A stretch of 61,297 nucleotides of DNA from a virus. Taxonomy: Duplodnaviria; Caudoviricetes. Location of the stretch: the IMG/VR virus record IMGVR_UViG_3300028802_000015, positions 1-61,297 of that record, one strand, 5' to 3'. The notes under the pieces are model-generated. The model was given only the letters and a program-made list of their open reading frames with translations, was not told the origin of the DNA and searched no databases. The position numbers were made by a program, and so were the translations under genes. Below, piece by piece: positions 1 through 61,297 of this stretch (positions are counted from its first letter, which is position 1; the number at the start of each line of letters is the position of its first letter).

Positions 1-198
1 TCGGCGGCTACGTCGAGAACTGGTGATGCGCCTCGACACGGCGTGCCGGTACGCCGCACGCCGACCCACCCACCCCGCCTCCTGCCTGCACTGCGGGCAG
101 GCGGTGGCGGACCACACCACCCCGGAGCGCGACTACTGCGTCCGGCTGCTCGCCTCGCTCCGCGCCCTGTCGATCCGGCGGTAACGGGGACCGCGCCG

Positions 199-211
199 TT
201 TAGTTACTAAA
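199..211. promoter_or_regulatory. 13-bp palindrome TTTAGTTACTAAA (copy 1), centre of a perfect 35-bp inverted repeat at 188-222
   Basis: Read directly; intergenic, upstream of ORF 265. Confidence 0.9.
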
Positions 212-264
212 CGGCGCGGTCCACGAGTCAACCGGCTCACTTCCCAGCAGAGAGGGTCATCCCC

Positions 265-525
265 ATGACCACCTACATCAGTGCCGTGCTGGCCCCGTCC
301 CGGGCCAACGCGGCGATCACCACCAAGGCCGCGCTCAAGGCGGCGATCAAGGCGGACCCGAACAGCGTCGAGTTCATCTCGACCTCGGCGATGCACCGCA
401 ACGGCAGCCACTTCACCCTCGGCGAGGCGGTCACCGCGTTCGGCCCGCGGGTCGGCATCGAGTTGCGGCTCGGCCGGAACGTGTTCATGGTCGAGGCCGA
501 CGCCCGGTCGGCGGTCGTCCGATGA
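265..525 (+). CDS. Hypothetical protein
   Basis: ATG with purine-rich RBS, GC3-rich codons. Confidence 0.8.
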   Translation: MTTYISAVLAPSRANAAITTKAALKAAIKADPNSVEFISTSAMHRNGSHFTLGEAVTAFGPRVGIELRLGRNVFMVEADARSAVVR

Positions 526-713
526 GCGGGCAGTACGGGCCCGAGCAGATCGCCGGGTGCTACGGGGTCACGGTCAACGACCCGTGCCCCGAGGTCAAGA
601 TCGAGTTCCCCGACTGGGCTCCGCTGGTCGGCGCGCTCACCGTGGCCGGTCGCACCGACCGGGTGACCGGTCGTCCGGCCACCGTGTTCACCCCGCCCGA
701 GGACCTTCGGTGA
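522..713 (+). CDS. Hypothetical protein
   Basis: ATGA overlap with previous gene. Confidence 0.65.
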   Translation: MSGQYGPEQIAGCYGVTVNDPCPEVKIEFPDWAPLVGALTVAGRTDRVTGRPATVFTPPEDLR

Positions 714-976
714 CCGAGGTCCGGCAGGTGGTCAGCCTGCCCCCGTCCACCGTCACCAAGGCGGAGCGGCTGACCCATGAGCAGCGGCGGGCCCGCATCT
801 CCGCTGGGATGCGACGGGCCCACGCCGAGCGAGGTAACCGGGTCAACGGCCCGGTCACCTCGAACGTCATCGAGCAGGAGGTGTGGCACACCGCGCTCCG
901 GCTCGCGCACGGCATCCTCACCCGCATCGAGCGGGTCAGCCCGACCGAGGTCATCGTCCACAACAACCCGCGCTGA
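710..976 (+). CDS. Hypothetical protein
   Basis: GTGA overlap; 3' part of track ORF 281..976. Confidence 0.7.
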   Translation: MTEVRQVVSLPPSTVTKAERLTHEQRRARISAGMRRAHAERGNRVNGPVTSNVIEQEVWHTALRLAHGILTRIERVSPTEVIVHNNPR

Positions 977-1003
977 TCCCGGCGTAACGGCAGCCCGCCC
1001 CGC

Positions 1004-1016
1004 TTTAGTCACTAAA
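1004..1016. promoter_or_regulatory. 13-bp palindrome TTTAGTCACTAAA (copy 2), inside a GC stem at 991-1030
   Basis: Read directly. Confidence 0.9.
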
Positions 1017-1074
1017 CGCGGGGCGGGCTGACGAGTCGCCCGGCTCACTCCACTTCCCAACCAGGAGGCATCCC

Positions 1075-1470
1075 ATGACACACCTCATCCACTCCGGCGA
1101 GGCACCGGCCGTCGGCCTGCGCGTCATCGACTACGACCGCGACCAGGGCACCATCGTCAAGGTCAGCGACCGCGGTCCGTGCGGCCCGCACTGCAACGCG
1201 TGGCACACCGTGCGCAAGGACAACGGCGCGACCGCCCTGTTCAACTGCACCCGGCTGACCACCGTCGGTGTCGTCGCCCGCCCGACCATCGTGGTCCTCA
1301 CCTTCGACCCGCGGGAGGACTGCGGCGTCGAGGTCATCGGCCCGTTCGAGAACGAGGACAAGGCGATGGCCTGGGTGGACCGGGCCCAGCCGACCCTGCC
1401 CAACGTCATCGACTTCTCGATCGAGACGATGACCCAGCCGTTCATCCCCGACTGGTCGGTGACGGCGTGA
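1075..1470 (+). CDS. Hypothetical protein
   Basis: AGGAGG RBS, ATG start. Confidence 0.8.
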   Translation: MTHLIHSGEAPAVGLRVIDYDRDQGTIVKVSDRGPCGPHCNAWHTVRKDNGATALFNCTRLTTVGVVARPTIVVLTFDPREDCGVEVIGPFENEDKAMAWVDRAQPTLPNVIDFSIETMTQPFIPDWSVTA

Positions 1471-1631
1471 CCCGACCCACCCTGGCCGACGAGACGCTGC
1501 TCCTGCTGCTCACCTGGGCGGTGCTCACCGCCGACCACCCCTCTCAGATCGTCATCGAGTCGTGGCCGGAGCCGTCGGTCCCGCTCGCTATCACCGTGCT
1601 GAACCAACCGGCGAACCCGTCGCCGGTTTAG
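1467..1631 (+). CDS. Small hypothetical protein
   Basis: GTGA overlap; its TAG stop lies inside palindrome copy 3. Confidence 0.5.
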   Translation: MTRPTLADETLLLLLTWAVLTADHPSQIVIESWPEPSVPLAITVLNQPANPSPV

Positions 1632-1639
1632 TGACTAAA
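1627..1639. promoter_or_regulatory. 13-bp palindrome TTTAGTGACTAAA (copy 3)
   Basis: Read directly; directly before RBS AGGAGCAGCC-ATG. Confidence 0.9.
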
Positions 1640-1652
1640 CCTAGGAGCAGCC

Positions 1653-2123
1653 ATGCCTCCCGCAACCCGCAAGACCGCCGCTCCCCGGCGGGCCACGAAG
1701 AAGGCGGTGACCGCGGCCGAGTCGCCCCGGCGCACCGCGAAGAAGGCGACCCCCGCACGGGCCGCGGTTGACCGGTTCCCCTGGGACGCGGACTCGTTCC
1801 CCGACCAGGCCGCGGCTGAGGCTGCGCTGGTCGCGCTCAAGGCGGCGGTGGTCCGCAAGGTCAACGTGCTGACCGAGCGGCACGGGTGGTGCGACGAGGC
1901 GGTCCGGGCCATGCAGGAGATGCGGCTCATCAGGCCGCCGCAGCCGGTGACCATGACCATCGAGGTCGAGGTCAACCAGGCCGCGTTCCGGTCGATGGGG
2001 TGGAGCACCCGGTCTGACGCCGACGTGCGGCGGCGGCTCACCGACGACCCGGTGGCGGCGGCACGGTACGGGCGGATCAAGTCCACCCGGTTCGCTGACC
2101 CCACCCCGCCGGACGCCGCATGA
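1653..2123 (+). CDS. Hypothetical protein with a basic, histone-like (K/R/A/P/T) N-terminus
   Basis: AGGAG RBS; RKTAAPRRATKKA..RTAKKATPARA. Confidence 0.8.
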   Translation: MPPATRKTAAPRRATKKAVTAAESPRRTAKKATPARAAVDRFPWDADSFPDQAAAEAALVALKAAVVRKVNVLTERHGWCDEAVRAMQEMRLIRPPQPVTMTIEVEVNQAAFRSMGWSTRSDADVRRRLTDDPVAAARYGRIKSTRFADPTPPDAA

Positions 2124-2287
2124 TCCGTCCGCTCACCGTGCTCCGTATCGCACGCGGCCTGCGCAGCGAACGGGGGGAGAACCCGGAGTACGACCGTGCC
2201 CTGGTCGAGATGACCGGGGACCTGCTCGGTATCGCCCACGATCTAGCCCGGGACCTGGTTCTCGGAGAAGGGACCATCAGCCAATGA
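2120..2287 (+). CDS. Small hypothetical protein (55 aa, MIRPLTVLR...ENPEYDRALVE...)
   Basis: Translated by hand; ATGA overlaps at both ends. Confidence 0.65.
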   Translation: MIRPLTVLRIARGLRSERGENPEYDRALVEMTGDLLGIAHDLARDLVLGEGTISQ

Positions 2288-2709
2288 GTCGATCAGTCAC
2301 CATCAGGGACGCCGACCACGCGATCGCCCTGCTCGAAGCGCAGGTCAACGCGCTGGGTGCGGACTACGTGTACCCGCCCAGCGTGTCGGGCACCGGCACC
2401 TGCCGGTACTTCGACCAGGCAGCGGAGGAGTGCGACCCGGACGGCAGGCCGCTGCTCAAGGCGGGGTGCATCGTCGGCCACGTGCTCATCGCGCTCGGCT
2501 TCGAGCCGGACGTGGCGGGGTACTCGGGCGACCCGATCGAGGACAACAACGCTTCGGGGCTGGTCGATGACGGGACCATCATGGCCCCGGCGATCGTCGG
2601 CCACATCCTGACCGCGGCGCAGACCGCGCAGGATGCGGGCCAGACCTGGGGTGACGCGCTCACCACGGCTCGTCAGGCCCGCCTGGACTGGGAGGCGGAG
2701 GATGCCTAG
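2284..2709 (+). CDS. Hypothetical protein
   Basis: Coupled ORF with coding-like codon usage. Confidence 0.8.
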   Translation: MSRSVTIRDADHAIALLEAQVNALGADYVYPPSVSGTGTCRYFDQAAEECDPDGRPLLKAGCIVGHVLIALGFEPDVAGYSGDPIEDNNASGLVDDGTIMAPAIVGHILTAAQTAQDAGQTWGDALTTARQARLDWEAEDA

Positions 2710-3106
2710 GTATCGCTACCTGTCGGACGCGCTGAACGAGGTACTGCGCGAGCGGGCTTTAGTCACTAAACCGGGGACCGCTCAGCCGACGCCGATCTTC
2801 CAGCGGGTGATGGGCAGGCGGGGTCCGGTCCGGTTCCCGCATGACTTCACCGGCTGGTCGAAGCCGATGCTGCGCGGGTACATCGACCACTGGCACCCGG
2901 CCCGGCCGGACACGTCCCGCTTCAACAAGCGGTCGCTGACCCGGCTGGCCGAGCAGGTGCGGGACTGGCAGGGGTTCGACTCGGAGTACCCGTCGGACGA
3001 GGACCTGATCGTCCCGTTCCAGATGTGGAAGTTGGAGCACCGGTTCACCGGTGCCCGGCTCCTCAAGAACTCGCTCGACTCGGTGAATGGGGATGCCGAG
3101 GAGTGA
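2702..3106 (+). CDS. Hypothetical protein; contains palindrome copy 4 in frame as LVTK
   Basis: GGAGG RBS then ATG at 2702. Confidence 0.7.
   Translation: MPRYRYLSDALNEVLRERALVTKPGTAQPTPIFQRVMGRRGPVRFPHDFTGWSKPMLRGYIDHWHPARPDTSRFNKRSLTRLAEQVRDWQGFDSEYPSDEDLIVPFQMWKLEHRFTGARLLKNSLDSVNGDAEE
2758..2770. promoter_or_regulatory. 13-bp palindrome TTTAGTCACTAAA (copy 4, intragenic)
   Basis: Read directly. Confidence 0.9.
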
Positions 3107-3248
3107 GAGCAGCAGCAGTGTGACCGCTGTTGCCTGTCGCGCATCGGGAAGGGAAGTCCCGGTGCGCGGTGGGGAGTGATGGTCACTCCGTAGGTAACTG
3201 CCCTAAGTGCGGGGCCTGCTCCATCAGGGGGGTGGGCCCCGCCGGTCA

Positions 3249-3261
3249 TTTAGTTACTAAA
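3249..3261. promoter_or_regulatory. 13-bp palindrome TTTAGTTACTAAA (copy 5)
   Basis: Read directly. Confidence 0.9.
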
Positions 3262-3289
3262 CAGCCCGCGAGGGTGGAGAGGTACAGCC

Positions 3290-3592
3290 ATGTTCCGCAA
3301 GGCAATCACCGCCGTGGTGACGGCGGTCCTGGTCGGTGGGCTCGGGGTCACCTGGGCCGGACCGGCTGACGCAGCGCAGGCGTGCATGACCCGGGCCGAG
3401 TTCCGGCACGTGCACATGGGGATGACGCTGCCCCGGGTGGCACGCATCGTCGGCAGTCGGGGTCATGTGTTCTCGGTGACGGAGAGCGGCGACCACCGGT
3501 ACGTCATCCGTGAGTGGCCGGTCTGCGGGTCGGACTCGGCCGCTGCGTTCGGGTTCGCCAACGGCCACGTCCGGTCGCGGATGTGGGCATGA
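3290..3592 (+). CDS. Putative secreted protein
   Basis: Signal-peptide-like N-terminus ending AQA. Confidence 0.75.
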   Translation: MFRKAITAVVTAVLVGGLGVTWAGPADAAQACMTRAEFRHVHMGMTLPRVARIVGSRGHVFSVTESGDHRYVIREWPVCGSDSAAAFGFANGHVRSRMWA

Positions 3593-3840
3593 GCCGGACG
3601 CTGCGCGAGGTCATGGCCGACGACCTGGCCCATCGCCTTGAGTACCTGGGCGGGACGCTGGTCCCGCACGTCGAGGGTGGCTACGAGGCTGCCCTGTCCC
3701 CGCGGCTGAGGCTCCGGTTGCTCGCCAAGACCGGCGGGGTCAAGTCGATCAACCGGCTGACCGCGGATGAGATCGTCATCGGCACCGCCCTGACCCGCGC
3801 TATCCACTCGCTGTACCGACAGGAGGTTCGCGACCAGTGA
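3589..3840 (+). CDS. Hypothetical protein
   Basis: ATGA overlap. Confidence 0.7.
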   Translation: MSRTLREVMADDLAHRLEYLGGTLVPHVEGGYEAALSPRLRLRLLAKTGGVKSINRLTADEIVIGTALTRAIHSLYRQEVRDQ

Positions 3841-4106
3841 CACCCCCCGACCTGCCCGTTCCCCCGCCCGACTGGGCCCGGCTATGCCGGTGCTCCGGGC
3901 TGACCGAGGAGGAGGTGACCAGCGGCCACGGTGTGACCTGCTGGTGCGGTGCCTACGCCGACGAGGAGGACGCACTCTGCGAGAGGTGCCGCAACGGCTG
4001 CACCTTCACGGTCCTCACGCTGGACGAGGCACGGGAGCGCGCGGTACGCGACGCCGAGTGGATGCAGCAGGGGGCCAGTGGTTCAGTCAACGACCGTCTC
4101 GTTTAG
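3837..4106 (+). CDS. Cys-rich hypothetical protein
   Basis: CRC, CWC and CERC motifs; stop inside palindrome copy 6. Confidence 0.7.
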   Translation: MTPPDLPVPPPDWARLCRCSGLTEEEVTSGHGVTCWCGAYADEEDALCERCRNGCTFTVLTLDEARERAVRDAEWMQQGASGSVNDRLV

Positions 4107-4114
4107 TCACTAAA
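4102..4114. promoter_or_regulatory. 13-bp palindrome TTTAGTCACTAAA (copy 6)
   Basis: Read directly. Confidence 0.9.
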
Positions 4115-4129
4115 GATCGGAGCAACGGC

Positions 4130-4306
4130 ATGGCGAAGCCGATCGCAGCAGGTGCGCTGCTGACGAACCTCGACAACGCGATCACCCCGATCGTGAAGAA
4201 CTTAATCGAGCAGGGTTACCCGGCGGATGAGGTGACCGCCACCTTGGCCCGGCACTGCGAGGTGCGGGTCGCGCAGTTGGTGGCGGAGGTGGCGACCGAT
4301 GGGTAG
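4130..4306 (+). CDS. Small hypothetical protein
   Basis: GATCGGAGCAAC RBS then ATG. Confidence 0.7.
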   Translation: MAKPIAAGALLTNLDNAITPIVKNLIEQGYPADEVTATLARHCEVRVAQLVAEVATDG

Positions 4307-4556
4307 GTGGTGGCTCCGGCACAAGGACCCTGACCCGGTGCTCATCATCAACGGCACGGCCCGCAAGGTGTCCGACATTCGGTTGCACGCGATGAACGTG
4401 GCGGCCAACGACTGGGAGACGGGTGTCGAGCGTGGGCTGGCGATCACCCTGATCGCTGCGCTCGATGAACTCATGCACGAGGGCGGGCCCATCATGCACG
4501 AGGTGACGTGCCCGCAGTGTGGTGGCACGATCCGAGCCCGGATGGCTGACAAGTGA
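4299..4556 (+). CDS. Hypothetical protein with C-terminal CPQC
   Basis: GGAGG RBS, coupled. Confidence 0.7.
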   Translation: MGRWWLRHKDPDPVLIINGTARKVSDIRLHAMNVAANDWETGVERGLAITLIAALDELMHEGGPIMHEVTCPQCGGTIRARMADK

Positions 4557-4816
4557 TCCGGGCGGTGATGACCATCAACAACCGGGTGACGCTGCTGCTC
4601 GGGCTGTCGGCGGAGAACCTGCGTCGTCTGCCTCTGGATCAGCCGATCGTGGTGGACATGCTCGCGTTGGAGCAGACCACCGGCAAGCGTGTTCAAGACC
4701 TGCTGCTCATCGCTGGTGAGACGGAGGACTCGATCACCGCTCAGATCCGTGGGGCAATCCCTGAGATGTGGGCCGAGGCGGTTCGGTCTGGTCGTGTGTT
4801 CGGGGTCAACGGATGA
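4553..4816 (+). CDS. Hypothetical protein
   Basis: GTGA overlap. Confidence 0.7.
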   Translation: MIRAVMTINNRVTLLLGLSAENLRRLPLDQPIVVDMLALEQTTGKRVQDLLLIAGETEDSITAQIRGAIPEMWAEAVRSGRVFGVNG

Positions 4817-5151
4817 CCGCGCAACTGTGCGGCATCGGGTATCAGCGGCCGGATGGTTCGGTGGTGCGCTGCACCTACATCGCCGGGCACCCGGATGTGA
4901 TGGAGCGGTGTTCGTGGTTCGGGGTGAAGGCGCAGGACGAGGCTGACTCGGAGTCCGGCAACCACGACTACACGCCGCAGGTCATCCAAGCGCTGCTCGA
5001 CGCGATGCTGGCCGGTGACCTCGACCCGTACATCGAGGCGGTGCTGGCTGCTGGTCACACCCGGAAGCGTGCGCTGCGCGGGGAGCGTCACGAGTTCAGG
5101 ATCAACGTGGCGGGAGTTGACAACCCACCTCCCAGCCCTAAGTCAAGTTGA
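4813..5151 (+). CDS. Hypothetical protein
   Basis: ATGA overlap. Confidence 0.7.
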   Translation: MTAQLCGIGYQRPDGSVVRCTYIAGHPDVMERCSWFGVKAQDEADSESGNHDYTPQVIQALLDAMLAGDLDPYIEAVLAAGHTRKRALRGERHEFRINVAGVDNPPPSPKSS

Positions 5152-5176
5152 CACACAAGGTCAACTCTGGAAGAAT
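5146..5176 (+). promoter_or_regulatory. Putative sigma70-type promoter (TTGACA 5148-5153, AAGAAT 5171-5176) overlapped by inverted repeat GTTGAC-N7-GTCAAC
   Basis: Perfect -35 with 17-nt spacer; same inverted repeat at 59388 and 60671. Confidence 0.6.
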
Positions 5177-5223
5177 AGTTCTTAGTCGGGACAGGTCTGC
5201 CCTTGGGTCTGTCCCGACTCCCG

Positions 5224-5236
5224 TTTAGTAACTAAA
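5224..5236. promoter_or_regulatory. 13-bp palindrome TTTAGTAACTAAA (copy 7)
   Basis: Read directly; follows a hairpin at about 5184-5219. Confidence 0.9.
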
Positions 5237-5253
5237 CGAGAGGTCGTATCCCC

Positions 5254-5742
5254 ATGTCAGACCAACCGATCCTTCCCTACGGCGGTAACACCGAGCCCAA
5301 CTCCGGCCACGCCGGGTCCGAAGCGAGCCGCGACCGTGCCCGCACCGAGGACGCCGACGGCACCACCTCCTACCGGCAGCGCAAGGTCCGCATGTTCATC
5401 GAGGCAGCGGGCGAGCGCGGCATGACGTGGGCCGAGGTGGCGGAGGCGTGCAGGCTGCACCACGGACAGGCGTCAGGCGCACTGTCCAGCCTGCACCGGG
5501 CAGGCAAGATCGCCCGGCTCAACGAACGCCGCAACCGCTGCTCCGTCTACGTCATGCCCGACCAGGTGGCCGGGCGTGAGGCGGTGCTGTCCGGTGTCAC
5601 CAGCACGACCGCGCTGCTCGGTGACATGGCTGCGTTGCTCACCCGGTTCAGCCACAACTGCGTGCACACCCCGTTCAGTGACCCGCACTGCATCCAGTGC
5701 GAGACCCGAGAAGTGTTGCGCCGCTACGAGGCGCGCACCTGA
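5254..5742 (+). CDS. Winged helix-turn-helix DNA-binding protein
   Basis: GMTWAEVAEACRLHHGQASGALSSLHRAGKI pattern. Confidence 0.7.
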   Translation: MSDQPILPYGGNTEPNSGHAGSEASRDRARTEDADGTTSYRQRKVRMFIEAAGERGMTWAEVAEACRLHHGQASGALSSLHRAGKIARLNERRNRCSVYVMPDQVAGREAVLSGVTSTTALLGDMAALLTRFSHNCVHTPFSDPHCIQCETREVLRRYEART

Positions 5743-5761
5743 GAGAAAGGGCAACCTGCTC

Positions 5762-5959
5762 ATGGACAACGTTTACCCCCTGTTCGGAGACAAGCCGCCG
5801 CCAGCGGCCGAGGCGTCGGACTGGGTGGAGAAGTTCATCGAGGACACACTCAGCCACTCGCTGTACCTGCTCCAACAGGTACATGAGGCCGAGAGCGAGG
5901 CTGGGTTCCGTGAGGCAGCGCGGAACTTCCAGCGTGACGTGGCTGCCTGGCCGGTCTGA
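5762..5959 (+). CDS. Hypothetical protein
   Basis: GAAAGG RBS then ATG. Confidence 0.65.
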   Translation: MDNVYPLFGDKPPPAAEASDWVEKFIEDTLSHSLYLLQQVHEAESEAGFREAARNFQRDVAAWPV

Positions 5960-6135
5960 TGACCTCACGCAAGCGGCACCTCATGGTCACTGTCCATCGT
6001 GCTGCCTGCGGAGCGGTTGATCCCCCACTCACGACCAGCGATCCGTCGCGGGTCACGTGTGGTGGGTGCAAGCGCACGTTGGCTATGGCCGATGCCGAGG
6101 TGCGCACGACAAGCAAGGTCCGTCCCATTCGTTGA
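5959..6135 (+). CDS. Small putative Zn-binding protein (H..C...CGGC)
   Basis: Translated by hand; TGATG overlap. Confidence 0.6.
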   Translation: MTSRKRHLMVTVHRAACGAVDPPLTTSDPSRVTCGGCKRTLAMADAEVRTTSKVRPIR

Positions 6136-6139
6136 TCCG

Positions 6140-6152
6140 TTTAGTGACTAAA
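6140..6152. promoter_or_regulatory. 13-bp palindrome TTTAGTGACTAAA (copy 8)
   Basis: Read directly. Confidence 0.9.
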
Positions 6153-6177
6153 CGGTGAGAGGTAACAGGAGCAGCCA

Positions 6178-7437
6178 GTGACACAGATCAACCGCGTGCA
6201 GATCGGGGACCGTCTCCACTCGTTCCCCGAGTTCCACGCTCTCCCTCCAGGGACCACCATCGGGACCCGCGCCGGTGACCGGGCCCCGTTCACCAAGGGG
6301 GAGAACGGGTTGTGGGTCAGCGTCAACACCTACGACCGGAACGGCATCTCGCCGGAGAACAACTTCTCCCTCGGTTACATGCGGGTCCTGACCTACCCGG
6401 ACAACTACACCCCGGAGCCCGCGGTCCCGCCGACGCTCACCCAGTTCAAGTGGCAGTTCCGTGACTACATGTTCGCGGCGCAGGAGATGCACGGCGTGTC
6501 GTTCGACGCGGTGAACCGCGCGATGCGTGAACTCGAAGTCACCGACGACCTGTTCCCGCTGGGTGTGGAGATGTTCATCGAGTCCAGCACCGAGCGGGAG
6601 CGACTGCCGGAGGGCACGATCATCGTGTCCGGCAACCCGCAGGACGTGTCACGCAGCGGCGCGTTCATCCGCGAGCCGAGCAGGTGGCGGGCACTGGGCC
6701 TCGGTCTGCTGCGCGAACCGCGCCGCGGCTACTCGGCCTACGTGGAGGCGATGCCCGGGTCGTCCGCTCCGCCGGACTGGTGGACTGAGATCGGCAGCAG
6801 CGCGGACGAGGACGCGGTGCTCGCGTTCAAGCAGCGGGCGTACCAGGTGTCGATGAAGGTCAAGTCCAACCAGCAGTGGTGCTCGACGTTGGAGTCGTGC
6901 ATCTCCCGGGTCGGGCTGACGCCAGAGATCATGCACATCCGCAACGTCGGCGACGTGCGGGTGGGTGACCAGGTGAACCCAGAGACGGCGCGCACGCTGC
7001 CGGTGGGCACGGTCCTGCGGTGGCAGTCGCAGGACCACCAGGCCACCCGGGTGCAGTGGTTCGTCCGTGACGACTCGGCGCAGAACTTGGCGCGCACCCG
7101 GCGGGTGTGCGGCTACCGGGAGGACGGGCTGGCGCTGGTCCACTACGCCCGGCGGATGGAGGTCATGGCGTTCCCGCCGCCCGAGGGTGGGTGGATGCAC
7201 CTGTCGGTTGACCTGGTTCGTGCGCTGCCGTCGATCGCACCGGGCACGGTGCTGGCGTACCGGGTCGAGGAGCCGCAGTACATGGTGGCCCGGGACCACC
7301 GGATCTCTGGGATCTACGACGTGATCGGCGGTGCGAACGGTCAGCCTCCGGCGACGGGGCAGCACCGTCTCGCGGACTTCGACAGCAGCGAGCAGTTGTT
7401 CGTCGCCCGGTTCGCCCTGCCTGAGGCAACGGCATGA
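6178..7437 (+). CDS. Hypothetical protein with repeated LPxGT modules
   Basis: 419-aa ORF; AGGAGCAGCC RBS. Confidence 0.85.
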   Translation: MTQINRVQIGDRLHSFPEFHALPPGTTIGTRAGDRAPFTKGENGLWVSVNTYDRNGISPENNFSLGYMRVLTYPDNYTPEPAVPPTLTQFKWQFRDYMFAAQEMHGVSFDAVNRAMRELEVTDDLFPLGVEMFIESSTERERLPEGTIIVSGNPQDVSRSGAFIREPSRWRALGLGLLREPRRGYSAYVEAMPGSSAPPDWWTEIGSSADEDAVLAFKQRAYQVSMKVKSNQQWCSTLESCISRVGLTPEIMHIRNVGDVRVGDQVNPETARTLPVGTVLRWQSQDHQATRVQWFVRDDSAQNLARTRRVCGYREDGLALVHYARRMEVMAFPPPEGGWMHLSVDLVRALPSIAPGTVLAYRVEEPQYMVARDHRISGIYDVIGGANGQPPATGQHRLADFDSSEQLFVARFALPEATA

Positions 7438-7745
7438 CCGCCGAGCAGCACCAGGCGGGCCCGCCGGTCACGTCCCTGGATCAGGTGCTCAACCAGTTCC
7501 AGGGTGTGCCGGACGGCTTGAAGCAGGCGCTCATGGACCGCGAGGACAACATCGCGGACATGCTGCGGCTGGCCGGTGCGCAGTACGGGACGTTCCCGCA
7601 GATCGTGGCGGAGGTGCTGTGCCAGGTGGGACTCGGCACGCCACCTACGACCGAGGAAAGGGCCATGATCCACAACCAGTTCCACGCCGTGATCGAGGAG
7701 TTGCGGCGGCAGTTCGGGGTCGGCGACGACCCGACCAACCTTTAG
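7434..7745 (+). CDS. Hypothetical protein
   Basis: ATGA overlap; stop inside palindrome copy 9. Confidence 0.75.
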   Translation: MTAEQHQAGPPVTSLDQVLNQFQGVPDGLKQALMDREDNIADMLRLAGAQYGTFPQIVAEVLCQVGLGTPPTTEERAMIHNQFHAVIEELRRQFGVGDDPTNL

Positions 7746-7753
7746 TCACTAAA
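7741..7753. promoter_or_regulatory. 13-bp palindrome TTTAGTCACTAAA (copy 9)
   Basis: Read directly. Confidence 0.9.
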
Positions 7754-7767
7754 CCAGGAGCAGCCAG

Positions 7768-8709
7768 ATGACAACGACAGCAGAAGCACCAGCAACCATT
7801 CCCATCCCAGCGGTCGGGCAGGTGCTCGCGGCAATGGTGGAGTTCGAGGCCCTGCCGATCGGGTCGGTGGTCCGCACCACCGGCTCGGCACCGGACTCGT
7901 GGGTCCGGGTCGATGACCGTGGGGACGGGACGCACATGTGGCGGACCGTGAGCGGGGCGACCCTGCCGATCCGGGGGGCGAACTTCGCGGGTGCGATCAC
8001 CTCGGGGTACGTGACGGTGGCGAGTATCGGCGGTGAGGCAGGGAGCAACGAACCGATGGTGTCCTCGGAGCAGGTGAAGGTGGGTGACACCTTCTTCCAG
8101 TTCGGCGCGCAGGACCGGGCGTTCGTGGTGGTCCTGCTCGACGCGGGGGCGCACGAGTGCCAGGTCGCGGAGTTCGTCCGCAACCAGGAGGGGGTCATGG
8201 TGTTCAACCGGATGACCCACTGCTCACGGAACTACGTGGTCGCCCGGCCGCGCTACCCGGTGACCCCGGACTGGGCGCAGGCGGTGATCCCGATGGCTGT
8301 GCTGCTCTACAACCGGGGCTCGGCAGCGGGGGCGACCGGCATGGCGGAGGTGCCCGAGGGGTTGGTCAACGACCTGACCCGGTACGGCCGGGAGGTGGAC
8401 GACGGCGACTTCGACGCGATCCTGCGCAGGCACAACCTGGTGGAGACGGACCACCGGATCGCGGTGCGGATCGAGGGCACGTCGGAGTGGGCACCGACCC
8501 GGGCTCAGGTGACCCAGGTCGGTGTGCTGGCTCCTGACCTGTTCCTCACGGAGGGGGTCGAGGGCACGGTCCAGGTCCGCTGGTCGCGGGTGGTCGATGT
8601 GACCAGGACCGGGCGGGGCTGCCAGTGCAGCACCATCAGCGATGGTGACGTGACGGGCTTCCTGCCGCCGAACACGACACGCTTCACGCACACCCAGACC
8701 TGCCGCTGA
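7768..8709 (+). CDS. Hypothetical protein
   Basis: 313-aa ORF; AGGAGCAGCC RBS. Confidence 0.85.
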   Translation: MTTTAEAPATIPIPAVGQVLAAMVEFEALPIGSVVRTTGSAPDSWVRVDDRGDGTHMWRTVSGATLPIRGANFAGAITSGYVTVASIGGEAGSNEPMVSSEQVKVGDTFFQFGAQDRAFVVVLLDAGAHECQVAEFVRNQEGVMVFNRMTHCSRNYVVARPRYPVTPDWAQAVIPMAVLLYNRGSAAGATGMAEVPEGLVNDLTRYGREVDDGDFDAILRRHNLVETDHRIAVRIEGTSEWAPTRAQVTQVGVLAPDLFLTEGVEGTVQVRWSRVVDVTRTGRGCQCSTISDGDVTGFLPPNTTRFTHTQTCR

Positions 8710-8749
8710 CTGTCGGCACGGTCCGATAGGCTGGGTCAACCAGCCCCAG

Positions 8750-8762
8750 TTTAGTAACTAAA
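8750..8762. promoter_or_regulatory. 13-bp palindrome TTTAGTAACTAAA (copy 10)
   Basis: Read directly. Confidence 0.9.
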
Positions 8763-8842
8763 CAAGACTTCGTAGACACACAGGGTGTCTGCGAGGCCGG
8801 TCGGAGAGTCCGACCGGCAAGGGCACAGATCGGAGCAACTGT

Positions 8843-9172
8843 ATGAGCACCATCCGCGAGACCGTCAGCGAGCAGATGCGGGGCAGTCGGCTGTCCTCCT
8901 ACGTGCGGGAGGCAGAGCCGGTCATCTCCGCGCTGGAAGCGCGGGAGTGGGACATGGCCGACGCGCTGATCGAGGCGGGGACCCGGCTGGGTGCCAGCCG
9001 CACCCAGGTGACCGGGGTCCTGGTGGACGCCGGGGTCCAGACCCGGCCCGCGCCGGTGTCCGTCCAGAGCAACGGCGGCAGCAACGACCTGTTCGCCCAG
9101 ATCGACGCGCTGCGGGACTCGGTGAACCAGATCAACCAGGCGCTCGACACGATCGTGCGTCAGTCCCGCTAG
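8843..9172 (+). CDS. Hypothetical protein with C-terminal coiled coil
   Basis: GATCGGAGCAAC RBS. Confidence 0.8.
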   Translation: MSTIRETVSEQMRGSRLSSYVREAEPVISALEAREWDMADALIEAGTRLGASRTQVTGVLVDAGVQTRPAPVSVQSNGGSNDLFAQIDALRDSVNQINQALDTIVRQSR

Positions 9173-9284
9173 TCCACTGACCAGGGGTGCCCGGCATGAC
9201 GGGCATCCCTGGTCTCCCTATTCGTCGGTGGGGCGTGGCTCTCGGCTGCTCAGCCCTGCGCCCCACCGGCCAGGCAGGAGGCTT

Positions 9285-9551
9285 ATGGAACACACCACGA
9301 AACTGCTGCTGGCGCTCGGGATCACCGAGTGGTCCAGCGTTTCTGCGCATATGGAAGCCATGCGCAAGGGCGGCATCTCCATCCCGACCGACGTGTTTGT
9401 GAACGTGGCTCGGGAGACTGGCTTCCTCATCCGGCAGTGGCCCATCGAGCATGGGCAGACGCCTGAGGGTGTGGTCGCTGAGGCCCGCCGGTATGTGACG
9501 GCGCACCTGGATGAAGCGGAGGCGCTGCTCGGTCAGGTGGCGACGGTATGA
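9285..9551 (+). CDS. Hypothetical protein
   Basis: AGGAGG RBS then ATG at 9285. Confidence 0.75.
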   Translation: MEHTTKLLLALGITEWSSVSAHMEAMRKGGISIPTDVFVNVARETGFLIRQWPIEHGQTPEGVVAEARRYVTAHLDEAEALLGQVATV

Positions 9552-9874
9552 CCAAGCGGAAGGGGGACGAGCCGGTCAGTGAGATCGCTTGGGAGGACCC
9601 ACCGCCCAAGCGCACCACGTATGACTGGCCCGCTATCGCTGACAAGTTGCGGGCGAACCCGATGGAGTGGGCGCTGATCTTCCGCAACGACCGCACGTCT
9701 GTGGTCAATGCGATGAGGCAGGGGGCGATCGGTCCGCTGCACCGGGACCTGGGGTTCGAGTACCGCACGGCGAACAACATCCGTGAGCCGGAGCGGCGGT
9801 GCGATCTGTACGTCCGGTGGAACCCGGAGAAGGTGAAGCCTCTGCGTGAGGCGATCCGTGAGGCGAAGCAGTGA
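9548..9874 (+). CDS. Hypothetical protein
   Basis: ATGA overlap; WEDPPP..YDWPAIADKLRANPMEWA. Confidence 0.8.
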   Translation: MTKRKGDEPVSEIAWEDPPPKRTTYDWPAIADKLRANPMEWALIFRNDRTSVVNAMRQGAIGPLHRDLGFEYRTANNIREPERRCDLYVRWNPEKVKPLREAIREAKQ

Positions 9875-10257
9875 ACGTCATGGTCTGGCTCAACGGCAAG
9901 ATCACCGGGGTGACGTTCATGTACGAAGATCACCTGATCGACCACGTGTCGTTCTCGACGTTCGGCTCGTGCCGGGAGGCGGACCTGTCCGGCACGAAAC
10001 CTTTCTTCGGCAAGTGGGAGAGGCGGCGCACGTTCTACCGGGTCCCGGTGTCGAAACTCCCACCGGCTTTCATCGACGCGGTGGCATGGTCCAACCAGTT
10101 CATCAACAGAGGAAAGGCGGAACAGCGTGGTGCTCCCGCATGTGACGATCGAAGGACGGATGGTGGCGGACCCGGAACTACGGTTCGCACCGTCGGGCAC
10201 GGCGGTGGCGAAGTTCCGCCTGGTCGCGTCGAGCCGGAAGAAGAACGACGCGGGTGA
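9871..10257 (+). CDS. Hypothetical protein (3' end overlaps ssb)
   Basis: GTGA overlap at start; long overlap at 3' end lowers confidence. Confidence 0.55.
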   Translation: MNVMVWLNGKITGVTFMYEDHLIDHVSFSTFGSCREADLSGTKPFFGKWERRRTFYRVPVSKLPPAFIDAVAWSNQFINRGKAEQRGAPACDDRRTDGGGPGTTVRTVGHGGGEVPPGRVEPEEERRG

Positions 10258-10564
10258 GTGGGTGGACGACCGGGTGTTGTGGATCAACGTCACGTCGTTC
10301 AAGCAACTCGCGGAGCATGTGGCGGAGTCCCTCGGGAAGGGTGACCTGGTGGTGTGCACGGGCAGGTTGCAGACCGACGAGTGGACCACGGACAGCGGTG
10401 AGAAGCGGTCGCAGACGGCCCTCATCGCTGACGCTGTGGCTGCGTCGTTGCAGTTCCGCACGATCAAGCACGGTGAGGGCCAGGTCGCCAGGTCCTCCGG
10501 TGCACCCGCGGACGCTGACCCGTGGGCGTCCGGTGGCGGTCAGGCAGAGGAGCCGCCCTTCTAG
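10127..10564 (+). CDS. ssb: Single-stranded DNA-binding protein
   Basis: GRMVADPELRFAPSGTAVAKFRLV, LAEHVAESLGKGD.V...GRL, acidic EEPPF tail. Confidence 0.95.
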   Translation: MVLPHVTIEGRMVADPELRFAPSGTAVAKFRLVASSRKKNDAGEWVDDRVLWINVTSFKQLAEHVAESLGKGDLVVCTGRLQTDEWTTDSGEKRSQTALIADAVAASLQFRTIKHGEGQVARSSGAPADADPWASGGGQAEEPPF

Positions 10565-10622
10565 TTGACACGCGCCCTCGACCCGCCAGGGTCAATAAGA
10601 CTCAGTTCGTAGGTCCATCAGA

Positions 10623-10635
10623 TTTAGTAACTAAA
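10623..10635. promoter_or_regulatory. 13-bp palindrome TTTAGTAACTAAA (copy 11)
   Basis: Read directly; TTGACA at 10565 upstream. Confidence 0.9.
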
Positions 10636-10655
10636 CCAGCCACACAGGAGGCTTG

Positions 10656-10940
10656 ATGCCCACCGCAGCACGGCAGTCCGAGACCGAGGTCACCGGCAAG
10701 GACCGGGACGGTCTGCTCCGCAAGGCGTACAGCGCCGCAGCCAAGGAACTGCGGGAGAACCACCGCGACGAGTTCAACCAGTTGCAGCAGAAGCACGCGA
10801 AGGAACTCGGGGTGGAGTGGTCGCCCCGGCTCAACGCGGAGGAGCGGGCGGCAGCGCAGATGGAGGCGCTGTTCTCGGAGTTCCCCGGGCTGCGTGAGCG
10901 CTACGCCGCACAGGCTGAGGACGACGCCGAAGGGGAGTAG
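10656..10940 (+). CDS. Hypothetical helical protein
   Basis: AGGAGG RBS. Confidence 0.8.
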   Translation: MPTAARQSETEVTGKDRDGLLRKAYSAAAKELRENHRDEFNQLQQKHAKELGVEWSPRLNAEERAAAQMEALFSEFPGLRERYAAQAEDDAEGE

Positions 10941-10949
10941 ACGCAAGGC

Positions 10950-10985
10950 GGGACCCGGCCGATATGGGAGTCGGCCGGGTCCCGG
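10950..10985 (+). terminator. Strong GC hairpin GGGACCCGGCCGA...TCGGCCGGGTCCC
   Basis: 13-bp perfect stem right after a stop codon; no U-tract. Confidence 0.55.
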
Positions 10986-11068
10986 GCGAGGATCGGAGCA
11001 ACCAGTCCTCGGGCCTGAGCGTACAGCCTCGGGCCGTTGGACACGCACCCCTGACGGGTCTAGGTTCG

Positions 11069-11214
11069 GCTCCACAACAAGCGAACGCCGCCCCTGCTGA
11101 CAACAGGAACGGCGCTCTAACCAGTTCCGCGCAACCGGAAAGGCTTGAAATGGAAACTAACACACCTGCCCCATTCGCGGTGGTACGCCACGCGGACGGG
11201 GCTTCGTTGTGAGC
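11069..11214 (+). ncRNA. Candidate structured RNA or leader (multi-stem)
   Basis: Closing stem 11069-11082/11201-11214 enclosing three hairpins; atypical codon usage. Confidence 0.35.
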
Positions 11215-11370
11215 GGGGCCAGCCTCCGCTCCCGCACCTCCCCGGTGTGCCCCCTCTGCGGCATCCCGGCGGAGAAGGGCCAGTCCTTCCGGATCGGCCG
11301 ACACCGCTGGCACGCTCAGTGCCGTGTTGCCTACGAGTCCACCCGTGCCCGCAAGGCGCACGGGCCGTAG
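11209..11370 (+). CDS. Small Zn-finger-like protein (53 aa, CPLC...WHAQC)
   Basis: Translated by hand; GTGA-coupled to a 20-aa ORF at 11150..11212. Confidence 0.55.
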   Translation: MSGASLRSRTSPVCPLCGIPAEKGQSFRIGRHRWHAQCRVAYESTRARKAHGP

Positions 11371-11502
11371 CGCTGCCCGCCTGAGGGAAGAAGGGCTCCC
11401 CACCCCGGCCCTGCCAGTACCCAACCGGCTGTCCATTCGCCGAGACGCGCCGCACCCAGGGGTGGGGTCTGTGCCCAACCAGTCCCCCAGTCACGTCAGC
11501 CG

Positions 11503-11515
11503 TTTAGTCACTAAA
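11503..11515. promoter_or_regulatory. 13-bp palindrome TTTAGTCACTAAA (copy 12)
   Basis: Read directly; immediately upstream of primase-helicase. Confidence 0.9.
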
Positions 11516-11523
11516 CCCAAGGG

Positions 11524-13083
11524 ATGCAGAGGATGGATTCTTATGAGCGGGTGCTCGGTCTGCTGGAACGGATCACGGGAAACGGATCTTCGGTTCGCGC
11601 TTCCTGTCCCGTTCCGAGTCACGGCCAAGGCCGCGGCGACCGGAACCCCTCGTTGTCCGTCACGCACTCCGACGGCAAGACGCTGCTGAACTGCATGAAC
11701 GGGTGCCACCCGCAGGACGTGCTCATGGCGCTCGGGCTCGAATGGCCGGACCTGTTCGATGAGCCGATCACGAACGAGCGCGGCGTGAAGGTCGCCGAGT
11801 GGAAGTACCAGCGGCCCGACGGTGAGGTTCACTTCACGGTCGAGCGGTGGCAGAAGTCGGACGGCGGCAAGTCGTTCGTGCAACGGGTCCCCGGTCACGT
11901 CGGAGACGACGGTCGCCCCAAGGCCGGATACCCGAAGGGGTTCAAGCCGTGCCTCTACAACCTCCCCGCTGTTCTCGCTGCGGCCGGGGCGGGCGAGGAG
12001 GTGTGGATCGTGGAAGGTGAGAAGTCGGTCAGCGCAGCCCGGCACCTCGGGCTCACGGCCACCTGCTCACCGAACGGCGCGAAGGCATGGCGCGACTACT
12101 ACACGTCGTGGCTCAAAGGTGCGTCGGTCGTCAACATCGTGGCCGACAACGACACCGACGGGCAGCGGTACGCGGGCAGCGTCAGCGCATCGTGCCGGGC
12201 CGCTGGGCTCAAGACGAAGGTGTGGTCCACACCGGTCAAGCACAGCAAGGCTGACCTGTACGACCACGTGCTCGCCGGGCTCACGGTCACCGACCTGGTG
12301 CCGCTCGCGGTCAACCGGCTCCGACCTGCCGGGTCCACGATGAGCGGGCTGCTCAGCAAGGACTACCCGCCGGTGCGGTGGGCGGTGGACGGGCTGATCA
12401 GCGCCGGGCTGACCCTGTTCGGCGGGTCACCCAAGTTGGGCAAGTCCTACGTGGCGCTCGACCTGGGCCTCGGGGTGGCCTGCGGTGGGCTGGCACTGTC
12501 CACCCTGCACTGCCAGCAAGGCGACGTGCTGATGCTGGCGCTCGACAACGACACGGAGAGGAGAGTCAAGGAACGCTCGCTGTACCTGTTCGGGAACGTG
12601 ATGCCGGACTACGCGGTCCCGATGGAGGTGCACACCGAGTGGCCGGTCGGCGCGGACGCGTTGGCTGCCTGCCAGGAGTGGGTCGCGGACAGCGACAACC
12701 CGCGGATGATCGTGATCGACACGCTGGTCAAGGTCGAGCCGTACTTCGACGGCAACGGTGTGCAGAACTCGTACGCCGTGAGCAGCGAGGTGCTGTCCCG
12801 GTGGGCGAGGTTCGCGGCCGAGAGCAACATCGCGGTCGTCGCGATCCACCACGACCGGAAGCGGGGCAACGGCCAGGCCGAGGACGTGGACTGGCTCGAC
12901 AGGTTCACTGGGTCACGCGGCATCACCGCCGCGGCGCAGACCCTTCTGATGCTGGACGCCAAGAGAGGAGAGGACAAGGGAGTGCTGCGGGTGGCAGGCC
13001 GTGACATTGAGACTTCCGACTTGGAGATGACCCGGGTCGGTCGGTCATGGGCGGTGCTGTCGATGGTCCCGCAACCTGTTTAG
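11524..13083 (+). CDS. DNA primase/helicase (Zn-binding + TOPRIM + RecA-like ATPase)
   Basis: CPVPSH..CMNGC; VEGEK and ADND TOPRIM motifs; Walker A GSPKLGKS; Walker B IVIDT. Confidence 0.9.
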   Translation: MQRMDSYERVLGLLERITGNGSSVRASCPVPSHGQGRGDRNPSLSVTHSDGKTLLNCMNGCHPQDVLMALGLEWPDLFDEPITNERGVKVAEWKYQRPDGEVHFTVERWQKSDGGKSFVQRVPGHVGDDGRPKAGYPKGFKPCLYNLPAVLAAAGAGEEVWIVEGEKSVSAARHLGLTATCSPNGAKAWRDYYTSWLKGASVVNIVADNDTDGQRYAGSVSASCRAAGLKTKVWSTPVKHSKADLYDHVLAGLTVTDLVPLAVNRLRPAGSTMSGLLSKDYPPVRWAVDGLISAGLTLFGGSPKLGKSYVALDLGLGVACGGLALSTLHCQQGDVLMLALDNDTERRVKERSLYLFGNVMPDYAVPMEVHTEWPVGADALAACQEWVADSDNPRMIVIDTLVKVEPYFDGNGVQNSYAVSSEVLSRWARFAAESNIAVVAIHHDRKRGNGQAEDVDWLDRFTGSRGITAAAQTLLMLDAKRGEDKGVLRVAGRDIETSDLEMTRVGRSWAVLSMVPQPV

Positions 13084-13091
13084 TCACTAAA
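13079..13091. promoter_or_regulatory. 13-bp palindrome TTTAGTCACTAAA (copy 13)
   Basis: Read directly; supplies the primase TAG stop. Confidence 0.9.
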
Positions 13092-13107
13092 CCGAGAGGA
13101 GCAACCG

Positions 13108-13269
13108 ACGGCGTACTGCATGGCCCGATGGGAGGCGGGTCGGGTCATGGTTGACGCCGAGACTGGCTCGGTGTTCACCACCACACCGGTCACTCATGTG
13201 TGCGAGGAACCAGCAGGTCACGACACGCCCTGTAGATGCGTCTGCGGGCAGACGAGGAGCAACCAATGA
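13108..13269 (+). CDS. Small Cys/His-rich protein; start at ACG 13108 or ATG 13120
   Basis: Translated by hand; GAGGAGCAACC RBS; ATGA-coupled to next gene. Confidence 0.55.
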   Translation, partial: TAYCMARWEAGRVMVDAETGSVFTTTPVTHVCEEPAGHDTPCRCVCGQTRSNQ

Positions 13270-13754
13270 GCGAACCAAGGTTCGAGACGGACCTAGAGAC
13301 CATGCTCACCAACATGCGCAAGGCGGAGGAGCAGGCCAACAGCAGTCTCGCTCCCGAGCAGGAAGCGGTGGTGTACGGCGAATACTGGGTCCGGTTCCTG
13401 CCGGACCGGCTGGTGATCTTCGGGTACGTCATGCCGCGCGACGAGTTCCTTGCGTCCGAGCGGGCACTGGCCGACCCCGCCGACGCCGCGTACGCCGAGA
13501 TGGAGATGGCCGGGATCACCGACCACCACGACCAGTCCTACGCCCGCGGCTACCGGTTCGGGTGGTGCTACTCCACGGTGGAACCCACCGGTGAGCCGGG
13601 CTCCACCCACATCGCGAACGTGTGGCCGATCAGCCAGGGCACCTACGAGCAGGCCAAGGCGGTCGGCTGGCAGATCGACCTGTTGCCGCCGGACGGGAAG
13701 ATGGAGTTGGAGGCCGCCTACCAGGGCTACCGGAACCACATCCGCGGCCAGTGA
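13266..13754 (+). CDS. Hypothetical protein
   Basis: GAGGAGCAACC RBS then ATG. Confidence 0.8.
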   Translation: MSEPRFETDLETMLTNMRKAEEQANSSLAPEQEAVVYGEYWVRFLPDRLVIFGYVMPRDEFLASERALADPADAAYAEMEMAGITDHHDQSYARGYRFGWCYSTVEPTGEPGSTHIANVWPISQGTYEQAKAVGWQIDLLPPDGKMELEAAYQGYRNHIRGQ

Positions 13755-14065
13755 GCACGATCCCGCTCGCGTCACGCCGCGTCGTTCGTGACCGGTACGC
13801 CAAGCGCTGCGCCCACTGTGGGATGCCAGCGGGAGGTGGGCACTGGCACCACCGCAGGTCCCGGTCCGTGGTCGATGACCACACCCACTGCCCCTGCAAC
13901 GGGGTGTGGCTGTGCGGCACCTGCCACGCCTGGGCCCATGCTCAACCGAAGAAAGCGAGGGACGACGGGTTCGTCATCAGCAGGTACGTCGATCAACCGT
14001 TCACCATCCCGATCGTCACACCGTGGGGCCGCCGGTTCCACGACTGTCGGGGCGTCAGTCTTTAG
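13751..14065 (+). CDS. HNH endonuclease
   Basis: CAHC...HHRRSR...CNGVWLCGTCHAWAH. Confidence 0.85.
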   Translation: MSTIPLASRRVVRDRYAKRCAHCGMPAGGGHWHHRRSRSVVDDHTHCPCNGVWLCGTCHAWAHAQPKKARDDGFVISRYVDQPFTIPIVTPWGRRFHDCRGVSL

Positions 14066-14073
14066 TCACTAAA
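14061..14073. promoter_or_regulatory. 13-bp palindrome TTTAGTCACTAAA (copy 14)
   Basis: Read directly; supplies the HNH stop. Confidence 0.9.
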
Positions 14074-14085
14074 CGAGGAGCAACC

Positions 14086-14799
14086 ATGACCACAGAAGTT
14101 GTCGCCGACCACACCGTCGGCATCCGGTTCAAGACCTTCCACGAGCGGCACCCGCTGCCCGATCTCAACACCGAACTGCTGGCCCGGCTCATGGAGTGGG
14201 CGGAGTACGAGAACCAGGTGACCGAGGGCCTGATCGTGCGGGACCGCATCCCCGAGGAGTACCGCCTGTGGGGCGACTGGGACCAGGGCGTGTGGGGGTT
14301 CCTCGACACCGAGGGTCGGGAACTCACCGAGGACGAGAAGCAGGACTACCGCAACGGTGTGTGCCGGACCGCGTTCTGCATGGCCGGTCAGGCAGCCACC
14401 CAGTCCGGCTACCGCCTGATCTTCGGGCCGCACGACAACAGCAACCGGGAACGCGACGGCGTGCTGCACCACGGGTTCAGCGCGCAGATGGTGATCCAGG
14501 TGCAGGAGACCGGGAGGTTCGGGCCCCGCGGGTTCCCGATCATGGAGGACGTGCCCGGCGCAAACCGGCAGGACGTTGGCGCGGTCGGCCGGGAGGTGCT
14601 CGGCCTGAACCACGAGGAGTCGTCGGCGTTCTTCGACGGCGACAACAACCTCCTCACCTTGCAGCGGTACTGCAACACGTTCTACGCGGCACGCAACCTG
14701 CCGCCGCTCTACCCCGGGCTGGGCATGGCCTACGTGGAGAGCCCGAACTACGAGGTCATCGACGCGGCCGAGTACCCCGAGTCCGACGACGACTACTAG
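14086..14799 (+). CDS. Hypothetical protein (WDQGVW..CRTAFCMAG motif)
   Basis: GAGGAGCAACC-ATG. Confidence 0.8.
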   Translation: MTTEVVADHTVGIRFKTFHERHPLPDLNTELLARLMEWAEYENQVTEGLIVRDRIPEEYRLWGDWDQGVWGFLDTEGRELTEDEKQDYRNGVCRTAFCMAGQAATQSGYRLIFGPHDNSNRERDGVLHHGFSAQMVIQVQETGRFGPRGFPIMEDVPGANRQDVGAVGREVLGLNHEESSAFFDGDNNLLTLQRYCNTFYAARNLPPLYPGLGMAYVESPNYEVIDAAEYPESDDDY

Positions 14800-14811
14800 G
14801 AGAGGATCACA

Positions 14812-16089
14812 GTGGCTAAGTCCAACGCTGCCCGACGCGACAGCGCTCGCGTCATCTCAGAGATCGGTCATAGCGGCATGGCGGAGGTCTCGCTGCGCGT
14901 GCTGATGATGGCCCTGGACCTCGGTTGGGACGCGACCGAACTTCGCGGCCAGGTGCAACTGTCCCGGGAGCACGAGGGCTCCCATGTCGTCGTGATGATC
15001 CCCACCAATCAGCGGTCCATCAAAGAGCAGGTCGGCAAGTCGTGGATGCGCAAGGTCCTCAGGTACGCCGACCCGATCAAGATGGCTTTCATGCAGGGTG
15101 CGGTTGACGACTGGTCATCCACGGACCCGGTTCGCCATGCCCGCGGCGAGAAGGCCCTCGACTCGATGCGGTCAACTCAGGTGTGGAAGGACCCGACGCT
15201 GCTCCGAGACTGGATCACACCACACGCTGTGACACCGGCCCCGGAGCCGGAGCCCACACCGGAGTCGGAGCCTGAGGTGGAGGAGCAACCGACCCCGGTC
15301 GTCGGTGAGGTCGTAGACAACGGCCCCACTGTCAGCAAGATCCGCCCGTGGATCGCCCGCCGCTCGATGCACAAGGAAGGCGGCGAAATCTACGAGAGCA
15401 AGGCGGTCCTCGAACGCAAGTGGACCGACGGCTCGCTGGACTACCAGTGCGCGTTCCCCGGCTGTGACAGCGGGCCCGACGGTGGCCCGTACACCGCCCC
15501 CGAGGCGCGCACCATCGCCAGTCACTACGGCGGCAAGCACGGCAAGGAAGCGCCGACCCTCAAGGCCGCGCAGGCGGAGTCGTGGACCGACCCCGGCATC
15601 TCGTGGACACCGACCCAGCGTCAGCAGGGCCGGATCGCCCGGTTGACCGCGGAGATCCTCGCCGCTGTCGAAGCGGTGCCGGACGAACTGCACGGCAGCA
15701 ACGAGGAGATCGCTTCGACGCTGGCTCAGTTCATCGTGAAGCGCCGCGACGCTGCACGGGAGTCGCTGACCGACGAGTCCACCCCGCTCACCTCGGAGCA
15801 GGTGATCGAACGGGTGCGTCGCCTGGTGGACGGTGGTGCCTACGCTGACCTGTTAGCGAGGATGGAGCAGGTCGAGGTCCAGGCTGCGGCCAAGATCGAG
15901 GAAGTCCGCACACAGTTGGGCAGCAAGGAACGCGGCATGACCAACGCGATCCGCGCGATGGAGGCCCGGCTGGACGACAAGGACAAGCAGATCGCGGAGG
16001 CCGAGGCGAAGGTGGCTGAGGCGCAGCGAGCAGAACGTGAGGCGAACGAACGGTGGGTCGCGCTGCGGGAGTTGGTCAACGGTCCCTGA
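14812..16089 (+). CDS. Multidomain protein with a C2H2-like Zn finger and C-terminal coiled coil
   Basis: YQCAFPGC...ASHYGGKH; heptad-rich C-terminus. Confidence 0.8.
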   Translation: MAKSNAARRDSARVISEIGHSGMAEVSLRVLMMALDLGWDATELRGQVQLSREHEGSHVVVMIPTNQRSIKEQVGKSWMRKVLRYADPIKMAFMQGAVDDWSSTDPVRHARGEKALDSMRSTQVWKDPTLLRDWITPHAVTPAPEPEPTPESEPEVEEQPTPVVGEVVDNGPTVSKIRPWIARRSMHKEGGEIYESKAVLERKWTDGSLDYQCAFPGCDSGPDGGPYTAPEARTIASHYGGKHGKEAPTLKAAQAESWTDPGISWTPTQRQQGRIARLTAEILAAVEAVPDELHGSNEEIASTLAQFIVKRRDAARESLTDESTPLTSEQVIERVRRLVDGGAYADLLARMEQVEVQAAAKIEEVRTQLGSKERGMTNAIRAMEARLDDKDKQIAEAEAKVAEAQRAEREANERWVALRELVNGP

Positions 16090-16382
16090 CCGAGGCCCAG
16101 TTCACGACCGCTGTCATCCAGTTGGCGAAGTACCGCGGGTGGTCCGTCACCCACTTCCGTCCCGCCAAGACGGAGCGTGGGTGGCGGACCGCTTTGCAGG
16201 GTGACGCAGGGTTCCCCGACCTGGTGCTGTCCCGGCGGGGCCGCACGATCATCGCCGAACTCAAGACCGAGACTGGTCGGCTCACTGACGGGCAGCGTCG
16301 GTGGGCCGACCAGATCGGTCCTGCGCTGTACCGGTTGTGGCGTCCCTCCGACATGCCGATCATCGGCCAGGAGTTGCGCTGA
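16053..16382 (+). CDS. VRR-NUC domain nuclease (start uncertain)
   Basis: TEAQF..VIQLAK..GW..H; GFPDLVL; AELK..GRLTDGQRRW. Confidence 0.85.
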   Translation: MGRAAGVGQRSLTEAQFTTAVIQLAKYRGWSVTHFRPAKTERGWRTALQGDAGFPDLVLSRRGRTIIAELKTETGRLTDGQRRWADQIGPALYRLWRPSDMPIIGQELR

Positions 16383-16383
16383 C

Positions 16384-16396
16384 TTTAGTGACTAAA
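16384..16396. promoter_or_regulatory. 13-bp palindrome TTTAGTGACTAAA (copy 15)
   Basis: Read directly. Confidence 0.9.
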
Positions 16397-16410
16397 CGAG
16401 GAGCAGCCAT

Positions 16411-16860
16411 ATGAGGGTTCTGATCACCGGCTCCCGAGACTGGGAGGACGAGGCGCTGGTGCAGCGGACGTTGAGCCTGCTGCATCAGCAAGGGGGGACC
16501 GAGGTCCCGCTGTTGCCGCTGGACGCGCAGGTCCGGTTCGACGGGCGCATCCATGTGCTCGTCTCCGGCCACTGCCCGACCGGCGCTGACCGCATGGCGG
16601 AGGAGTGGGCTGAGGCTTACGACGTGGAGGTGGTGACCTACCCGGCGGACTGGGGCAAGCACGGCAAGGTGGCGGGCCCGGTCCGGAACGCGGTGATGGT
16701 CAAGCAGGGCGCTGACGTGTGCATGGCCTACGGCGGGCGGTGCATCAAGAAACGCTGCGACCGCGGCACCTACCCGCACTGCTCGCACGGCACGTTGCAC
16801 TGCGCGTCCCTCGCTGTGGACGCGTTGATCCCTACGGCGATGCACCGGCACGGCTGGTGA
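16411..16860 (+). CDS. SLOG-superfamily (YspA/DUF2493-like) protein
   Basis: RVLITGSRDW; SGHCPTGADRMA; ADWGKHGKVAGPVRNAVMV. Confidence 0.85.
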   Translation: MRVLITGSRDWEDEALVQRTLSLLHQQGGTEVPLLPLDAQVRFDGRIHVLVSGHCPTGADRMAEEWAEAYDVEVVTYPADWGKHGKVAGPVRNAVMVKQGADVCMAYGGRCIKKRCDRGTYPHCSHGTLHCASLAVDALIPTAMHRHGW

Positions 16861-16874
16861 AGATCGGAGCAACC

Positions 16875-17072
16875 ATGACCACCGACGAGGAACTGTGGGA
16901 CCTGGCGTACAAGGTGCTCGGTGAGTTGCACCTCGCCAGCGATGTAGCGGTCGCGCACCTGGCGGTGCAGGAGCGGGGCACCACGAGCCTGTTCTGGGCG
17001 ACCTGCGGTCAGCGTGGGTTCATCCCATCGAAGGACACCGGTCGCCCCGGGTTCCGGCGGGTGATCCAGTGA
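16875..17072 (+). CDS. Hypothetical protein
   Basis: GATCGGAGCAACC-ATG. Confidence 0.7.
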   Translation: MTTDEELWDLAYKVLGELHLASDVAVAHLAVQERGTTSLFWATCGQRGFIPSKDTGRPGFRRVIQ

Positions 17073-17935
17073 CCCCCGACCGGGACGCCCTCGCCCGCAT
17101 CATCCGCGCCGCCATCGACGGGTGGCCCGTAGCAGACCCAACCGTCACCGTCACTGACACGATCACAGACGCCGTCCTCGCCCACCTCGCCACCACCCAC
17201 CCACCCACCGACACAGGGCTACGGGCCGAGTGGGAGAGCCGCCTGGCCGACTTGCTCGCGAAGCGCCGCACACACGGGCAGGTGTTCATGGGCGGCGAGC
17301 ATCACCCGATGCCCTCCGAGGTCAAGGATGCCCGGGAGTTCATCGGCGCGCTGTTGGCCGCCCTCGCCGCCCCCCACCCCGGGCCCGACCAGGCAGACGG
17401 GGGCAGGTGGGCCGTCTCCGACGCAGCGAACCGGCTGCTCACCGCACTAGCCGACTGCGTCCGGCAAGCCACCGACTACGGCGAACAGGACGGCGGCTTC
17501 GTCGCCTTCTACCTGCTCCCGACCGGGCCGATCCACCGCGCGATCCCGCTGCTGCAGGAGTACGGCATGACCGTCCGACCGCACACCGCCCCCGACCCCG
17601 GGCCCGACCAGGCAGACGACTGCCACTGCGACCGAACCGAGGCCGCGCTCGTCGTCTGCCCCGTCCACCCCGAGCGCATGGAGGCGTGGCTCGCAGCCAT
17701 CGAGGCACGGCGCGCCGACCCCGAGTTCATGGCCAGCATCCAGGCAAGCATCGCCCGCCACAAGCCGATCCTCGACCGACTAGCCGAGGACGACGGCCCC
17801 GCCCCCGACCCCGGGCCCGACCAGGCAGACGCACAGCGCGGGCGGCTCCGCGCGTGCAACTGCAAGGGGTGTGCCGAGCAACTAGCCGAGATGGACGCCC
17901 CCGCCCGTGACCGGGCCGACGGGGGGACGACATGA
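17069..17935 (+). CDS. Mosaic hypothetical protein with three PGPDQAD linkers
   Basis: GTGA overlap; internal 24-bp direct repeats. Confidence 0.75.
   Translation: MTPDRDALARIIRAAIDGWPVADPTVTVTDTITDAVLAHLATTHPPTDTGLRAEWESRLADLLAKRRTHGQVFMGGEHHPMPSEVKDAREFIGALLAALAAPHPGPDQADGGRWAVSDAANRLLTALADCVRQATDYGEQDGGFVAFYLLPTGPIHRAIPLLQEYGMTVRPHTAPDPGPDQADDCHCDRTEAALVVCPVHPERMEAWLAAIEARRADPEFMASIQASIARHKPILDRLAEDDGPAPDPGPDQADAQRGRLRACNCKGCAEQLAEMDAPARDRADGGTT
17376..17831 (+). repeat. Three 24-bp direct repeats ACCCCGGGCCCGACCAGGCAGACG (17376, 17595, 17808)
   Basis: Read directly. Confidence 0.9.
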
Positions 17936-18258
17936 GCATCGACGAACGCAAACCGGGCGAAGCGTGGTGTCACGACTGCCCAGATCACGAGGCGTGCGCT
18001 ACCGGCTGGCGCTGTGATGACGTGAAAGAGATCAACGACCACGCCCGTGATCTCGTCGCCGACCTCGCCCAACGCGACGCCACCATCGCCGCCGTGCGGG
18101 CGCTGCACCGTCCGTCGCTGTTCCCGAAGCATGGTGGCCCGTTCCACGGCAAGACGATCTGTGTCGAGTGCAGCAATAAAGGGTGGGCCGAGGGTGACCA
18201 GCCTGGCGAGGTCTACCCCTGTCCCACCATTCGTGCCCTCGACGGGGGCGACCAGTGA
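17932..18258 (+). CDS. Hypothetical Cys-rich protein
   Basis: VRALH..CVEC...YPCPTIRALD, a common actinophage pattern. Confidence 0.8.
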   Translation: MSIDERKPGEAWCHDCPDHEACATGWRCDDVKEINDHARDLVADLAQRDATIAAVRALHRPSLFPKHGGPFHGKTICVECSNKGWAEGDQPGEVYPCPTIRALDGGDQ

Positions 18259-18440
18259 GCACCTGCCCGTACTGCCACGGCACCGATGTGGCTCACACCA
18301 CCAAGGGCGACGGGTTCTGCCTCGACTGTGAGCGCACCTGGATCACCAAGGGGCAGCGGCGGGTGGTGGCGGCACAGCGGCGCATGGACTGGTTCGACCG
18401 GCTCAACGACCCCGCCCCCAGGGACGGGAAGCAGCAGTGA
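18255..18440 (+). CDS. Small Zn-ribbon protein
   Basis: CPYC..CLDC. Confidence 0.7.
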   Translation: MSTCPYCHGTDVAHTTKGDGFCLDCERTWITKGQRRVVAAQRRMDWFDRLNDPAPRDGKQQ

Positions 18441-18625
18441 CCCGGTACTCACAGTGGTGCATCGAGGACCACGTGCTCTGCTGCCTGTGCTTCGGGTGCT
18501 TCCCGCTGACCGCACTGTGGCGCGACCCGGACGGGATGCTCACCGACGTGTGCGTGCCCTGCCAGACCAACGAGGCGTACGCGATGAACCGGCGCTACGA
18601 CAACCCGTCGCCCCAGCGCCACTGA
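18437..18625 (+). CDS. Small Cys-rich protein
   Basis: CCLC..CVPC; GTGA overlap. Confidence 0.65.
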   Translation: MTRYSQWCIEDHVLCCLCFGCFPLTALWRDPDGMLTDVCVPCQTNEAYAMNRRYDNPSPQRH

Positions 18626-18846
18626 CGGCCGGTCCGTTCGTTCTCCGCCCGGGTCCAGGCCATGACCCGCTTGTGGGAGTGCAGGCTCAGCGCCATAGCG
18701 GCGTCGAGCCTGCCCTCCTGCCGGGCCCGGAAGTAGGTCCGCTGCCACTCGGCGGCGAGTTCCTTGTCCACCTCGTCCCGCACACCGGAGAGCCACATCA
18801 GGCGCTCGATCGCGTCGCGCGGGGCGTCGGAGAAGTCGCATAGCAT
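18595..18846 (-). CDS. Hypothetical protein; lone reverse-strand gene in the plus arm
   Basis: 83-aa helical ORF filling the gap between plus-strand genes. Confidence 0.65.
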   Translation of the reverse strand: MLCDFSDAPRDAIERLMWLSGVRDEVDKELAAEWQRTYFRARQEGRLDAAMALSLHSHKRVMAWTRAENERTGRQWRWGDGLS

Positions 18847-18931
18847 GTTCGACAGCCTACCCCCAACTGGACTAGGATGGGCTATGAAAGGTGAGGCTGA
18901 GGTTTGTGTCCGACCCCCCAGGCACCCTCGG

Positions 18932-18944
18932 TTTAGTCACTAAA
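18932..18944. promoter_or_regulatory. 13-bp palindrome TTTAGTCACTAAA (copy 16)
   Basis: Read directly. Confidence 0.9.
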
Positions 18945-18967
18945 CGGCCACCCCAAGGGAGCAACCA

Positions 18968-19600
18968 GTGGGACTCACTGCCAAGCAGATCAAGCGCCTC
19001 ATCACCCCGGTCCGGCAGAGCCGGGTCGAGAAGAAGCAAGGCAACACCTACGTCCCAGCCCACGAGGTCCGGGCCGAACTGTCCCGCATCTTCGGCCCCG
19101 GCAACTGGGACTCGACCGTCCATGACGTGCAACTGGTCTACGAGACCTCGTTCGAGAACGCAGAGAGGGGCAACAAGACCTACTGGACCGTGTGCTACCG
19201 GGCGGCGTGCACCCTGCGGATCAGGGACTACGAGGGCAACGTGGTCGCCGAGTTCACCGAGTACCACGCCGAGGAGAACGCACCCCAGCCCAACCGCGGT
19301 GAGGCGCACGCGCTGGCGCTGACCAGCGTCGAGTCCTACGCGCTGCGCCGGGCCGCGATCGGCCTCGGAGACGCGTTCGGGCTGCACCTCTACGCCGACG
19401 GGTCGCTGGCCCCCCTGGTCCGCGGCACCCTGATGATGGAGGAGGTGTTCGGTGAGGCCCCGCCAGCGCCGTCACAGGCCGCGCTGACGCCCGAGCAGCA
19501 GGCGGTGCTGGAGAACAGCCTGGGAGCCAGGGTCATCAGCGACGAGCCCACCCAGGCCCCCGAGACGGCCACCCCTGAGCCCGCGGAGGCGACGGCATGA
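18968..19600 (+). CDS. Rad52/Rad22-family (Sak-like) single-strand annealing protein
   Basis: TYVPAHEVRAELSRIFGPGNW...SYALRRAAIGLGDAFGLHLY. Confidence 0.85.
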   Translation: MGLTAKQIKRLITPVRQSRVEKKQGNTYVPAHEVRAELSRIFGPGNWDSTVHDVQLVYETSFENAERGNKTYWTVCYRAACTLRIRDYEGNVVAEFTEYHAEENAPQPNRGEAHALALTSVESYALRRAAIGLGDAFGLHLYADGSLAPLVRGTLMMEEVFGEAPPAPSQAALTPEQQAVLENSLGARVISDEPTQAPETATPEPAEATA

Positions 19601-19908
19601 ACGACGGACTGCCCACCACCCCACCCGACCTGCCCCCGACCATGTTGGAGCCCGTCGGCGAACTCGACTTCGGCGAGCAGGAACTCACCGGCATGTCGAT
19701 GGGCGACGACTACGTGCGCCGGACCATCGCAGTCGAGCAGGCCCGCAAGATCCTCACCGGCCCCGGCAAGTTGTTCGCCCCGGACGCGATCCCCGACGTG
19801 GGGTCGCTGATCGTCCTGGCCGACTGGCTGCTCGGGATCGAGGACGAGCCGGACACCGTGGAGATCACCAACATGACGGGCGAGGTCATCACCCGGGTGG
19901 AGAAGTGA
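19597..19908 (+). CDS. Hypothetical protein
   Basis: ATGA overlap. Confidence 0.75.
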   Translation: MNDGLPTTPPDLPPTMLEPVGELDFGEQELTGMSMGDDYVRRTIAVEQARKILTGPGKLFAPDAIPDVGSLIVLADWLLGIEDEPDTVEITNMTGEVITRVEK

Positions 19909-20078
19909 TCCGCCGGGAGGACGTGGCGGACCGGCTCCGCAACGACATGGCCTCCACGCTGCGCGACTACGGGATCGACCCGCGCAAGCGGGAGCACATC
20001 GGCCCCGGCCTGGTGGAGGCGCTGGTCGAGGACGCGATGCACCAGGTGGACAAGGCGCTGGAAGGGAACGTGGCGTGA
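19905..20078 (+). CDS. Small hypothetical protein (57 aa)
   Basis: Translated by hand; GTGA overlaps at both ends. Confidence 0.65.
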   Translation: MIRREDVADRLRNDMASTLRDYGIDPRKREHIGPGLVEALVEDAMHQVDKALEGNVA

Positions 20079-21013
20079 CCCCGCAGGAGCAGAGCCTCGC
20101 CGACGACATTTACGAGGCGATCATGCGCTCGTCGCTGGACTCGGCCCGCAGCCAGCAGAGCAAAGAGTTCCGGGTCGGCCTGTCCGACCTGGGTTACTGC
20201 TCCGAGCGGACCCGCCGGATGCTGGACCAGCAGGTGCCGGAGGACACCGACGTGCTGGCCGCGTTCATCGGGACCGCGCTGGGCGACCACATCGAAGCGG
20301 CGTGCATGGCGATCTGGCCGGACGCGCTGCGTCAGCAGGCCGTGACCTGCGTGCTGCACGGTGACCAGGGCGACTACAACGTGGACGGGCACCCCGACCT
20401 GGTGCGCCCCTCCGGGCTGGTCATCGACTTCAAGTCGGCCCGCGGGTTGGAGATCGTGTCCCGCAAGGGGCCGGACCCGCAGCAGCAGTTCCAGCGCCAC
20501 TGCTACGCCAAGGGGTGCTTCGAGTGCGGGCTGTTCGATGACGGCGTGACCCTGGACGACGTGTGGGTGGCGAACGTCTGGGTGGACCGGGCCGCGGACG
20601 ACAAGCGGCTGCACGTGAACATGGAGAAGTACGACCCGCTGGTCGTGGAGGACGCCGCCCGCTGGCTGGACGACGTGATCTACGCCTACATCAACCAGCA
20701 GGAAGCGAGGAAGGAACCGCCGCGGGAGGTCTGCTACGCCACCTGCGGCTACTACGGCACGTGCCGGGCGATGGACACCGACGTGACCGGGCTGCTGACC
20801 GACCCGACCGTGGTGACCGCCGCGGAAATCTACCGGGAGGGCCTGGCCCTGGTCAGCGCGGGCAACCGGCTCAAGGACCAGGGGCACGCGAACCTGGCCG
20901 GGGTCAGCGGGAGCACCGGGAAGTTCTCGATCCGGTGGGTGCACGTCAACGGCTCCCGGGTGGAGTACGACCGCAAGCCCTACGAGCGGCTCGACGTGAA
21001 GGAGGTGAAGTGA
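20075..21013 (+). CDS. Cas4-like PD-(D/E)XK exonuclease
   Basis: SDLGYC; GHPD..VIDFKS; C-terminal CYATCGYYGTC (candidate Fe-S cysteines). Confidence 0.85.
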   Translation: MTPQEQSLADDIYEAIMRSSLDSARSQQSKEFRVGLSDLGYCSERTRRMLDQQVPEDTDVLAAFIGTALGDHIEAACMAIWPDALRQQAVTCVLHGDQGDYNVDGHPDLVRPSGLVIDFKSARGLEIVSRKGPDPQQQFQRHCYAKGCFECGLFDDGVTLDDVWVANVWVDRAADDKRLHVNMEKYDPLVVEDAARWLDDVIYAYINQQEARKEPPREVCYATCGYYGTCRAMDTDVTGLLTDPTVVTAAEIYREGLALVSAGNRLKDQGHANLAGVSGSTGKFSIRWVHVNGSRVEYDRKPYERLDVKEVK

Positions 21014-21180
21014 ACGACGCCGCGGTCTGCCCGGAGTGCAGGCAGGGCAAGCACCTCAACTGCGACGGGACCGCATGGAACAACACGACGGACCAGCCAG
21101 TCGCCTGTGACTGCTGGAAGATCGAACACGACACATGGATCGGAGCACCGGATGAACGACCACAAGGTCCGCAAGGCTGA
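21010..21180 (+). CDS. Small Cys-rich protein
   Basis: CPEC.QGKH.NC...CDC. Confidence 0.65.
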   Translation: MNDAAVCPECRQGKHLNCDGTAWNNTTDQPVACDCWKIEHDTWIGAPDERPQGPQG

Positions 21181-21502
21181 CCTGATCGCGCGGATCAAAG
21201 AGAACCGGGACAACCACCGGCAGCAGTTCGACACGGCGCAGCAGGTCTACCGGCAGCGGGTGATCGAGGAACTCGACCGCCGCCTGGACGACGCCAAGAA
21301 CGGCCGGAAGATCGACCTGTACTTCCGGATGCCGGAACCGCAACTGTTCCTCAGCGAGTACGACGCCGCGCTTGAGGCGTTGGAGTGGGAGATTGACGAC
21401 GAGATCGTCATCGACCACGACTCGTTCCGGCAGTTGGTCCTCAACCAGTGGCACTGGGCGCAGCAGTTCGCCGCCTCCACCGGTGTCTACCTGGCCGAAT
21501 GA
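21152..21502 (+). CDS. Hypothetical protein
   Basis: GATCGGAGCACC RBS then ATG. Confidence 0.8.
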   Translation: MNDHKVRKADLIARIKENRDNHRQQFDTAQQVYRQRVIEELDRRLDDAKNGRKIDLYFRMPEPQLFLSEYDAALEALEWEIDDEIVIDHDSFRQLVLNQWHWAQQFAASTGVYLAE

Positions 21503-21654
21503 CCACCGGCGAGGCGTGCCGGGTATGCGGCCACGAGTTCGGCCTCCACGGGCTGTACTGGTGCAACGGCTCCCGCATGTCTGGCGGGCCCAGTGGCATC
21601 CGCCAGACCTGCTCCTGCCCGGGGTTCACCACCGAGAAGCCGAAGCGCCGATGA
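21499..21654 (+). CDS. Small Cys/His-rich protein
   Basis: CRVCGH...H...C...CSCPGF. Confidence 0.65.
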   Translation: MTTGEACRVCGHEFGLHGLYWCNGSRMSGGPSGIRQTCSCPGFTTEKPKRR

Positions 21655-21959
21655 GCGCCCACCACGCGCTGATCATCAACCCGCTCGGGCTGTTGGAGAT
21701 CCTGCACTCCGACCTCCCGATCGACCTGCACTCGTACCTGTCCGGTGACCAGCACAAGGTCACCTCGCTGGCGATGACCTTGGAGGACGGAGGCCAGGTC
21801 ACCGCCCACTACGTCGCTGACCCCACCGGGCAGGCGAACCCCAGGGCCCGGGAAGTCCTGGCGAGTCTTGCCGGGGTCCATGTCTACCTCACAGGTAGCG
21901 TCGGGTTCACCGGGCTCACCCAGGAACACCTGATGCGGATCATCGGTGAGGTGGGCTGA
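21651..21959 (+). CDS. Hypothetical protein
   Basis: ATGA overlap. Confidence 0.7.
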   Translation: MSAHHALIINPLGLLEILHSDLPIDLHSYLSGDQHKVTSLAMTLEDGGQVTAHYVADPTGQANPRAREVLASLAGVHVYLTGSVGFTGLTQEHLMRIIGEVG

Positions 21960-21961
21960 GA

Positions 21962-21974
21962 TTTAGTCACTAAA
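21962..21974. promoter_or_regulatory. 13-bp palindrome TTTAGTCACTAAA (copy 17)
   Basis: Read directly. Confidence 0.9.
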
Positions 21975-21984
21975 CGGAGCAGCC

Positions 21985-22308
21985 GTGATCCACAAGACCA
22001 GGGTCGTGCAGGTCGGGGTCGAGTGGGCCGGGCGCTGCTCCTGCAAAGCCCGCGGTGAAGCAGGCTCACTGCGGAGCGAAGCAGAGGACTGGGGTGCCTG
22101 GCACCTCCGCGAAGTGCAGCGTGCGCGAGCGCACCTGTCAGGCCGGGCCCCCAGCCTCCGCGACCAGTACGACTACTACCGGCGGATGCAGGACGACCCT
22201 GACACCCCACCCGGTGACCGCGCCCAGTGGAAGGTGCTCGCCGACGGGCTTGAGCACCGGTTGGGCCTGACCGAGACCACCCCCAGCATGTTCGAGGAGA
22301 CCGGATGA
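21985..22308 (+). CDS. Hypothetical protein
   Basis: GGAGCAGCC-GTG. Confidence 0.75.
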   Translation: MIHKTRVVQVGVEWAGRCSCKARGEAGSLRSEAEDWGAWHLREVQRARAHLSGRAPSLRDQYDYYRRMQDDPDTPPGDRAQWKVLADGLEHRLGLTETTPSMFEETG

Positions 22309-22604
22309 GGCTGCCGTACGCCGCGAAGCAACTGATGAGAGAGGTCGCCCACATCGATGAGGGTGCGCTGAGCACCCCGGTGGTGCGGCCGGACGGACTC
22401 GGCGTGTGGCGGTCAATCGCGTTCGACGTGGAGACCTCGGCGTGGCTGGAACCGGCGCTGCGGGCCTGCGCGGACGAACGGATCGTTTCCCTGGTGCTGG
22501 ACGAGGACAGGCTGATCGTGACCTTCCGGCCCGATATCAGCGCGGACGAGACCTACCCGTTCGGGGTGCGCGCCGCGGACGACGTACTCAGGGGAGACGA
22601 CTGA
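22305..22604 (+). CDS. Hypothetical protein; last clear gene of the plus arm
   Basis: ATGA overlap, GAGGAG RBS. Confidence 0.75.
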   Translation: MRLPYAAKQLMREVAHIDEGALSTPVVRPDGLGVWRSIAFDVETSAWLEPALRACADERIVSLVLDEDRLIVTFRPDISADETYPFGVRAADDVLRGDD

Positions 22605-22673
22605 GCCACCTGGCGGTGATCCTGGGGATTGTCGGGGGGACTGTCGCTTCCGGCTGGGTGATCGGCTGGCTGC

Positions 22674-23606
22674 TCAGTACACCCAGGCGAAACAGGTCCC
22701 GACGACCGTCTGACCCGCCCAAGCGGCCCCGTCGGTGAGGTGCCACACCTTGCCCTTGATCGTGGCCCCGGACACGAACGGGACGACGCTCATCGCCAGG
22801 GTGGTCACCTCTTGGAACTCGACGCTGATGATCCCGGCCCGCCCGGACAGGTCGGTGGAGTTCAGCAGGGTGACCTCGCCGCTGCCGTCGCTGGTCGCGC
22901 TGAACTGCTTGACCATGTAGGTCAACCGCTGGTCGGTCCACGGCCCGGACAGCCGCAGCAGTTCGTTGCCGCCGGGGCCCGGGATGAGCATCTGGTCGTA
23001 CTTGTCCTTGACCGGCAGCCAGTCGGAGCCGTCCCAGTAGTCCACCTGCCCGGGGGCGGACTCCAACGTGGACAGCGTGTTGAGTTCCGGCGGCAGGCTG
23101 GTGGCGTCCCGGTCGGCGGTGTTGACGAAGTGCCGGGTCATCCGGTTCATCCCGGCCTGGGTCAGCCCGACCCCGCCGGTGTCGCCGACCACGAACCGGG
23201 AGGTGTCGCCGACCACCCCGAGCGGGGCACCCGCGGACCCGTCGCCGAGCATCGTCAGGTCGTGGGTGACCGCCCCGGTGGGTGCGGTCACCGGGTCCTG
23301 CGCGACCCACTGCTGCAACGAGGTGTTCCAGCCGAGGACCTGCCCGCCGTTGGGTGTGGTCGCGGACACGTCCGGCAGGTCCGACAGGGTGGCCGTCTCC
23401 GCGTAGTCCACCCGCAGCGTCCACGGGTCCTCGGTGGTGCCGCTGCCGCCCAGGGACAAGTCGAACGGGGTGGTGTCGTCCACTTCCAGCGACAGGTCGG
23501 AGGTGATGACGAACGGGTCGGCCGCCGAGCCTGAGCCGGAGACGGTGATGTTCGCGCCCGCGACGACCTTGCAGGAGCAGGAGGCACCTCCACAACAGGC
23601 TGGCAT
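22674..23606 (-). CDS. Minor tail / fibre-associated protein with Cys-rich N-terminus
   Basis: End of tail operon; CCGGASCSC..GSGSAADPF repeat. Confidence 0.7.
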   Translation of the reverse strand: MPACCGGASCSCKVVAGANITVSGSGSAADPFVITSDLSLEVDDTTPFDLSLGGSGTTEDPWTLRVDYAETATLSDLPDVSATTPNGGQVLGWNTSLQQWVAQDPVTAPTGAVTHDLTMLGDGSAGAPLGVVGDTSRFVVGDTGGVGLTQAGMNRMTRHFVNTADRDATSLPPELNTLSTLESAPGQVDYWDGSDWLPVKDKYDQMLIPGPGGNELLRLSGPWTDQRLTYMVKQFSATSDGSGEVTLLNSTDLSGRAGIISVEFQEVTTLAMSVVPFVSGATIKGKVWHLTDGAAWAGQTVVGTCFAWVY

Positions 23607-23616
23607 CTGTGCTCCT

Positions 23617-24558
23617 CTACGTCTTGATGATCTTGTTGAAGGCGATCCAGGGTGGCATGTTCGCGTCCGTCCCGCTGGTCCCCGCGGAGGTGGCGTCCGT
23701 CACCGAGGTGTGGTTATGGGAGAACGCCGACGCCGTATTGGTGGTGAAGCCGTGCTCGTGAGTGATGCTGTGCCCGCTCGTACCGAACGTGTGGGAGTGG
23801 AGCGCGCCCTGCGTGCCGGTGTGCCCGGTGCCCCCGGTGTCACCGGGCGACCCGGTGATCTGGCCCACGTCGGTGACTCGGGTGCCGGTGCCGGACGCCC
23901 CGGTGGCCCACCGCACGTTGACGCCGTGGTCGTGGGTCTGACCCTCGTTGTTGGTGGTGCCGCTGTGGGAGTGGTCCCGGTTCGCGCTGGCGGTGGTGCC
24001 GCTGTGGTTGTGGTCCACACCACCGGCGTTGATGACGTGGCTGTGGCTGTGGCTGTGGGTGACGGCGATGGCGTCCTGCGACCCGCCCTTGGCGGCGAGC
24101 ACCCGGTTGCTCTGCCCGGCGCTCTGCCCAGCACCGACGGTGACCCGGCTGCGGGCGTCCGGCACGTTGAACGTGTTCACGCCGTCGCCGACGCCGTACT
24201 TGGTCTGGATCACCTCGAACAGTCGGGAGAACTCGACCCGGGCCACGGCCTGCCCGTTGCACATCAGCCACCCGATCGGCGGCGTGTCCCCAGCGAAGTC
24301 GGTGACCGTCCCCGCAGGGACGCTGCCGCCGCCAGTGGGCTCGGTCGCCAGGTCCGCGCCCAGCAGGTACGGGCTGTCCTCGGTGCCCTCGCCGGTGAGC
24401 ACCATGTCGATCGACACCGAGTCCCGCACGGTGAGCACCGTGGGGATGCCAGACACCTTGTACGGGGCAGCGGTCGTGCCGACCCCGGTGATCTTGATGT
24501 TGTCGCCCGGGATGACCTTGCACGAGCACGTCTGGTTGGAGCATCCGCAACGAGCCAT
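23617..24558 (-). CDS. Tail fibre protein with tail-collar domain and HxH repeats
   Basis: GWLMCNGQAVARVEFSRLFEVI..YGVGDGVNTFNVPD; HSH/HNH/HDH repeats; start set at MARCGC. Confidence 0.85.
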   Translation of the reverse strand: MARCGCSNQTCSCKVIPGDNIKITGVGTTAAPYKVSGIPTVLTVRDSVSIDMVLTGEGTEDSPYLLGADLATEPTGGGSVPAGTVTDFAGDTPPIGWLMCNGQAVARVEFSRLFEVIQTKYGVGDGVNTFNVPDARSRVTVGAGQSAGQSNRVLAAKGGSQDAIAVTHSHSHSHVINAGGVDHNHSGTTASANRDHSHSGTTNNEGQTHDHGVNVRWATGASGTGTRVTDVGQITGSPGDTGGTGHTGTQGALHSHTFGTSGHSITHEHGFTTNTASAFSHNHTSVTDATSAGTSGTDANMPPWIAFNKIIKT

Positions 24559-24559
24559 G

Positions 24560-25804
24560 TCACAACTCCGCGGAGAAATCGACGTAGGTCGGGTTGGCAC
24601 CGGTGCGGCACAGCACCGCCGGGTGGCCGACGGTCATGGTCGAGGTGGTCGTGGTGACCTCCACCGTCACCAGGTCCAGCCCGACCGTCGTCTGCGTGAT
24701 CGACTGGACGGCGTACGTCCCGCCCGGGGTCCGCACCGTGTAGTTGCCGAGCGTCGGGTCGAAGGCCACCCCGACCCCGATCCCGTCCGGACGCAGCGAC
24801 GGGGCAAGCGCGAAGTCCACCTGCGCCTTGTTGGTGGCGCTGACGTACCCGGAGTTCGACAGGTGGTGCATCGAGGAGTTCGGGTCGTTGTTGTACTTCC
24901 GGTGGAACCAGCGGCGGCACTGCTGCAACACGTCCACCGGGTGCAGCCGCTCGTAGGTCGTCGCCTTCGCGCCCGCCTCCAACTGGATATCCGTGAGCCG
25001 GAACGTGGCGTTCTGGATGCCGATGCCGGAGGACCTGACCGCGTACGTCGTCCCGGCCGAGAGCCAGAAGTAGAGTTGCAGGAAGTCGTTGTGGTCCGAC
25101 CCCATCGCCCCCGAGCCCTTCCCGGCGATGCTCGGCAGGGTGAACGAGATTTCGTACGACTGCCACACGGGGCTGAGTTGGATCGCGCCCGGCGAGGTGT
25201 AGTAGGCGTAGGTGCCACCGGTGCCGGTGCCGAGGTGCTGCATCAGTTCGATGCCGACCTTCGCGCTGTCCGGGCTCTGCCCCAGGAACGACAGGGTGCA
25301 GACCCGCCCGGCCAGGGTCCGGGCGCTGGCGATCCGCTGTAGCCAGGTGGCGGTGCTGCCCACGCCGCTGAGCCCTGCGGTGACCAGTTGCGCGTAGTAC
25401 GGAGCGCCGTTCATCCCGGCGTCCACACCGAGCCCGGCCTCCGGGCGGCTGAGCGTGACCGTCCCCCCGGACGCGGACTTCATCCACCGGTCAATGTCGC
25501 CACCGGCGGCCCCCATCAGCCCGCGCTGGTACACGGACATGTCGCCGTTTTCCAGCACGTTGCGAGAGCCGAACGAGGTGGTGGGGACGGCGGCCAGGTC
25601 GGCGGTCAGCCGGTACGGCAGGGTCTCGGACCCGTCGCCCACCAGGGTCAGGTCGATGCTGGGGGTGTCCTGCGTGGTCAGTTTCGCCATGCGGGAATGG
25701 ACCTGGTACGGGTCAGTCTCGCTGCCCGAACCGGAGACCTCGGTGTTGTTGCCCGGGAGGATCACACAGGTGCAGACGTTGCCTGCGCATCCGCACCGTG
25801 CCAT
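24560..25804 (-). CDS. Tail fibre / receptor-binding protein (carbohydrate-binding-like)
   Basis: SRNVLENGD..QRG; QLEAGAKATTYE; paralogous to 28143..29270. Confidence 0.75.
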   Translation of the reverse strand: MARCGCAGNVCTCVILPGNNTEVSGSGSETDPYQVHSRMAKLTTQDTPSIDLTLVGDGSETLPYRLTADLAAVPTTSFGSRNVLENGDMSVYQRGLMGAAGGDIDRWMKSASGGTVTLSRPEAGLGVDAGMNGAPYYAQLVTAGLSGVGSTATWLQRIASARTLAGRVCTLSFLGQSPDSAKVGIELMQHLGTGTGGTYAYYTSPGAIQLSPVWQSYEISFTLPSIAGKGSGAMGSDHNDFLQLYFWLSAGTTYAVRSSGIGIQNATFRLTDIQLEAGAKATTYERLHPVDVLQQCRRWFHRKYNNDPNSSMHHLSNSGYVSATNKAQVDFALAPSLRPDGIGVGVAFDPTLGNYTVRTPGGTYAVQSITQTTVGLDLVTVEVTTTTSTMTVGHPAVLCRTGANPTYVDFSAEL

Positions 25805-25848
25805 GCGCTTCCTCCTACGGGTTCACACCGCCTGTGGCTCCGACCTCG

Positions 25849-25861
25849 TTTAGTGACTAAA
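25849..25861. promoter_or_regulatory. 13-bp palindrome TTTAGTGACTAAA (copy 18)
   Basis: Read directly. Confidence 0.9.
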
Positions 25862-25896
25862 CGGACCGGCCGTCCTACGCAGGGCCACCATAGCCC

Positions 25897-26739
25897 CTAC
25901 GCTTCGGCGAGGTAGTTCATGTTGGCAAGCGAGAAGTAACCAGCGACACCGGTCTGGAACATCACCGACCCGTCGAGCCGGACCCGGATCTCCGAGTAGT
26001 ACGGGGCACCGGCCAGCGGTGAGGTGCCCGCGGTGAGGATCTCGTTGACCGCGGGCCGGAACCCGACCGGCATCGTGAACACCGCCACAGTGGTCGAGAC
26101 GGTGCCGCTGGCCGCGAGCCCGTTGCCGACGACCATGCCGTTGATCTTGCGCCACCGCATCGGGCCGTACGGCGCGGCGTAGTGCAGCCAACCGTTCGCC
26201 AGGGCGGGCTGAACCCAGGGCGTCATCGAGATGCCGTTGGCCCACTGGATCGTCTCCGGTGTCTCCGTGCTGTTCCGGGTGGCGATGGGCAGCCAGTCGT
26301 ACGGGACCACGAAGTCGCTCGTGTACTGCACGATCCGGAAGTTCGCGGGCAGCGACGCCTCGCTCGACCCCAACGGCAGGATGTAGTAGAGCGCGTCCCA
26401 GGCGTTGAAGTTGATCCCGGCCGAGGTGACCGTCACGCTGGACGGCGCGGTGTCCCCGACCCGCGGGATGACCGTGCCGACCGGCGGCATGACGATAGAG
26501 AAGTGCCCGTTGGTCGCGGTCGTCGCACCCCGGCCCGCGCCCATGACGAGGAACCGCAGGGACCACTTGATGTTGTAACCGCTGTCCACCGACAGCACGC
26601 CGCCGCCTGAGATCAGCGACTTGGCGTTGCTCATGTAGTCGCGCTTCGGCTGGGCAGCCGCGGCAGCAACGACAGCAGCGAGGTCCGCCTCGGTCGTCGC
26701 TGGCAGCGTGACGATCGAAGGGACAGCGGTCAGGCCCAT
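25897..26739 (-). CDS. Minor tail protein
   Basis: C-terminal LANGW..RWRKINGMV..FTMPVGFRP fibre-tip pattern; start set at MGLTAV. Confidence 0.75.
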   Translation of the reverse strand: MGLTAVPSIVTLPATTEADLAAVVAAAAAQPKRDYMSNAKSLISGGGVLSVDSGYNIKWSLRFLVMGAGRGATTATNGHFSIVMPPVGTVIPRVGDTAPSSVTVTSAGINFNAWDALYYILPLGSSEASLPANFRIVQYTSDFVVPYDWLPIATRNSTETPETIQWANGISMTPWVQPALANGWLHYAAPYGPMRWRKINGMVVGNGLAASGTVSTTVAVFTMPVGFRPAVNEILTAGTSPLAGAPYYSEIRVRLDGSVMFQTGVAGYFSLANMNYLAEA

Positions 26740-26741
26740 GC

Positions 26742-27107
26742 TTACTCCGGGCGCTCGTCGTCGGTGATCCCGGCCAGCGGGTCCCACATGCTGTTGACGG
26801 TGAACTGGATATCCGAGTCCGACGACGGCGCGTCGATCGCCGGGTTGCTCGACACGGCCAGCGCGATCCGCTGGATCGTCGGCTCCGGGTCAGCGGGTGG
26901 CATCGACAGCCCACCCATCGGCGACGTGTTCGCGGTCACCCCGAGCACCGAGTTCGCCAGGACCGCGCGCTTGTCGTGGTAGTCATCGAACCCCTTGCCG
27001 CGCGCCTCCGAGAGGATCGCAAGCGCCGCGCTGATCGACGCCATGCGGACCCGGTTCTGGAAGTTCGGGTCGTTGGCGAGGTTGTACTGGTCGAGGAACG
27101 TGGGCAC
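26742..27107 (-). CDS. Tail-region hypothetical protein (possible fibre chaperone)
   Basis: GTAGGAGGCACC-GTG; follows the collar-domain fibre. Confidence 0.75.
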   Translation of the reverse strand: MPTFLDQYNLANDPNFQNRVRMASISAALAILSEARGKGFDDYHDKRAVLANSVLGVTANTSPMGGLSMPPADPEPTIQRIALAVSSNPAIDAPSSDSDIQFTVNSMWDPLAGITDDERPE

Positions 27108-27115
27108 GGTGCCTC

Positions 27116-27805
27116 CTACGTCTTGATGATGAAGTTGATCCCGAGCCAGGGTGGCATGTTGGCGTCCGTCGGTGAGACACCAGCCGCGACCGCGCTCGCG
27201 TCTACGGTGATCGCGTGGGTGTGGTTGGCGCTGATGCCTCCGGTGCTGAACGTGTGGCTGTGCAGCGCTGACTGGGTGCCACCGTTGCCAGTGCCCGCCG
27301 CCTGACCGGCCTGCCCGTTCGCGCCACCTACGTCACGGACACGGACCTGCGCGCCAGCGCCGCCGATCTGGCTCACGTCCCACTGCACGTTGATGCCGTG
27401 CGAGTGGAGTTGCGCCTCACCGGCGGTGGTGCCGGAGTGGGTGTGGTCGGCGCTGACCGTGCCGGATGACGCGGTGTGCGCGTGGCTGTGGGAGTGGCTG
27501 GCGACAACCGCGTCCTGCGCACCACCGGTCGCGGCCCGGACCCGGTTCGTCAGCCCGGTCCCGGTCCCGACACCGAGCGGCACCCGGCCCCGCAAGTCGG
27601 GCACGTTGAACGTGGTGGACCCGTCACCCGTGCCGTAGGCCGTACCGATCGCGTTGAACAGGTTGGCGTAGGCGGTGCGGGACACCGCTGTCCCGTCGCA
27701 CAGCAGCCACCCGGCCGGTGCGGCTGCGCCCGCGTACATGGTCGCCGCGCCAGGGGGCACGGCTGCCAGGGCAGCGGGCTCCGGGTACAGCGTGACGCCG
27801 CTCAT
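27116..27805 (-). CDS. Tail-collar domain fibre protein with HxH repeats
   Basis: GWLLCDGTAVSRTAYANLFNAIGTAYGTGDGSTTFNVPDLRGR; NFIIKT end. Confidence 0.88.
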   Translation of the reverse strand: MSGVTLYPEPAALAAVPPGAATMYAGAAAPAGWLLCDGTAVSRTAYANLFNAIGTAYGTGDGSTTFNVPDLRGRVPLGVGTGTGLTNRVRAATGGAQDAVVASHSHSHAHTASSGTVSADHTHSGTTAGEAQLHSHGINVQWDVSQIGGAGAQVRVRDVGGANGQAGQAAGTGNGGTQSALHSHTFSTGGISANHTHAITVDASAVAAGVSPTDANMPPWLGINFIIKT

Positions 27806-28146
27806 GCGAAGGTCAGCCCGCTCACCGTGAGGGTCAGCGCTGAGGCGGCTGAGGCGTGGGCGACGACGGTCCCTCCGGCCGGGAGGATCTGGGACAGGTC
27901 GAACGTCAGCACCGACTTCACTGGCACGTCAATGTCATGCAGCACCCGGTTGGCTGTTCCTCCCGTCCCGCCACCGGGGACCAGTGACACGAACGCGCTG
28001 GCGGTGGCGTTGGTGATGTTGGCGATGATCAGTTGCTTGACGATGATCGAGAGTCCGACGGGCACCGTGTAGATCACCGCCGCCGCGTTGGCGAGCGTGA
28101 GTTGTGCGAGACGCACCGGGATGTAAACGGGGGGTGCTGGCATCAC
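27802..28146 (-). CDS. Small tail-associated protein (paralogue of 29258..29701)
   Basis: YTVP..LVPGGG.GG..NRVLH..FDL.Q.L. Confidence 0.7.
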   Translation of the reverse strand: MMPAPPVYIPVRLAQLTLANAAAVIYTVPVGLSIIVKQLIIANITNATASAFVSLVPGGGTGGTANRVLHDIDVPVKSVLTFDLSQILPAGGTVVAHASAASALTLTVSGLTFA

Positions 28147-29270
28147 AACTCCGAACTGAGGTCGAGGTAGGCACCAGCGGTGCCGTTCCTGATCCAGACA
28201 CCCTGCCCAGAGGTGGGCCCGGCTGCGGTGTTGACGTGCAACTCAAGGGAGTCGGCGCTGGTCCCCGCAGCGGCGACAGCCGTGCTGGTGCCGCTGGCCC
28301 CACCACCCCATGCACTGAAATGTGTCTGCGCCGAAGCGGTCAGTGTCGGTGCGGCGCGCATGGTCGGGTAGTGCAAGGCGCAGTAGTAGTCGAAGTTCTG
28401 CCAGGCCGTGCCGCTGGCGACAGCCGTGTTCGCAGCCGAATACAACTTGCGGATGAAGTAGCGCTGGTTCCACACCATCTGCAACGCCTGCGGCAAGCGG
28501 TCGAACGGGGTGGCGAGCGACCCGGCCTCCAACTGCACGTCGGTCAGGGTGATCGTGGCGTTCTGGATGCCGATGCTCGACGCGTGGCTGGCATTGGTCG
28601 TACCCGACGACAGGTAGATGTTGATCTGCAACGAGTCGGTGCCGCTGCTGCCGTAGGTCTTGCCGGTCAGCGACGGCACGGTGAACGTCACGAAGTACCG
28701 GGTCTTGGTGGTGCTGATCGTAATCGCCGCGACCGGGGTATAGACGATCGCCGACGGAGCCCCGCCGGACCCGAAATACTGGACGCACTCCACGCCGACC
28801 TTCGGGGTGCCGGTGCCGCTGAACGCCTCGAATGAGAGGGTGGCCTGCTGACCGGCGAGCCGGTGCACGCCCTCGACCACGAAGGTCCAGCCAGCGAAGT
28901 CACCGGCCGCAGACTGGCTGGCGACCACCGACTCCATGCCGTACCGGGCACCGGTGCCCAACGTGAGTTGCCGCAGGTTGGCGGTCATGGTGCCGCCGGA
29001 CACGAACTGATACCAGCCGTCGATGGTGTACCGACCGCTGGTGGTGAACGGCCCAGGGCCGCGCTGCGCTATCTGGCAGTCGCCGTTGCGGATGACGTTG
29101 CGGCTACCTGGCAGCGCCAGGAGTTGCGCGATCGTCGCGTCCCTGGCGGCGAGCAGCGTCTCGACTCGCTCGGCCAGCAACTTGATCGTGTTGTCGCCGT
29201 CGCGCACGTCGTCGCCGCCGACCGGGTACGGCAGCGCGTAGGTCGGGGTGCTGGCGCTCACCCGGACCAC
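28143..29270 (-). CDS. Tail fibre / receptor-binding protein
   Basis: TPTYALPYP N-terminus; SRNVIRNGD..QRG; QLEAGSLATPF. Confidence 0.75.
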   Translation of the reverse strand: MVRVSASTPTYALPYPVGGDDVRDGDNTIKLLAERVETLLAARDATIAQLLALPGSRNVIRNGDCQIAQRGPGPFTTSGRYTIDGWYQFVSGGTMTANLRQLTLGTGARYGMESVVASQSAAGDFAGWTFVVEGVHRLAGQQATLSFEAFSGTGTPKVGVECVQYFGSGGAPSAIVYTPVAAITISTTKTRYFVTFTVPSLTGKTYGSSGTDSLQINIYLSSGTTNASHASSIGIQNATITLTDVQLEAGSLATPFDRLPQALQMVWNQRYFIRKLYSAANTAVASGTAWQNFDYYCALHYPTMRAAPTLTASAQTHFSAWGGGASGTSTAVAAAGTSADSLELHVNTAAGPTSGQGVWIRNGTAGAYLDLSSEL

Positions 29271-29701
29271 GAGTCCCAGGTCGTACCGGCGGGGATCGAG
29301 TCCCAGGTCCGGCCCAACGGCTGCGCGTCCCAGGCCCGGGTGTCACCGGGCCAGTCGAACTCCACCCCACCGACGGTCATCGTCACGATGCTCGCCGTCG
29401 CAGCGTGGCCGACCACCATGTCCCCGGCCTCCAACACCTGATGCAAGTCGAACGCCAGTGACGACTCGGCCCGCAGGTCGAGGTTGTGGATGATCCGGTT
29501 CCCGACCCCGCCGACCCCACCGCCGCGGGGGACCAGGCCGATGAACACCTGGGTGGCCGCTCCGGTGTTGGCGAGGGACACCTGCTGGACCACCGCCATC
29601 TTCCCGCTCGGCACGGTGTACGCGGTGGCGGAGGCGGCGTTGGGCAGCACGACCTGACCCATCCGGGCGGGCAGGTAGAGAGCGTTGGGGTTGGTCGGCA
29701 C
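29258..29701 (-). CDS. Small tail-associated protein
   Basis: Paralogue of 27802..28146 with a Trp-repeat (TWDS) tail. Confidence 0.7.
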   Translation of the reverse strand: MPTNPNALYLPARMGQVVLPNAASATAYTVPSGKMAVVQQVSLANTGAATQVFIGLVPRGGGVGGVGNRIIHNLDLRAESSLAFDLHQVLEAGDMVVGHAATASIVTMTVGGVEFDWPGDTRAWDAQPLGRTWDSIPAGTTWDSWSG

Positions 29702-30490
29702 TTAGAAGCCGCCCATCGCCATGACCGGTTCCCAGCCACGCACCCCGGTGCCGGACACCGCGACCCACTCGGTGCCGTTCCACACGTAGAGCGTGTTGTC
29801 GTCGGTGTCGAGCCAGGTCCAGCCGGGGTCGGGAGTCGCCGGAGGCCCCGGCTGGACGTAGATGGGCTGACCGGGCACACCCTGGTCGCCTTGCGGACCT
29901 TCGGGACCGACAGGGCCAGCGGGTCCTACCGGCCCTGTCGGTCCGGTCGCCCCGGTCGGGCCGGTGTCGCCCTGCGGGCCCTGGTTGCCGGTCGGCCCGG
30001 TGTTGCCGATGGGCCCCTGCGCACCGGTCGCACCGGTCGGTCCCTGGGGTCCGGTCGCGCCGGTGTCGCCCTTCGGTCCCTGCGGTCCAGCGGCCCCGGT
30101 GGAGGCGCTGGCCCACGCCGAGTAGACCCGGATGCCGCCCTGGGTGCGGAATGTCCGGATGTACCGGTCCGGCGGGGAACCAGCGAAGCCCTTCTCTGAC
30201 ACCTCCTGCACGCCGCTGCCGTCCGAATAGGCGACGGTGGTCCCGATCCACTGCCGGGCCCCGTCCGGGCTGTTCAGGGCCCCCACAGGCGTCCAGAAGT
30301 ACCCGTTGAACGCGGCGGTGTCCGTGTTCCAGTCGTTGATCGGGGTGGCGTAGGGCGCGAACCCCGGTCCGAGCAGGTCGGAGGCGGACCGGACCTGCGG
30401 ACGCCGCTCCTCGTGCAGCACCCGCTTCTCGACGCCACGCATCCAGTCGTTCGCGTCCACGTCGATCGTCCAGTTGTTCTGGCCGCCCAC
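29702..30490 (-). CDS. Collagen-like minor tail protein
   Basis: Long Gly-X-Y run; GAGGAGGT RBS. Confidence 0.85.
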
Positions 30491-30504
30491 GACCCACCTC
30501 CTCG

Positions 30505-30517
30505 TTTAGTGACTAAA
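30505..30517. promoter_or_regulatory. 13-bp palindrome TTTAGTGACTAAA (copy 19)
   Basis: Read directly. Confidence 0.9.
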
Positions 30518-30520
30518 CGC

Positions 30521-33500
30521 TCACTCGGCAGCCGCAGCGTCAGCGTCCGGGTCCTGTCCACCACGTGGTGCGGGGCTCATCACGACCTGCACCTTCTCAC
30601 CGTTGGTGTCGGCGACGACGGTCACCGAGTCCAACTTCTGCCACTGCCCCACCTGGCGGCAGGTCCCCTCGGACCGCAGCGGTATCCACACCCCGGGGAC
30701 CAGTTGGTCGAACCCGACCCCGACCTGCGGGTTCAGCATCGAGTTGTCCGGCACCCGCACCACGATCGGCGACGGCCACCGCCCGGCGATGTTCCGCTGG
30801 GCCTGCGACTCCAACTGCGTGATGAGCGCCTGCCGTGCGGCCGGGGTTAGCGCCTCGTCGGTGGCCGCGGACGCCTCGTCGTAGGCGGACGCCAGCATCT
30901 CGATCGGCCCGTAGTAGGCGTTGGGGAACGGCTCGTCCTTGGGACGCACCGCGCCCCACACCCCGGACCCGTTGGTGACCGCCTCGTAGTTCGCGGTCTG
31001 CATCCCGTACTCGGTGACGATCGGCGGCTGGTCGAAGTCGTTGTCCCGCATCTCCGGCAGGCGGCCGATCGCCCGGTGGGTGTCCCACAGGATGATCCGG
31101 CGACCGACCGTGGTGTAGTCCAGCCCGGCGGTCGCTGCCAGGTCGTCCACCTGCTCCCACGCGGTCTGGCTGTAGTCGGCGACCACCCGGGACTGCCGGG
31201 CGTCGTCCGGCCCGTTCAGCGCCGTCAGGTGCGGCAGGATGTTCGGGTCGCTGGGGGCCAGCGCATTCACGATGATCATCTGCGCGCGCTCGACCACGGT
31301 CCGCAGCCCGCGCTGCACCCCACCGGAGGTGACCGGCAGCCCGGTGACCGGATCGACCATCTGGAACGAGTCGTTGTACCCCTGCCGCATGATCCGCCGG
31401 TAGAGGTACGCCATCACGTCCTTCGCCTCGATCTCGACGGACTGCGTGGTGTATGTGATCCGGGTGATCGGCCCCTCCCACACCCGCTTCTCGTCGCGGA
31501 ACACCACGAGTTCGTGCGCCCAGGAACGCAGGTCGGCGTAGAGGCGGCAGCAGTCCGGGCCGAAGCCGTTGGTGTCCACGACGCACGCGGAAATGTCGTC
31601 GCGGCGACGGCTGAACGTGAGGTTGCTGACCGGGGTGATCTCGCCCCTGGGGGTGCGCCCGCCCTGGTCGTAGATGAACACCCGGTAGGTGCCGCAACCC
31701 AGCGCACCCTGGATCTTCGGGTTCGCCACGACCGGCTTCGCGGTGACCTCGGAGCCGGGGGTGGCGATCGACCAGAACGTCGCCGGTGCCGACCAGTCCG
31801 ACTGGGTGCCGCCACCGGTGTCGTAGGTCCGGACCTGCCACTCGTAGTGGTAGCCCGGCGCGAACGTCTCGATCGGGAACACCCAGTACGGGTTGGCCCC
31901 GGGGATGCCCGGGGTCTGCGCACCCACGTGGGTGATCCACGCCGAGTCGTCCTGACCGACCAGCCGCCACCGCACGTCCGCGCGCTTCTGGGTGTCACCG
32001 GCGTCGTAGTCGATGAACCGCCACGCCATCGTGACCGTCTTGGTCACATCCACCGCCACGTCCCGCACCGGCAGGAGCAATTGCGGTGGGCTGGTGGTGC
32101 CCATCGAGTAGAACGAGTTGGCGAACGACCAGTCCGACCAGCGGCCCTGCAAGTCCTTGGTGCGGACCATCCACTCGTAGTACGTGGAGCCCTTGAATGT
32201 GCCGGGTGGTGCCGTCCAGTTCACGACGGCGCTGCTGGACCCGTCCACCAGGACCCACGGCCCGGACGCCTGGGACACGGTGGCCGCGGTCCGGTACTGC
32301 AACTGGAAGCCGGACTGCGCGTCCCCGTCGTCGGGGTCCTCGAACGTCCACGAGAACCCGATCGGGGACAGCGACGGCATGTTGGCGTTCTCGGCCGGGC
32401 TGATCAGCGTGGACGCCGTGGGGCCACGGTTGGTCCAGAAGTCGATGCTGTTGAAGTCCTCGCTGATCAGACCCCGGTTGTCCTGCGCGTACAGCCGTGC
32501 GTAGTAGTGGGTGTCCTGCGCCAGACCGGTCAGGTCGATGAACGCCCGCTGCTCGTTGCCGAACCAGTCGGTCCAGTAGTCCCCGTAGGTCGCGAAGTTG
32601 CTGATCGTGGTGAGCCGGACCAGCATCCGGATCACATCTTCGGGGTTCGGGTCGTTGACCTCCGCCTCGACGCGCACCGTCCCGGTGGACCGGGTGGGCA
32701 CCTCGGTCTCCGCGTCAATGTCGTTGATCTTCACGGCGGTCGGCGCGGTGGGCTTGAGGTTCTCGGGCGGGGGCTCGCCCCACTTGACGACAACCGTGCC
32801 ACCAGCGGTCCCGCCGGTCCCGCGCTCGCTCTTGGCCGCGGTCAGGCCACCGGTGTAGTTGGCTCCACCGGCACCGCCGCCGCCGACCCTGACGCCCTTG
32901 CGGGACGCTGCGCCGCCGCCGCCGGAGTGGTAGCCACCACCGCCGCCGCCGCCACCGTGGCAGTCGCCTGAGGGAGGGGAACCGCCCTCGCCGCCGGGTT
33001 GCAGGATGCCGGTGCCCGGGGTCCTGTCGTTCGGCTTGTGGCCGCCGCCCCAACCGGCGAACCCGCCACCGGCCGGGGTGGTGCCACCGGCACCGCCGCG
33101 GGTCTGGGTGCCGCCGAGAGCGGAGTCGATCGGCCCGTCACCGGAGTTGCCGTCCGCGCCAGCGCCACCGGTCGCAGCGCCGCCAGCGCCACCCTTGCCA
33201 GCGTCCCCGGACGCGCCACCAGCACCACCGGCGACCGCCTTGAGGGAGCCGCTCTGGGTGCCGAGGCGGATGACGGTGGCACCGCCGCCACCGTCGCCAC
33301 CCTGACCGTTCCGGCCGCGACCACCAGCCCCGCCACCACCGAACACCGCGGACCCGGGGTTGGCCCCGGAGTTGGGCTTGCCGACACCGCCGCAGGAGAT
33401 CCAGAGTTTCTGCAACGGGGTGACCGCGAGACGGCCCTCGACCTTGCCGCCATGGCTGTTACCGGACCCACCGCCGGTCAGCGTGAGCGTCACCGATGTG

Positions 33501-33562
33501 ACGCCCTCGGGCACGGTGAACGTCTGCCACCCGCCCGAGTACCCGTATGACTCGGTGGGCAT
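30521..33562 (-). CDS. Large minor tail / baseplate-hub protein (Gly-rich + FN3/Ig-like repeats + hub domain)
   Basis: 1013 aa, second gene after tape measure; YYEWMVRT/YHYEWQVRT..SDWS repeats. Confidence 0.8.
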   Translation of the reverse strand: MPTESYGYSGGWQTFTVPEGVTSVTLTLTGGGSGNSHGGKVEGRLAVTPLQKLWISCGGVGKPNSGANPGSAVFGGGGAGGRGRNGQGGDGGGGATVIRLGTQSGSLKAVAGGAGGASGDAGKGGAGGAATGGAGADGNSGDGPIDSALGGTQTRGGAGGTTPAGGGFAGWGGGHKPNDRTPGTGILQPGGEGGSPPSGDCHGGGGGGGGYHSGGGGAASRKGVRVGGGGAGGANYTGGLTAAKSERGTGGTAGGTVVVKWGEPPPENLKPTAPTAVKINDIDAETEVPTRSTGTVRVEAEVNDPNPEDVIRMLVRLTTISNFATYGDYWTDWFGNEQRAFIDLTGLAQDTHYYARLYAQDNRGLISEDFNSIDFWTNRGPTASTLISPAENANMPSLSPIGFSWTFEDPDDGDAQSGFQLQYRTAATVSQASGPWVLVDGSSSAVVNWTAPPGTFKGSTYYEWMVRTKDLQGRWSDWSFANSFYSMGTTSPPQLLLPVRDVAVDVTKTVTMAWRFIDYDAGDTQKRADVRWRLVGQDDSAWITHVGAQTPGIPGANPYWVFPIETFAPGYHYEWQVRTYDTGGGTQSDWSAPATFWSIATPGSEVTAKPVVANPKIQGALGCGTYRVFIYDQGGRTPRGEITPVSNLTFSRRRDDISACVVDTNGFGPDCCRLYADLRSWAHELVVFRDEKRVWEGPITRITYTTQSVEIEAKDVMAYLYRRIMRQGYNDSFQMVDPVTGLPVTSGGVQRGLRTVVERAQMIIVNALAPSDPNILPHLTALNGPDDARQSRVVADYSQTAWEQVDDLAATAGLDYTTVGRRIILWDTHRAIGRLPEMRDNDFDQPPIVTEYGMQTANYEAVTNGSGVWGAVRPKDEPFPNAYYGPIEMLASAYDEASAATDEALTPAARQALITQLESQAQRNIAGRWPSPIVVRVPDNSMLNPQVGVGFDQLVPGVWIPLRSEGTCRQVGQWQKLDSVTVVADTNGEKVQVVMSPAPRGGQDPDADAAAAE

Positions 33563-34926
33563 CAGGCGGCTCGGCTGTAGAGCGACAGGTCAACGATCGG
33601 CGGCTTCTGGGTCTGCGGCAGGTCCACCGTCACCACGTAGCCGATCCCGCAGGACAGTTCCGGCCACGCGAACGGGTTGCCGTCGGAGCCGAACACCAGG
33701 CTGTCCGCGCGGCGGCGGCCACCACCGGGGGTCTGCAAGTAAACCACCCGGTCGGAGCCGTCGAACACCAGCGTGGAGTTCTGCGGGATGTACGAGAACA
33801 CAATGTCGCCGCAGAAGTTGCACGGGTCCTGGTTGGGGTCACCGGCCCCAGAGGAGTCGCTGTAGAACCGCAGCCGCATCGAGCGCACCTCGTACAGCGG
33901 GGCCCTGATCTGCAACATGGGCACGACCTCACCCCACAGCGGCACCCGGTCCTTGGGGATCACGAACTGCCGCCTGATGTAGTTGACCGGGAAGTCGAAG
34001 CAGGCGATATCCACGTTGGGCAGGCCGGGCGGCGGGATCACGAACGGGCAGGCCGGGTCGAACACCGGGGTGTAGTCCTCGACGGGGCAGGTGACCTCGG
34101 TCTGCACGAACCCGTCCACGTCGAACATGCCGCCCTCGGGGACCTCGCCACCGGCGTAGGGCACGTCCACCTCGGGGTCCATGAAGCCGATCACGACCGG
34201 CTCCTCCTGGCCCCACTCGTAGGGGTTGCCCGCGACGATCGTGAACGTGGCGGTCCATACGCAGCCGCCGTCGGTCATCGTCTGCTTGCCGCTGACGGTG
34301 GGCCCGGTGAGCAGGGTCGCGTTGCGCAGGGTCCGCAGGTAGGCGTTGAGGCAGGACGACATGTCCACGGTCGGGTTCATCCCGTCCATGCGCACACCGT
34401 CCACACCGAAGCCGAACCGGCGGTCGAGCATCGCCAGGTCCAGGGTCGGCTCGCACTTGAGGTAGCACAGGTCGTGGCCCTGGCAGGAGCCGCTGGCCGG
34501 TCCGGCGCACGCCTGCCCGCCGAGGGCCGCGCGCAGCCACCGCATCCCCGCTTCGACGCCGCACTCGTTGGCACCGATCAGTGCCACGTTGAACGTGACG
34601 CTGCGGGTGGTGTGCCGGACCCGGCCGATGACACCGCCGTCGCCGACGTTCTCGGTGATGGTCGCCGACCAGGTGGCGTCCTCCACGCCGCCCACGTCCA
34701 GCGGGTAGCAGCCGAAGAAGTCGAAGGTGTCGGGGTCGCGCCAGTCCAACCACGGGGCGTCGTCCTGCAACGGGCTGGTGTACGTCTCCTCCAACAGGGG
34801 GCCGAGGTACTCGTTGCGGTAGATCGGCTTGAACCACCCGACGCCGGAGTTGCGGGCGTACACCTCGGTCCGCTGGGCGTTGACGATCTCCGTCCCGCCG
34901 TACTCGTAGTAGCCGATCCACGCCAC
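33562..34926 (-). CDS. Minor tail protein (distal tail, Dit-like position)
   Basis: Directly after tape measure; AGGAGG RBS. Confidence 0.8.
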   Translation of the reverse strand: MAWIGYYEYGGTEIVNAQRTEVYARNSGVGWFKPIYRNEYLGPLLEETYTSPLQDDAPWLDWRDPDTFDFFGCYPLDVGGVEDATWSATITENVGDGGVIGRVRHTTRSVTFNVALIGANECGVEAGMRWLRAALGGQACAGPASGSCQGHDLCYLKCEPTLDLAMLDRRFGFGVDGVRMDGMNPTVDMSSCLNAYLRTLRNATLLTGPTVSGKQTMTDGGCVWTATFTIVAGNPYEWGQEEPVVIGFMDPEVDVPYAGGEVPEGGMFDVDGFVQTEVTCPVEDYTPVFDPACPFVIPPPGLPNVDIACFDFPVNYIRRQFVIPKDRVPLWGEVVPMLQIRAPLYEVRSMRLRFYSDSSGAGDPNQDPCNFCGDIVFSYIPQNSTLVFDGSDRVVYLQTPGGGRRRADSLVFGSDGNPFAWPELSCGIGYVVTVDLPQTQKPPIVDLSLYSRAA

Positions 34927-34940
34927 CGTGGGGCCTCCTG

Positions 34941-34953
34941 TTTAGTGACTAAA
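34941..34953. promoter_or_regulatory. 13-bp palindrome TTTAGTGACTAAA (copy 20)
   Basis: Read directly. Confidence 0.9.
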
Positions 34954-34958
34954 CCGAC

Positions 34959-37598
34959 CTAGAAGTAGGACGCTGCCGCGAGCCTGTTGACTGCCTCCCG
35001 GGCGACCGCCGCCGGGTCCTTGGCGGGGGTGACGATGGTCAGCCCACCGACGTTGATGCTGCGGGAGTTGTTGGTGTTCGTCTCACTGAACGCTGCCTTG
35101 CCCTGGGCGATGGCGGACAGCGAGCGGACCGCGGGGTCCACCAGCCCGAGTGGCCGGTTCAGCGGGACGACTGCTTCGGGCCCGTCCTCACCGATGAGCC
35201 GGGTCTGCGGTCCGACGAACACACCGCCGGACGCGGAGCGTGGTGCGTGCCCTGACATCTTGATGATGTAGGAGGTGGTCACCGACCGGGGGACCTGGTT
35301 CCACTCCCATTGGAGGTCGGCTATGTCATCGAGCGCTGCCTTGCTGCCGACGATGCTGTAGTCGGTCTTGACCGTCGGGGTGACCCCGCGCAGCGACCGG
35401 TTCACGTCGTTCTTGAACTTCTCGAAGTCCGCTGCTGCGGCCCGCAACCTGGGGCCGATCTTCGGCATCCAGCCGAACGCCTTCGCCGCGCCGGTGACGA
35501 ACACACCCACCAGGTCGAGGAACTTGCCGACGATCGACGCGAGCGCGTTGCGGATGGGCTGCACGATGCCCTGCGCACCCGACTTGAGTGCCCGCCACGC
35601 GTCGTCCCCCTTGCGCCCGATGCTGACCAGGTCGCTGATGGTGGACGCGAACGGGATGGACGGCAGCACCGACTTGAGCGCGCCGAACGCGCCGTTCACC
35701 CTGTCGATCGCCACCGACGCCCCGTGCAGACCAGAGGCGAGGCCCCCGAATATCTGCGACGCCAACTTCCGGTTCTCCGGGGTGTCCAGTGCGTTGAAGA
35801 TATCGAGGATGCCGCGGACCGCGTTGCCGACCTCCTTGGCGATCCGCACCCCGTCACCGATCCACTTCTTGATCGCACCGGGGTGGGTGTCGAGGTAGTC
35901 GATGAACTGCTGCACCGATTCGGTCATGCTCTGCAACAGGTCGTTGCCGCCCTCGCGAGCGTCGTCGCTGAACAGGACCTTCCCGATCGCCTCACCGACG
36001 GTGGTGATCAGGTCCCAGAGTTCCTGCGCGGAGTCGGCGGCCCGGGACATGAACCGGACGATCCCTGCCTGACCACCGGCAGAGTTGGCCCACTCGGCGA
36101 ACTCGCTGGTGACACCGGACAGCCAGCCCAGGAAGTCCATCGTGATCGGGGCAAGCCCCCGCAGCAGCCCACCGATCCCGGCGAACACGTTCCTGGCGAC
36201 GGTGCCCATCGTGCGGATCGCGTCAGGGATGAACTGCTGCATCGCCCTGACGAAGGTCCTGAATCCCGGGCTGTTCGACGCCTTGGCGAACTGCCCGATC
36301 ACGTCGCCGATCGCGTCGGACACGTCCTTGATCAGCGGGGTGATGTTCTTGAACGACCCCTCAATGTCATCCGCGGAGTCGGTGATGCCCGCGACGATGC
36401 CGCCAGCGGCGACCGTCTTGAGTTCCTTGAACTGGTCGATCGTCCCCTTGAGGGACTCTTTGAGCCCCTTCTTCATCTTGTCGTCCAGCCCGATGAACGC
36501 CAGGCCCACCGTTGCCAGACCGAACGCGATCGGGGCGAGGAGCCCGCCGAGGACACCGAGCCCAGCGGATAGCGCGAACGACACCGCTGAGCCAAGCGCG
36601 ACGATCGCCCCGACGATGCCGCTGATCAGACCGGCGACCGGGCCGAGGATCAGGATGAGACCGGCTATGGCACCGCCGACGGCGAAGATGTTCCCGGCCA
36701 GTGGGGCGAGTTCCTTGCTGAGCGCACCTAGCCCAGAGAAGCCGCCACCGGCCTGACCGAACACATCCTTGAGCCGCCTCCCCTCGTCGGCCAGCCCACC
36801 GATGCCCCGCACCACTCGGGCGAGGATCTCCACTGGGGCCTGCACGAACGCGCCGAAGAAGTTCAGCAGGTCGTTGCGGGAGCCGCGGCCGAACGCCTTG
36901 CCGACCTTGTTGCCTGCCGTGTCGAGACTGTCACCGAGCCGGTCGAGGACGTTGCGCCCGCTAGTCACTCCGCGCTCAATGTCGCGGAACCACTTCTTGA
37001 GGTGGTCCTTCTGGGAGAACTCCTCGATGTTGTGGGTGACGGTCCGCAGGTGGTGCCCGTAGTCCCTGATCGACTCGGATGCGCCGTCGAACGCGTTGCG
37101 CGCATCGACCTCGATCTCGGCCATGTTGCGGCGGAACTTGCGCTCGAACTCGTCGGCGTCCATGACCTCGGCGAGCGCCTTGTCGATCTGCCCGCGGATG
37201 TTGCCGGGCAGCACCCCGGTGCGGGACAGGCCCTCGGACATGTTCTTGGCGACCTTCTCGCCGACACGCTGAGCGCGCCCGCCGAGTTTGTCGTCGTCCA
37301 GCCCGGCGACGATCCCGCGCTGGATCTTCTCCTCCAAGCCGCGGGCGAGCAGTTGGGTGTCGGCGTCGATCTGCCCGAACGCCCGGTCGATCTTCGCGCG
37401 CAGCCCCTTCTCAAGGTTGCGGTCCTTCTTGTTCTGCGCGTTGAACCCTTCGGTGTACGCCCGGGAGTGCTCCTCGCCCTTGTCCTCGAACACCGGGTCG
37501 AGGTCGTCCATCTCGTCGCGGATGGACTTGGGCAGGCCGGTGCCGTCCGCGAGGATGCGGACGTAGGCGGTGCCGACGGTTTCCCTACCGAACGCCAC
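34959..37598 (-). CDS. Tape measure protein
   Basis: VGTAYVRI start; long Ala/Gly helical body; ASGGVF..IGEDGPEAVVPL. Confidence 0.92.
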   Translation of the reverse strand: MAFGRETVGTAYVRILADGTGLPKSIRDEMDDLDPVFEDKGEEHSRAYTEGFNAQNKKDRNLEKGLRAKIDRAFGQIDADTQLLARGLEEKIQRGIVAGLDDDKLGGRAQRVGEKVAKNMSEGLSRTGVLPGNIRGQIDKALAEVMDADEFERKFRRNMAEIEVDARNAFDGASESIRDYGHHLRTVTHNIEEFSQKDHLKKWFRDIERGVTSGRNVLDRLGDSLDTAGNKVGKAFGRGSRNDLLNFFGAFVQAPVEILARVVRGIGGLADEGRRLKDVFGQAGGGFSGLGALSKELAPLAGNIFAVGGAIAGLILILGPVAGLISGIVGAIVALGSAVSFALSAGLGVLGGLLAPIAFGLATVGLAFIGLDDKMKKGLKESLKGTIDQFKELKTVAAGGIVAGITDSADDIEGSFKNITPLIKDVSDAIGDVIGQFAKASNSPGFRTFVRAMQQFIPDAIRTMGTVARNVFAGIGGLLRGLAPITMDFLGWLSGVTSEFAEWANSAGGQAGIVRFMSRAADSAQELWDLITTVGEAIGKVLFSDDAREGGNDLLQSMTESVQQFIDYLDTHPGAIKKWIGDGVRIAKEVGNAVRGILDIFNALDTPENRKLASQIFGGLASGLHGASVAIDRVNGAFGALKSVLPSIPFASTISDLVSIGRKGDDAWRALKSGAQGIVQPIRNALASIVGKFLDLVGVFVTGAAKAFGWMPKIGPRLRAAAADFEKFKNDVNRSLRGVTPTVKTDYSIVGSKAALDDIADLQWEWNQVPRSVTTSYIIKMSGHAPRSASGGVFVGPQTRLIGEDGPEAVVPLNRPLGLVDPAVRSLSAIAQGKAAFSETNTNNSRSINVGGLTIVTPAKDPAAVAREAVNRLAAASYF

Positions 37599-37887
37599 TT
37601 GCCACTCCTGCCGATCCGGCCTTGCCCATCAGTTCCATGAAGCCCGCGCCCTCGTCCTCGATCTGCGCGGGGGTCGGCTTGCGCACCTCGCCGGGGATGG
37701 GCTCGGTGAGCATCGTCTCCCACTCCTCCCTGCGCTCAGGGTCGATGTGCGCCACGCACCACGCGTAGGTGAGGCTCAGGAAGCGATGGAAGGGCTGGCG
37801 GATGAGGTCGGTTTGCGCGTACGCGGCGTCGATTTCCGCCCACCGTTCCTCCGCGATGAGGCAGAGCCGGAGGACGACTGGGTAGGG
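37585..37887 (-). CDS. Tail assembly chaperone, -1 frameshift extension (GT-like)
   Basis: Start-less 100-codon ORF (PYPVVLRLC...GVR*) in the -1 frame, ending just past the tape measure start. Confidence 0.7.
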   Translation of the reverse strand, partial: PYPVVLRLCLIAEERWAEIDAAYAQTDLIRQPFHRFLSLTYAWCVAHIDPERREEWETMLTEPIPGEVRKPTPAQIEDEGAGFMELMGKAGSAGVASGVR

Positions 37888-38198
37888 CGGCCGGACCAGT
37901 CCTCCATCATCGCCTCGATGATCTCGTAGACCTTCTTGATGCCGAACGGATCGTTGCGGTCCATCAGCCGGGCGATCAGGTGTTCCTTGCTGTCCTGGTC
38001 GAACAGTTCGATGAAGAAGTTGATCGTCGCCCCGGTCCGGTCGTTCTCCGTGGAGTGCCGACCGGTGGACGCCATGTAGAGCATGATCTGCCCGTCGGAC
38101 GGCCGGAAGTAGGTGAGGACCTCACCGTCCAGGGTGAACTGTTCGCCTTCGGTGGGCTCCTCGAAGGCGTCCTCGGCGCTGGTGATGAACTCGCGCAT
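37776..38198 (-). CDS. Tail assembly chaperone (G-like)
   Basis: Position before tape measure; GAGGAGCAAC RBS; SGRPT then low-complexity tail. Confidence 0.8.
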   Translation of the reverse strand: MREFITSAEDAFEEPTEGEQFTLDGEVLTYFRPSDGQIMLYMASTGRHSTENDRTGATINFFIELFDQDSKEHLIARLMDRNDPFGIKKVYEIIEAMMEDWSGRPTQSSSGSASSRRNGGRKSTPRTRKPTSSASPSIAS

Positions 38199-38274
38199 GT
38201 TGCTCCTCTCGTCCAGGGCAGGTTAGGAGAGATGCTCCTGGCTCTCCTACTCCCCCAGCGGCGGGAGGGTACGG

Positions 38275-38287
38275 TTTAGTGACTAAA
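38275..38287. promoter_or_regulatory. 13-bp palindrome TTTAGTGACTAAA (copy 21)
   Basis: Read directly. Confidence 0.9.
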
Positions 38288-38342
38288 CGCAGGGCCCCGA
38301 TGGTGTCCGGGCTGGCGGTCAGCCACCGCCACAGGTCGCCTC

Positions 38343-38906
38343 TCACAGGTCCCTGATCCACGACGGGACCCGGCCGCGGATCGCCCGGTGGTTGTGCTGG
38401 GTCGCTCGCCACGCGCCCATCAGGAAGTTGTTCGGTGCCTGCCCCGCCACCTGGGAGGCGTAGAACGGCTTGCTGCCTTCCGGTGACGGCGGGATGCGCA
38501 TCCAGTGGCCCTTCTTGGGGATGCGGTGCCGCTTGCGTCGCACCCCGGGGATGCGGCGGCGGGTGAACTTCCCGGTCTTGGGGTCGATGGACCCCCACAG
38601 GTACGTGTACGGCTCACCGCCGGACGCCCACCCGGCGGTCGTCATAATCGGCCCGGTGGTGCCCCGCAGCACGAACATCGTGTAGGGCGCGGTGGACTCG
38701 ATCAGGCCCTCGACCTGCCGTGGACCGACCTGGTTGGTGTCGCCGCTGATCCCGTTGGCGAGCCGCCCGGTCCGCTTCGGTGCCCGTTCCTTCGCGTGCA
38801 TCACGAAGTGGGTGGTGACCAGCCCGACCCAGCGGTGCACCATGTGGCCGGGCTTGTAGAGGTCCCGGTCGAACACGACCGTCTTGACCAGGAAGCCGAC
38901 AGCCAC
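38343..38906 (-). CDS. Neck / tail-completion protein (HK97 gp10-like)
   Basis: AKERAPKRTGRLANGI..APYTMFVLRGT..PNNFL. Confidence 0.7.
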   Translation of the reverse strand: MAVGFLVKTVVFDRDLYKPGHMVHRWVGLVTTHFVMHAKERAPKRTGRLANGISGDTNQVGPRQVEGLIESTAPYTMFVLRGTTGPIMTTAGWASGGEPYTYLWGSIDPKTGKFTRRRIPGVRRKRHRIPKKGHWMRIPPSPEGSKPFYASQVAGQAPNNFLMGAWRATQHNHRAIRGRVPSWIRDL

Positions 38907-39392
38907 CTAGACCTCCATGAGCGAGGCGGACCACATGCCGCCGCCGAGCCCACCGGACGGGCCGACCGGCGTGTAGACGCCGAGCCGTATGTCCTTGCTG
39001 GTGGTCACGCAGCACAGGATCGCGCGGCGCATCGTCAGCGCGTCGGCGACCTGTAGTTCGGCGTCGGCGAGCACCTCGGCGGCGGTGGGCGGGTTGCCGT
39101 CCTCGTCGGGTGTGGACACGCACCGGACGATGCCGACCTCCACGTCGAAGCCCAGCAACTTGCCGCAGTTGTCCGCTTCGATCGACGGCTCCCCGAGGGT
39201 CACCGACGGGTACATCGTGATGAGCCGGACCCAGGCCATGCCGCACCGGTCGCCGCAGTCCTGCCCGGCGTAGTCCAGCACCGTCTGCTCGCCGCCGACG
39301 ACACCGCAGAAGCACACGTTGGGCAGCGCGTCCTCGATGATCTGCGCGCACAGACACTCGGCCAGCCGTTCCAGCCGGTCCATGACTCCCAT
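38907..39392 (-). CDS. Putative tail terminator / connector protein
   Basis: Synteny; Cys-rich; GPSGGLGGG motif. Confidence 0.6.
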   Translation of the reverse strand: MGVMDRLERLAECLCAQIIEDALPNVCFCGVVGGEQTVLDYAGQDCGDRCGMAWVRLITMYPSVTLGEPSIEADNCGKLLGFDVEVGIVRCVSTPDEDGNPPTAAEVLADAELQVADALTMRRAILCCVTTSKDIRLGVYTPVGPSGGLGGGMWSASLMEV

Positions 39393-40168
39393 CAGCCACT
39401 CACCCGGGGGGAGCGCAGGTCAGGGGACCACACCCGGGCGGCCTGCCGGATCGGTGTCGGGTTCCACAGCGCGATGAACGCGTCCACCTCGCGGATGCCG
39501 GTCAGCCCGTCGGGGAACGCCCCGCTGTTGACCGTCATGCTGATGCCCTGCCGGGTGATCTGGGTGACCCCGGACGGCAGTCGGCACTTGCCGCCGACGC
39601 ACGCCTTGGCGAACTCCGCGGCCAGGATGCCCGCGGCGTACTGCCCGAGCGCATCGACCGGGTGCGAGTTCAGGTACGTGATCGAGAACGTGCCGATCTC
39701 GCTGTCCGGCAGGGAGAGGTCCTGGCACACCGGCCAGGGGCACGGCCCGGCCCCGACCCACACGACCCGGTTGCCGTCGAGCCGGTAGTCCGTGGGGTCC
39801 ACCACGTCACCGTCGAGCCGGACCTCCTGCAACTCGCCCACCGGGGGCGGGAGGGCGATCTCGCAAAGGGCCTGACACGAGCAGTCGGTGGTGCAGCCGC
39901 ACGAGTTGATCCAGATACCGCTGACCACCTGCGGGAACGGGGTCGTGCCGTACAGCGCCGCCATGTCCCAGTACGCGGGCATCGCGTACGGAGCGGCGCA
40001 GTTGGTCATGCACGGCCGGACCTTCACCGGGCAGCCGCCGACCCGGTAGCCGGTCAACCGGTTCAAGGTGGACGACGCGAGCAGCACCGCCCGGTCCTGC
40101 ACCTCAGGGTCGTAGGCGTCCCAGTCGTCGCCCAGGCACCCCGGGTCCACCGTCCACGGACACGTCAC
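39392..40168 (-). CDS. Head-to-tail adaptor
   Basis: Synteny; CRLPSGVTQITRQGIS..TGIREVD. Confidence 0.75.
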   Translation of the reverse strand: MTCPWTVDPGCLGDDWDAYDPEVQDRAVLLASSTLNRLTGYRVGGCPVKVRPCMTNCAAPYAMPAYWDMAALYGTTPFPQVVSGIWINSCGCTTDCSCQALCEIALPPPVGELQEVRLDGDVVDPTDYRLDGNRVVWVGAGPCPWPVCQDLSLPDSEIGTFSITYLNSHPVDALGQYAAGILAAEFAKACVGGKCRLPSGVTQITRQGISMTVNSGAFPDGLTGIREVDAFIALWNPTPIRQAARVWSPDLRSPRVSG

Positions 40169-40198
40169 GACGGGCTCCTCTCATGCGACAGCCCCGAC

Positions 40199-40211
40199 TT
40201 TAGTGACTAAA
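40199..40211. promoter_or_regulatory. 13-bp palindrome TTTAGTGACTAAA (copy 22), in hairpin 40191-40219 after the major tail gene
   Basis: Read directly. Confidence 0.9.
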
Positions 40212-40233
40212 GCCGGGGCCACCGCTGTTGTGC

Positions 40234-41112
40234 TTAGGCGGCTCCTGCCGCCCAGGCCGAGCCGGTCCAGTGGGCCAGCGACCCGTCGCGGAGCCGGACG
40301 TACTGGCCGGTGGTCCATGCCGTGTTCGGGCTGGCGGTGACGCCGGTCAGGTCGGCCAGCGTCTCGGGACCGTAGGAGTTGGCCGGGGTGTAGGTGCCGG
40401 GCGAACCGGCGTCCGCACCTGTGGCCGGGGTGCCCAGTTCCTCGCCACCGTCCGACGGCTCCGGCGGCGCGACCGACGTGAGCGTGACGAGCAGGTGGTC
40501 GTTGGTGTCGATCGCTTCGAGCAGCGGGCTGGGGACGTTGGTGTCATCGAACACCACGTCGTAGGGTCCGACGCCCCACTGCGACCCGTCCTTGCTGGAC
40601 GCGCCGGAGAGGGTGAAGTTCACCGCGTCATTGCCGATGGTGAAGTCACCGATGATGCCGCCCCGCAGGAACGGGATGAGCATGTAGCCGTACTGCGCCT
40701 CCGCGCCGGGCTCGCACGCGGCGGACGGGACGTTCGACCACACCTCCAACGCGAAGCCCGAGTCGCAGGCGTCCACGGCGGAGTTCATCTTGAAGCCCAC
40801 GGCCTCGTCGGCTGCGTCGAGCACGACCGGCTGGCCGGTCATCAGGTTGTAGAGGTCGGGGTCCACACCGCAGAACGCGACCTCCGCGGTGTAGCCGGTG
40901 AACTGCGGGCACGGCTGGTCGAGGATGCAGATCTTCCCCGCAGCGTTGGTGACGCTGATGGTCGTGCCCTCGTCGGTGTTGGCGGTCAGGCCGACGGTGA
41001 TGAACCCGTCGGAGGTGACCACGGAATCCGGGCCAAGCACCACTGCGCCACAGCCGTCCAGGCGGGTGACGCGCATGACCCGGCCCCGGACAAGGGCGAA
41101 CTTCTTGGGCAT
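40234..41112 (-). CDS. Major tail protein
   Basis: RGRVMRVTRLDGCG..FCGVDPDL..FALEVW; synteny. Confidence 0.85.
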   Translation of the reverse strand: MPKKFALVRGRVMRVTRLDGCGAVVLGPDSVVTSDGFITVGLTANTDEGTTISVTNAAGKICILDQPCPQFTGYTAEVAFCGVDPDLYNLMTGQPVVLDAADEAVGFKMNSAVDACDSGFALEVWSNVPSAACEPGAEAQYGYMLIPFLRGGIIGDFTIGNDAVNFTLSGASSKDGSQWGVGPYDVVFDDTNVPSPLLEAIDTNDHLLVTLTSVAPPEPSDGGEELGTPATGADAGSPGTYTPANSYGPETLADLTGVTASPNTAWTTGQYVRLRDGSLAHWTGSAWAAGAA

Positions 41113-41128
41113 GTCGCTCTCCTACTCG

Positions 41129-41323
41129 TCAGGGCACTGTGGGTTCGCAGCCGTAGTCAACCCCGGCTGTGTCGGCTATGTCCCGTGGCACCACGAAGGC
41201 ACCGGAGACCGTACGGACTTCACTGGCGTCGCGGTCCATTTCCTCGGCCGCGGCCAACAGCAGGGTCGCTGTGTCCTGGGAGTCGGTGCCCCAGGGGATC
41301 TCGACCAGCGGCTCACTCATCAC
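41129..41323 (-). CDS. Small virion-region protein
   Basis: ATLLLAAAEE..VRT..GAFVVP. Confidence 0.7.
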   Translation of the reverse strand: MMSEPLVEIPWGTDSQDTATLLLAAAEEMDRDASEVRTVSGAFVVPRDIADTAGVDYGCEPTVP

Positions 41324-42135
41324 GCCACCTTCACTTGGACTGCTGCGACATAGCCGTCCACAGCAGCCACGTAGGCGCGCTCCGCGAGCACGTACACATC
41401 GTTGGTGGCGCGGTCGAGTTCGGCCTGCGAGAACACGTCGCTGCGGGCGACCGCGATCTCACCGGTGGCGAACATCCACTCGACACCCGCGGCCGGGGCG
41501 GCACCGGAAGGACCGGTGTTGGGGCAGCCGTAGCCGCCGCCCGCCGCGACCCTGGTCCCCAGTTTGGTGAGCAGCCGGTCGCCCTCGCGGACCACCGACC
41601 CCTGCACCCCGGTCAGCAGCGACGCCACCGCGCGGGACGCGTGGATGATCCCGGCACCGGCGTAGTTGCAGGCGATCGCACCTTCGAGCAGCGCCAACGC
41701 GACAGCCGGGGTCGCCGCACCCCCAGCGGGGGTCACGTCGTCCACGTCGTCCCACTCGGAGCCATCGATGAACCGGGTGGTCATCAGCGCCCGCTCGACG
41801 CCGACCGACTCCATCGCCAGGAACGCGTCCCGGGTCTTGGTTTCCGCCTCGGCCATGTCGAAGCCGGGCCCCTTGCAGGTGACCCCGCCGTACACGGCGA
41901 ACCGGATGCCGTCGATCCACGACGACGGGTTGAAGTCCTTCGTGGTGGGTGCACCGGGCGGGCACGGCCACACGGGCACCGAGTCCAGCCGCAGCGTGTT
42001 GTACGACTCCGCGAGGCCCTCGGGCTCCATGAAGCCCATGCCCTCGGTGACATGCACCAGGTCGAGCAGGCCGCCGACAGCCTTCGTCGGTGCCGGGAAC
42101 GAGAACGCCGGTGGGCGGACCATCATCTCCGTCAT
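41320..42135 (-). CDS. Second capsid-type protein (probable pentamer/minor capsid)
   Basis: Follows the major capsid gene; RATNDVYVLAERAYV. Confidence 0.65.
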   Translation of the reverse strand: MTEMMVRPPAFSFPAPTKAVGGLLDLVHVTEGMGFMEPEGLAESYNTLRLDSVPVWPCPPGAPTTKDFNPSSWIDGIRFAVYGGVTCKGPGFDMAEAETKTRDAFLAMESVGVERALMTTRFIDGSEWDDVDDVTPAGGAATPAVALALLEGAIACNYAGAGIIHASRAVASLLTGVQGSVVREGDRLLTKLGTRVAAGGGYGCPNTGPSGAAPAAGVEWMFATGEIAVARSDVFSQAELDRATNDVYVLAERAYVAAVDGYVAAVQVKVA

Positions 42136-42199
42136 GCGCCACCTCCTCTCGTCAGGTCAGGGGGACCGGGGCGCGCAGCCGGTCCCCCTGCCTCACGGA

Positions 42200-43840
42200 T
42201 TAGGCGCAGGTCAGGTTGGCCGCGCCGACCCGACCGGCGTTGCAGACGGGCAACGTGACCAGTGCGGCCTCGTTGCACATCTTGGCGACCAGGACGCCCT
42301 CCTCGAAGAACAGGGCGGTGTAGACGTTGGTCGCGAGGCTCGCCGAGTCGTACACGGCGTTGAGGCTGATCACGTCGGACGTGCCCTTGATGAAGGTCCC
42401 GGCCGGGTACATCAGCGCGTTGAACGTGGTGGGGTACGCCACGGCGGGCGGGGCCGCGAGGTCCTGCCAGTCGTAGACGAACTGGACCGCGAGGTTGCGG
42501 GCCGCGAAGTGCGCGGTGATCTGCTGGTCCGTCACGGCGTCCGAGGACGACTGGCCCTGGCGGTTCGCCAGGTCGGAGCGGATCGCACCCTTGGCCCAGA
42601 ACGGGAGCACGACTTCCAGGCTGGCCGACATGCTCATCCGGTACTTCTGCCGGATGCCGTCGGCGATCAGTTCGAGCCCGCCGAGGGTGTCGGACGCGGT
42701 GGACCCGAGCCCGGTGATCACCTTCGCGGCACCGGCCGCGGTCGCCAGCGCGGCGATGACCTTGGCGTTGACCTTGTGCTGGTGGGCGACCATCGAGCCG
42801 GACAGCCAGCGCTGCACGAGTTCCGGGTACGCCACGTTCGTGAGGATCGGGGCCTTGATGCACAGGCCCACCACGTCCAGGCGCACGTCGGTGAACGACG
42901 GGCAGGGGACCTCGTAGCAGGTCTTGGAGGTGCCGCTGATCGCCTGCGCCTCGGTCTGGCTGAACCCGACGTTGGTGTAGATCGTGGAGAAGTCGGGGCC
43001 GGACGTGTAGCGGATGCCGCCACGGGCCACGTTGACCTCGGGCACCGACAGGATGCCCTCGCTGGTCTCCGAGGTGCACAGGTCGTACAGCGTCTCGGAC
43101 GGGGCGCACCAGCCACCGGCGGCGACGAGCGAGTTCCCCGGCAGGCGGGACTCGCTCTGCGCGCGCGACAGGACCTCCATGTCGTCGCTGCCGCGGTCGA
43201 TGGTGAGGTCGCGCGGGAAGTCGAGGCGGAACGTGGCGACGCCGTAGTGGTGCAGGTTCTCCGTCTCGCCGTCACCGGACGGGGTGCCGAACCCGCGCAT
43301 CCGGTTGACCAGGGCGGTGCCGACAGCCTCCATGCCGTCCAGCGCGGACCCGGTGGCGAACTCCGGTACGTCGGCGGCGGCGGTGATGCTGATCGGGTTG
43401 GCCGTGCGGCGCGGGGCCGGGGGCCGGGTGGTGCGGCGGGCGAGTTCCCGCACGTTCGCCGGGCGCGTGGTCGCGCTCGCGGTCGTGGTGTCGCCGGAGC
43501 CACCGCTGTCGCCACCGCTGTCGCCGTCCTCGGCGACCTCCTCGTCGGTGGGCTCGGCGCTCTCGTCGCCCTCGCCCTCACCCTCGGGCTCGGCGGTCGT
43601 GTCGGAGAAGCGGCTGCGCAGCGCCTCGTGGCGCGCGGCGAGTTCTGCGGTCGCGGCCTCGCGGCCCTGCTGCTCGGTGACAGCGGCCTCGATCGCGTCC
43701 GCGTACTGCTCGGCCTGGGTGACCTGCTCGGCGGTCGGCGTCTCGTTCTCGACCAGTGCGCTGAACGCCGAACGCAGACCGGAGACGTACTCGGCCAGTC
43801 GCTCGTCGGACAGTTCCGCGAGGTTGCTGAGGATTTCCAC
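42200..43840 (-). CDS. Major capsid protein with scaffold-like N-terminal extension
   Basis: GTAGGAG RBS then GTG 43840; acidic coiled-coil N-terminus; SLVAAGGWCAPSETLYDL. Confidence 0.88.
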   Translation of the reverse strand: MEILSNLAELSDERLAEYVSGLRSAFSALVENETPTAEQVTQAEQYADAIEAAVTEQQGREAATAELAARHEALRSRFSDTTAEPEGEGEGDESAEPTDEEVAEDGDSGGDSGGSGDTTTASATTRPANVRELARRTTRPPAPRRTANPISITAAADVPEFATGSALDGMEAVGTALVNRMRGFGTPSGDGETENLHHYGVATFRLDFPRDLTIDRGSDDMEVLSRAQSESRLPGNSLVAAGGWCAPSETLYDLCTSETSEGILSVPEVNVARGGIRYTSGPDFSTIYTNVGFSQTEAQAISGTSKTCYEVPCPSFTDVRLDVVGLCIKAPILTNVAYPELVQRWLSGSMVAHQHKVNAKVIAALATAAGAAKVITGLGSTASDTLGGLELIADGIRQKYRMSMSASLEVVLPFWAKGAIRSDLANRQGQSSSDAVTDQQITAHFAARNLAVQFVYDWQDLAAPPAVAYPTTFNALMYPAGTFIKGTSDVISLNAVYDSASLATNVYTALFFEEGVLVAKMCNEAALVTLPVCNAGRVGAANLTCA

Positions 43841-43973
43841 GGTGGCTCCTACGGGGTGGTCCGGGCGTATGGGCGCGCTATGCGCAGCAGATTCACCGGG
43901 CACCAAGGCCGCCGTGATGTTCCTGGCCGGGACCGTACTCCTCGCAGGGGGGTCTGGGAACAGGAGGGTCGGA

Positions 43974-43986
43974 TTTAGTAACTAAA
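43974..43986. promoter_or_regulatory. 13-bp palindrome TTTAGTAACTAAA (copy 23)
   Basis: Read directly; extends to GGATTTAGTAACTAAATCC. Confidence 0.9.
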
Positions 43987-43995
43987 TCCTTGCGC

Positions 43996-44118
43996 TCAGC
44001 CACCGACCATGAGGTGAGCAATCAGGAGGTATGTGCCGTAGAACACCAGCGCAGCGGCGGCTGTCAGACCCAGCAACGCCGCTGCGCTGATGATGACCAA
44101 GGCGATCCCCTTGGCTAT
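43996..44118 (-). CDS. Possible 40-aa membrane peptide (start unclear)
   Basis: IAKGIALVIISAAALLGLTAAAALVFYGTYLLIAHLMVGG*; no ATG start. Confidence 0.35.
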   Translation of the reverse strand: MAKGIALVIISAAALLGLTAAAALVFYGTYLLIAHLMVGG

Positions 44119-44267
44119 CGGGTGACGGCCTTGTATGTCCCGCCCCCGTTGCGGATCTGTGCGGCCCGTGCCTCGACCTCGGTCTTGTAGGTCTTGGTCA
44201 CGCCGTTCGGTGCCTGGTACACGAACGCCGACGGTTGCTGGTTCTTCTTGCCACAGTTGCAGCCCAC
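44115..44267 (-). CDS. Small protein MGCNCGKK... (50 aa)
   Basis: GGAGCA RBS; GTG overlaps upstream stop. Confidence 0.75.
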   Translation of the reverse strand: MGCNCGKKNQQPSAFVYQAPNGVTKTYKTEVEARAAQIRNGGGTYKAVTR

Positions 44268-47098
44268 TACTGCTCCACTCCGACCCGGGCCGCGAGCGCG
44301 GCCATGTTCTGACGCCGCTGGCTGCGGTCGCTCATCTCCCGCTCGATCGCGTCCACGATCGCTGGCACGTCCACGTCCACCTTGACGGTCGTCTCGGCGG
44401 CCAGGGGGACCGCACCGGCCGCGACCAGGGCGACCTGGGTGCCGTTCTTGACGCCGACCCGGGGGACGGGGAAGCCCTGGACCGGGACGGACAGTGCGGC
44501 GATCATCTCCATCTCGCCGCCGATTCGCCGCCAGTCGCCGGACAGCGGGCAGGACCGCAGTGCGGCCTTGGTGTCGTCGTCGCAGTCGGGCCGGAGGCAC
44601 CCGGCGACCCAGATGCCGTGCTCGTCCTCCCCGCAGGTGATGTTGGCGACCACACTGGACGTGCTGTCGTAGTGCGCCACCGCGGCCTGCGGTCGGAGGG
44701 TCCGCCCGGCGTGCCCACCGCCGAGGGTGATGTTGCCGCAGGGCACCGGGCCTGCGGTGGTCTGCACCTCACCGGTCAGGAAGTACGCGTAGTTGCTGGC
44801 CGAGTGCGGCGGGGCGACGCACACGTCCTCGAACCCGACGTGGCACGTCTCCCACCCGGCGAGGTGGCCGAACACCCGGCCGTCGTCGGTGATGGTGAGC
44901 GGGGTGAGGCTGTCGAACTCGGGGTCCTCGAACCACTCGGACGGCGCACACCAGCCGCCACCGGCGACCAGGCTGACCGCGGCGGCGGGCTCGGCGTCGG
45001 CGCTGTGCTGCTCGGTCGGGGCGCGGCCGGGCCAGAAGCCGAGCGCGTCGTGGTGCCACTGCGCGCAGATTTGGTTCAGGAAGCGGGTCTTGTCCGGGGA
45101 GTTCTCGGCGATCTCCTCACCGACCAGGGTGCGGCACCGGTTGAAGTCGCCGGGCACACCCCAGTTGATCTTGGCGTAGCCCTCCTCGCCGGGGCGGGTC
45201 CAGTAGTCGTGCAGCCGCTTCGTCTCCCGCGGGTGGGTGACCCAGCCGGGGCCGCGGCGGAACGCCTCGGGCAGGATGACCGCGGCCTTGAGCACATCCG
45301 GCGGGTCCTCGCCCAACTGCTTGTACGCGCCGCGCAGCGCGGACTTGGCGCGGGCCTTGGCCTCCGCCGGGGCGGACACCTGGTTGAACCGGGCCGCTGC
45401 CGCGTGGACCCCGTTGCGGTTCAGCGCACCACCGGGTTCCTTGATCGGCAGGCCGTGACAGGACTTCTCCATCCCGGCGCACTTGTGCAACACGCACGCG
45501 GCCTTCCACTGCTGGTCGCTGTAGTCGGCCTGGGTGAAGTCGGACCACGGCTTGTCGGAGACGAACGTCACCGCTGCGGTCATCGCTTCCTCGTCGTCCG
45601 GCCAGCCTCCGAGGGCGATGAACGCCTGGGAGAACGCGGGGATCGGGACCATCGCCGCGGAGCAGATCCGGGCGTCGGAGAAGGTGATCTCCGAGGACTC
45701 CTCATCGAACTCGAACTCCGAGTCGTCGGCGTCGATCGACACCCCGAACTTGCCGAACTCCGCGGTGAGGCCGATCACCTCGTCGGCCTCAGGGGTCTGC
45801 AAGAACACGCCCCACCCGGCCATGAGGTTGCCGCGGCGCTCGATGCCGTCGATGCGGCCGACGACCACGGAGCCGTCGTGCCCACCGGCGGACACCTTCT
45901 GCCAGGTCAGCGGGAGGGGCAGGTCGCGGAACCGCAGCGACCCCTCGGCGAACCGGCGCTTGTCACCGGACCACACTCCCTCGGGCGCGAGGATGCCGTG
46001 CCAGGGCACCGCCTCGGTGGACGCGGCCACCTCGTCGTCCTGCACGGGGGCCTCGGTCGCGGTGTCGGTCATGGTGCCTCCTACCGGGTACTCGGTGCGG
46101 TCCTCACCGTCCCACACGGCGAGCCGGTCGAACGTGATGGACTGCACGTCGGTGGCCTCGGGCGGGAAGTCCTCGCCGTAGCCGATGGTGACGTGCGGGA
46201 TGAAGTGCGGGTGCTGGTCGTCGCTGGTCTCGTGCGCGGCGGCGACCGGCCCCTCACTGAGGAGCACGTCCCGCGCCGCCTGGATCATCGGTGACTCGCA
46301 CAGCAGGACCTTCGCGTGGTCCTCGCCGAGCGTCGCCATGCCGTTGACGCTGGCGTCGAACGGCTCGCCGATCTTCTCGGCCAGGCTGCTCACCGTGTCG
46401 TGGATGCCCTCGCGGTCAAAGTCCTGGCCTTTCCCGAGGTAGGCCAAGGTCAGGTGCTTGTCCTCCTCACCGATGCCGTGGATCGCGTGCCCCTGCTCGG
46501 GCAGCGCGACCACGACCATCGGCTTATCGGTGTCGGCGGCGGCGGTGACCGACTCCGACCCGAGCACTGGGGCGAGGGTGCAGCGGCAGTTCATCCACAG
46601 CGACGGGCTCGCCGACGGGTCGCCGGGGTAGCGCAACTTCTCGCCGCCCACGTCGAACGGCTCGAACGGTGGGCGCTGCTGCCCCTCCACATCCTTGTGG
46701 GCGACCCGCACGTCCTTGTCGTGCATGGTCACCCACTCCATGACGACGAACTCCTCGTCGGTCTGCGCGGCGGCGGAGGTCCCGGCGTTCAGGATCGCCG
46801 TCGCCAGCCACGTCGAGATCCGATCGACCGAGTTGGCGTCCGGGTCCTTCGTCTTGTCCAGCGCGCCCCGGATCTCCGCGGCGAACTCCGCACCCGTGGG
46901 GTGCGGGTCACCGGTGCCGCCCTCGGTGTGGAACACCGAGAGGTACTGGCGGGTCGCCTCACGGATCAGGTCGTCGTACCAGCCCTGCACCGGGAACGCG
47001 TCCACCGCCTCCCGCACGATCGGGAACAGCGACTTCTCCATGTCGTCCTGGTCGCCGCGCCGCTGGGCGGCGAACTCGGCGATCGCAACGAGCCTCAC
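44267..47098 (-). CDS. MuF-like + 2H phosphoesterase + capsid maturation protease fusion
   Basis: MuF: EWVTMHDKDVRVAH..LRYPGDP..NCRC; 2H: HLTL and PHVT; protease region after internal ATG 46072. Confidence 0.85.
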   Translation of the reverse strand: MRLVAIAEFAAQRRGDQDDMEKSLFPIVREAVDAFPVQGWYDDLIREATRQYLSVFHTEGGTGDPHPTGAEFAAEIRGALDKTKDPDANSVDRISTWLATAILNAGTSAAAQTDEEFVVMEWVTMHDKDVRVAHKDVEGQQRPPFEPFDVGGEKLRYPGDPSASPSLWMNCRCTLAPVLGSESVTAAADTDKPMVVVALPEQGHAIHGIGEEDKHLTLAYLGKGQDFDREGIHDTVSSLAEKIGEPFDASVNGMATLGEDHAKVLLCESPMIQAARDVLLSEGPVAAAHETSDDQHPHFIPHVTIGYGEDFPPEATDVQSITFDRLAVWDGEDRTEYPVGGTMTDTATEAPVQDDEVAASTEAVPWHGILAPEGVWSGDKRRFAEGSLRFRDLPLPLTWQKVSAGGHDGSVVVGRIDGIERRGNLMAGWGVFLQTPEADEVIGLTAEFGKFGVSIDADDSEFEFDEESSEITFSDARICSAAMVPIPAFSQAFIALGGWPDDEEAMTAAVTFVSDKPWSDFTQADYSDQQWKAACVLHKCAGMEKSCHGLPIKEPGGALNRNGVHAAAARFNQVSAPAEAKARAKSALRGAYKQLGEDPPDVLKAAVILPEAFRRGPGWVTHPRETKRLHDYWTRPGEEGYAKINWGVPGDFNRCRTLVGEEIAENSPDKTRFLNQICAQWHHDALGFWPGRAPTEQHSADAEPAAAVSLVAGGGWCAPSEWFEDPEFDSLTPLTITDDGRVFGHLAGWETCHVGFEDVCVAPPHSASNYAYFLTGEVQTTAGPVPCGNITLGGGHAGRTLRPQAAVAHYDSTSSVVANITCGEDEHGIWVAGCLRPDCDDDTKAALRSCPLSGDWRRIGGEMEMIAALSVPVQGFPVPRVGVKNGTQVALVAAGAVPLAAETTVKVDVDVPAIVDAIEREMSDRSQRRQNMAALAARVGVEQ

Positions 47099-48876
47099 GT
47101 GGGCACCTCCGCGAGTAGCAGCCAGTCCACCAGCCGACCGCGTTCATGCGCGGACTGCTCGGCCAGCAGAGCGTGGCAGTACGAGTCGAGCACCGGCACG
47201 ATCTGCGCCGGGTCAGCGATCCCGTCGAGCACCTGTGCGGCGCACGACCAGGCGTCCTCCAACAGCCGGTCACCGGAGCCGTTCGACTTCACGTAGCAGT
47301 GCGTCTCGTACGCGGGGACCCCAGGCGGCTTGAGCCCGTTCGAGTTGCGCAGCCGATTCCCGGCCCGTTCCAGCGCCCGGAACACCAGGGCCTCACTCGC
47401 CGCGAGCAGCGCCGCGGCCGGTCGCTCCGCCGGGGTCCTCGGGTTCACCGGGTGGTCGAGCAGGCTCGGCGACTGCGGTGTCTCGCGGGTCTGGCCGCCG
47501 TCCGTGAGGACTCCGAGGTCTACGCCCAGAGCGGCGAGCGCGGCCTGCACCTGTTCCGGTGTTGACGACCCGGACGCGACCTTCACCAGCAGCCACTTCC
47601 TGTGTTCCTCCTCATCTGGCAGGTCGTCCATGTCGAAGCCGTTCTCCCGCAGCAGGGCCTCGACCTTGAGCAGCCCACGGTCGTACAACTCGAACGCTTC
47701 CTTCGACCGGTCCGGGCGCAGCCGCAGCCGGGACGAGTCGTAGAGCACCAGGGCGAACGAGTTGGTGCCGAGCGCGGGCCGCAGGTAGCCCATCGTCAGC
47801 GCGTTGACGACCACATCGAGCATCGGCTCGATGAACATCTTGATCGTGGACTCCTCGATCTGCCACGCGCCCCAGTGGGACACGCCGTTCGAGGAGCCGC
47901 CTCCGGTGCCGCCGTTGCTGCTCATCCCGAGCACCTGCTCCGGCGGCAGGTCCATGCCGAGCGCGAACCGGCGGATCGCTTCGTCGCGCAGTTCCTTCGC
48001 GTTCGCGTCGAGTTCCGACCAGAAGGTCAGCAGCCGCGCCTTGTCGATCGCGTCGTCGGGGGCGGTGACCACGATCGGGACCATCGCCGCCGGGGACCCC
48101 GGGTTCTCGATGGGGGTGAGCATCGCGTCGGCCAGGGTGAGCATGAACGAGTCGGCGTCGTTGGTCGTCTCGATCGCCATGCCGTCCCGGTCCGGCGGCG
48201 GCGGGAACGTCATGCCCTGCGGCATCATCAGGATGCCCGCACCGGCGAGGCGGGACTGGATCTGCGCGAACACGTGACGGGTCAGCCACTCGATCTCGCC
48301 GAGCAGCGGCAGCAGCGACCGGAACGGGGAGTCCGCCTCGATCCGTTTCGCTGGCGATGGCAGCCAGATGCGGATCACCACGTCGTCCTCAGACAGCGGG
48401 ATCGGCGGGTTGCCGTCCTGATAGTTGATCACCCAGGTGTCGCCGGTGACGACCAACTCCAAGACGGAGATGACCTCCCACACGTCCACACCATCGACCT
48501 CCCGGCCGACCAGGTAGCACTCCCCGGCGATGGTGAGGTGGACACCGATCGAGTCGAGCATCTCGGTCTGGCCGTCCTTGCCGTTGAACAGCGCGTCGAG
48601 CGCGTCCTGGGCCGGACCGGTCGGGGTGTCCACCACCACCCCGCCCTGCATCTCCCCGGTCTTGAGGCTGGCTCGCGACACGGCGTGACCAAAGAACCGG
48701 GCCGCGAACCGCGCCTCCCCGCAGATCGCGTAGTGCCGGTAGCACTCCCGCTGCCAGTCCTGGTGCGGCAGGTAGATCCGCGCGGACGACTTGCCCGGGT
48801 AGCGGGTGGATGAGGCGACCAGCGAAGTCGTCGGCATGACGGGTGCTGGGGCGGGCTGTCGTCGCGTGCGGGGCAT
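47095..48876 (-). CDS. Portal protein
   Basis: 593 aa between terminase and MuF; SRLAGAGIL, AIRRFALGMDLPPEQVLG, HWGAWQI. Confidence 0.88.
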   Translation of the reverse strand: MPRTRRQPAPAPVMPTTSLVASSTRYPGKSSARIYLPHQDWQRECYRHYAICGEARFAARFFGHAVSRASLKTGEMQGGVVVDTPTGPAQDALDALFNGKDGQTEMLDSIGVHLTIAGECYLVGREVDGVDVWEVISVLELVVTGDTWVINYQDGNPPIPLSEDDVVIRIWLPSPAKRIEADSPFRSLLPLLGEIEWLTRHVFAQIQSRLAGAGILMMPQGMTFPPPPDRDGMAIETTNDADSFMLTLADAMLTPIENPGSPAAMVPIVVTAPDDAIDKARLLTFWSELDANAKELRDEAIRRFALGMDLPPEQVLGMSSNGGTGGGSSNGVSHWGAWQIEESTIKMFIEPMLDVVVNALTMGYLRPALGTNSFALVLYDSSRLRLRPDRSKEAFELYDRGLLKVEALLRENGFDMDDLPDEEEHRKWLLVKVASGSSTPEQVQAALAALGVDLGVLTDGGQTRETPQSPSLLDHPVNPRTPAERPAAALLAASEALVFRALERAGNRLRNSNGLKPPGVPAYETHCYVKSNGSGDRLLEDAWSCAAQVLDGIADPAQIVPVLDSYCHALLAEQSAHERGRLVDWLLLAEVPT

Positions 48877-48917
48877 CTACCTCACCTGCCGTGAGCGAGC
48901 GCTTGAACGGGAGTGTG

Positions 48918-49253
48918 TCACTGCTCGGGTGGTTCGTCGTAGGCCACGACCATCGCCGCCACGTAGGAGGTCGCCCACCAGCCGTTCAGCAGCCACCACG
49001 TCCAGTGGAAATCGGACAGGAACGCCCAGGCGACCATCACGGCCATGAGGTACGGGGAGAGACAGAACGGGCACCGCAGTAGCGGGGCCCATTTACTGTC
49101 CGGTCCGATGGTCACCAGGATCTTCGTCCGGAGCCACATCATCGGCGGGAAGTCATCGAAGGTGATGAGCCGCGCAGTCCTCGCGACCGACAGGACCCCG
49201 ACCACGAAGGCAGCGATGATGGTGAACTTGTCTAGGCCCTCGAACGGGTGCAT
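48918..49253 (-). CDS. Membrane protein with CPFC motif (DUF1360-like)
   Basis: RTARLITFDD..CPFCLSPY plus TM segments. Confidence 0.75.
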   Translation of the reverse strand: MHPFEGLDKFTIIAAFVVGVLSVARTARLITFDDFPPMMWLRTKILVTIGPDSKWAPLLRCPFCLSPYLMAVMVAWAFLSDFHWTWWLLNGWWATSYVAAMVVAYDEPPEQ

Positions 49254-49267
49254 GGCTCCCTTGTCGG

Positions 49268-49280
49268 TTTAGTGACTAAA
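49268..49280. promoter_or_regulatory. 13-bp palindrome TTTAGTGACTAAA (copy 24)
   Basis: Read directly; supplies the terL stop. Confidence 0.9.
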
Positions 49281-50697
49281 CGGCGCGCAGGTGTCGCCCG
49301 TCGGCGACCCTCTCACGGAGCAGGGTCGTCGGGTTGGCGATCGCTGCGGGCATGACCTGCTTGGCGAGTTCCGTGACGGCGTGCACCAGGGCGTCCAGCC
49401 GGTTCGGGGAGTCCATGTTGCTGCCCGGCACCCAGGTGGTCAGTTCGTCCTCCAAGGTCGCCAGGTCGCCCCGGCGGCCCACGTGGAACACCCGCTGCTT
49501 CTCGTACAGCGCGACCACCGGCTCCGCGCGGATCGCCTTGCCGCGGCGGGAGTTGACCGGGATGATCCGCGCACCTTTGTGGCCGGAGGACTCCAAGGTG
49601 TGCTTGACCATCTCGCCGCCGTAGTTCTTCTCCGGCACGATCGCGTCAGCGGAGAGGTCCTCGTACTCGGCGTTGGCCCGGCTCGCCCACCCGGCGGGGG
49701 TGTAGCGGTCGGACACGTCGGAGAGCACGTAGAGGTTCTTGTCCACGCCGATCCCGACGGCGACGATCCCGGTCTCGTCGTTGGCGGGCTTGTGCCCACC
49801 GGCGGGGTCCACGCCGATGACGATGCGGATCAACTGCGGGACGGCTTCGGGCTCGATCCACTGGAACATGTCCCAGGTCCACAGCGCGCCCTCCACGTCC
49901 TCCAACACCTCGCCGTGGAGTTCCTGCTTGCCCAGGCGGGTGCCTTCGTAGCGGTCGAGGATGACGGCCTTGAAGGTGTCCGCGAGGTTGGCGAGGTTGG
50001 CGTAGGTCGAGGCCCGGTGGGTGACGGTGAGCGGGTCGGCGATCAGTGCCTTGAGCCACTTGATCGGCTTAGGTGTGGAGGTCGCCACGATCTTCGGGTT
50101 ACGGCCCATCCGCAGCCCGAACAGGGCGTTGTCCCACACGTCCTTGATGAGCGGGAAGTGGGCGGGCTCGTCGGCCCAGACGAACCCGGTCTGCGGCCCG
50201 CGGAGCCGGTCGGGTTCCTCGGCGGAGAACCCTTGGCCGATGCAGCCGTTGGGCCAGGTGAGCCGCTTCTTGCTGGGCTCCCACTCGGGGCGCTTGCCGG
50301 GCGGGCTGGTCGCCAGGATGCCGGACACGCCTTCGATCATGGTGTCGCGCAGGTCGGGTCCGGTGGCGGCGATGAGCGCGACGCGCGGGGTGACCTTGGT
50401 GACCCGGTGGGTGACCTCCGCGCCGGTCCGGGTCTTGCCGGACCCGCGGCCACCGGACAGCAGCCAGGTCAGCCAGTTGTCGTTCCACCTGGGCGGGCGC
50501 TGGTCGAGGCGGGCGTGCTCCCACTCCCAGCCCTCGTGCGGGCGTCCGTCGCAGGTGAGGATCGGGCAGTAGAACGGACGCCACGCAAGCGTGTGCTCCC
50601 GTTCCCTCAGGAGTTCGAGAGCACGCGCCTGCGCTTCGGGCTTCCACTGTCGGTAGGCGTCCAGCGCTGACACGTCGCCTTGTGCTTCATCACGCAT
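49276..50697 (-). CDS. terL: Terminase large subunit (start 50697 or 50673)
   Basis: GGRGSGKT Walker A; LRGPQ; WADE Walker B; GVDPA, DETG and SPNRLDAL nuclease motifs. Confidence 0.95.
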   Translation of the reverse strand: MRDEAQGDVSALDAYRQWKPEAQARALELLREREHTLAWRPFYCPILTCDGRPHEGWEWEHARLDQRPPRWNDNWLTWLLSGGRGSGKTRTGAEVTHRVTKVTPRVALIAATGPDLRDTMIEGVSGILATSPPGKRPEWEPSKKRLTWPNGCIGQGFSAEEPDRLRGPQTGFVWADEPAHFPLIKDVWDNALFGLRMGRNPKIVATSTPKPIKWLKALIADPLTVTHRASTYANLANLADTFKAVILDRYEGTRLGKQELHGEVLEDVEGALWTWDMFQWIEPEAVPQLIRIVIGVDPAGGHKPANDETGIVAVGIGVDKNLYVLSDVSDRYTPAGWASRANAEYEDLSADAIVPEKNYGGEMVKHTLESSGHKGARIIPVNSRRGKAIRAEPVVALYEKQRVFHVGRRGDLATLEDELTTWVPGSNMDSPNRLDALVHAVTELAKQVMPAAIANPTTLLRERVADGRHLRAV

Positions 50698-50801
50698 GGG
50701 ATGCACCACAGGGTGCGGTGCAGCCGGGTCGCCCGCTGGCCCACGGTGAACACGCGACCGCAGCCGCCTGCGCATCGCGCGGTGTACCGGACCTTGACCA
50801 T
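50607..50801 (-). CDS. Small Zn-finger-like protein
   Basis: CAGGC...WCIPC; overlaps the terL start. Confidence 0.5.
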   Translation of the reverse strand: MVKVRYTARCAGGCGRVFTVGQRATRLHRTLWCIPCVMKHKATCQRWTPTDSGSPKRRRVLSNS

Positions 50802-50832
50802 GTGATCATGTTACCCACCTGACACATGGTCC

Positions 50833-51165
50833 TCACCTGACTTCCTCGACCGTGTTGGCAGGGCCGACCAACACGACACCGCCGGTGCGGTCCTCGGTGA
50901 TCGACCGGCGCATGGTGCCCTCGGCCGGGTCGTACACGTGGGCGGACGGGCCGCGGGGCTCCGGCAGGTCGTCCAGCAGGGCTTGCAGGTCCAGACCCAG
51001 GTCGCGGGCCAGGGCCTCGCAGACCGCGTGCTGCACGTACACCGTGTTCGACACGATCCCGGTCGCCAGACACGCCTGGTAGATCATGTGCGGCATCGCC
51101 GCGGAGGTCGTGAACTGGATCTTGGCCCGGTTCGGCCAGCGGTCCGGGTCGAGGCGGAAGGTCAC
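50833..51165 (-). CDS. Hypothetical protein, possibly ribbon-helix-helix
   Basis: KIQFTTS strand then two helices; GTG overlapping upstream stop. Confidence 0.6.
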   Translation of the reverse strand: MTFRLDPDRWPNRAKIQFTTSAAMPHMIYQACLATGIVSNTVYVQHAVCEALARDLGLDLQALLDDLPEPRGPSAHVYDPAEGTMRRSITEDRTGGVVLVGPANTVEEVR

Positions 51166-51701
51166 TAGCCCCCCAGAGCGCGCGGCTCGTCGTCGGGGAT
51201 GATCTCCCCTTCGAGAATGTCGTACTCCTCCACGTCGGGCACCCGCAGCGCGGTCACCGCCGCCACCCACTCCTCCAACTGCGACTGGGTGGGGCTGTGC
51301 ACGACGAACTCGGTCGGTGCGTCGAGCCCGAACAACTTGGCGTGCCGGTCCACGATCTCGCGGGCCTTGGTCACCGCGAGCAGGTGCTCCGGGTGCTCCC
51401 CGTCGATCGCCTTGGGCCACACCCCGAGCAGCAACCGGTCCAGCCGGGCCCCCGCCAGGCGGCGCATCGCGTCCCGGTCCTCGGTGTGGAGTTGCCGCTC
51501 CAACGCCTTCTCGGTGGCAACGAGCGCCTGCCTGGCGGTCGGGTAGCCGAGGGTCTTGGCGATATCCGCCCAGGTGGCCCCCGCCAACTTCATCTGGATC
51601 GCTGCGTTCGACTTGCGCTCCCGTGCCCGGCGCACAGCGGTCCGATCTTGCCCAGGTCCCTTGGCGACCCCGGTCGGGTCGGACGAGTCCTGAGCGTGCA
51701 C
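51165..51701 (-). CDS. terS: Terminase small subunit (HTH)
   Basis: AIQMKLAGATWADIAKTLGY..RLDRL..AKLFGLDAP. Confidence 0.8.
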   Translation of the reverse strand: MHAQDSSDPTGVAKGPGQDRTAVRRARERKSNAAIQMKLAGATWADIAKTLGYPTARQALVATEKALERQLHTEDRDAMRRLAGARLDRLLLGVWPKAIDGEHPEHLLAVTKAREIVDRHAKLFGLDAPTEFVVHSPTQSQLEEWVAAVTALRVPDVEEYDILEGEIIPDDEPRALGG

Positions 51702-51727
51702 GTCTACTCCTAACGAGACCCCGTGTG

Positions 51728-51740
51728 TTTAGTGACTAAA
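51728..51740. promoter_or_regulatory. 13-bp palindrome TTTAGTGACTAAA (copy 25)
   Basis: Read directly. Confidence 0.9.
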
Positions 51741-51745
51741 CCACG

Positions 51746-51844
51746 TCAGTCCGCGTTGATCGAGACGCCGAACAGGAGAAGCACCACTCCGACCAGGACG
51801 AGAGCCAGCAGAATCGTGATCGCCTGGACCTGTCGTGGGGTCAT
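51746..51844 (-). CDS. 32-aa single-TM peptide
   Basis: MTPRQVQAITILLALVLVGVVLLLFGVSINAD; ATGA overlap. Confidence 0.55.
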   Translation of the reverse strand: MTPRQVQAITILLALVLVGVVLLLFGVSINAD

Positions 51845-52050
51845 TCCTCATCGCCTCCGTTGCTCGCGCTGTTCTTGATCGCCTCGCGCTTGTGGAACCC
51901 GCGGGGCCAGTGGTACGCCGCATACTGGATGATCGCGGTGGCGATCGCACCTCCGATGACGCTGATCGCACCAGCGATTGACGGATCGACGGCGTGCACC
52001 GTCATCACCGCCAGGCTGTTACTCACGTGGGACTCCGTTGCTGTTCTCAT
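51841..52050 (-). CDS. Small membrane protein (lysis region)
   Basis: One TM segment. Confidence 0.65.
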   Translation of the reverse strand: MRTATESHVSNSLAVMTVHAVDPSIAGAISVIGGAIATAIIQYAAYHWPRGFHKREAIKNSASNGGDEE

Positions 52051-52474
52051 GCACCGTCTTGAGGTGCGGTTTCCCGAATGGGTCGTGATCCGGGGTGGAG
52101 TCCCTGACCTCTTGGAAGAACGCCCCCGCTGCCATGATCACCGTGAAGAACGCCAGCCCTGACCGATACCAGGCGGGATGGGTCGCCAGGACATAGAGCA
52201 GGAACCGCCCCACCCATACGCCGCAGGCGATGGACATGGCGATCTCCATGACGTGCTGCTTGCAGTTCCACCAGGAGAAGGCGAGCATGAGCATGGAGAG
52301 CAGGGCAGCACCGCCGACGAGTCCCGCAATCCAGGTCTGCCCCAGGGCGGTGTCGTCGGCAAAGAACGCTTCGGCTGCGGTGACGCCCATCATCCCCATC
52401 AGGCCGAACGAGAACGGCTTGATCGGGCGGTTGAGGAACAGCCACGGCAGGTCCATAGATGCCAGGTTTCTCAC
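52019..52474 (-). CDS. Multi-TM membrane protein (holin candidate)
   Basis: About four hydrophobic segments; downstream of endolysin. Confidence 0.65.
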   Translation of the reverse strand: MRNLASMDLPWLFLNRPIKPFSFGLMGMMGVTAAEAFFADDTALGQTWIAGLVGGAALLSMLMLAFSWWNCKQHVMEIAMSIACGVWVGRFLLYVLATHPAWYRSGLAFFTVIMAAGAFFQEVRDSTPDHDPFGKPHLKTVHENSNGVPRE

Positions 52475-52550
52475 CCATCCATTATCGGACGCTCACGCAG
52501 CGTCATTGACCCGTTTGCCCTCGGATGATCGGCCATTTCTGCACGCCGAT

Positions 52551-53075
52551 CTATCGAGCGCAGGTGAGGATCGTCCGGTTGGTGTCCACTGGTTCTCGCT
52601 GGTGCACGCTCAGTTCTTGCAGAGTAAAGCCGGGCGGGCAGGTCGCTGCCGGACCTGCTGGGCCGGTGGCTCCGGTGGCTCCGGTGGCTCCTGTTGCCCC
52701 GGTCGCACCGGTCTGTCCGGTCACTCCCTGTGCACCGCGTGGGCCGCGCCTGCCCCTGGGTCCGCGAGGCCCCTCCGCGCCTGTCGCACCTGTCGCTCCG
52801 GTCGGGCCGGTGGCACCCTGAGGGCCGGTGGCACCCACACCCCCCCTGACGGTGGCACCGGTAAGGCCGGTCGGTCCCTGTCCCCCCTGCGGACCGGCCG
52901 GTCCCCGTTCCCCCACCGGGCCTGCTGGTCCTGTCGGCCCCGGTGGTCCGGTGGGCCCGGGTTTAGTGACTAAACGCGCCGCCTCGACCGGCTCCGGTTC
53001 TGGCACGGCGATGGCGATCGTGAACGAGGTGACGGTCAGCACTCCGGCGGCGGCGAAGCCGAGGACGGGGTTCAC
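52551..53075 (-). CDS. Membrane-anchored collagen-like protein; palindrome copy 26 in frame as LVTK
   Basis: N-terminal TM, Gly-X-Y run, C-terminal Cys pair. Confidence 0.75.
52962..52974. promoter_or_regulatory. 13-bp palindrome TTTAGTGACTAAA (copy 26, intragenic)
   Basis: Read directly. Confidence 0.9.
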
Positions 53076-53314
53076 TCGTCCCCCTTCCCCCTGGCCCGCA
53101 TGGTGGCGTCGCTGCGCCCGGCCAGGAACCCGGCCAGCAGGCTGATCAGGGTGTTGATCACGTCGGCGACCGCGGCGAACCCGCCCCGGTTGTCCGGCTG
53201 CACGAACGAGAGGATCAAGACGGTGACGGTTGCTGAGAGCACCGCGAAGCAGACGGTCCCCGCGATCATCAGCAGCAGCAGGTCCGTGGTCGGCCGGTCC
53301 CGCAGGCCGCTCAC
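53072..53314 (-). CDS. Two-TM holin-like protein
   Basis: Two hydrophobic helices directly after endolysin. Confidence 0.65.
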
Positions 53315-53318
53315 GGGC

Positions 53319-54317
53319 TCAGCGCGGCCAGTAGAGCGCGCTCACCCCTGCGCTGGCGATCTCCAAGTTCCCGCCGCGCGCCTTGACCTCGACCCTGATC
53401 CGGTTCTCCGGGTTGCACGTGTCGATCACGTTGTCGTGCACCCCGGTTTCTCCTGAGGTCAGCGCGTACTCGCCGGGCCCGGGTGCCGAGTAGAACTTCC
53501 CGTCCTCCTTGTTGTATTCGGCCCAGCGGACCACCAGGGTCGCGCCGGGCTTGTCGGAGGTGACCTCGTTGAGCCGGACCTGGCCGGTGTAGCGCATCCC
53601 GCCGAGGTTGAGCCACGCGTAGTCCCCGGAGTGCACGCCACCGGCGTCGGAGGACTCGGTGTCGAACTTCACCGGGGCCCAGTCGGCACCGGCAGCGACT
53701 TTCATCCCCGGCCCTGACACGGACAGGTAGTTGGGCACGTCCTCGCCTCCTCCTCCGCCGCTGGACAGCAGCGCTGCCACGTCGGCGCGCATCTTGTCCA
53801 GGGACACGTTGCCCGGGTCCCACTTGCCGGTGACCGACGTTTCCTTGTGGCCCCGGCAGTAGTTCGCGCTGTGGTCGTAGTGCCGGGACACCGCGACACC
53901 GGCCCGGATCGCCGCGTCGTACTGCTGCGGCCCCATCTCCTGCGTGCCGTCGTAGTCGATCTCGAACCCGACGTACATCTCGTTGCCGTCCCCGGCCGGG
54001 ACGGGCCCGGAAGCCCGAGCCCGCCCCGCGTGGTTGGCACGCCCCGCGGCCACCACGTGAACCACTCCGTCCCAGCCGATCAGGGCCGCGGCCAAGGGAC
54101 CGGGCAGATCGGGACGGCCCTCGATGATCGTGTGGAGGGTCGGGTTGGGGCGGTTCGCCGACGTGCGGGTGCCGGTGTGGTGCCACAGCGTCGCGAACGT
54201 GTTGAACTGCCCGGTCGAGGCGGGACGGCCACGGGTGCGCCACCCGTCGTAGACCTTGACCGTGCAGCCTTCGGCGCGCAGTGCGTCAGGCAGCCACAGA
54301 ACCGGCTTGTAGACCAT
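53319..54317 (-). CDS. Endolysin, N-acetylmuramoyl-L-alanine amidase (Amidase_2 type)
   Basis: GWRTRG, WHHTG, ANHAG, GFE, GHKE..KWDPG. Confidence 0.92.
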   Translation of the reverse strand: MVYKPVLWLPDALRAEGCTVKVYDGWRTRGRPASTGQFNTFATLWHHTGTRTSANRPNPTLHTIIEGRPDLPGPLAAALIGWDGVVHVVAAGRANHAGRARASGPVPAGDGNEMYVGFEIDYDGTQEMGPQQYDAAIRAGVAVSRHYDHSANYCRGHKETSVTGKWDPGNVSLDKMRADVAALLSSGGGGGEDVPNYLSVSGPGMKVAAGADWAPVKFDTESSDAGGVHSGDYAWLNLGGMRYTGQVRLNEVTSDKPGATLVVRWAEYNKEDGKFYSAPGPGEYALTSGETGVHDNVIDTCNPENRIRVEVKARGGNLEIASAGVSALYWPR

Positions 54318-54319
54318 CG

Positions 54320-54595
54320 CTACTCGGTGGGCTGCTGGGTTTCCTGCTGCGGCTGCGGCTGGGCCTTACCGGGGTCGCCGGTGTTGGTCTCGTCGGCGGG
54401 CCGCTGCCCCTGCGTGTTCGGGTCATACCCGCCGACCGACTCGCCGTGGGTGCCGATGACGGTGCCCTCGCTGTCGTTGTCGGTCTTGAGGGACTCGTCC
54501 GCCTCACCGAGCGGGCTGCTCACCTGGGTCGGGTCCACGTACCCCTGCTCGTCCTTCTTCGCCACTGCTCTCTCCCTACTTGTTGAACTCGTCAT
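54320..54595 (-). CDS. Small acidic hypothetical protein
   Basis: ORF abutting endolysin; true start may be an internal GTG. Confidence 0.6.
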   Translation of the reverse strand: MTSSTSRERAVAKKDEQGYVDPTQVSSPLGEADESLKTDNDSEGTVIGTHGESVGGYDPNTQGQRPADETNTGDPGKAQPQPQQETQQPTE

Positions 54596-54717
54596 CCGGA
54601 TCGGCGTCGTCGTAGGCGTCGTCGTCCGGCCCCGGGGTGGGGTACTCGTCCTCTGCCCGCTCGGAAGGCTGATCGCTCATGCGCGCAGCATGTACCCGAT
54701 CCGCTGAGAACGGAAGA

Positions 54718-54864
54718 TCAGTTGGGTACGTGGTCGTCGTCGGGCTTCGGCAGTATCCGGTTCAGTACCCATTCGGTGCCGGATGCCACCCGGCGGAACA
54801 AGAGCGGGTAGAGCAGGATGCTCAGCGAGCCGATGATCCACCACAGGATGTGTATGGAGCCCAT
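54718..54864 (-). CDS. Small single-TM protein
   Basis: MGSIHILWWIIGSLSILLYPLLF; TGATG overlap. Confidence 0.55.
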   Translation of the reverse strand: MGSIHILWWIIGSLSILLYPLLFRRVASGTEWVLNRILPKPDDDHVPN

Positions 54865-55448
54865 CACTTGCCGTCCCATCCGGCCATGCGCATCAGCAAC
54901 TCGAAGCGTTCCCGGTCGCCCACAGCCGCATCTGTCATCTTGAAGTACGCGCGTCGCACGTGCGGGGGGACCCTGACCACGATCATCGGCCACTGCGCGA
55001 AGTCGTCATAGTTGGTCGTCATCTCGGCGAGTTTCTTGATCTGCGCGAGATCGTGATCGGCGTACCCGGTGCCGTTCAGGGTGTCGGCTGCGGCGATCTT
55101 CTCCAGCAGCGGGAGCAGCAGCGCGTTGTCCGGTTCGGCTAGTGCGGCGGTGCGGTTGTCCGCGAGCAGGATGCGGGTCGCGGTCAGGTCGTCCACGTCG
55201 AGCATGACCACCGGGATCTCGGTGGCCCCGAGGGTCTTGCACGCTTCCCAGGTGTGGTTCCCGGCGATGATCCAGTTGGTCGCTTTCTGGACGAACACCG
55301 GCCGGTACATGCCATTGATCTCGATGCTCTCGATGATCTTGTCGAGATCCCCGTTGTTGTAGTTGTCGGGGTGCTGCTGCACGTCATCGATCGGCATGAG
55401 CAACTGGGTCAGGTCCTCGTGGAACTGGACCATCCCTGATGCGATCAT
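54864..55448 (-). CDS. ParB/Srx N-terminal domain protein
   Basis: HPDNYNNGD..ESIEINGMYRPV..IIAGNHTWEA..LADNRT. Confidence 0.85.
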   Translation of the reverse strand: MIASGMVQFHEDLTQLLMPIDDVQQHPDNYNNGDLDKIIESIEINGMYRPVFVQKATNWIIAGNHTWEACKTLGATEIPVVMLDVDDLTATRILLADNRTAALAEPDNALLLPLLEKIAAADTLNGTGYADHDLAQIKKLAEMTTNYDDFAQWPMIVVRVPPHVRRAYFKMTDAAVGDRERFELLMRMAGWDGK

Positions 55449-55507
55449 CGCTCGCCCTTCCGGTTCCGAGACAAGAGGCTTGGTGCCCCACCGGGCGAGG
55501 CCCGGCG

Positions 55508-55520
55508 TTTAGTGACTAAA
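55508..55520. promoter_or_regulatory. 13-bp palindrome TTTAGTGACTAAA (copy 27)
   Basis: Read directly; supplies stop of 55516..55722. Confidence 0.9.
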
Positions 55521-55722
55521 CGTCGGGGGTCCTAGGTTGGCAGGCATCGATGTAATCCAGCAAGAAAGCCACGGCCTGTCTCATGGTCACCTTGTTGGCT
55601 TCGGGCACATCGGCCCATTCCACCCGGCTGTGGATCTGTGTGTTCCATCCGGCTTCGAGCGCGGCCCGTTCGTAGGACTCGTGCAGCACCCGGCAGCAGG
55701 TGTCCAGGTCCGGCCGGATCAC
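55516..55722 (-). CDS. Hypothetical protein
   Basis: LHESYERAA..GWNTQ..WADVPEANK. Confidence 0.7.
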   Translation of the reverse strand: MIRPDLDTCCRVLHESYERAALEAGWNTQIHSRVEWADVPEANKVTMRQAVAFLLDYIDACQPRTPDV

Positions 55723-55880
55723 GGCATCGTCCCGTGCCGCATCAGGTGCACCTCGGCGCGGGTCTGCGCCTCACCGATCTGCACGCCCAGCGGCCCGCAC
55801 TCACTGCACTCCATCACGTACACCAGCACCTCGCTCGGCCCCGTCCCCGGGGTCGGGATCGCTATCACCGTGATCTCCAT
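55719..55880 (-). CDS. Small Zn-binding protein (CSECG..H)
   Basis: GGAGGAG RBS then ATG. Confidence 0.6.
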   Translation of the reverse strand: MEITVIAIPTPGTGPSEVLVYVMECSECGPLGVQIGEAQTRAEVHLMRHGTMP

Positions 55881-55961
55881 CAGGCTCCTCCGGTGTGACG
55901 ATCGCCAGCAGCAGCGCGACCGCGAGCGCCGCACCCATCGGCTTCTTCCTGGTGTAGGGCA

Positions 55962-57650
55962 TCAGGGTGCGGTGATGCACAGGGTCCGGATGACCACGAC
56001 GCCGGGCGCTCCGTCGCCGCCCTTGCCGGACGCGAAGGTGTTGCGGGACGCCGCTCCTCCTCCGCCGCCCGCGCCGTACTTGGCTCCGTCGCCACCCTTG
56101 GCTCCGGTGGCGTTGGTGGTTGCGGTCCCGCCGCCGCCGCCGTTGCCTCCCAGGTAGGCGAGTGGGTTGCTGGCGTTGCCGTTGGCCCCGCCGCTGGTGG
56201 AGGCCAGGGCCCGGGGCTGGTCGAGGGCTGCGCCGGTGACCCCGCCGGAGCCCCCAGCGAGCGCGCTGTTGCCCGCGGTGATGGACCCGCCGCCTGCCCC
56301 GCCGCCGGGCGCGGCGTTGCTGTCGGTGCCGTTTGCTGCGGTGGCGCTGATGGACCCGGCCCCGCCCGCGGCCCCTCCGTAGCCTCCGGCACCGCCGAAG
56401 CCGCCTGCCCCGGCACCACCGGCGGCTGAGCCGGTGCCTGCCCCGCCACCGCCACCGGCCCCGACGCGCATGAGTCGGGCGGTGGAGGTGGCCTGGTCCG
56501 CGGTCAGTGACGCGCCGAACGAGCACGCGCCGCCAGGGTTCCCGGCCTGCCCGACGGTGTTGTCGGTGCCGATCGCCGGGCCACCTGCCCCGCCGCCCGC
56601 GACGACGACGGTCTCGCTGGTGTCGAGGGCGTCCGCGCCGAACCACCAGTGGCCGTAAGCGCCGCCTCCTCCGCCGCCGCCACCACCGGCGACCGAGGAG
56701 GTCGCGGTGCGGGCACCGGACCCGCCTCCGCCTCCTCCGGCGACCATGATGACCTCGGCCAGGACGGCACCGGCGGGCTTGTTCCAGGTGAACGTCTGGG
56801 TGACGAGCGGGTTGCTGGGCTGGAACACCTGCACGTCCACGGTGACCAGCGAGCCGCCTGCTCCGGCTGCGCCGGTGAGGCCCTGGATGCCTTGCGGGCC
56901 TTGGTCGCCGGTGTCGCCCTTGTCACCCTTGGGTCCTTGCAGCCCTTGCTGGCCTTGAGCGCCTTGGGGACCTTCGGGACCTGTGGCCCCGGGGGTTCCG
57001 GGTGTTCCGGCGGAACCGGCGGGTCCTTGGGCTCCGGTGTCGCCGGTGTCGCCCTTGGGACCCTGGGGTCCGGTCGCTCCGCTCGGTCCTTCCGCTCCGT
57101 CCTGTCCGGCGGGTCCGGGTGCGCCTCCCTGACCGGTCGGGCCCTGGGTTCCCGTTGCGCCTGTGGGTCCGGCCGGTCCCATTTCGCCGCGGGGGCCTTC
57201 GACTCCGGGGTCCCCGGGGTCACCCTTCTCCCCGGGGGTCCCGGCTGGCCCGGTGTCACCGGGGTCACCCTTGTCGCCTTTGGTTCCGGTGGTGCCGCGG
57301 TCGCCTTTGGGGCCGCGCAGGGTGAGGATGCCGGGGGTGATCTCGACGGGTGCTTCGTTGGGCAGGTCGATGGTTGCCCCGGCGGGGGCGTGGAACGCGA
57401 ACCGCCTGCCGCCCTTGACGGTTTCCCGCACCATCCAGGTCCACCCGGTCGGGGACAGCGCGGGGTCGTCGGTGGCTTGGAGTTGGACGGTGAACGACCC
57501 GTCTTCGTCCAGCGGGACCCGGATGCGGCGGGGCACGACCACCGCGTCGGGGTCCTCGCGGGTCAGCAGCGGTGGGATGAACGTGAGGTAGCCCTTGGCG
57601 GGTGACCCGTCGAGTTCGGTGTAGCGGCCGGTGACGGTGGCGGTGGTCAT
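55962..57650 (-). CDS. Collagen-like and glycine-rich structural (fibre) protein
   Basis: Ig-like N-domain, long Gly-X-Y run, poly-Gly C-domain. Confidence 0.8.
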
Positions 57651-57659
57651 TCCCTCACC

Positions 57660-57887
57660 TCAGTTGCACTTGCACTTCGCGCCTTGGCCCGCGCTGGCCT
57701 TCTTGGCGGGGGCCTTCTTGGGTGGTGCTTTCTTGGCGGTGGCTTTCTTGGCGGTGGCGCGTTTCTTCCCGACCTTGACGGCGGTGCCGATCTTCACCTG
57801 GGGCACCTTGATGGTGACCTTCTTGGTGCCGCCGCCTTTCTTGGGGACGTGGGTGCAGTGGCAGACGGTCCGTTTGGCGGGGGGCAT
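57660..57887 (-). CDS. Small basic histone-like protein with terminal Cys pairs
   Basis: AGGAGG RBS; KKATAKKAPPKKAPAKK. Confidence 0.7.
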   Translation of the reverse strand: MPPAKRTVCHCTHVPKKGGGTKKVTIKVPQVKIGTAVKVGKKRATAKKATAKKAPPKKAPAKKASAGQGAKCKCN

Positions 57888-57923
57888 GGGTCCTCCTGGG
57901 TTGGGCCCATGATGCCGGACGGG

Positions 57924-58097
57924 TCAGCCGAGGCCAGGGTTGGCGAGCATCTTCGTGAGGTGCTCGGCGACGACGGCGCAGCAGGGGGAGAAGTCCTCGG
58001 TGGTCTGCTGTCCTTCGATGAGCGCGGTGAGTTGGTCTACCTCCTCGGGGTCGAGGGTGACCATGAACTGGCCGTGGGCGTGCTCGGTGATCATCAT
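57924..58097 (-). CDS. Hypothetical protein
   Basis: GAGGAG RBS; ATGA overlap. Confidence 0.65.
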   Translation of the reverse strand: MMITEHAHGQFMVTLDPEEVDQLTALIEGQQTTEDFSPCCAVVAEHLTKMLANPGLG

Positions 58098-58438
58098 GGT
58101 GTCTCCTCGTTGGTCTGCTGGCTGGTCCACGGGAGGGTGAGCCCGTCGTCCTGGCGGCGGGGCACGAGGTGCAGGTGCAGGTGGTGCACGGTCTGGGTGG
58201 CGTACCGGCCTTTGGACGTGATCAGGTTCCACTCGCCGCCGATCTGGCGGGCGAACAGCGCGGCGGCGTGCGCGGCGTGGGCGGTGGTGGCGGGGTCGGT
58301 CGCGAAGTCGGGGATGTGGCGGTGCGGGATGACCATGATGTGGCCGAGGGTGACCGGGTTGATGGGTTCCAGCGCGTAGCAGTGGGGTCCGAGCGGGTTG
58401 CCTTCGGGGGGCATGGGGCAGAACGGGCAGTTGGTCAC
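58094..58438 (-). CDS. HIT-family nucleotide hydrolase
   Basis: CPFC; PINPVTLGHIMVIPHRH; ATQTVHHLHLHLVPR triad. Confidence 0.92.
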   Translation of the reverse strand: MTNCPFCPMPPEGNPLGPHCYALEPINPVTLGHIMVIPHRHIPDFATDPATTAHAAHAAALFARQIGGEWNLITSKGRYATQTVHHLHLHLVPRRQDDGLTLPWTSQQTNEETP

Positions 58439-58875
58439 CGTTCCCACGTCCGGCCGCACTCGCACCGGAACGCGATGATCTTGGTGCCGTTCTCGTAGCG
58501 GAACCCGGTCTCGGTGCCGACGCAGAGGTGCCGTGCGCCGGGCACGGTGGCCGCGAACCTGGTGTGGTGGGTGATCACCGGCTCGGTGGTGCCCGCGGGC
58601 GCGACGGCTGCGGAGATATCGCCCGCCCAGTGGGTGATATTTGGCTCGGGGGGCTTCTCGATGACCTTGGTGGGGCGGTGCCGGGCCAGCGCTGCCTTCC
58701 GGATCTTCGCGGTGGCCTCCTCCCGGGTGGTGAGCCAGTAGATCAGCGCCTCGCGGGCGACCTGGCTGCGGGTCATGCCTTGGGAGATGGCTTCGACGCG
58801 TTCGGTCTCGTCGGCGGTGAGCCGGGTGGAGTAGACGACGCGGCGGGCTCGTGGTCCGAGCGGTGGTCTCGACAT
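58435..58875 (-). CDS. Ribbon-helix-helix-like DNA-binding protein with C-terminal Zn ribbon
   Basis: MSRPPLG..VVYSTRLT..MTRSQVAREAL; CECG. Confidence 0.7.
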   Translation of the reverse strand: MSRPPLGPRARRVVYSTRLTADETERVEAISQGMTRSQVAREALIYWLTTREEATAKIRKAALARHRPTKVIEKPPEPNITHWAGDISAAVAPAGTTEPVITHHTRFAATVPGARHLCVGTETGFRYENGTKIIAFRCECGRTWER

Positions 58876-58949
58876 AGTTGTAGACACTAACCGTTTCTGT
58901 AGACGGAAACCAGGGGTTGTTGTCTACATCTACTGGGTTTCTGTCTACG

Positions 58950-58962
58950 TTTAGTGACTAAA
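58950..58962. promoter_or_regulatory. 13-bp palindrome TTTAGTGACTAAA (copy 28)
   Basis: Read directly; supplies stop of 58958..59167. Confidence 0.9.
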
Positions 58963-59167
58963 CGCCGGGGTCCGTAACCTCACCTGACCCACTTGCCTTC
59001 ATCTGGTCCAGAGCCGAGTGAGCCATGATCAGATTCCGCACCATAACCCCACGTGACACACCCCCGAACCGCCTCCGTACCGTATCCAAAACCCGGGCTT
59101 CGGCCACCGACAACCGCACCGTCAACACCACCGGCCTGCCCCCAGCCGTACTCAACGGCCTCCCCAT
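58958..59167 (-). CDS. Ribbon-helix-helix-like DNA-binding protein
   Basis: MGRP..VLTVRLSVAE..GVSRGVMVRNLI. Confidence 0.7.
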   Translation of the reverse strand: MGRPLSTAGGRPVVLTVRLSVAEARVLDTVRRRFGGVSRGVMVRNLIMAHSALDQMKASGSGEVTDPGV

Positions 59168-59357
59168 AACCACACCTGCCCTACCTCGACGGACCTCACC
59201 GCACCCTACCGTATACGGAACTCAGCGGAGCATAACCCCAGGTCAGGGCGGTATACGAAACTCTGCCCCAATGCCAGACACCCAACCGACCGGCTAGCGC
59301 TCCCTCCGGGGCCGCGGGCCGGGGACCGGGGGTGCCGGGGGTGTGATGCGTCTCACG

Positions 59358-59370
59358 TTTAGTTACTAAA
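59358..59370. promoter_or_regulatory. 13-bp palindrome TTTAGTTACTAAA (copy 29)
   Basis: Read directly; in the divergent control region. Confidence 0.9.
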
Positions 59371-59387
59371 CGCGGGGCCTAGGTCAA

Positions 59388-59406
59388 GTTGACACAGCGG
59401 GTCAAC
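59388..59406 (+). promoter_or_regulatory. GTTGAC-N7-GTCAAC inverted repeat overlapping a TTGACA -35
   Basis: Same motif at 5147 and 60671. Confidence 0.65.
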
Positions 59407-59486
59407 CCGTGAGAGAGTGCTCTCAGTGGCCGAGAGAGACTCGGTCACACGGACAGGGGCTAGGGCCCCGGAGAGCAAGGTTCGAG

Positions 59487-60188
59487 ATGACTGAGTACGT
59501 CAAGATCACGGATGACAAGGCGGCTGTTGCGCTGGTCACGCGGGTGGCCCGGACCTACCGTTCGGCGCAGGGTAAGGTGCGTTCGCTGACCGCGGATGCC
59601 GCCTACGCGACCGAGGCTGCGTTCTCGGCGGGCATCATCGCCAAGGGCGCAAAGTACGACACGGCCCGTGAGTACGCCGCAGCGTTCGACGTGGCCCCGG
59701 CGACCGTGACCCTCTGGAAGCGTCTCGGTCGCGCGCTGGTCGTCGGCGTGACCACTGACTCCCCGCTGTGGCAGACGCTCGCGTTCCGCACCGCAGCGAA
59801 CGACAAGGCGGTCGCGGAAGCGATCATGGCCGACGACGCGACGGTCGCCAAGATCGCCGCGGCTGTGGCGACCACCCGGAAGCCGGACGGGTCGCGCGCG
59901 ACCAAGGTCGGCGGGAACGACGGCAAGCCGAACGACGGCACGGACGCTCCCGCGACCGACCCGCTCGCGGGCATCACCGACCCGACCGAGCAGGCGATGA
60001 TCTTGGTCGGTCTGTTGAAGCGCGTGGTCGCGGACACGGACCGCGACGGGTGGGCGAAGGTCGAGTCCGCGCTGGGCGAGATCATCACCCGCGAGAACAC
60101 GGTCCGGGCGAAGGCGGCGAAGGTCGCCGCGGACAAGGCGGCGAAGGCGGCGAAGGTCGCGGCCCCGGCCGACAAGATCGCCTCCTAG
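59487..60188 (+). CDS. Putative HTH DNA-binding protein; first gene of the plus arm
   Basis: TAREYAAAFDVAPATVTLWKRLG HTH-like; Lys/Ala-rich tail. Confidence 0.7.
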   Translation: MTEYVKITDDKAAVALVTRVARTYRSAQGKVRSLTADAAYATEAAFSAGIIAKGAKYDTAREYAAAFDVAPATVTLWKRLGRALVVGVTTDSPLWQTLAFRTAANDKAVAEAIMADDATVAKIAAAVATTRKPDGSRATKVGGNDGKPNDGTDAPATDPLAGITDPTEQAMILVGLLKRVVADTDRDGWAKVESALGEIITRENTVRAKAAKVAADKAAKAAKVAAPADKIAS

Positions 60189-60310
60189 TACCACCGATGG
60201 TGGCCCGGCCCGCGACGTAGCGGGTCGGGCCACCGGCACGTCCGGCCCCGCCCGGTCGGTGCGCCTCCCACGGGTCACGCTTCGGGAGGCGCACTGTCCA
60301 GGCGCGACCG

Positions 60311-60323
60311 TTTAGTTACTAAA
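60311..60323. promoter_or_regulatory. 13-bp palindrome TTTAGTTACTAAA (copy 30)
   Basis: Read directly. Confidence 0.9.
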
Positions 60324-60380
60324 CGCGCTGACCCTGGCTGCCCGGCCGGGTCAATCAATCAACCGATCGGAGCAACCGCC

Positions 60381-60626
60381 GTGCCTCACCGTCGCTCAGT
60401 CAACCAGTCAACCGACGCGTGGCAGGACCTCGCCTCCCGCACCGTTCTCACCTGCCCGCACCCGGAGCCGGACGCGCTGATCGTCAGCCACCGCGGCTAC
60501 GTGGTCCGCCTCTGCGTCCCGTGCCTCACCCTCTACTGCGGTGGCAGCGAGGTGCGCGCGGGCCGGGACGACGGCCGGTACGCGTCGGTCAGCCAGGACG
60601 ACGGGGTGTGCCTGGACCTGTCCTGA
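60381..60626 (+). CDS. Hypothetical protein (CPH..CVPC)
   Basis: GATCGGAGCAACC RBS then GTG. Confidence 0.7.
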   Translation: MPHRRSVNQSTDAWQDLASRTVLTCPHPEPDALIVSHRGYVVRLCVPCLTLYCGGSEVRAGRDDGRYASVSQDDGVCLDLS

Positions 60627-60670
60627 CACACCATGCCCCACAACGGGGGTCGTCACCCACCGTTGACTCA

Positions 60671-60700
60671 GTTGACACACAGGGTCAACTAGGGTAAGAT
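60671..60700 (+). promoter_or_regulatory. Sigma70-type promoter TTGACA-17-TAAGAT overlapped by GTTGAC-N7-GTCAAC
   Basis: TTGACA 60672-60677, TAAGAT 60695-60700. Confidence 0.75.
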
Positions 60701-60776
60701 TGATCTTGTGAGTGGGAGTCTGCCCACTTTCAGCCGCACCCGCCACTTCCCGTCGGCGGTCACCCCATCCGGTCCG

Positions 60777-60789
60777 TTTAGTAACTAAA
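60777..60789. promoter_or_regulatory. 13-bp palindrome TTTAGTAACTAAA (copy 31)
   Basis: Read directly. Confidence 0.9.
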
Positions 60790-60814
60790 CGCCGGGCGAT
60801 CTTGGAGGCTCAAC

Positions 60815-61297
60815 ATGCGCATGACACGACGCGGCATGATCGTCGCCGCACTCACCGGCTGCCTACTCGGCCTGCCCATCGGGCACGTCACCGCCAACGC
60901 CGCACCCCTCCCCACCCAGCACCCGGGCTACCACCCGTGCCCGGTGGAGGACGCCCCCGGCCCCTGCTGGTGGGACGCCGGGTCATCCGGCAACGGGCAG
61001 GGTCAGTCGTTCTACGTGACCCGCGATCAGCGCGTGGTCTACGGTCACCTGCACTGGCGGGTCATCGCCAACCGGCACACCGCCACGCTGCCCGACGCGC
61101 ACCCGTGCCGTCAGGACCGCGGGTCCTACGGTGACCCGACCACCTGCCTCACCGTCGGCCCGTGGCACCGGGTCAGCCAGCCGCTCGCCGACGCGCTGGC
61201 CGAGGGGTCGTCACCCCACGCCACCACCCGCGACTGGGAGGGTCGTTGCTTCACTCACCGCAACGGACCCGAACGGCTCATCGCGTGCGTCGGCGGC
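60815..61297 (+). CDS. Putative secreted protein (PCPVED..CWWDA..GNGQGQSF); continues across the join to TGA at 24-26
   Basis: GGAGG RBS, signal-like N-terminus, open to window end, completes as ..VGGYVENW*. Confidence 0.8.
   Translation, partial: MRMTRRGMIVAALTGCLLGLPIGHVTANAAPLPTQHPGYHPCPVEDAPGPCWWDAGSSGNGQGQSFYVTRDQRVVYGHLHWRVIANRHTATLPDAHPCRQDRGSYGDPTTCLTVGPWHRVSQPLADALAEGSSPHATTRDWEGRCFTHRNGPERLIACVGG

Follow-up and report, generated by a model that had tools for sequence, protein, structure and literature searches.

An array of exact palindromes at gene junctions is a trait of a whole clade of phages, and this is the main new result: most of the more distant relatives examined carry an array of their own, built on a different palindrome. 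The window, by which we mean the whole stretch of DNA analysed, is a complete virus record of 61.3 kb from an uncultured soil phage, a siphovirus with distant kinship to phages of Arthrobacter and Microbacterium.

A preliminary description of the window had listed 31 exact copies of TTTAGTNACTAAA, and the same 31 starts were recovered (Table 1) against an expectation of 0.00 (100 dinucleotide-preserving shuffles, mean 0.00, largest value 0). Relaxing the search of the whole window to up to 2 mismatches returned those 31 only, with no degenerate copies. The central base is the sole variable position. The palindrome is 13 bases long; given the flanking bases (C on the 3′ side of 28/31 copies and G on the 5′ side of 20/31, counted by eye from the listing) the real motif is approximately 15 bp, and 20 copies are found as GTTTAGTnACTAAAC. 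The GC fraction of the window is 0.65-0.73. Copies are present in both genome arms, the widest interval being 5294 bases (43974 to 49268), as described previously (no gap much over 5 kb). The earlier placement of 29/31 copies at gene boundaries was reproduced on our own GC3-based gene map, where 29 fall within intergenic gaps or at their edges and two within open frames. On this map 49 gaps measure 12 nt or more, 29 with a copy and 20 without. That many copies directly precede a ribosome binding site holds for about half: an SD-like tetramer lies within 12 nt on one side of 16/31 copies, compared with 0.24 of random positions.

Table 1. Palindrome copies, sigma-70-like sites and candidate proteins of the window. 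The central base is in brackets; copies 25849 to 58950 lie in the minus-strand arm, with the base given for the coding strand, and the others in the plus-strand (early) arm and control region. Distances run from the palindrome to the start codon.
Feature	Position	Strand	Context
Palindrome (T)	199..211		Apex of perfect 11-bp GC-rich extension, -30.4 kcal/mol folded as RNA; ATG 265 after 53 nt
Palindrome (C)	1004..1016		Apex of long imperfect GC-rich hairpin, -35.1 kcal/mol folded as RNA; ATG 1075 after 58 nt
Palindrome (G)	1627..1639		SD immediately 3′; ATG 1653 after 13 nt
Palindrome (C)	2758..2770		Within open frame 2702-3106, in sole stop-free frame
Palindrome (T)	3249..3261		ATG 3290 after 28 nt
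Palindrome (C)	4102..4114		Own TAG is stop of 3837-4106; then SD
Sigma-70-like site	5148..5176	+	TTGACA, 17 nt, AAGAAT, with TG
Palindrome (A)	5224..5236		48 nt past sigma-70-like site; ATG 5254 after 17 nt
Palindrome (G)	6140..6152		GTG 6178 after 25 nt
Palindrome (C)	7741..7753		Includes stop of 7434-7745; ATG 7768 after 14 nt
Palindrome (A)	8750..8762		ATG 8843 after 80 nt
Core protein, 108 aa	9548..9874	+	Alpha/beta fold; secondary candidate reader
Palindrome (A)	10623..10635		ATG 10656 after 20 nt
Palindrome (C)	11503..11515		Primase-helicase ATG 11524 after 8 nt
Palindrome (C)	13079..13091		Includes stop of 11524-13083; then GGAGCAAC element
Palindrome (C)	14061..14073		Includes stop of 13788-14072; ATG 14086 after 12 nt
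Palindrome (G)	16384..16396		ATG 16411 after 14 nt
Lone reverse gene of early arm, 83 aa	18595..18846	-	Three helices; clade marker
Sigma-70-like site	18849..18878	+	TCGACA, 18 nt, TAGGAT
Palindrome (C)	18932..18944		Divergent gap, 18595-18846(-)/Rad52-like gene; 54 nt past sigma-70-like site; GTG 18968 after 23 nt
Palindrome (C)	21962..21974		GTG 21985 after 10 nt
Palindrome (C)	25849..25861		Start 25804 after 44 nt
Palindrome (C)	30505..30517		SD follows; start 30490 after 14 nt; kept in relatives L014, L016, L063
Palindrome (C)	34941..34953		Start 34926 after 14 nt; kept in relative L063
Palindrome (C)	38275..38287		ATG 38198 after 76 nt
Palindrome (C)	40199..40211		Start 40168 after 30 nt
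Palindrome (T)	43974..43986		426-nt gap before capsid-region gene 42200-43840/43906
Palindrome (C)	49268..49280		Large terminase gene/48918-49253 junction; ATG 49253 after 14 nt; kept in relative L030
Palindrome (C)	51728..51740		Start 51701 after 26 nt; kept in relative L029
Palindrome (C)	52962..52974		Inside or at start of collagen-like frame 52551-53075
ParB N-terminal-domain protein, 194 aa	54864..55448	-	Unlikely reader
Palindrome (C)	55508..55520		ParB_N-like gene ATG 55448 after 59 nt
Palindrome (C)	58950..58962		Overlaps 58958-59173 end; start 58887 after 62 nt
71-aa ORF heading minus-strand arm	58958..59173	-	Weak ribbon-helix-helix match
Palindrome (T)	59358..59370		313-nt divergent control gap; ATG 59487 after 116 nt
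Candidate reader, 233 aa	59487..60188	+	First gene of plus-strand (early) arm
Palindrome (T)	60311..60323		GTG 60381 after 57 nt
Sigma-70-like site	60672..60700	+	TTGACA, 17 nt, TAAGAT
Palindrome (A)	60777..60789		77 nt past sigma-70-like site; ATG 60815 after 25 nt

Related phages, in which the preliminary description had proposed looking for the motif, were then compared. Closer relatives, at 65-85% nucleotide identity, retain the exact motif at syntenic junctions despite diverged flanks, and the motif is thus under selection. Fourteen of 15 more distant relative contigs have a palindrome array of their own, with up to 38 copies, and in 13 of these 14 the palindrome is unlike that of the window; the sole relative without one (G013) has no array within 39 kb. 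Examples are GTTCACTnAGTGAAC (38 copies), TTTATCnnGATAAA (17 copies), GTTCAGTnACTGAAC (35 copies, core TTCAGTnACTGAA 38) and GTCCTGTnnACAGGAC (35 copies, core TCCTGTnnACAGGA 36). Near-miss copies are almost absent in many genomes. Three relatives (G002, G003 and G004) hold 38, 19 and 17 exact copies and none at 1 or 2 mismatches, whilst in G006 (36 exact) and G010 (14 exact) 1-mismatch copies are absent and a single copy with 2 mismatches occurs in each. In the window, as in G002, G003 and G004, the array is all-or-none and far above chance. Moreover, dyad symmetry is retained in nearly all lineages, as would be expected of a twofold-symmetric binder. A different private palindrome in each relative calls for a co-evolving, phage-encoded reader, and these comparisons suggest that the sites are read by a factor of the phage's own that evolves fast and may control the whole genome.

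The reading we tentatively prefer, and to which we give slightly less than an even chance, is that the sites are double-stranded DNA recognition elements of a co-evolving, phage-encoded dimeric protein acting inside transcription units. The 31 palindromes would be cis-acting sites for this sequence-specific factor, most likely a symmetric dimeric DNA-binding protein produced early in infection, for which the 233-aa product of 59487-60188 is the best candidate. The dimer would sit on duplex DNA at gene junctions, within the transcription units of both arms, where it may alter how transcription passes or restarts, as a roadblock, silencer or timing device. It is hard to see what use a global silencer would have here, because no integrase was found among 60 window proteins and no prophage relatives of the clade marker gene were found in 185,579 species genomes. 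The Pfam scan of those 60 proteins, which covered about two thirds of the called ORFs (the remainder being mostly tail-region genes), also yielded no CI repressor, in agreement with what had been noted before. The phage shows no sign of lysogeny.

The product of 59487-60188 is the best, though unproven, candidate for the reader. Its HTH-like segment, a sequence pattern only and drawn from the family alignment, is accompanied by a linker rich in acidic residues and Gly and by a helical C-terminal part. No Pfam or PHROG match was found for it, a Pfam search of 11 family members returned nothing and a PDB profile search nothing significant; its Atlas structure neighbours carry HTH_ParB, with scores below the tool's bar. 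It is a predicted homodimer (0.76, compared with 0.00 for the best control, using our own alignment), with contact agreement of at least 69% and pLDDT of at least 79 across runs; the mark used is reached by 20/30 proteins solved as pairs and 1/23 solved as single chains. Palindromes flank the gene within 700 nt in 10/10 genomes. Furthermore, KRL occurs in the putative recognition helix of four family members, all with half-sites TTxAG(T/G). Against this candidate, which the preliminary description had also listed, local HMM iteration found the family in 11/16 genomes and did not detect it in the other five, two of them complete genomes that do carry arrays (G004 and G012). A family member is present in the array-less G013 (39 kb).

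The earlier inference of a dimeric protein acting genome-wide is still the best-supported reading and gains from the private palindromes and from this candidate, but other features of the sites count against it. The loop base is biased relative to the direction of transcription in the window (C 16 vs G 2), G002 (22 vs 7), G006 (CC 11 vs GG 3) and G012 (CAA 6 vs TTG 0), though not in G001 (16 vs 15), and such bias implies that the site is functionally not symmetric. In G005 the commonest sense-strand form is an oriented asymmetric derivative in which the stem, were one to form, would carry an A-C mismatch (18 copies in this orientation vs 5 opposite). Three genomes combine the same arms with two spacer lengths (G008, 3 or 4; G009, 3 or 2; G010, 3 or 4), which is unusual for a rigid dimer. 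Together these features are a poor match for a rigid and symmetric DNA-binding protein. However, some variation in spacer length could be accommodated by a dimer built of N- and C-terminal helices that has the HTH in between, together with a long linker.

Recognition at the RNA level would suit the half or so of the copies that lie within 12 nt of an SD. However, the motif alone forms no RNA fold (MFE -0.2 and 0 kcal/mol, with no gain over shuffled sequences), and the stem mismatch in the commonest G005 form argues against a sense-RNA hairpin. The copies might instead act as hairpin promoters. Each of the three sigma-70-like sites detected has a palindrome 48-77 nt downstream, which places those copies in transcribed leaders and not in promoters. 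Organising or mobile repeats were a further alternative to the protein-bound operator that we favour.

Other proteins were also considered as readers. Across the core families, whole-protein identity tracks motif similarity weakly at best (best r 0.34). The 108-aa core protein has a weak likeness to winged-helix and R3H/IF3-C/KhpB-type RNA-binding folds (best Z 4.9, not decisive). The motif lies in the divergent promoter gap of the 83-aa reverse gene, whose product has no fold match and a C-terminal half that is nearly invariant across relatives whose motifs differ. The match of the 71-aa ORF to RHH_1 (E 0.04) falls below the cutoff. The ParB-like protein proposed previously is an unlikely reader, missing the arginine patch of CTP-binding ParB and absent from G004, which is complete and bears an array.

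The suggestion that this may be an undescribed system stands in part, since comparable arrays have been published. The closest known cases are the 17-bp dyad repeats of Cluster O, the ESAS of Cluster K and the stoperators of Cluster A. Cluster O mycobacteriophages, which are non-temperate actinophages, carry more than 30 dyad-symmetric repeats whose function was unknown in that work, and in Cluster K lineage-specific inverted repeats precede start-associated sequences. In function, the window would carry a global operator array, palindromic and akin to stoperators or to KorA/KorB, here in a phage without sign of lysogeny.

The palindrome TTTAGTNACTAAA, with six-base arms around one variable base, matched the 61,297-base window 31 times, against 0.00 matches in 100 dinucleotide-preserving shuffles. 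The preliminary description had claimed 31 copies, all of whose starts were recovered exactly. Allowing up to two mismatches brought no additional site, so the family is all-or-none in this genome. The symmetry continues into the flanks, with a C 3′ of the motif in 28 of 31 copies and a G 5′ of it in 20 of 31, and GTTTAGTnACTAAAC is the full form of 20 copies. The window is the entire IMG/VR virus record, with a completeness rating of 100% and a G+C content of 65-73%. DNA runs containing its sequence were soil and rhizosphere metagenomes, and no RNA run was listed among the 11 runs that contain it. In the searched literature the exact motif strings turned up in just two papers, each on an unrelated topic as judged by title and abstract.

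A gene map of the window was built from codon-position G+C. The plus-strand arm extends from approximately 59.4 kb, across the record end, to 22.6 kb and encodes small ORFs, a primase-helicase, an SSB and Rad52-like, VRR-NUC and SLOG proteins. The minus-strand arm, from 59.2 kb down to 22.7 kb, encodes a HIT protein, a ParB_N-domain protein, an amidase lysin, the large terminase, a MuF-like 943-aa protein, capsid and tail genes and collagen-like proteins. Identity of the terminase with its counterparts in Arthrobacter, Microbacterium, Curtobacterium and Gordonia phages does not exceed about 47%, and no nucleotide match to the window was found among 50,697 phage records.

Several of these genes are worth recording in their own right. 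The SLOG-family (YAcAr) protein 16411-16860 and the HIT-family hydrolase 58094-58465 have nucleotide-handling folds that are often tied to defence or counter-defence. In the 943-aa protein (44267-47098), a MuF-like minor capsid domain is joined to a 2H phosphoesterase (2′-5′ RNA ligase-like) domain, the C-terminal 600 residues being without an assigned domain. Collagen-like (Gly-X-Y) ORFs at 52551-53075 and 55962-57650 lie in the lysis/head-proximal region, one with an in-frame motif copy near its 5′ end. Within the conserved replication module, paralogous proteins of approximately 105 aa (7434-7745 and 8843-9172; 25 members in 15 genomes) sit on either side of 7768-8709. A 419-aa core protein (6178-7437) is present in 14/16 genomes at only 21-30% identity and contains four LPxGT-containing repeat segments and a conserved central FKxxAW...WC...E block; it has no Pfam, PHROG or PDB match and only two database relatives.

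On this map, 29 of the 31 copies lie within or at the edge of intergenic gaps, as the preliminary description had proposed, the exceptions being copies 2758 and 52962 (copies are named by their start position), which lie in open frames. Copies are carried by 29/49 gaps of at least 12 nt. Eleven are located in the structural arm, bearing out the claim that both the early and the structural arms are covered. Copies 4102, 7741, 13079 and 14061 supply the stop codon of the upstream gene, and in long gaps the copy is usually closer to the next start than to the preceding stop. An SD-like element occurs within 12 nt of 16/31 copies, compared with a fraction of 0.24 for random positions; placement directly before an RBS, as previously described, thus holds for about half of the copies. 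A start-associated element, GGAGCARC, occurs 22 times in the window against 6.3 expected, with 16 occurrences on the plus strand of the early arm and 9/22 starting within 20 nt after a motif copy. Its counterpart in distant relatives is kept as GGAGCAACC before ATG, and there motif copies again adjoin GGAGCAACC...ATG.

Three sigma-70-like sites were found in the window against about 2.9 expected from shuffles. This count is not significant, and only the placement of the sites is noteworthy, suggestively so: all three are intergenic, sense-oriented and 48-77 nt upstream of copies 5224, 18932 and 60777, which would place these copies in transcribed leaders and not at the promoter. The same scan found no such site in the 36-kb minus-strand arm. 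A sigma-70 promoter inside the motif itself was rejected, as the motif contains no TAnnnT hexamer.

IMG/VR was scanned for relatives with a flank-extended motif. Most hits were single chance matches in AT-rich contigs; 14 were high-G+C loci, on 11 contigs. Thirteen of these 14 loci share 65-85% nucleotide identity with the window in alignment, and at syntenic junctions they retain the exact motif between diverged flanks, so that the motif does recur in related phages, where the preliminary description had suggested looking for it. At locus L136, DNA-level likeness to the window is confined to the lone reverse gene 18595-18846. The 83-aa product of this gene has 42 metagenomic relatives, none annotated, and its alignment, used as a probe, led to 20 further viral loci. 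These loci are without TTTAGTNACTAAA, and other palindromes are over-represented in them instead. One of the 20 loci, L148, has no array in 13.7 kb, and the primase-helicase used as a probe found no relatives.

An array is present in 14/15 relative contigs, and 13 of the 14 motifs are unlike that of the window, giving 14 distinct motifs in the clade with the window's included. Most genomes lack near-miss copies, several of them entirely. No palindrome array was found in the remaining contig, G013 (loci L195-L196; 39 kb, 65% complete), though all core early genes are present. Immediately before ATG codons, the same contig instead carries ACGAAAGGCATCCC, a short start-associated repeat that is not palindromic, in 4-5 copies. 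Arthrobacter phage Tank has no such array in its first 50 kb.

Palindromes of array-bearing relative contigs (G numbers) and positions of the start-associated element in the window
Genome or element	Sequence	Copies	Contig size or positions	Remark
G001	GTTCACTnAGTGAAC	38	59.8 kb	
G002	TTCAGTnACTGAA	38	36 kb	35 as GTTCAGTnACTGAAC
G003	TTCAGAnTCTGAA	19		
G004	TTTATCnnGATAAA	17		
G005	window's motif	7 exact + 27 one-mismatch		
G006	TCCTGTnnACAGGA	36	32.7 kb	35 as GTCCTGTnnACAGGAC
G007	TTTACnnnGTAAA	23		
G008	TCAGT(3-4)ACTGA	21 + 5		
G009	TTAAGG(3 or 2)CCTTAA	12 + 4		
G010	TTGACC(3 or 4)GGTCAA	14 + 4		
G011	TTTAGGnnnnCCTAAA	22		
G012	TTAGG-3-CCTAA	14		31 if outer four pairs only
G014	ATYAGT(0-2)ACTRAT	19		
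G015	GTTACCTAGGTAAC	3	17 kb	
Start-associated element (window)	GGAGCARC		e.g. 1644, 4119, 7757, 14077, 16400, 18958, 21976	longer than SD requires; almost confined to early arm

The observation made in the window is real, and it is much wider than its sequence alone could reveal. As the site is invariant per genome, kept at orthologous junctions and swapped wholesale between lineages, a lineage-specific reader is needed, that is, a factor recognising the sites. Such a reader must be phage-encoded because one host factor cannot account for thirteen other specificities, and the differences in motif among relatives likewise argue against a single host regulator as the origin of the motif. The interpretation offered in the preliminary description, that these are sites for a dimeric protein acting genome-wide, stays our leading hypothesis, tentatively held at somewhat less than an even chance; binding, the identity of the reader and its effect are inferences.

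The best candidate for this reader is the putative product of 59487-60188 (plus strand, 233 aa), the first gene past a 313-nt divergent control gap. Neither Pfam nor PHROG gave it a match, and profile searches of its family against Pfam and PDB returned nothing significant; its structural neighbours in the Atlas include HTH_ParB-bearing clusters, below the tool's bar. Local HMM iteration placed the family in 11/16 genomes, and its alignment contains a helix-turn-helix-like segment. TTxAG(T/G) half-sites go with all four members whose putative recognition helix contains KRL, and sites flank the family gene, within 700 nt, in 10/10 genomes. A homodimer model reached 0.76 against 0.00 for the best control (contact agreement between runs of at least 69%, pLDDT of at least 79, with an alignment made in this analysis), a mark attained by 20/30 proteins solved as pairs and 1/23 solved as single chains. 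These features favour the protein, which had been among the binders proposed from the sequence; against it, the family was undetected in the complete genomes G004 and G012. Moreover, G013 has a family member and no array, and whole-protein covariation with motif similarity is weak among 26 single-copy families (best r 0.34, for terminase). In G004, two small ribbon-helix-helix-like ORFs, identified by eye (locus L162, 216-755), adjoin three motif copies at the equivalent position; in G012, an HTH-like stretch was read, also by eye, in a 348-aa ORF. The reader may therefore belong to more than one homologous family.

Two other proteins named as possible binders fared less well. The ParB_N protein 54864-55448 (minus strand) was rejected as reader: it matches ParB_N only (E 3e-8), with GNHT aligned at the GERR position, and lacks the arginine patch of CTP-binding ParB and any clear HTH, and it has a homologue in the motif-less Tank and none in the complete G004, with its 17 sites. 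The 83-aa protein 18595-18846 (minus strand) gave a three-helix model (pLDDT 89.5) with no fold match. It is unlikely to set specificity, as its basic, putatively DNA-contacting C-terminal half hardly varies between lineages whose motifs differ, but it may have a regulatory role nonetheless. Separately, the divergent control region has two further sets of repeats. At 58878-58950, inverted pairs of GTAGAC/GTCTAC hexamers, four hexamers in all, surround the start of 58435-58887, and two GTATACG(G/A)AACTC copies lie at 59205-59262, upstream of 58958-59173. These repeats look like classical local operators or iterons, separate from the global motif.

A Pfam scan of 60 window proteins, approximately two thirds of the ORFs, returned no integrase, no ParA and no repressor that could be recognised, in keeping with the earlier failure to recognise an integrase or a CI-type repressor. 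Relatives of the 83-aa clade marker were absent from 185,579 bacterial and archaeal species (one genome each), and no homologue of this protein or of the 108-aa core protein 9548-9874 was found in the 50,697 phage records (cultured phages). Nothing therefore points to lysogeny, which separates the system from the stoperators of temperate phages. A further possibility, which we think doubtful, is that this lytic soil phage clade has a system of private addresses, in which each lineage would combine one fast-evolving early dimeric protein with 15-40 identical palindromes before gene blocks, specificity being re-invented per lineage to give a lineage-specific global switch. If this were true, the array could serve to time each gene block or to insulate it. 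With the response limited to genomes that share an address, it could also tell kin from competitors in co-infection, amounting to immunity-group logic without lysogeny. It would also account for the repeats of Cluster O mycobacteriophages and the ESAS of Cluster K, long unexplained.

A less likely alternative is that the motif is punctuation at the level of RNA, read in mRNA 5′ of the RBS by a phage RNA-binding protein or endoribonuclease whose clamping of the weak stem-loop would serve either to cleave polycistronic RNA into units or to gate translation of the gene that follows. The position of copies in transcribed leaders, their association with SD-like elements and GGAGCARC and their bias towards the next start are all consistent with this. 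The palindrome centre, which would form the loop, is also skewed relative to transcription. On the coding strand it is C in 16 copies of the window and G in 2, with corresponding skews in G002 (22 vs 7), G006 (CC 11 vs GG 3) and G012 (CAA 6 vs TTG 0), and none in G001 (16 vs 15). Constant arms with variable centres of 2-4 nt within one genome resemble stems with loops, and three genomes (G008, G009 and G010) use two spacer lengths with the same arms. Moreover, perfect stem extensions of at least 7 bp surround 5 of about 347 sites in 13 genomes. The plus-strand core protein 9548-9874 has an alpha/beta fold with weak matches to winged-helix folds and to R3H, KhpB and IF3-C RNA-binding domains, but even the best (Z 4.9) is in the tool's "common arrangements" range.

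Folding argues the other way. The bare site as RNA has minimum free energies of -0.2 and 0 kcal/mol, with 98 and 200 of 200 shuffles folding equally well, and only copies 199 and 1004 sit in long GC-rich stems (-30 and -35 kcal/mol). An unassisted RNA hairpin or intrinsic terminator was accordingly rejected for typical sites, the two strong-hairpin copies being without a T tract; the only terminator-like site adjoining a copy is at 59338-59354, whose T-rich tail is the first bases of copy 59358. Copies 199 and 1004 belong to paralogous intergenic modules (186-250 and 989-1062), in each of which the motif forms the apex of a long GC-rich hairpin and a ACGAGTCnnCCGGCTCACT segment common to both comes next; the modules could be terminator-plus-leader units or small RNAs.

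Contig G005 (L166-L169, 34 sites) is also unfavourable to a hairpin in sense RNA. Its common form is an oriented imperfect palindrome, TTTAGTnACCAAA, found on the coding strand 18 times against 5 on the opposite strand, which puts an A-C mismatch in the sense-strand stem and keeps a G-T pair on the template strand. The same comparison of wobble and mismatch is mixed in other genomes: G001 goes the other way (2 to 0), G014 shows no agreement (6 to 4) and G012 has no wobble. In G005, then, the window's palindrome has become an oriented asymmetric site, TTTAGTCACCAAA, then GA in most copies, with 18/23 oriented asymmetric copies on the coding strand. The instability of the bare hairpin and the A-C mismatch in G005 thus argue against self-folding or a sense-RNA hairpin. 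Equally, the centre skew, the oriented form in G005 and the dual spacers argue against a rigid, perfectly symmetric DNA binder. The clues jointly require a process that is strand-aware, a reader that is flexible, or both.

We think it quite unlikely that the array serves DNA organisation, replication or recombination instead of expression, with copies acting as loading or bridging sites for a DNA organiser, priming signals for the primase-helicase or recombination linkers, and intergenic only since coding sequence cannot hold them. The fairly even distribution of copies along the entire genome would suit such a role, as would a conserved clade core that is a replication/recombination module (primase-helicase, SSB, Rad52-like, exonuclease-like and VRR-NUC proteins) and the presence of a ParB_N-domain protein. 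By reading of its sequence, the window motif is stop-free in just one of three frames per strand and is therefore hard to place within genes. However, motifs free of stop codons, such as TCCTGTnnACAGGA in G006, are still found next to gene starts, placement favours the 5′ side of the next gene, and the skew with transcription direction requires a strand-aware process. The ParB_N protein is missing from the array-bearing G004 and, in the available part of the published account, Cluster O repeats are not at rearrangement breakpoints (PMC4351075).

More improbable still is the extrusion of each copy as a small DNA hairpin that an as yet unrecognised phage RNA polymerase would use as promoter, in the manner of the early promoters of coliphage N4, giving each gene block its own phage-specific promoter. 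The window's arms with the flanking G/C make a 6-bp stem and a 3-base loop, whose centre is predominantly C on the coding and G on the template strand, and in G005 a G-T pair maintains the stem on the template strand but not on the coding strand. Like promoters of phage polymerases, the motifs are specific to lineages, the phage has its own SSB gene, and the 36-kb minus-strand arm yielded no sigma-70-like site. Against this, the scan of 60 proteins yielded no RNA polymerase (several large or core proteins being without an assignment), a PDB sequence search with the 943-aa capsid-associated protein gave no match, and the loop skew is missing from G001. N4 geometry would put transcript starts within the SD at many sites where the SD is 1-4 nt downstream, and copies in both early and late arms give no temporal logic. 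Finally, it is highly improbable that the copies are selfish, REP-like mini-palindromes of little function kept uniform by spreading or conversion and not by a reader: all-or-none exactness and lineage-specific sequences are as expected of homogenised REP families, but copies are kept at syntenic junctions in relatives diverged to 65-85% identity, and their placement with respect to starts and stops is under tight constraint. A mobile unit of 13-16 bp would also be very short, and none of the 60 proteins scanned was transposase-like or of the HUH type.

Genome-wide arrays of short, identical repeats have been described in non-temperate actinophages since 2011-2015, with no mechanism given in the available parts of those papers (PMC4351075, PMC3203893). 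The window adds a comparative handle that the earlier cases lacked, in that related genomes keep architecture, placement and copy number while the sequence changes completely, and with it the way the sites are read becomes testable. If one small re-settable protein does control dozens of junctions, the arrays would constitute a natural orthogonal family of operator/regulator pairs and offer a new view of transcription organisation in lytic phages. If the sites act in RNA or as hairpin promoters instead, they would be a new kind of phage gene punctuation.

Among known systems, the RK2 plasmid, a replicon of roughly 60 kb, has multiple palindromic operators read by the dimeric global repressors KorA and KorB, according to the part of the source available (PMC11790492). 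Oligonucleotides described there contain TTTAGCGGCTAAA (OB) and GTTTAGCTAAAC (OA), with arms very like the window's GTTTAG...CTAAAC; the spacing is 6-0-6 in OA, and 6-1-6 in OB with an inner base different from the window's. KorB is a CTP-dependent ParB clamp (PMC11790492) and this type of reader has an arginine patch and an HTH domain, whereas the phage ParB_N protein has GNHT for GERR and, judging by G004, is dispensable for arrays. The likeness is probably chance, because relatives of the window use unrelated arms. The virion RNA polymerase of N4, in the excerpted account, recognises inverted repeats with a 5-7-bp stem and a 3-base loop on the template strand and needs a purine at the loop centre, supercoiling and SSB (PMC4496689). 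The window's repeat can likewise form a 5-7-bp stem and a 3-base loop with a strand-specific centre, upstream of genes. N4, however, is described there as having three such early promoters and a 3500-aa virion polymerase (PMC4496689), as opposed to 31 copies and no recognisable polymerase among the 60 window proteins scanned.

Stoperators, the analogue suggested from the sequence, are closer in distribution. Cluster A mycobacteriophages and Streptomyces R4-type phages have tens of these 13-bp-class sites in short intergenic regions, in both arms and inside transcription units, where one phage protein reads them and blocks RNA polymerase, as summarised in the available text of papers that include PMC4351075 and PMC3203893. 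The window similarly has many short intergenic sites genome-wide and inside transcription units (31 copies, 29 at junctions), and by analogy polar action would likely be common to both. A cognate DNA-binding protein like that of the stoperator systems is putative here, namely the HTH-like, predicted homodimeric and site-flanked product of 59487-60188. The analogy does not extend to symmetry or to lysogeny. By those accounts stoperators are asymmetric, whereas the window's site is a perfect palindrome skewed only at its central base (the oriented asymmetric site of G005 being nearer to stoperators in this respect), and their repressor maintains lysogeny, whereas no integrase or partition system was found among the 60 window proteins scanned.

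The SAS and ESAS of Cluster K share the association with translation starts. As reported in the accessible portion of PMC3203893, the SAS is a conserved SD-containing element just before starts, about half of which are preceded by inverted repeats with a variable spacer; the repeat consensus is subcluster-specific, the stop codon of the upstream gene can fall inside the element, and the authors found little support for RNA hairpins. GGAGCARC is a comparable SD-containing start-associated sequence in the window. In contrast, ESAS arms are 17 bp, imperfect and 4-13 bp apart, compared with exact arms of 5-7 bp, 0-4 bp apart, in the window's clade, and SAS and ESAS are confined to the non-structural half while the window's copies occur in both arms (PMC3203893). 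Cluster K phages are also described as temperate, with integrase and attP (PMC3203893), whereas the scan of 60 window proteins found no integrase.

The closest described case is the array of Cluster O mycobacteriophages. In Corndog and its relatives, a 17-bp dyad repeat, invariant except at its centre, recurs over 30 times in each genome, as TGTTCGGNNNCCGAACA in 34 copies in Corndog (PMC4351075; PMC6439249). In the portion of PMC4351075 available, the copies are genome-wide, many of them between genes, the phages lack an integrase and are not evidently temperate, a ParB-like domain protein was judged by the authors to be unrelated to the repeats, and a dimeric DNA-binding protein was predicted. 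The window is alike in having more than 30 invariant inverted repeats with a variable centre, spread genome-wide in a phage that is not evidently temperate. Homology to Cluster O was not found, the nearest cultured relatives by terminase being Arthrobacter and Microbacterium phages at about 47% identity or less, and the repeats themselves differ in arms and spacer (7-3-7 in Cluster O, 6-1-6 in the window) and in sequence, the window's not being TGTTCGGNNNCCGAACA. According to the same account (PMC4351075), approximately one third of Cluster O copies are intragenic and copies are not closely tied to translation starts, no orientation bias was seen by the authors, and a single tight cluster uses one motif; in the window 29/31 copies are at junctions, half abut an SD and an orientation bias is present, and its clade uses at least 13 other motifs. 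The suggestion that this may be an undescribed system is thus right in one respect and too strong in another: the kind of feature is known, from Cluster O and Cluster K, and what is new is that specificity turns over across the clade, that copies are placed tightly at junctions and SDs, and that they show an orientation bias.
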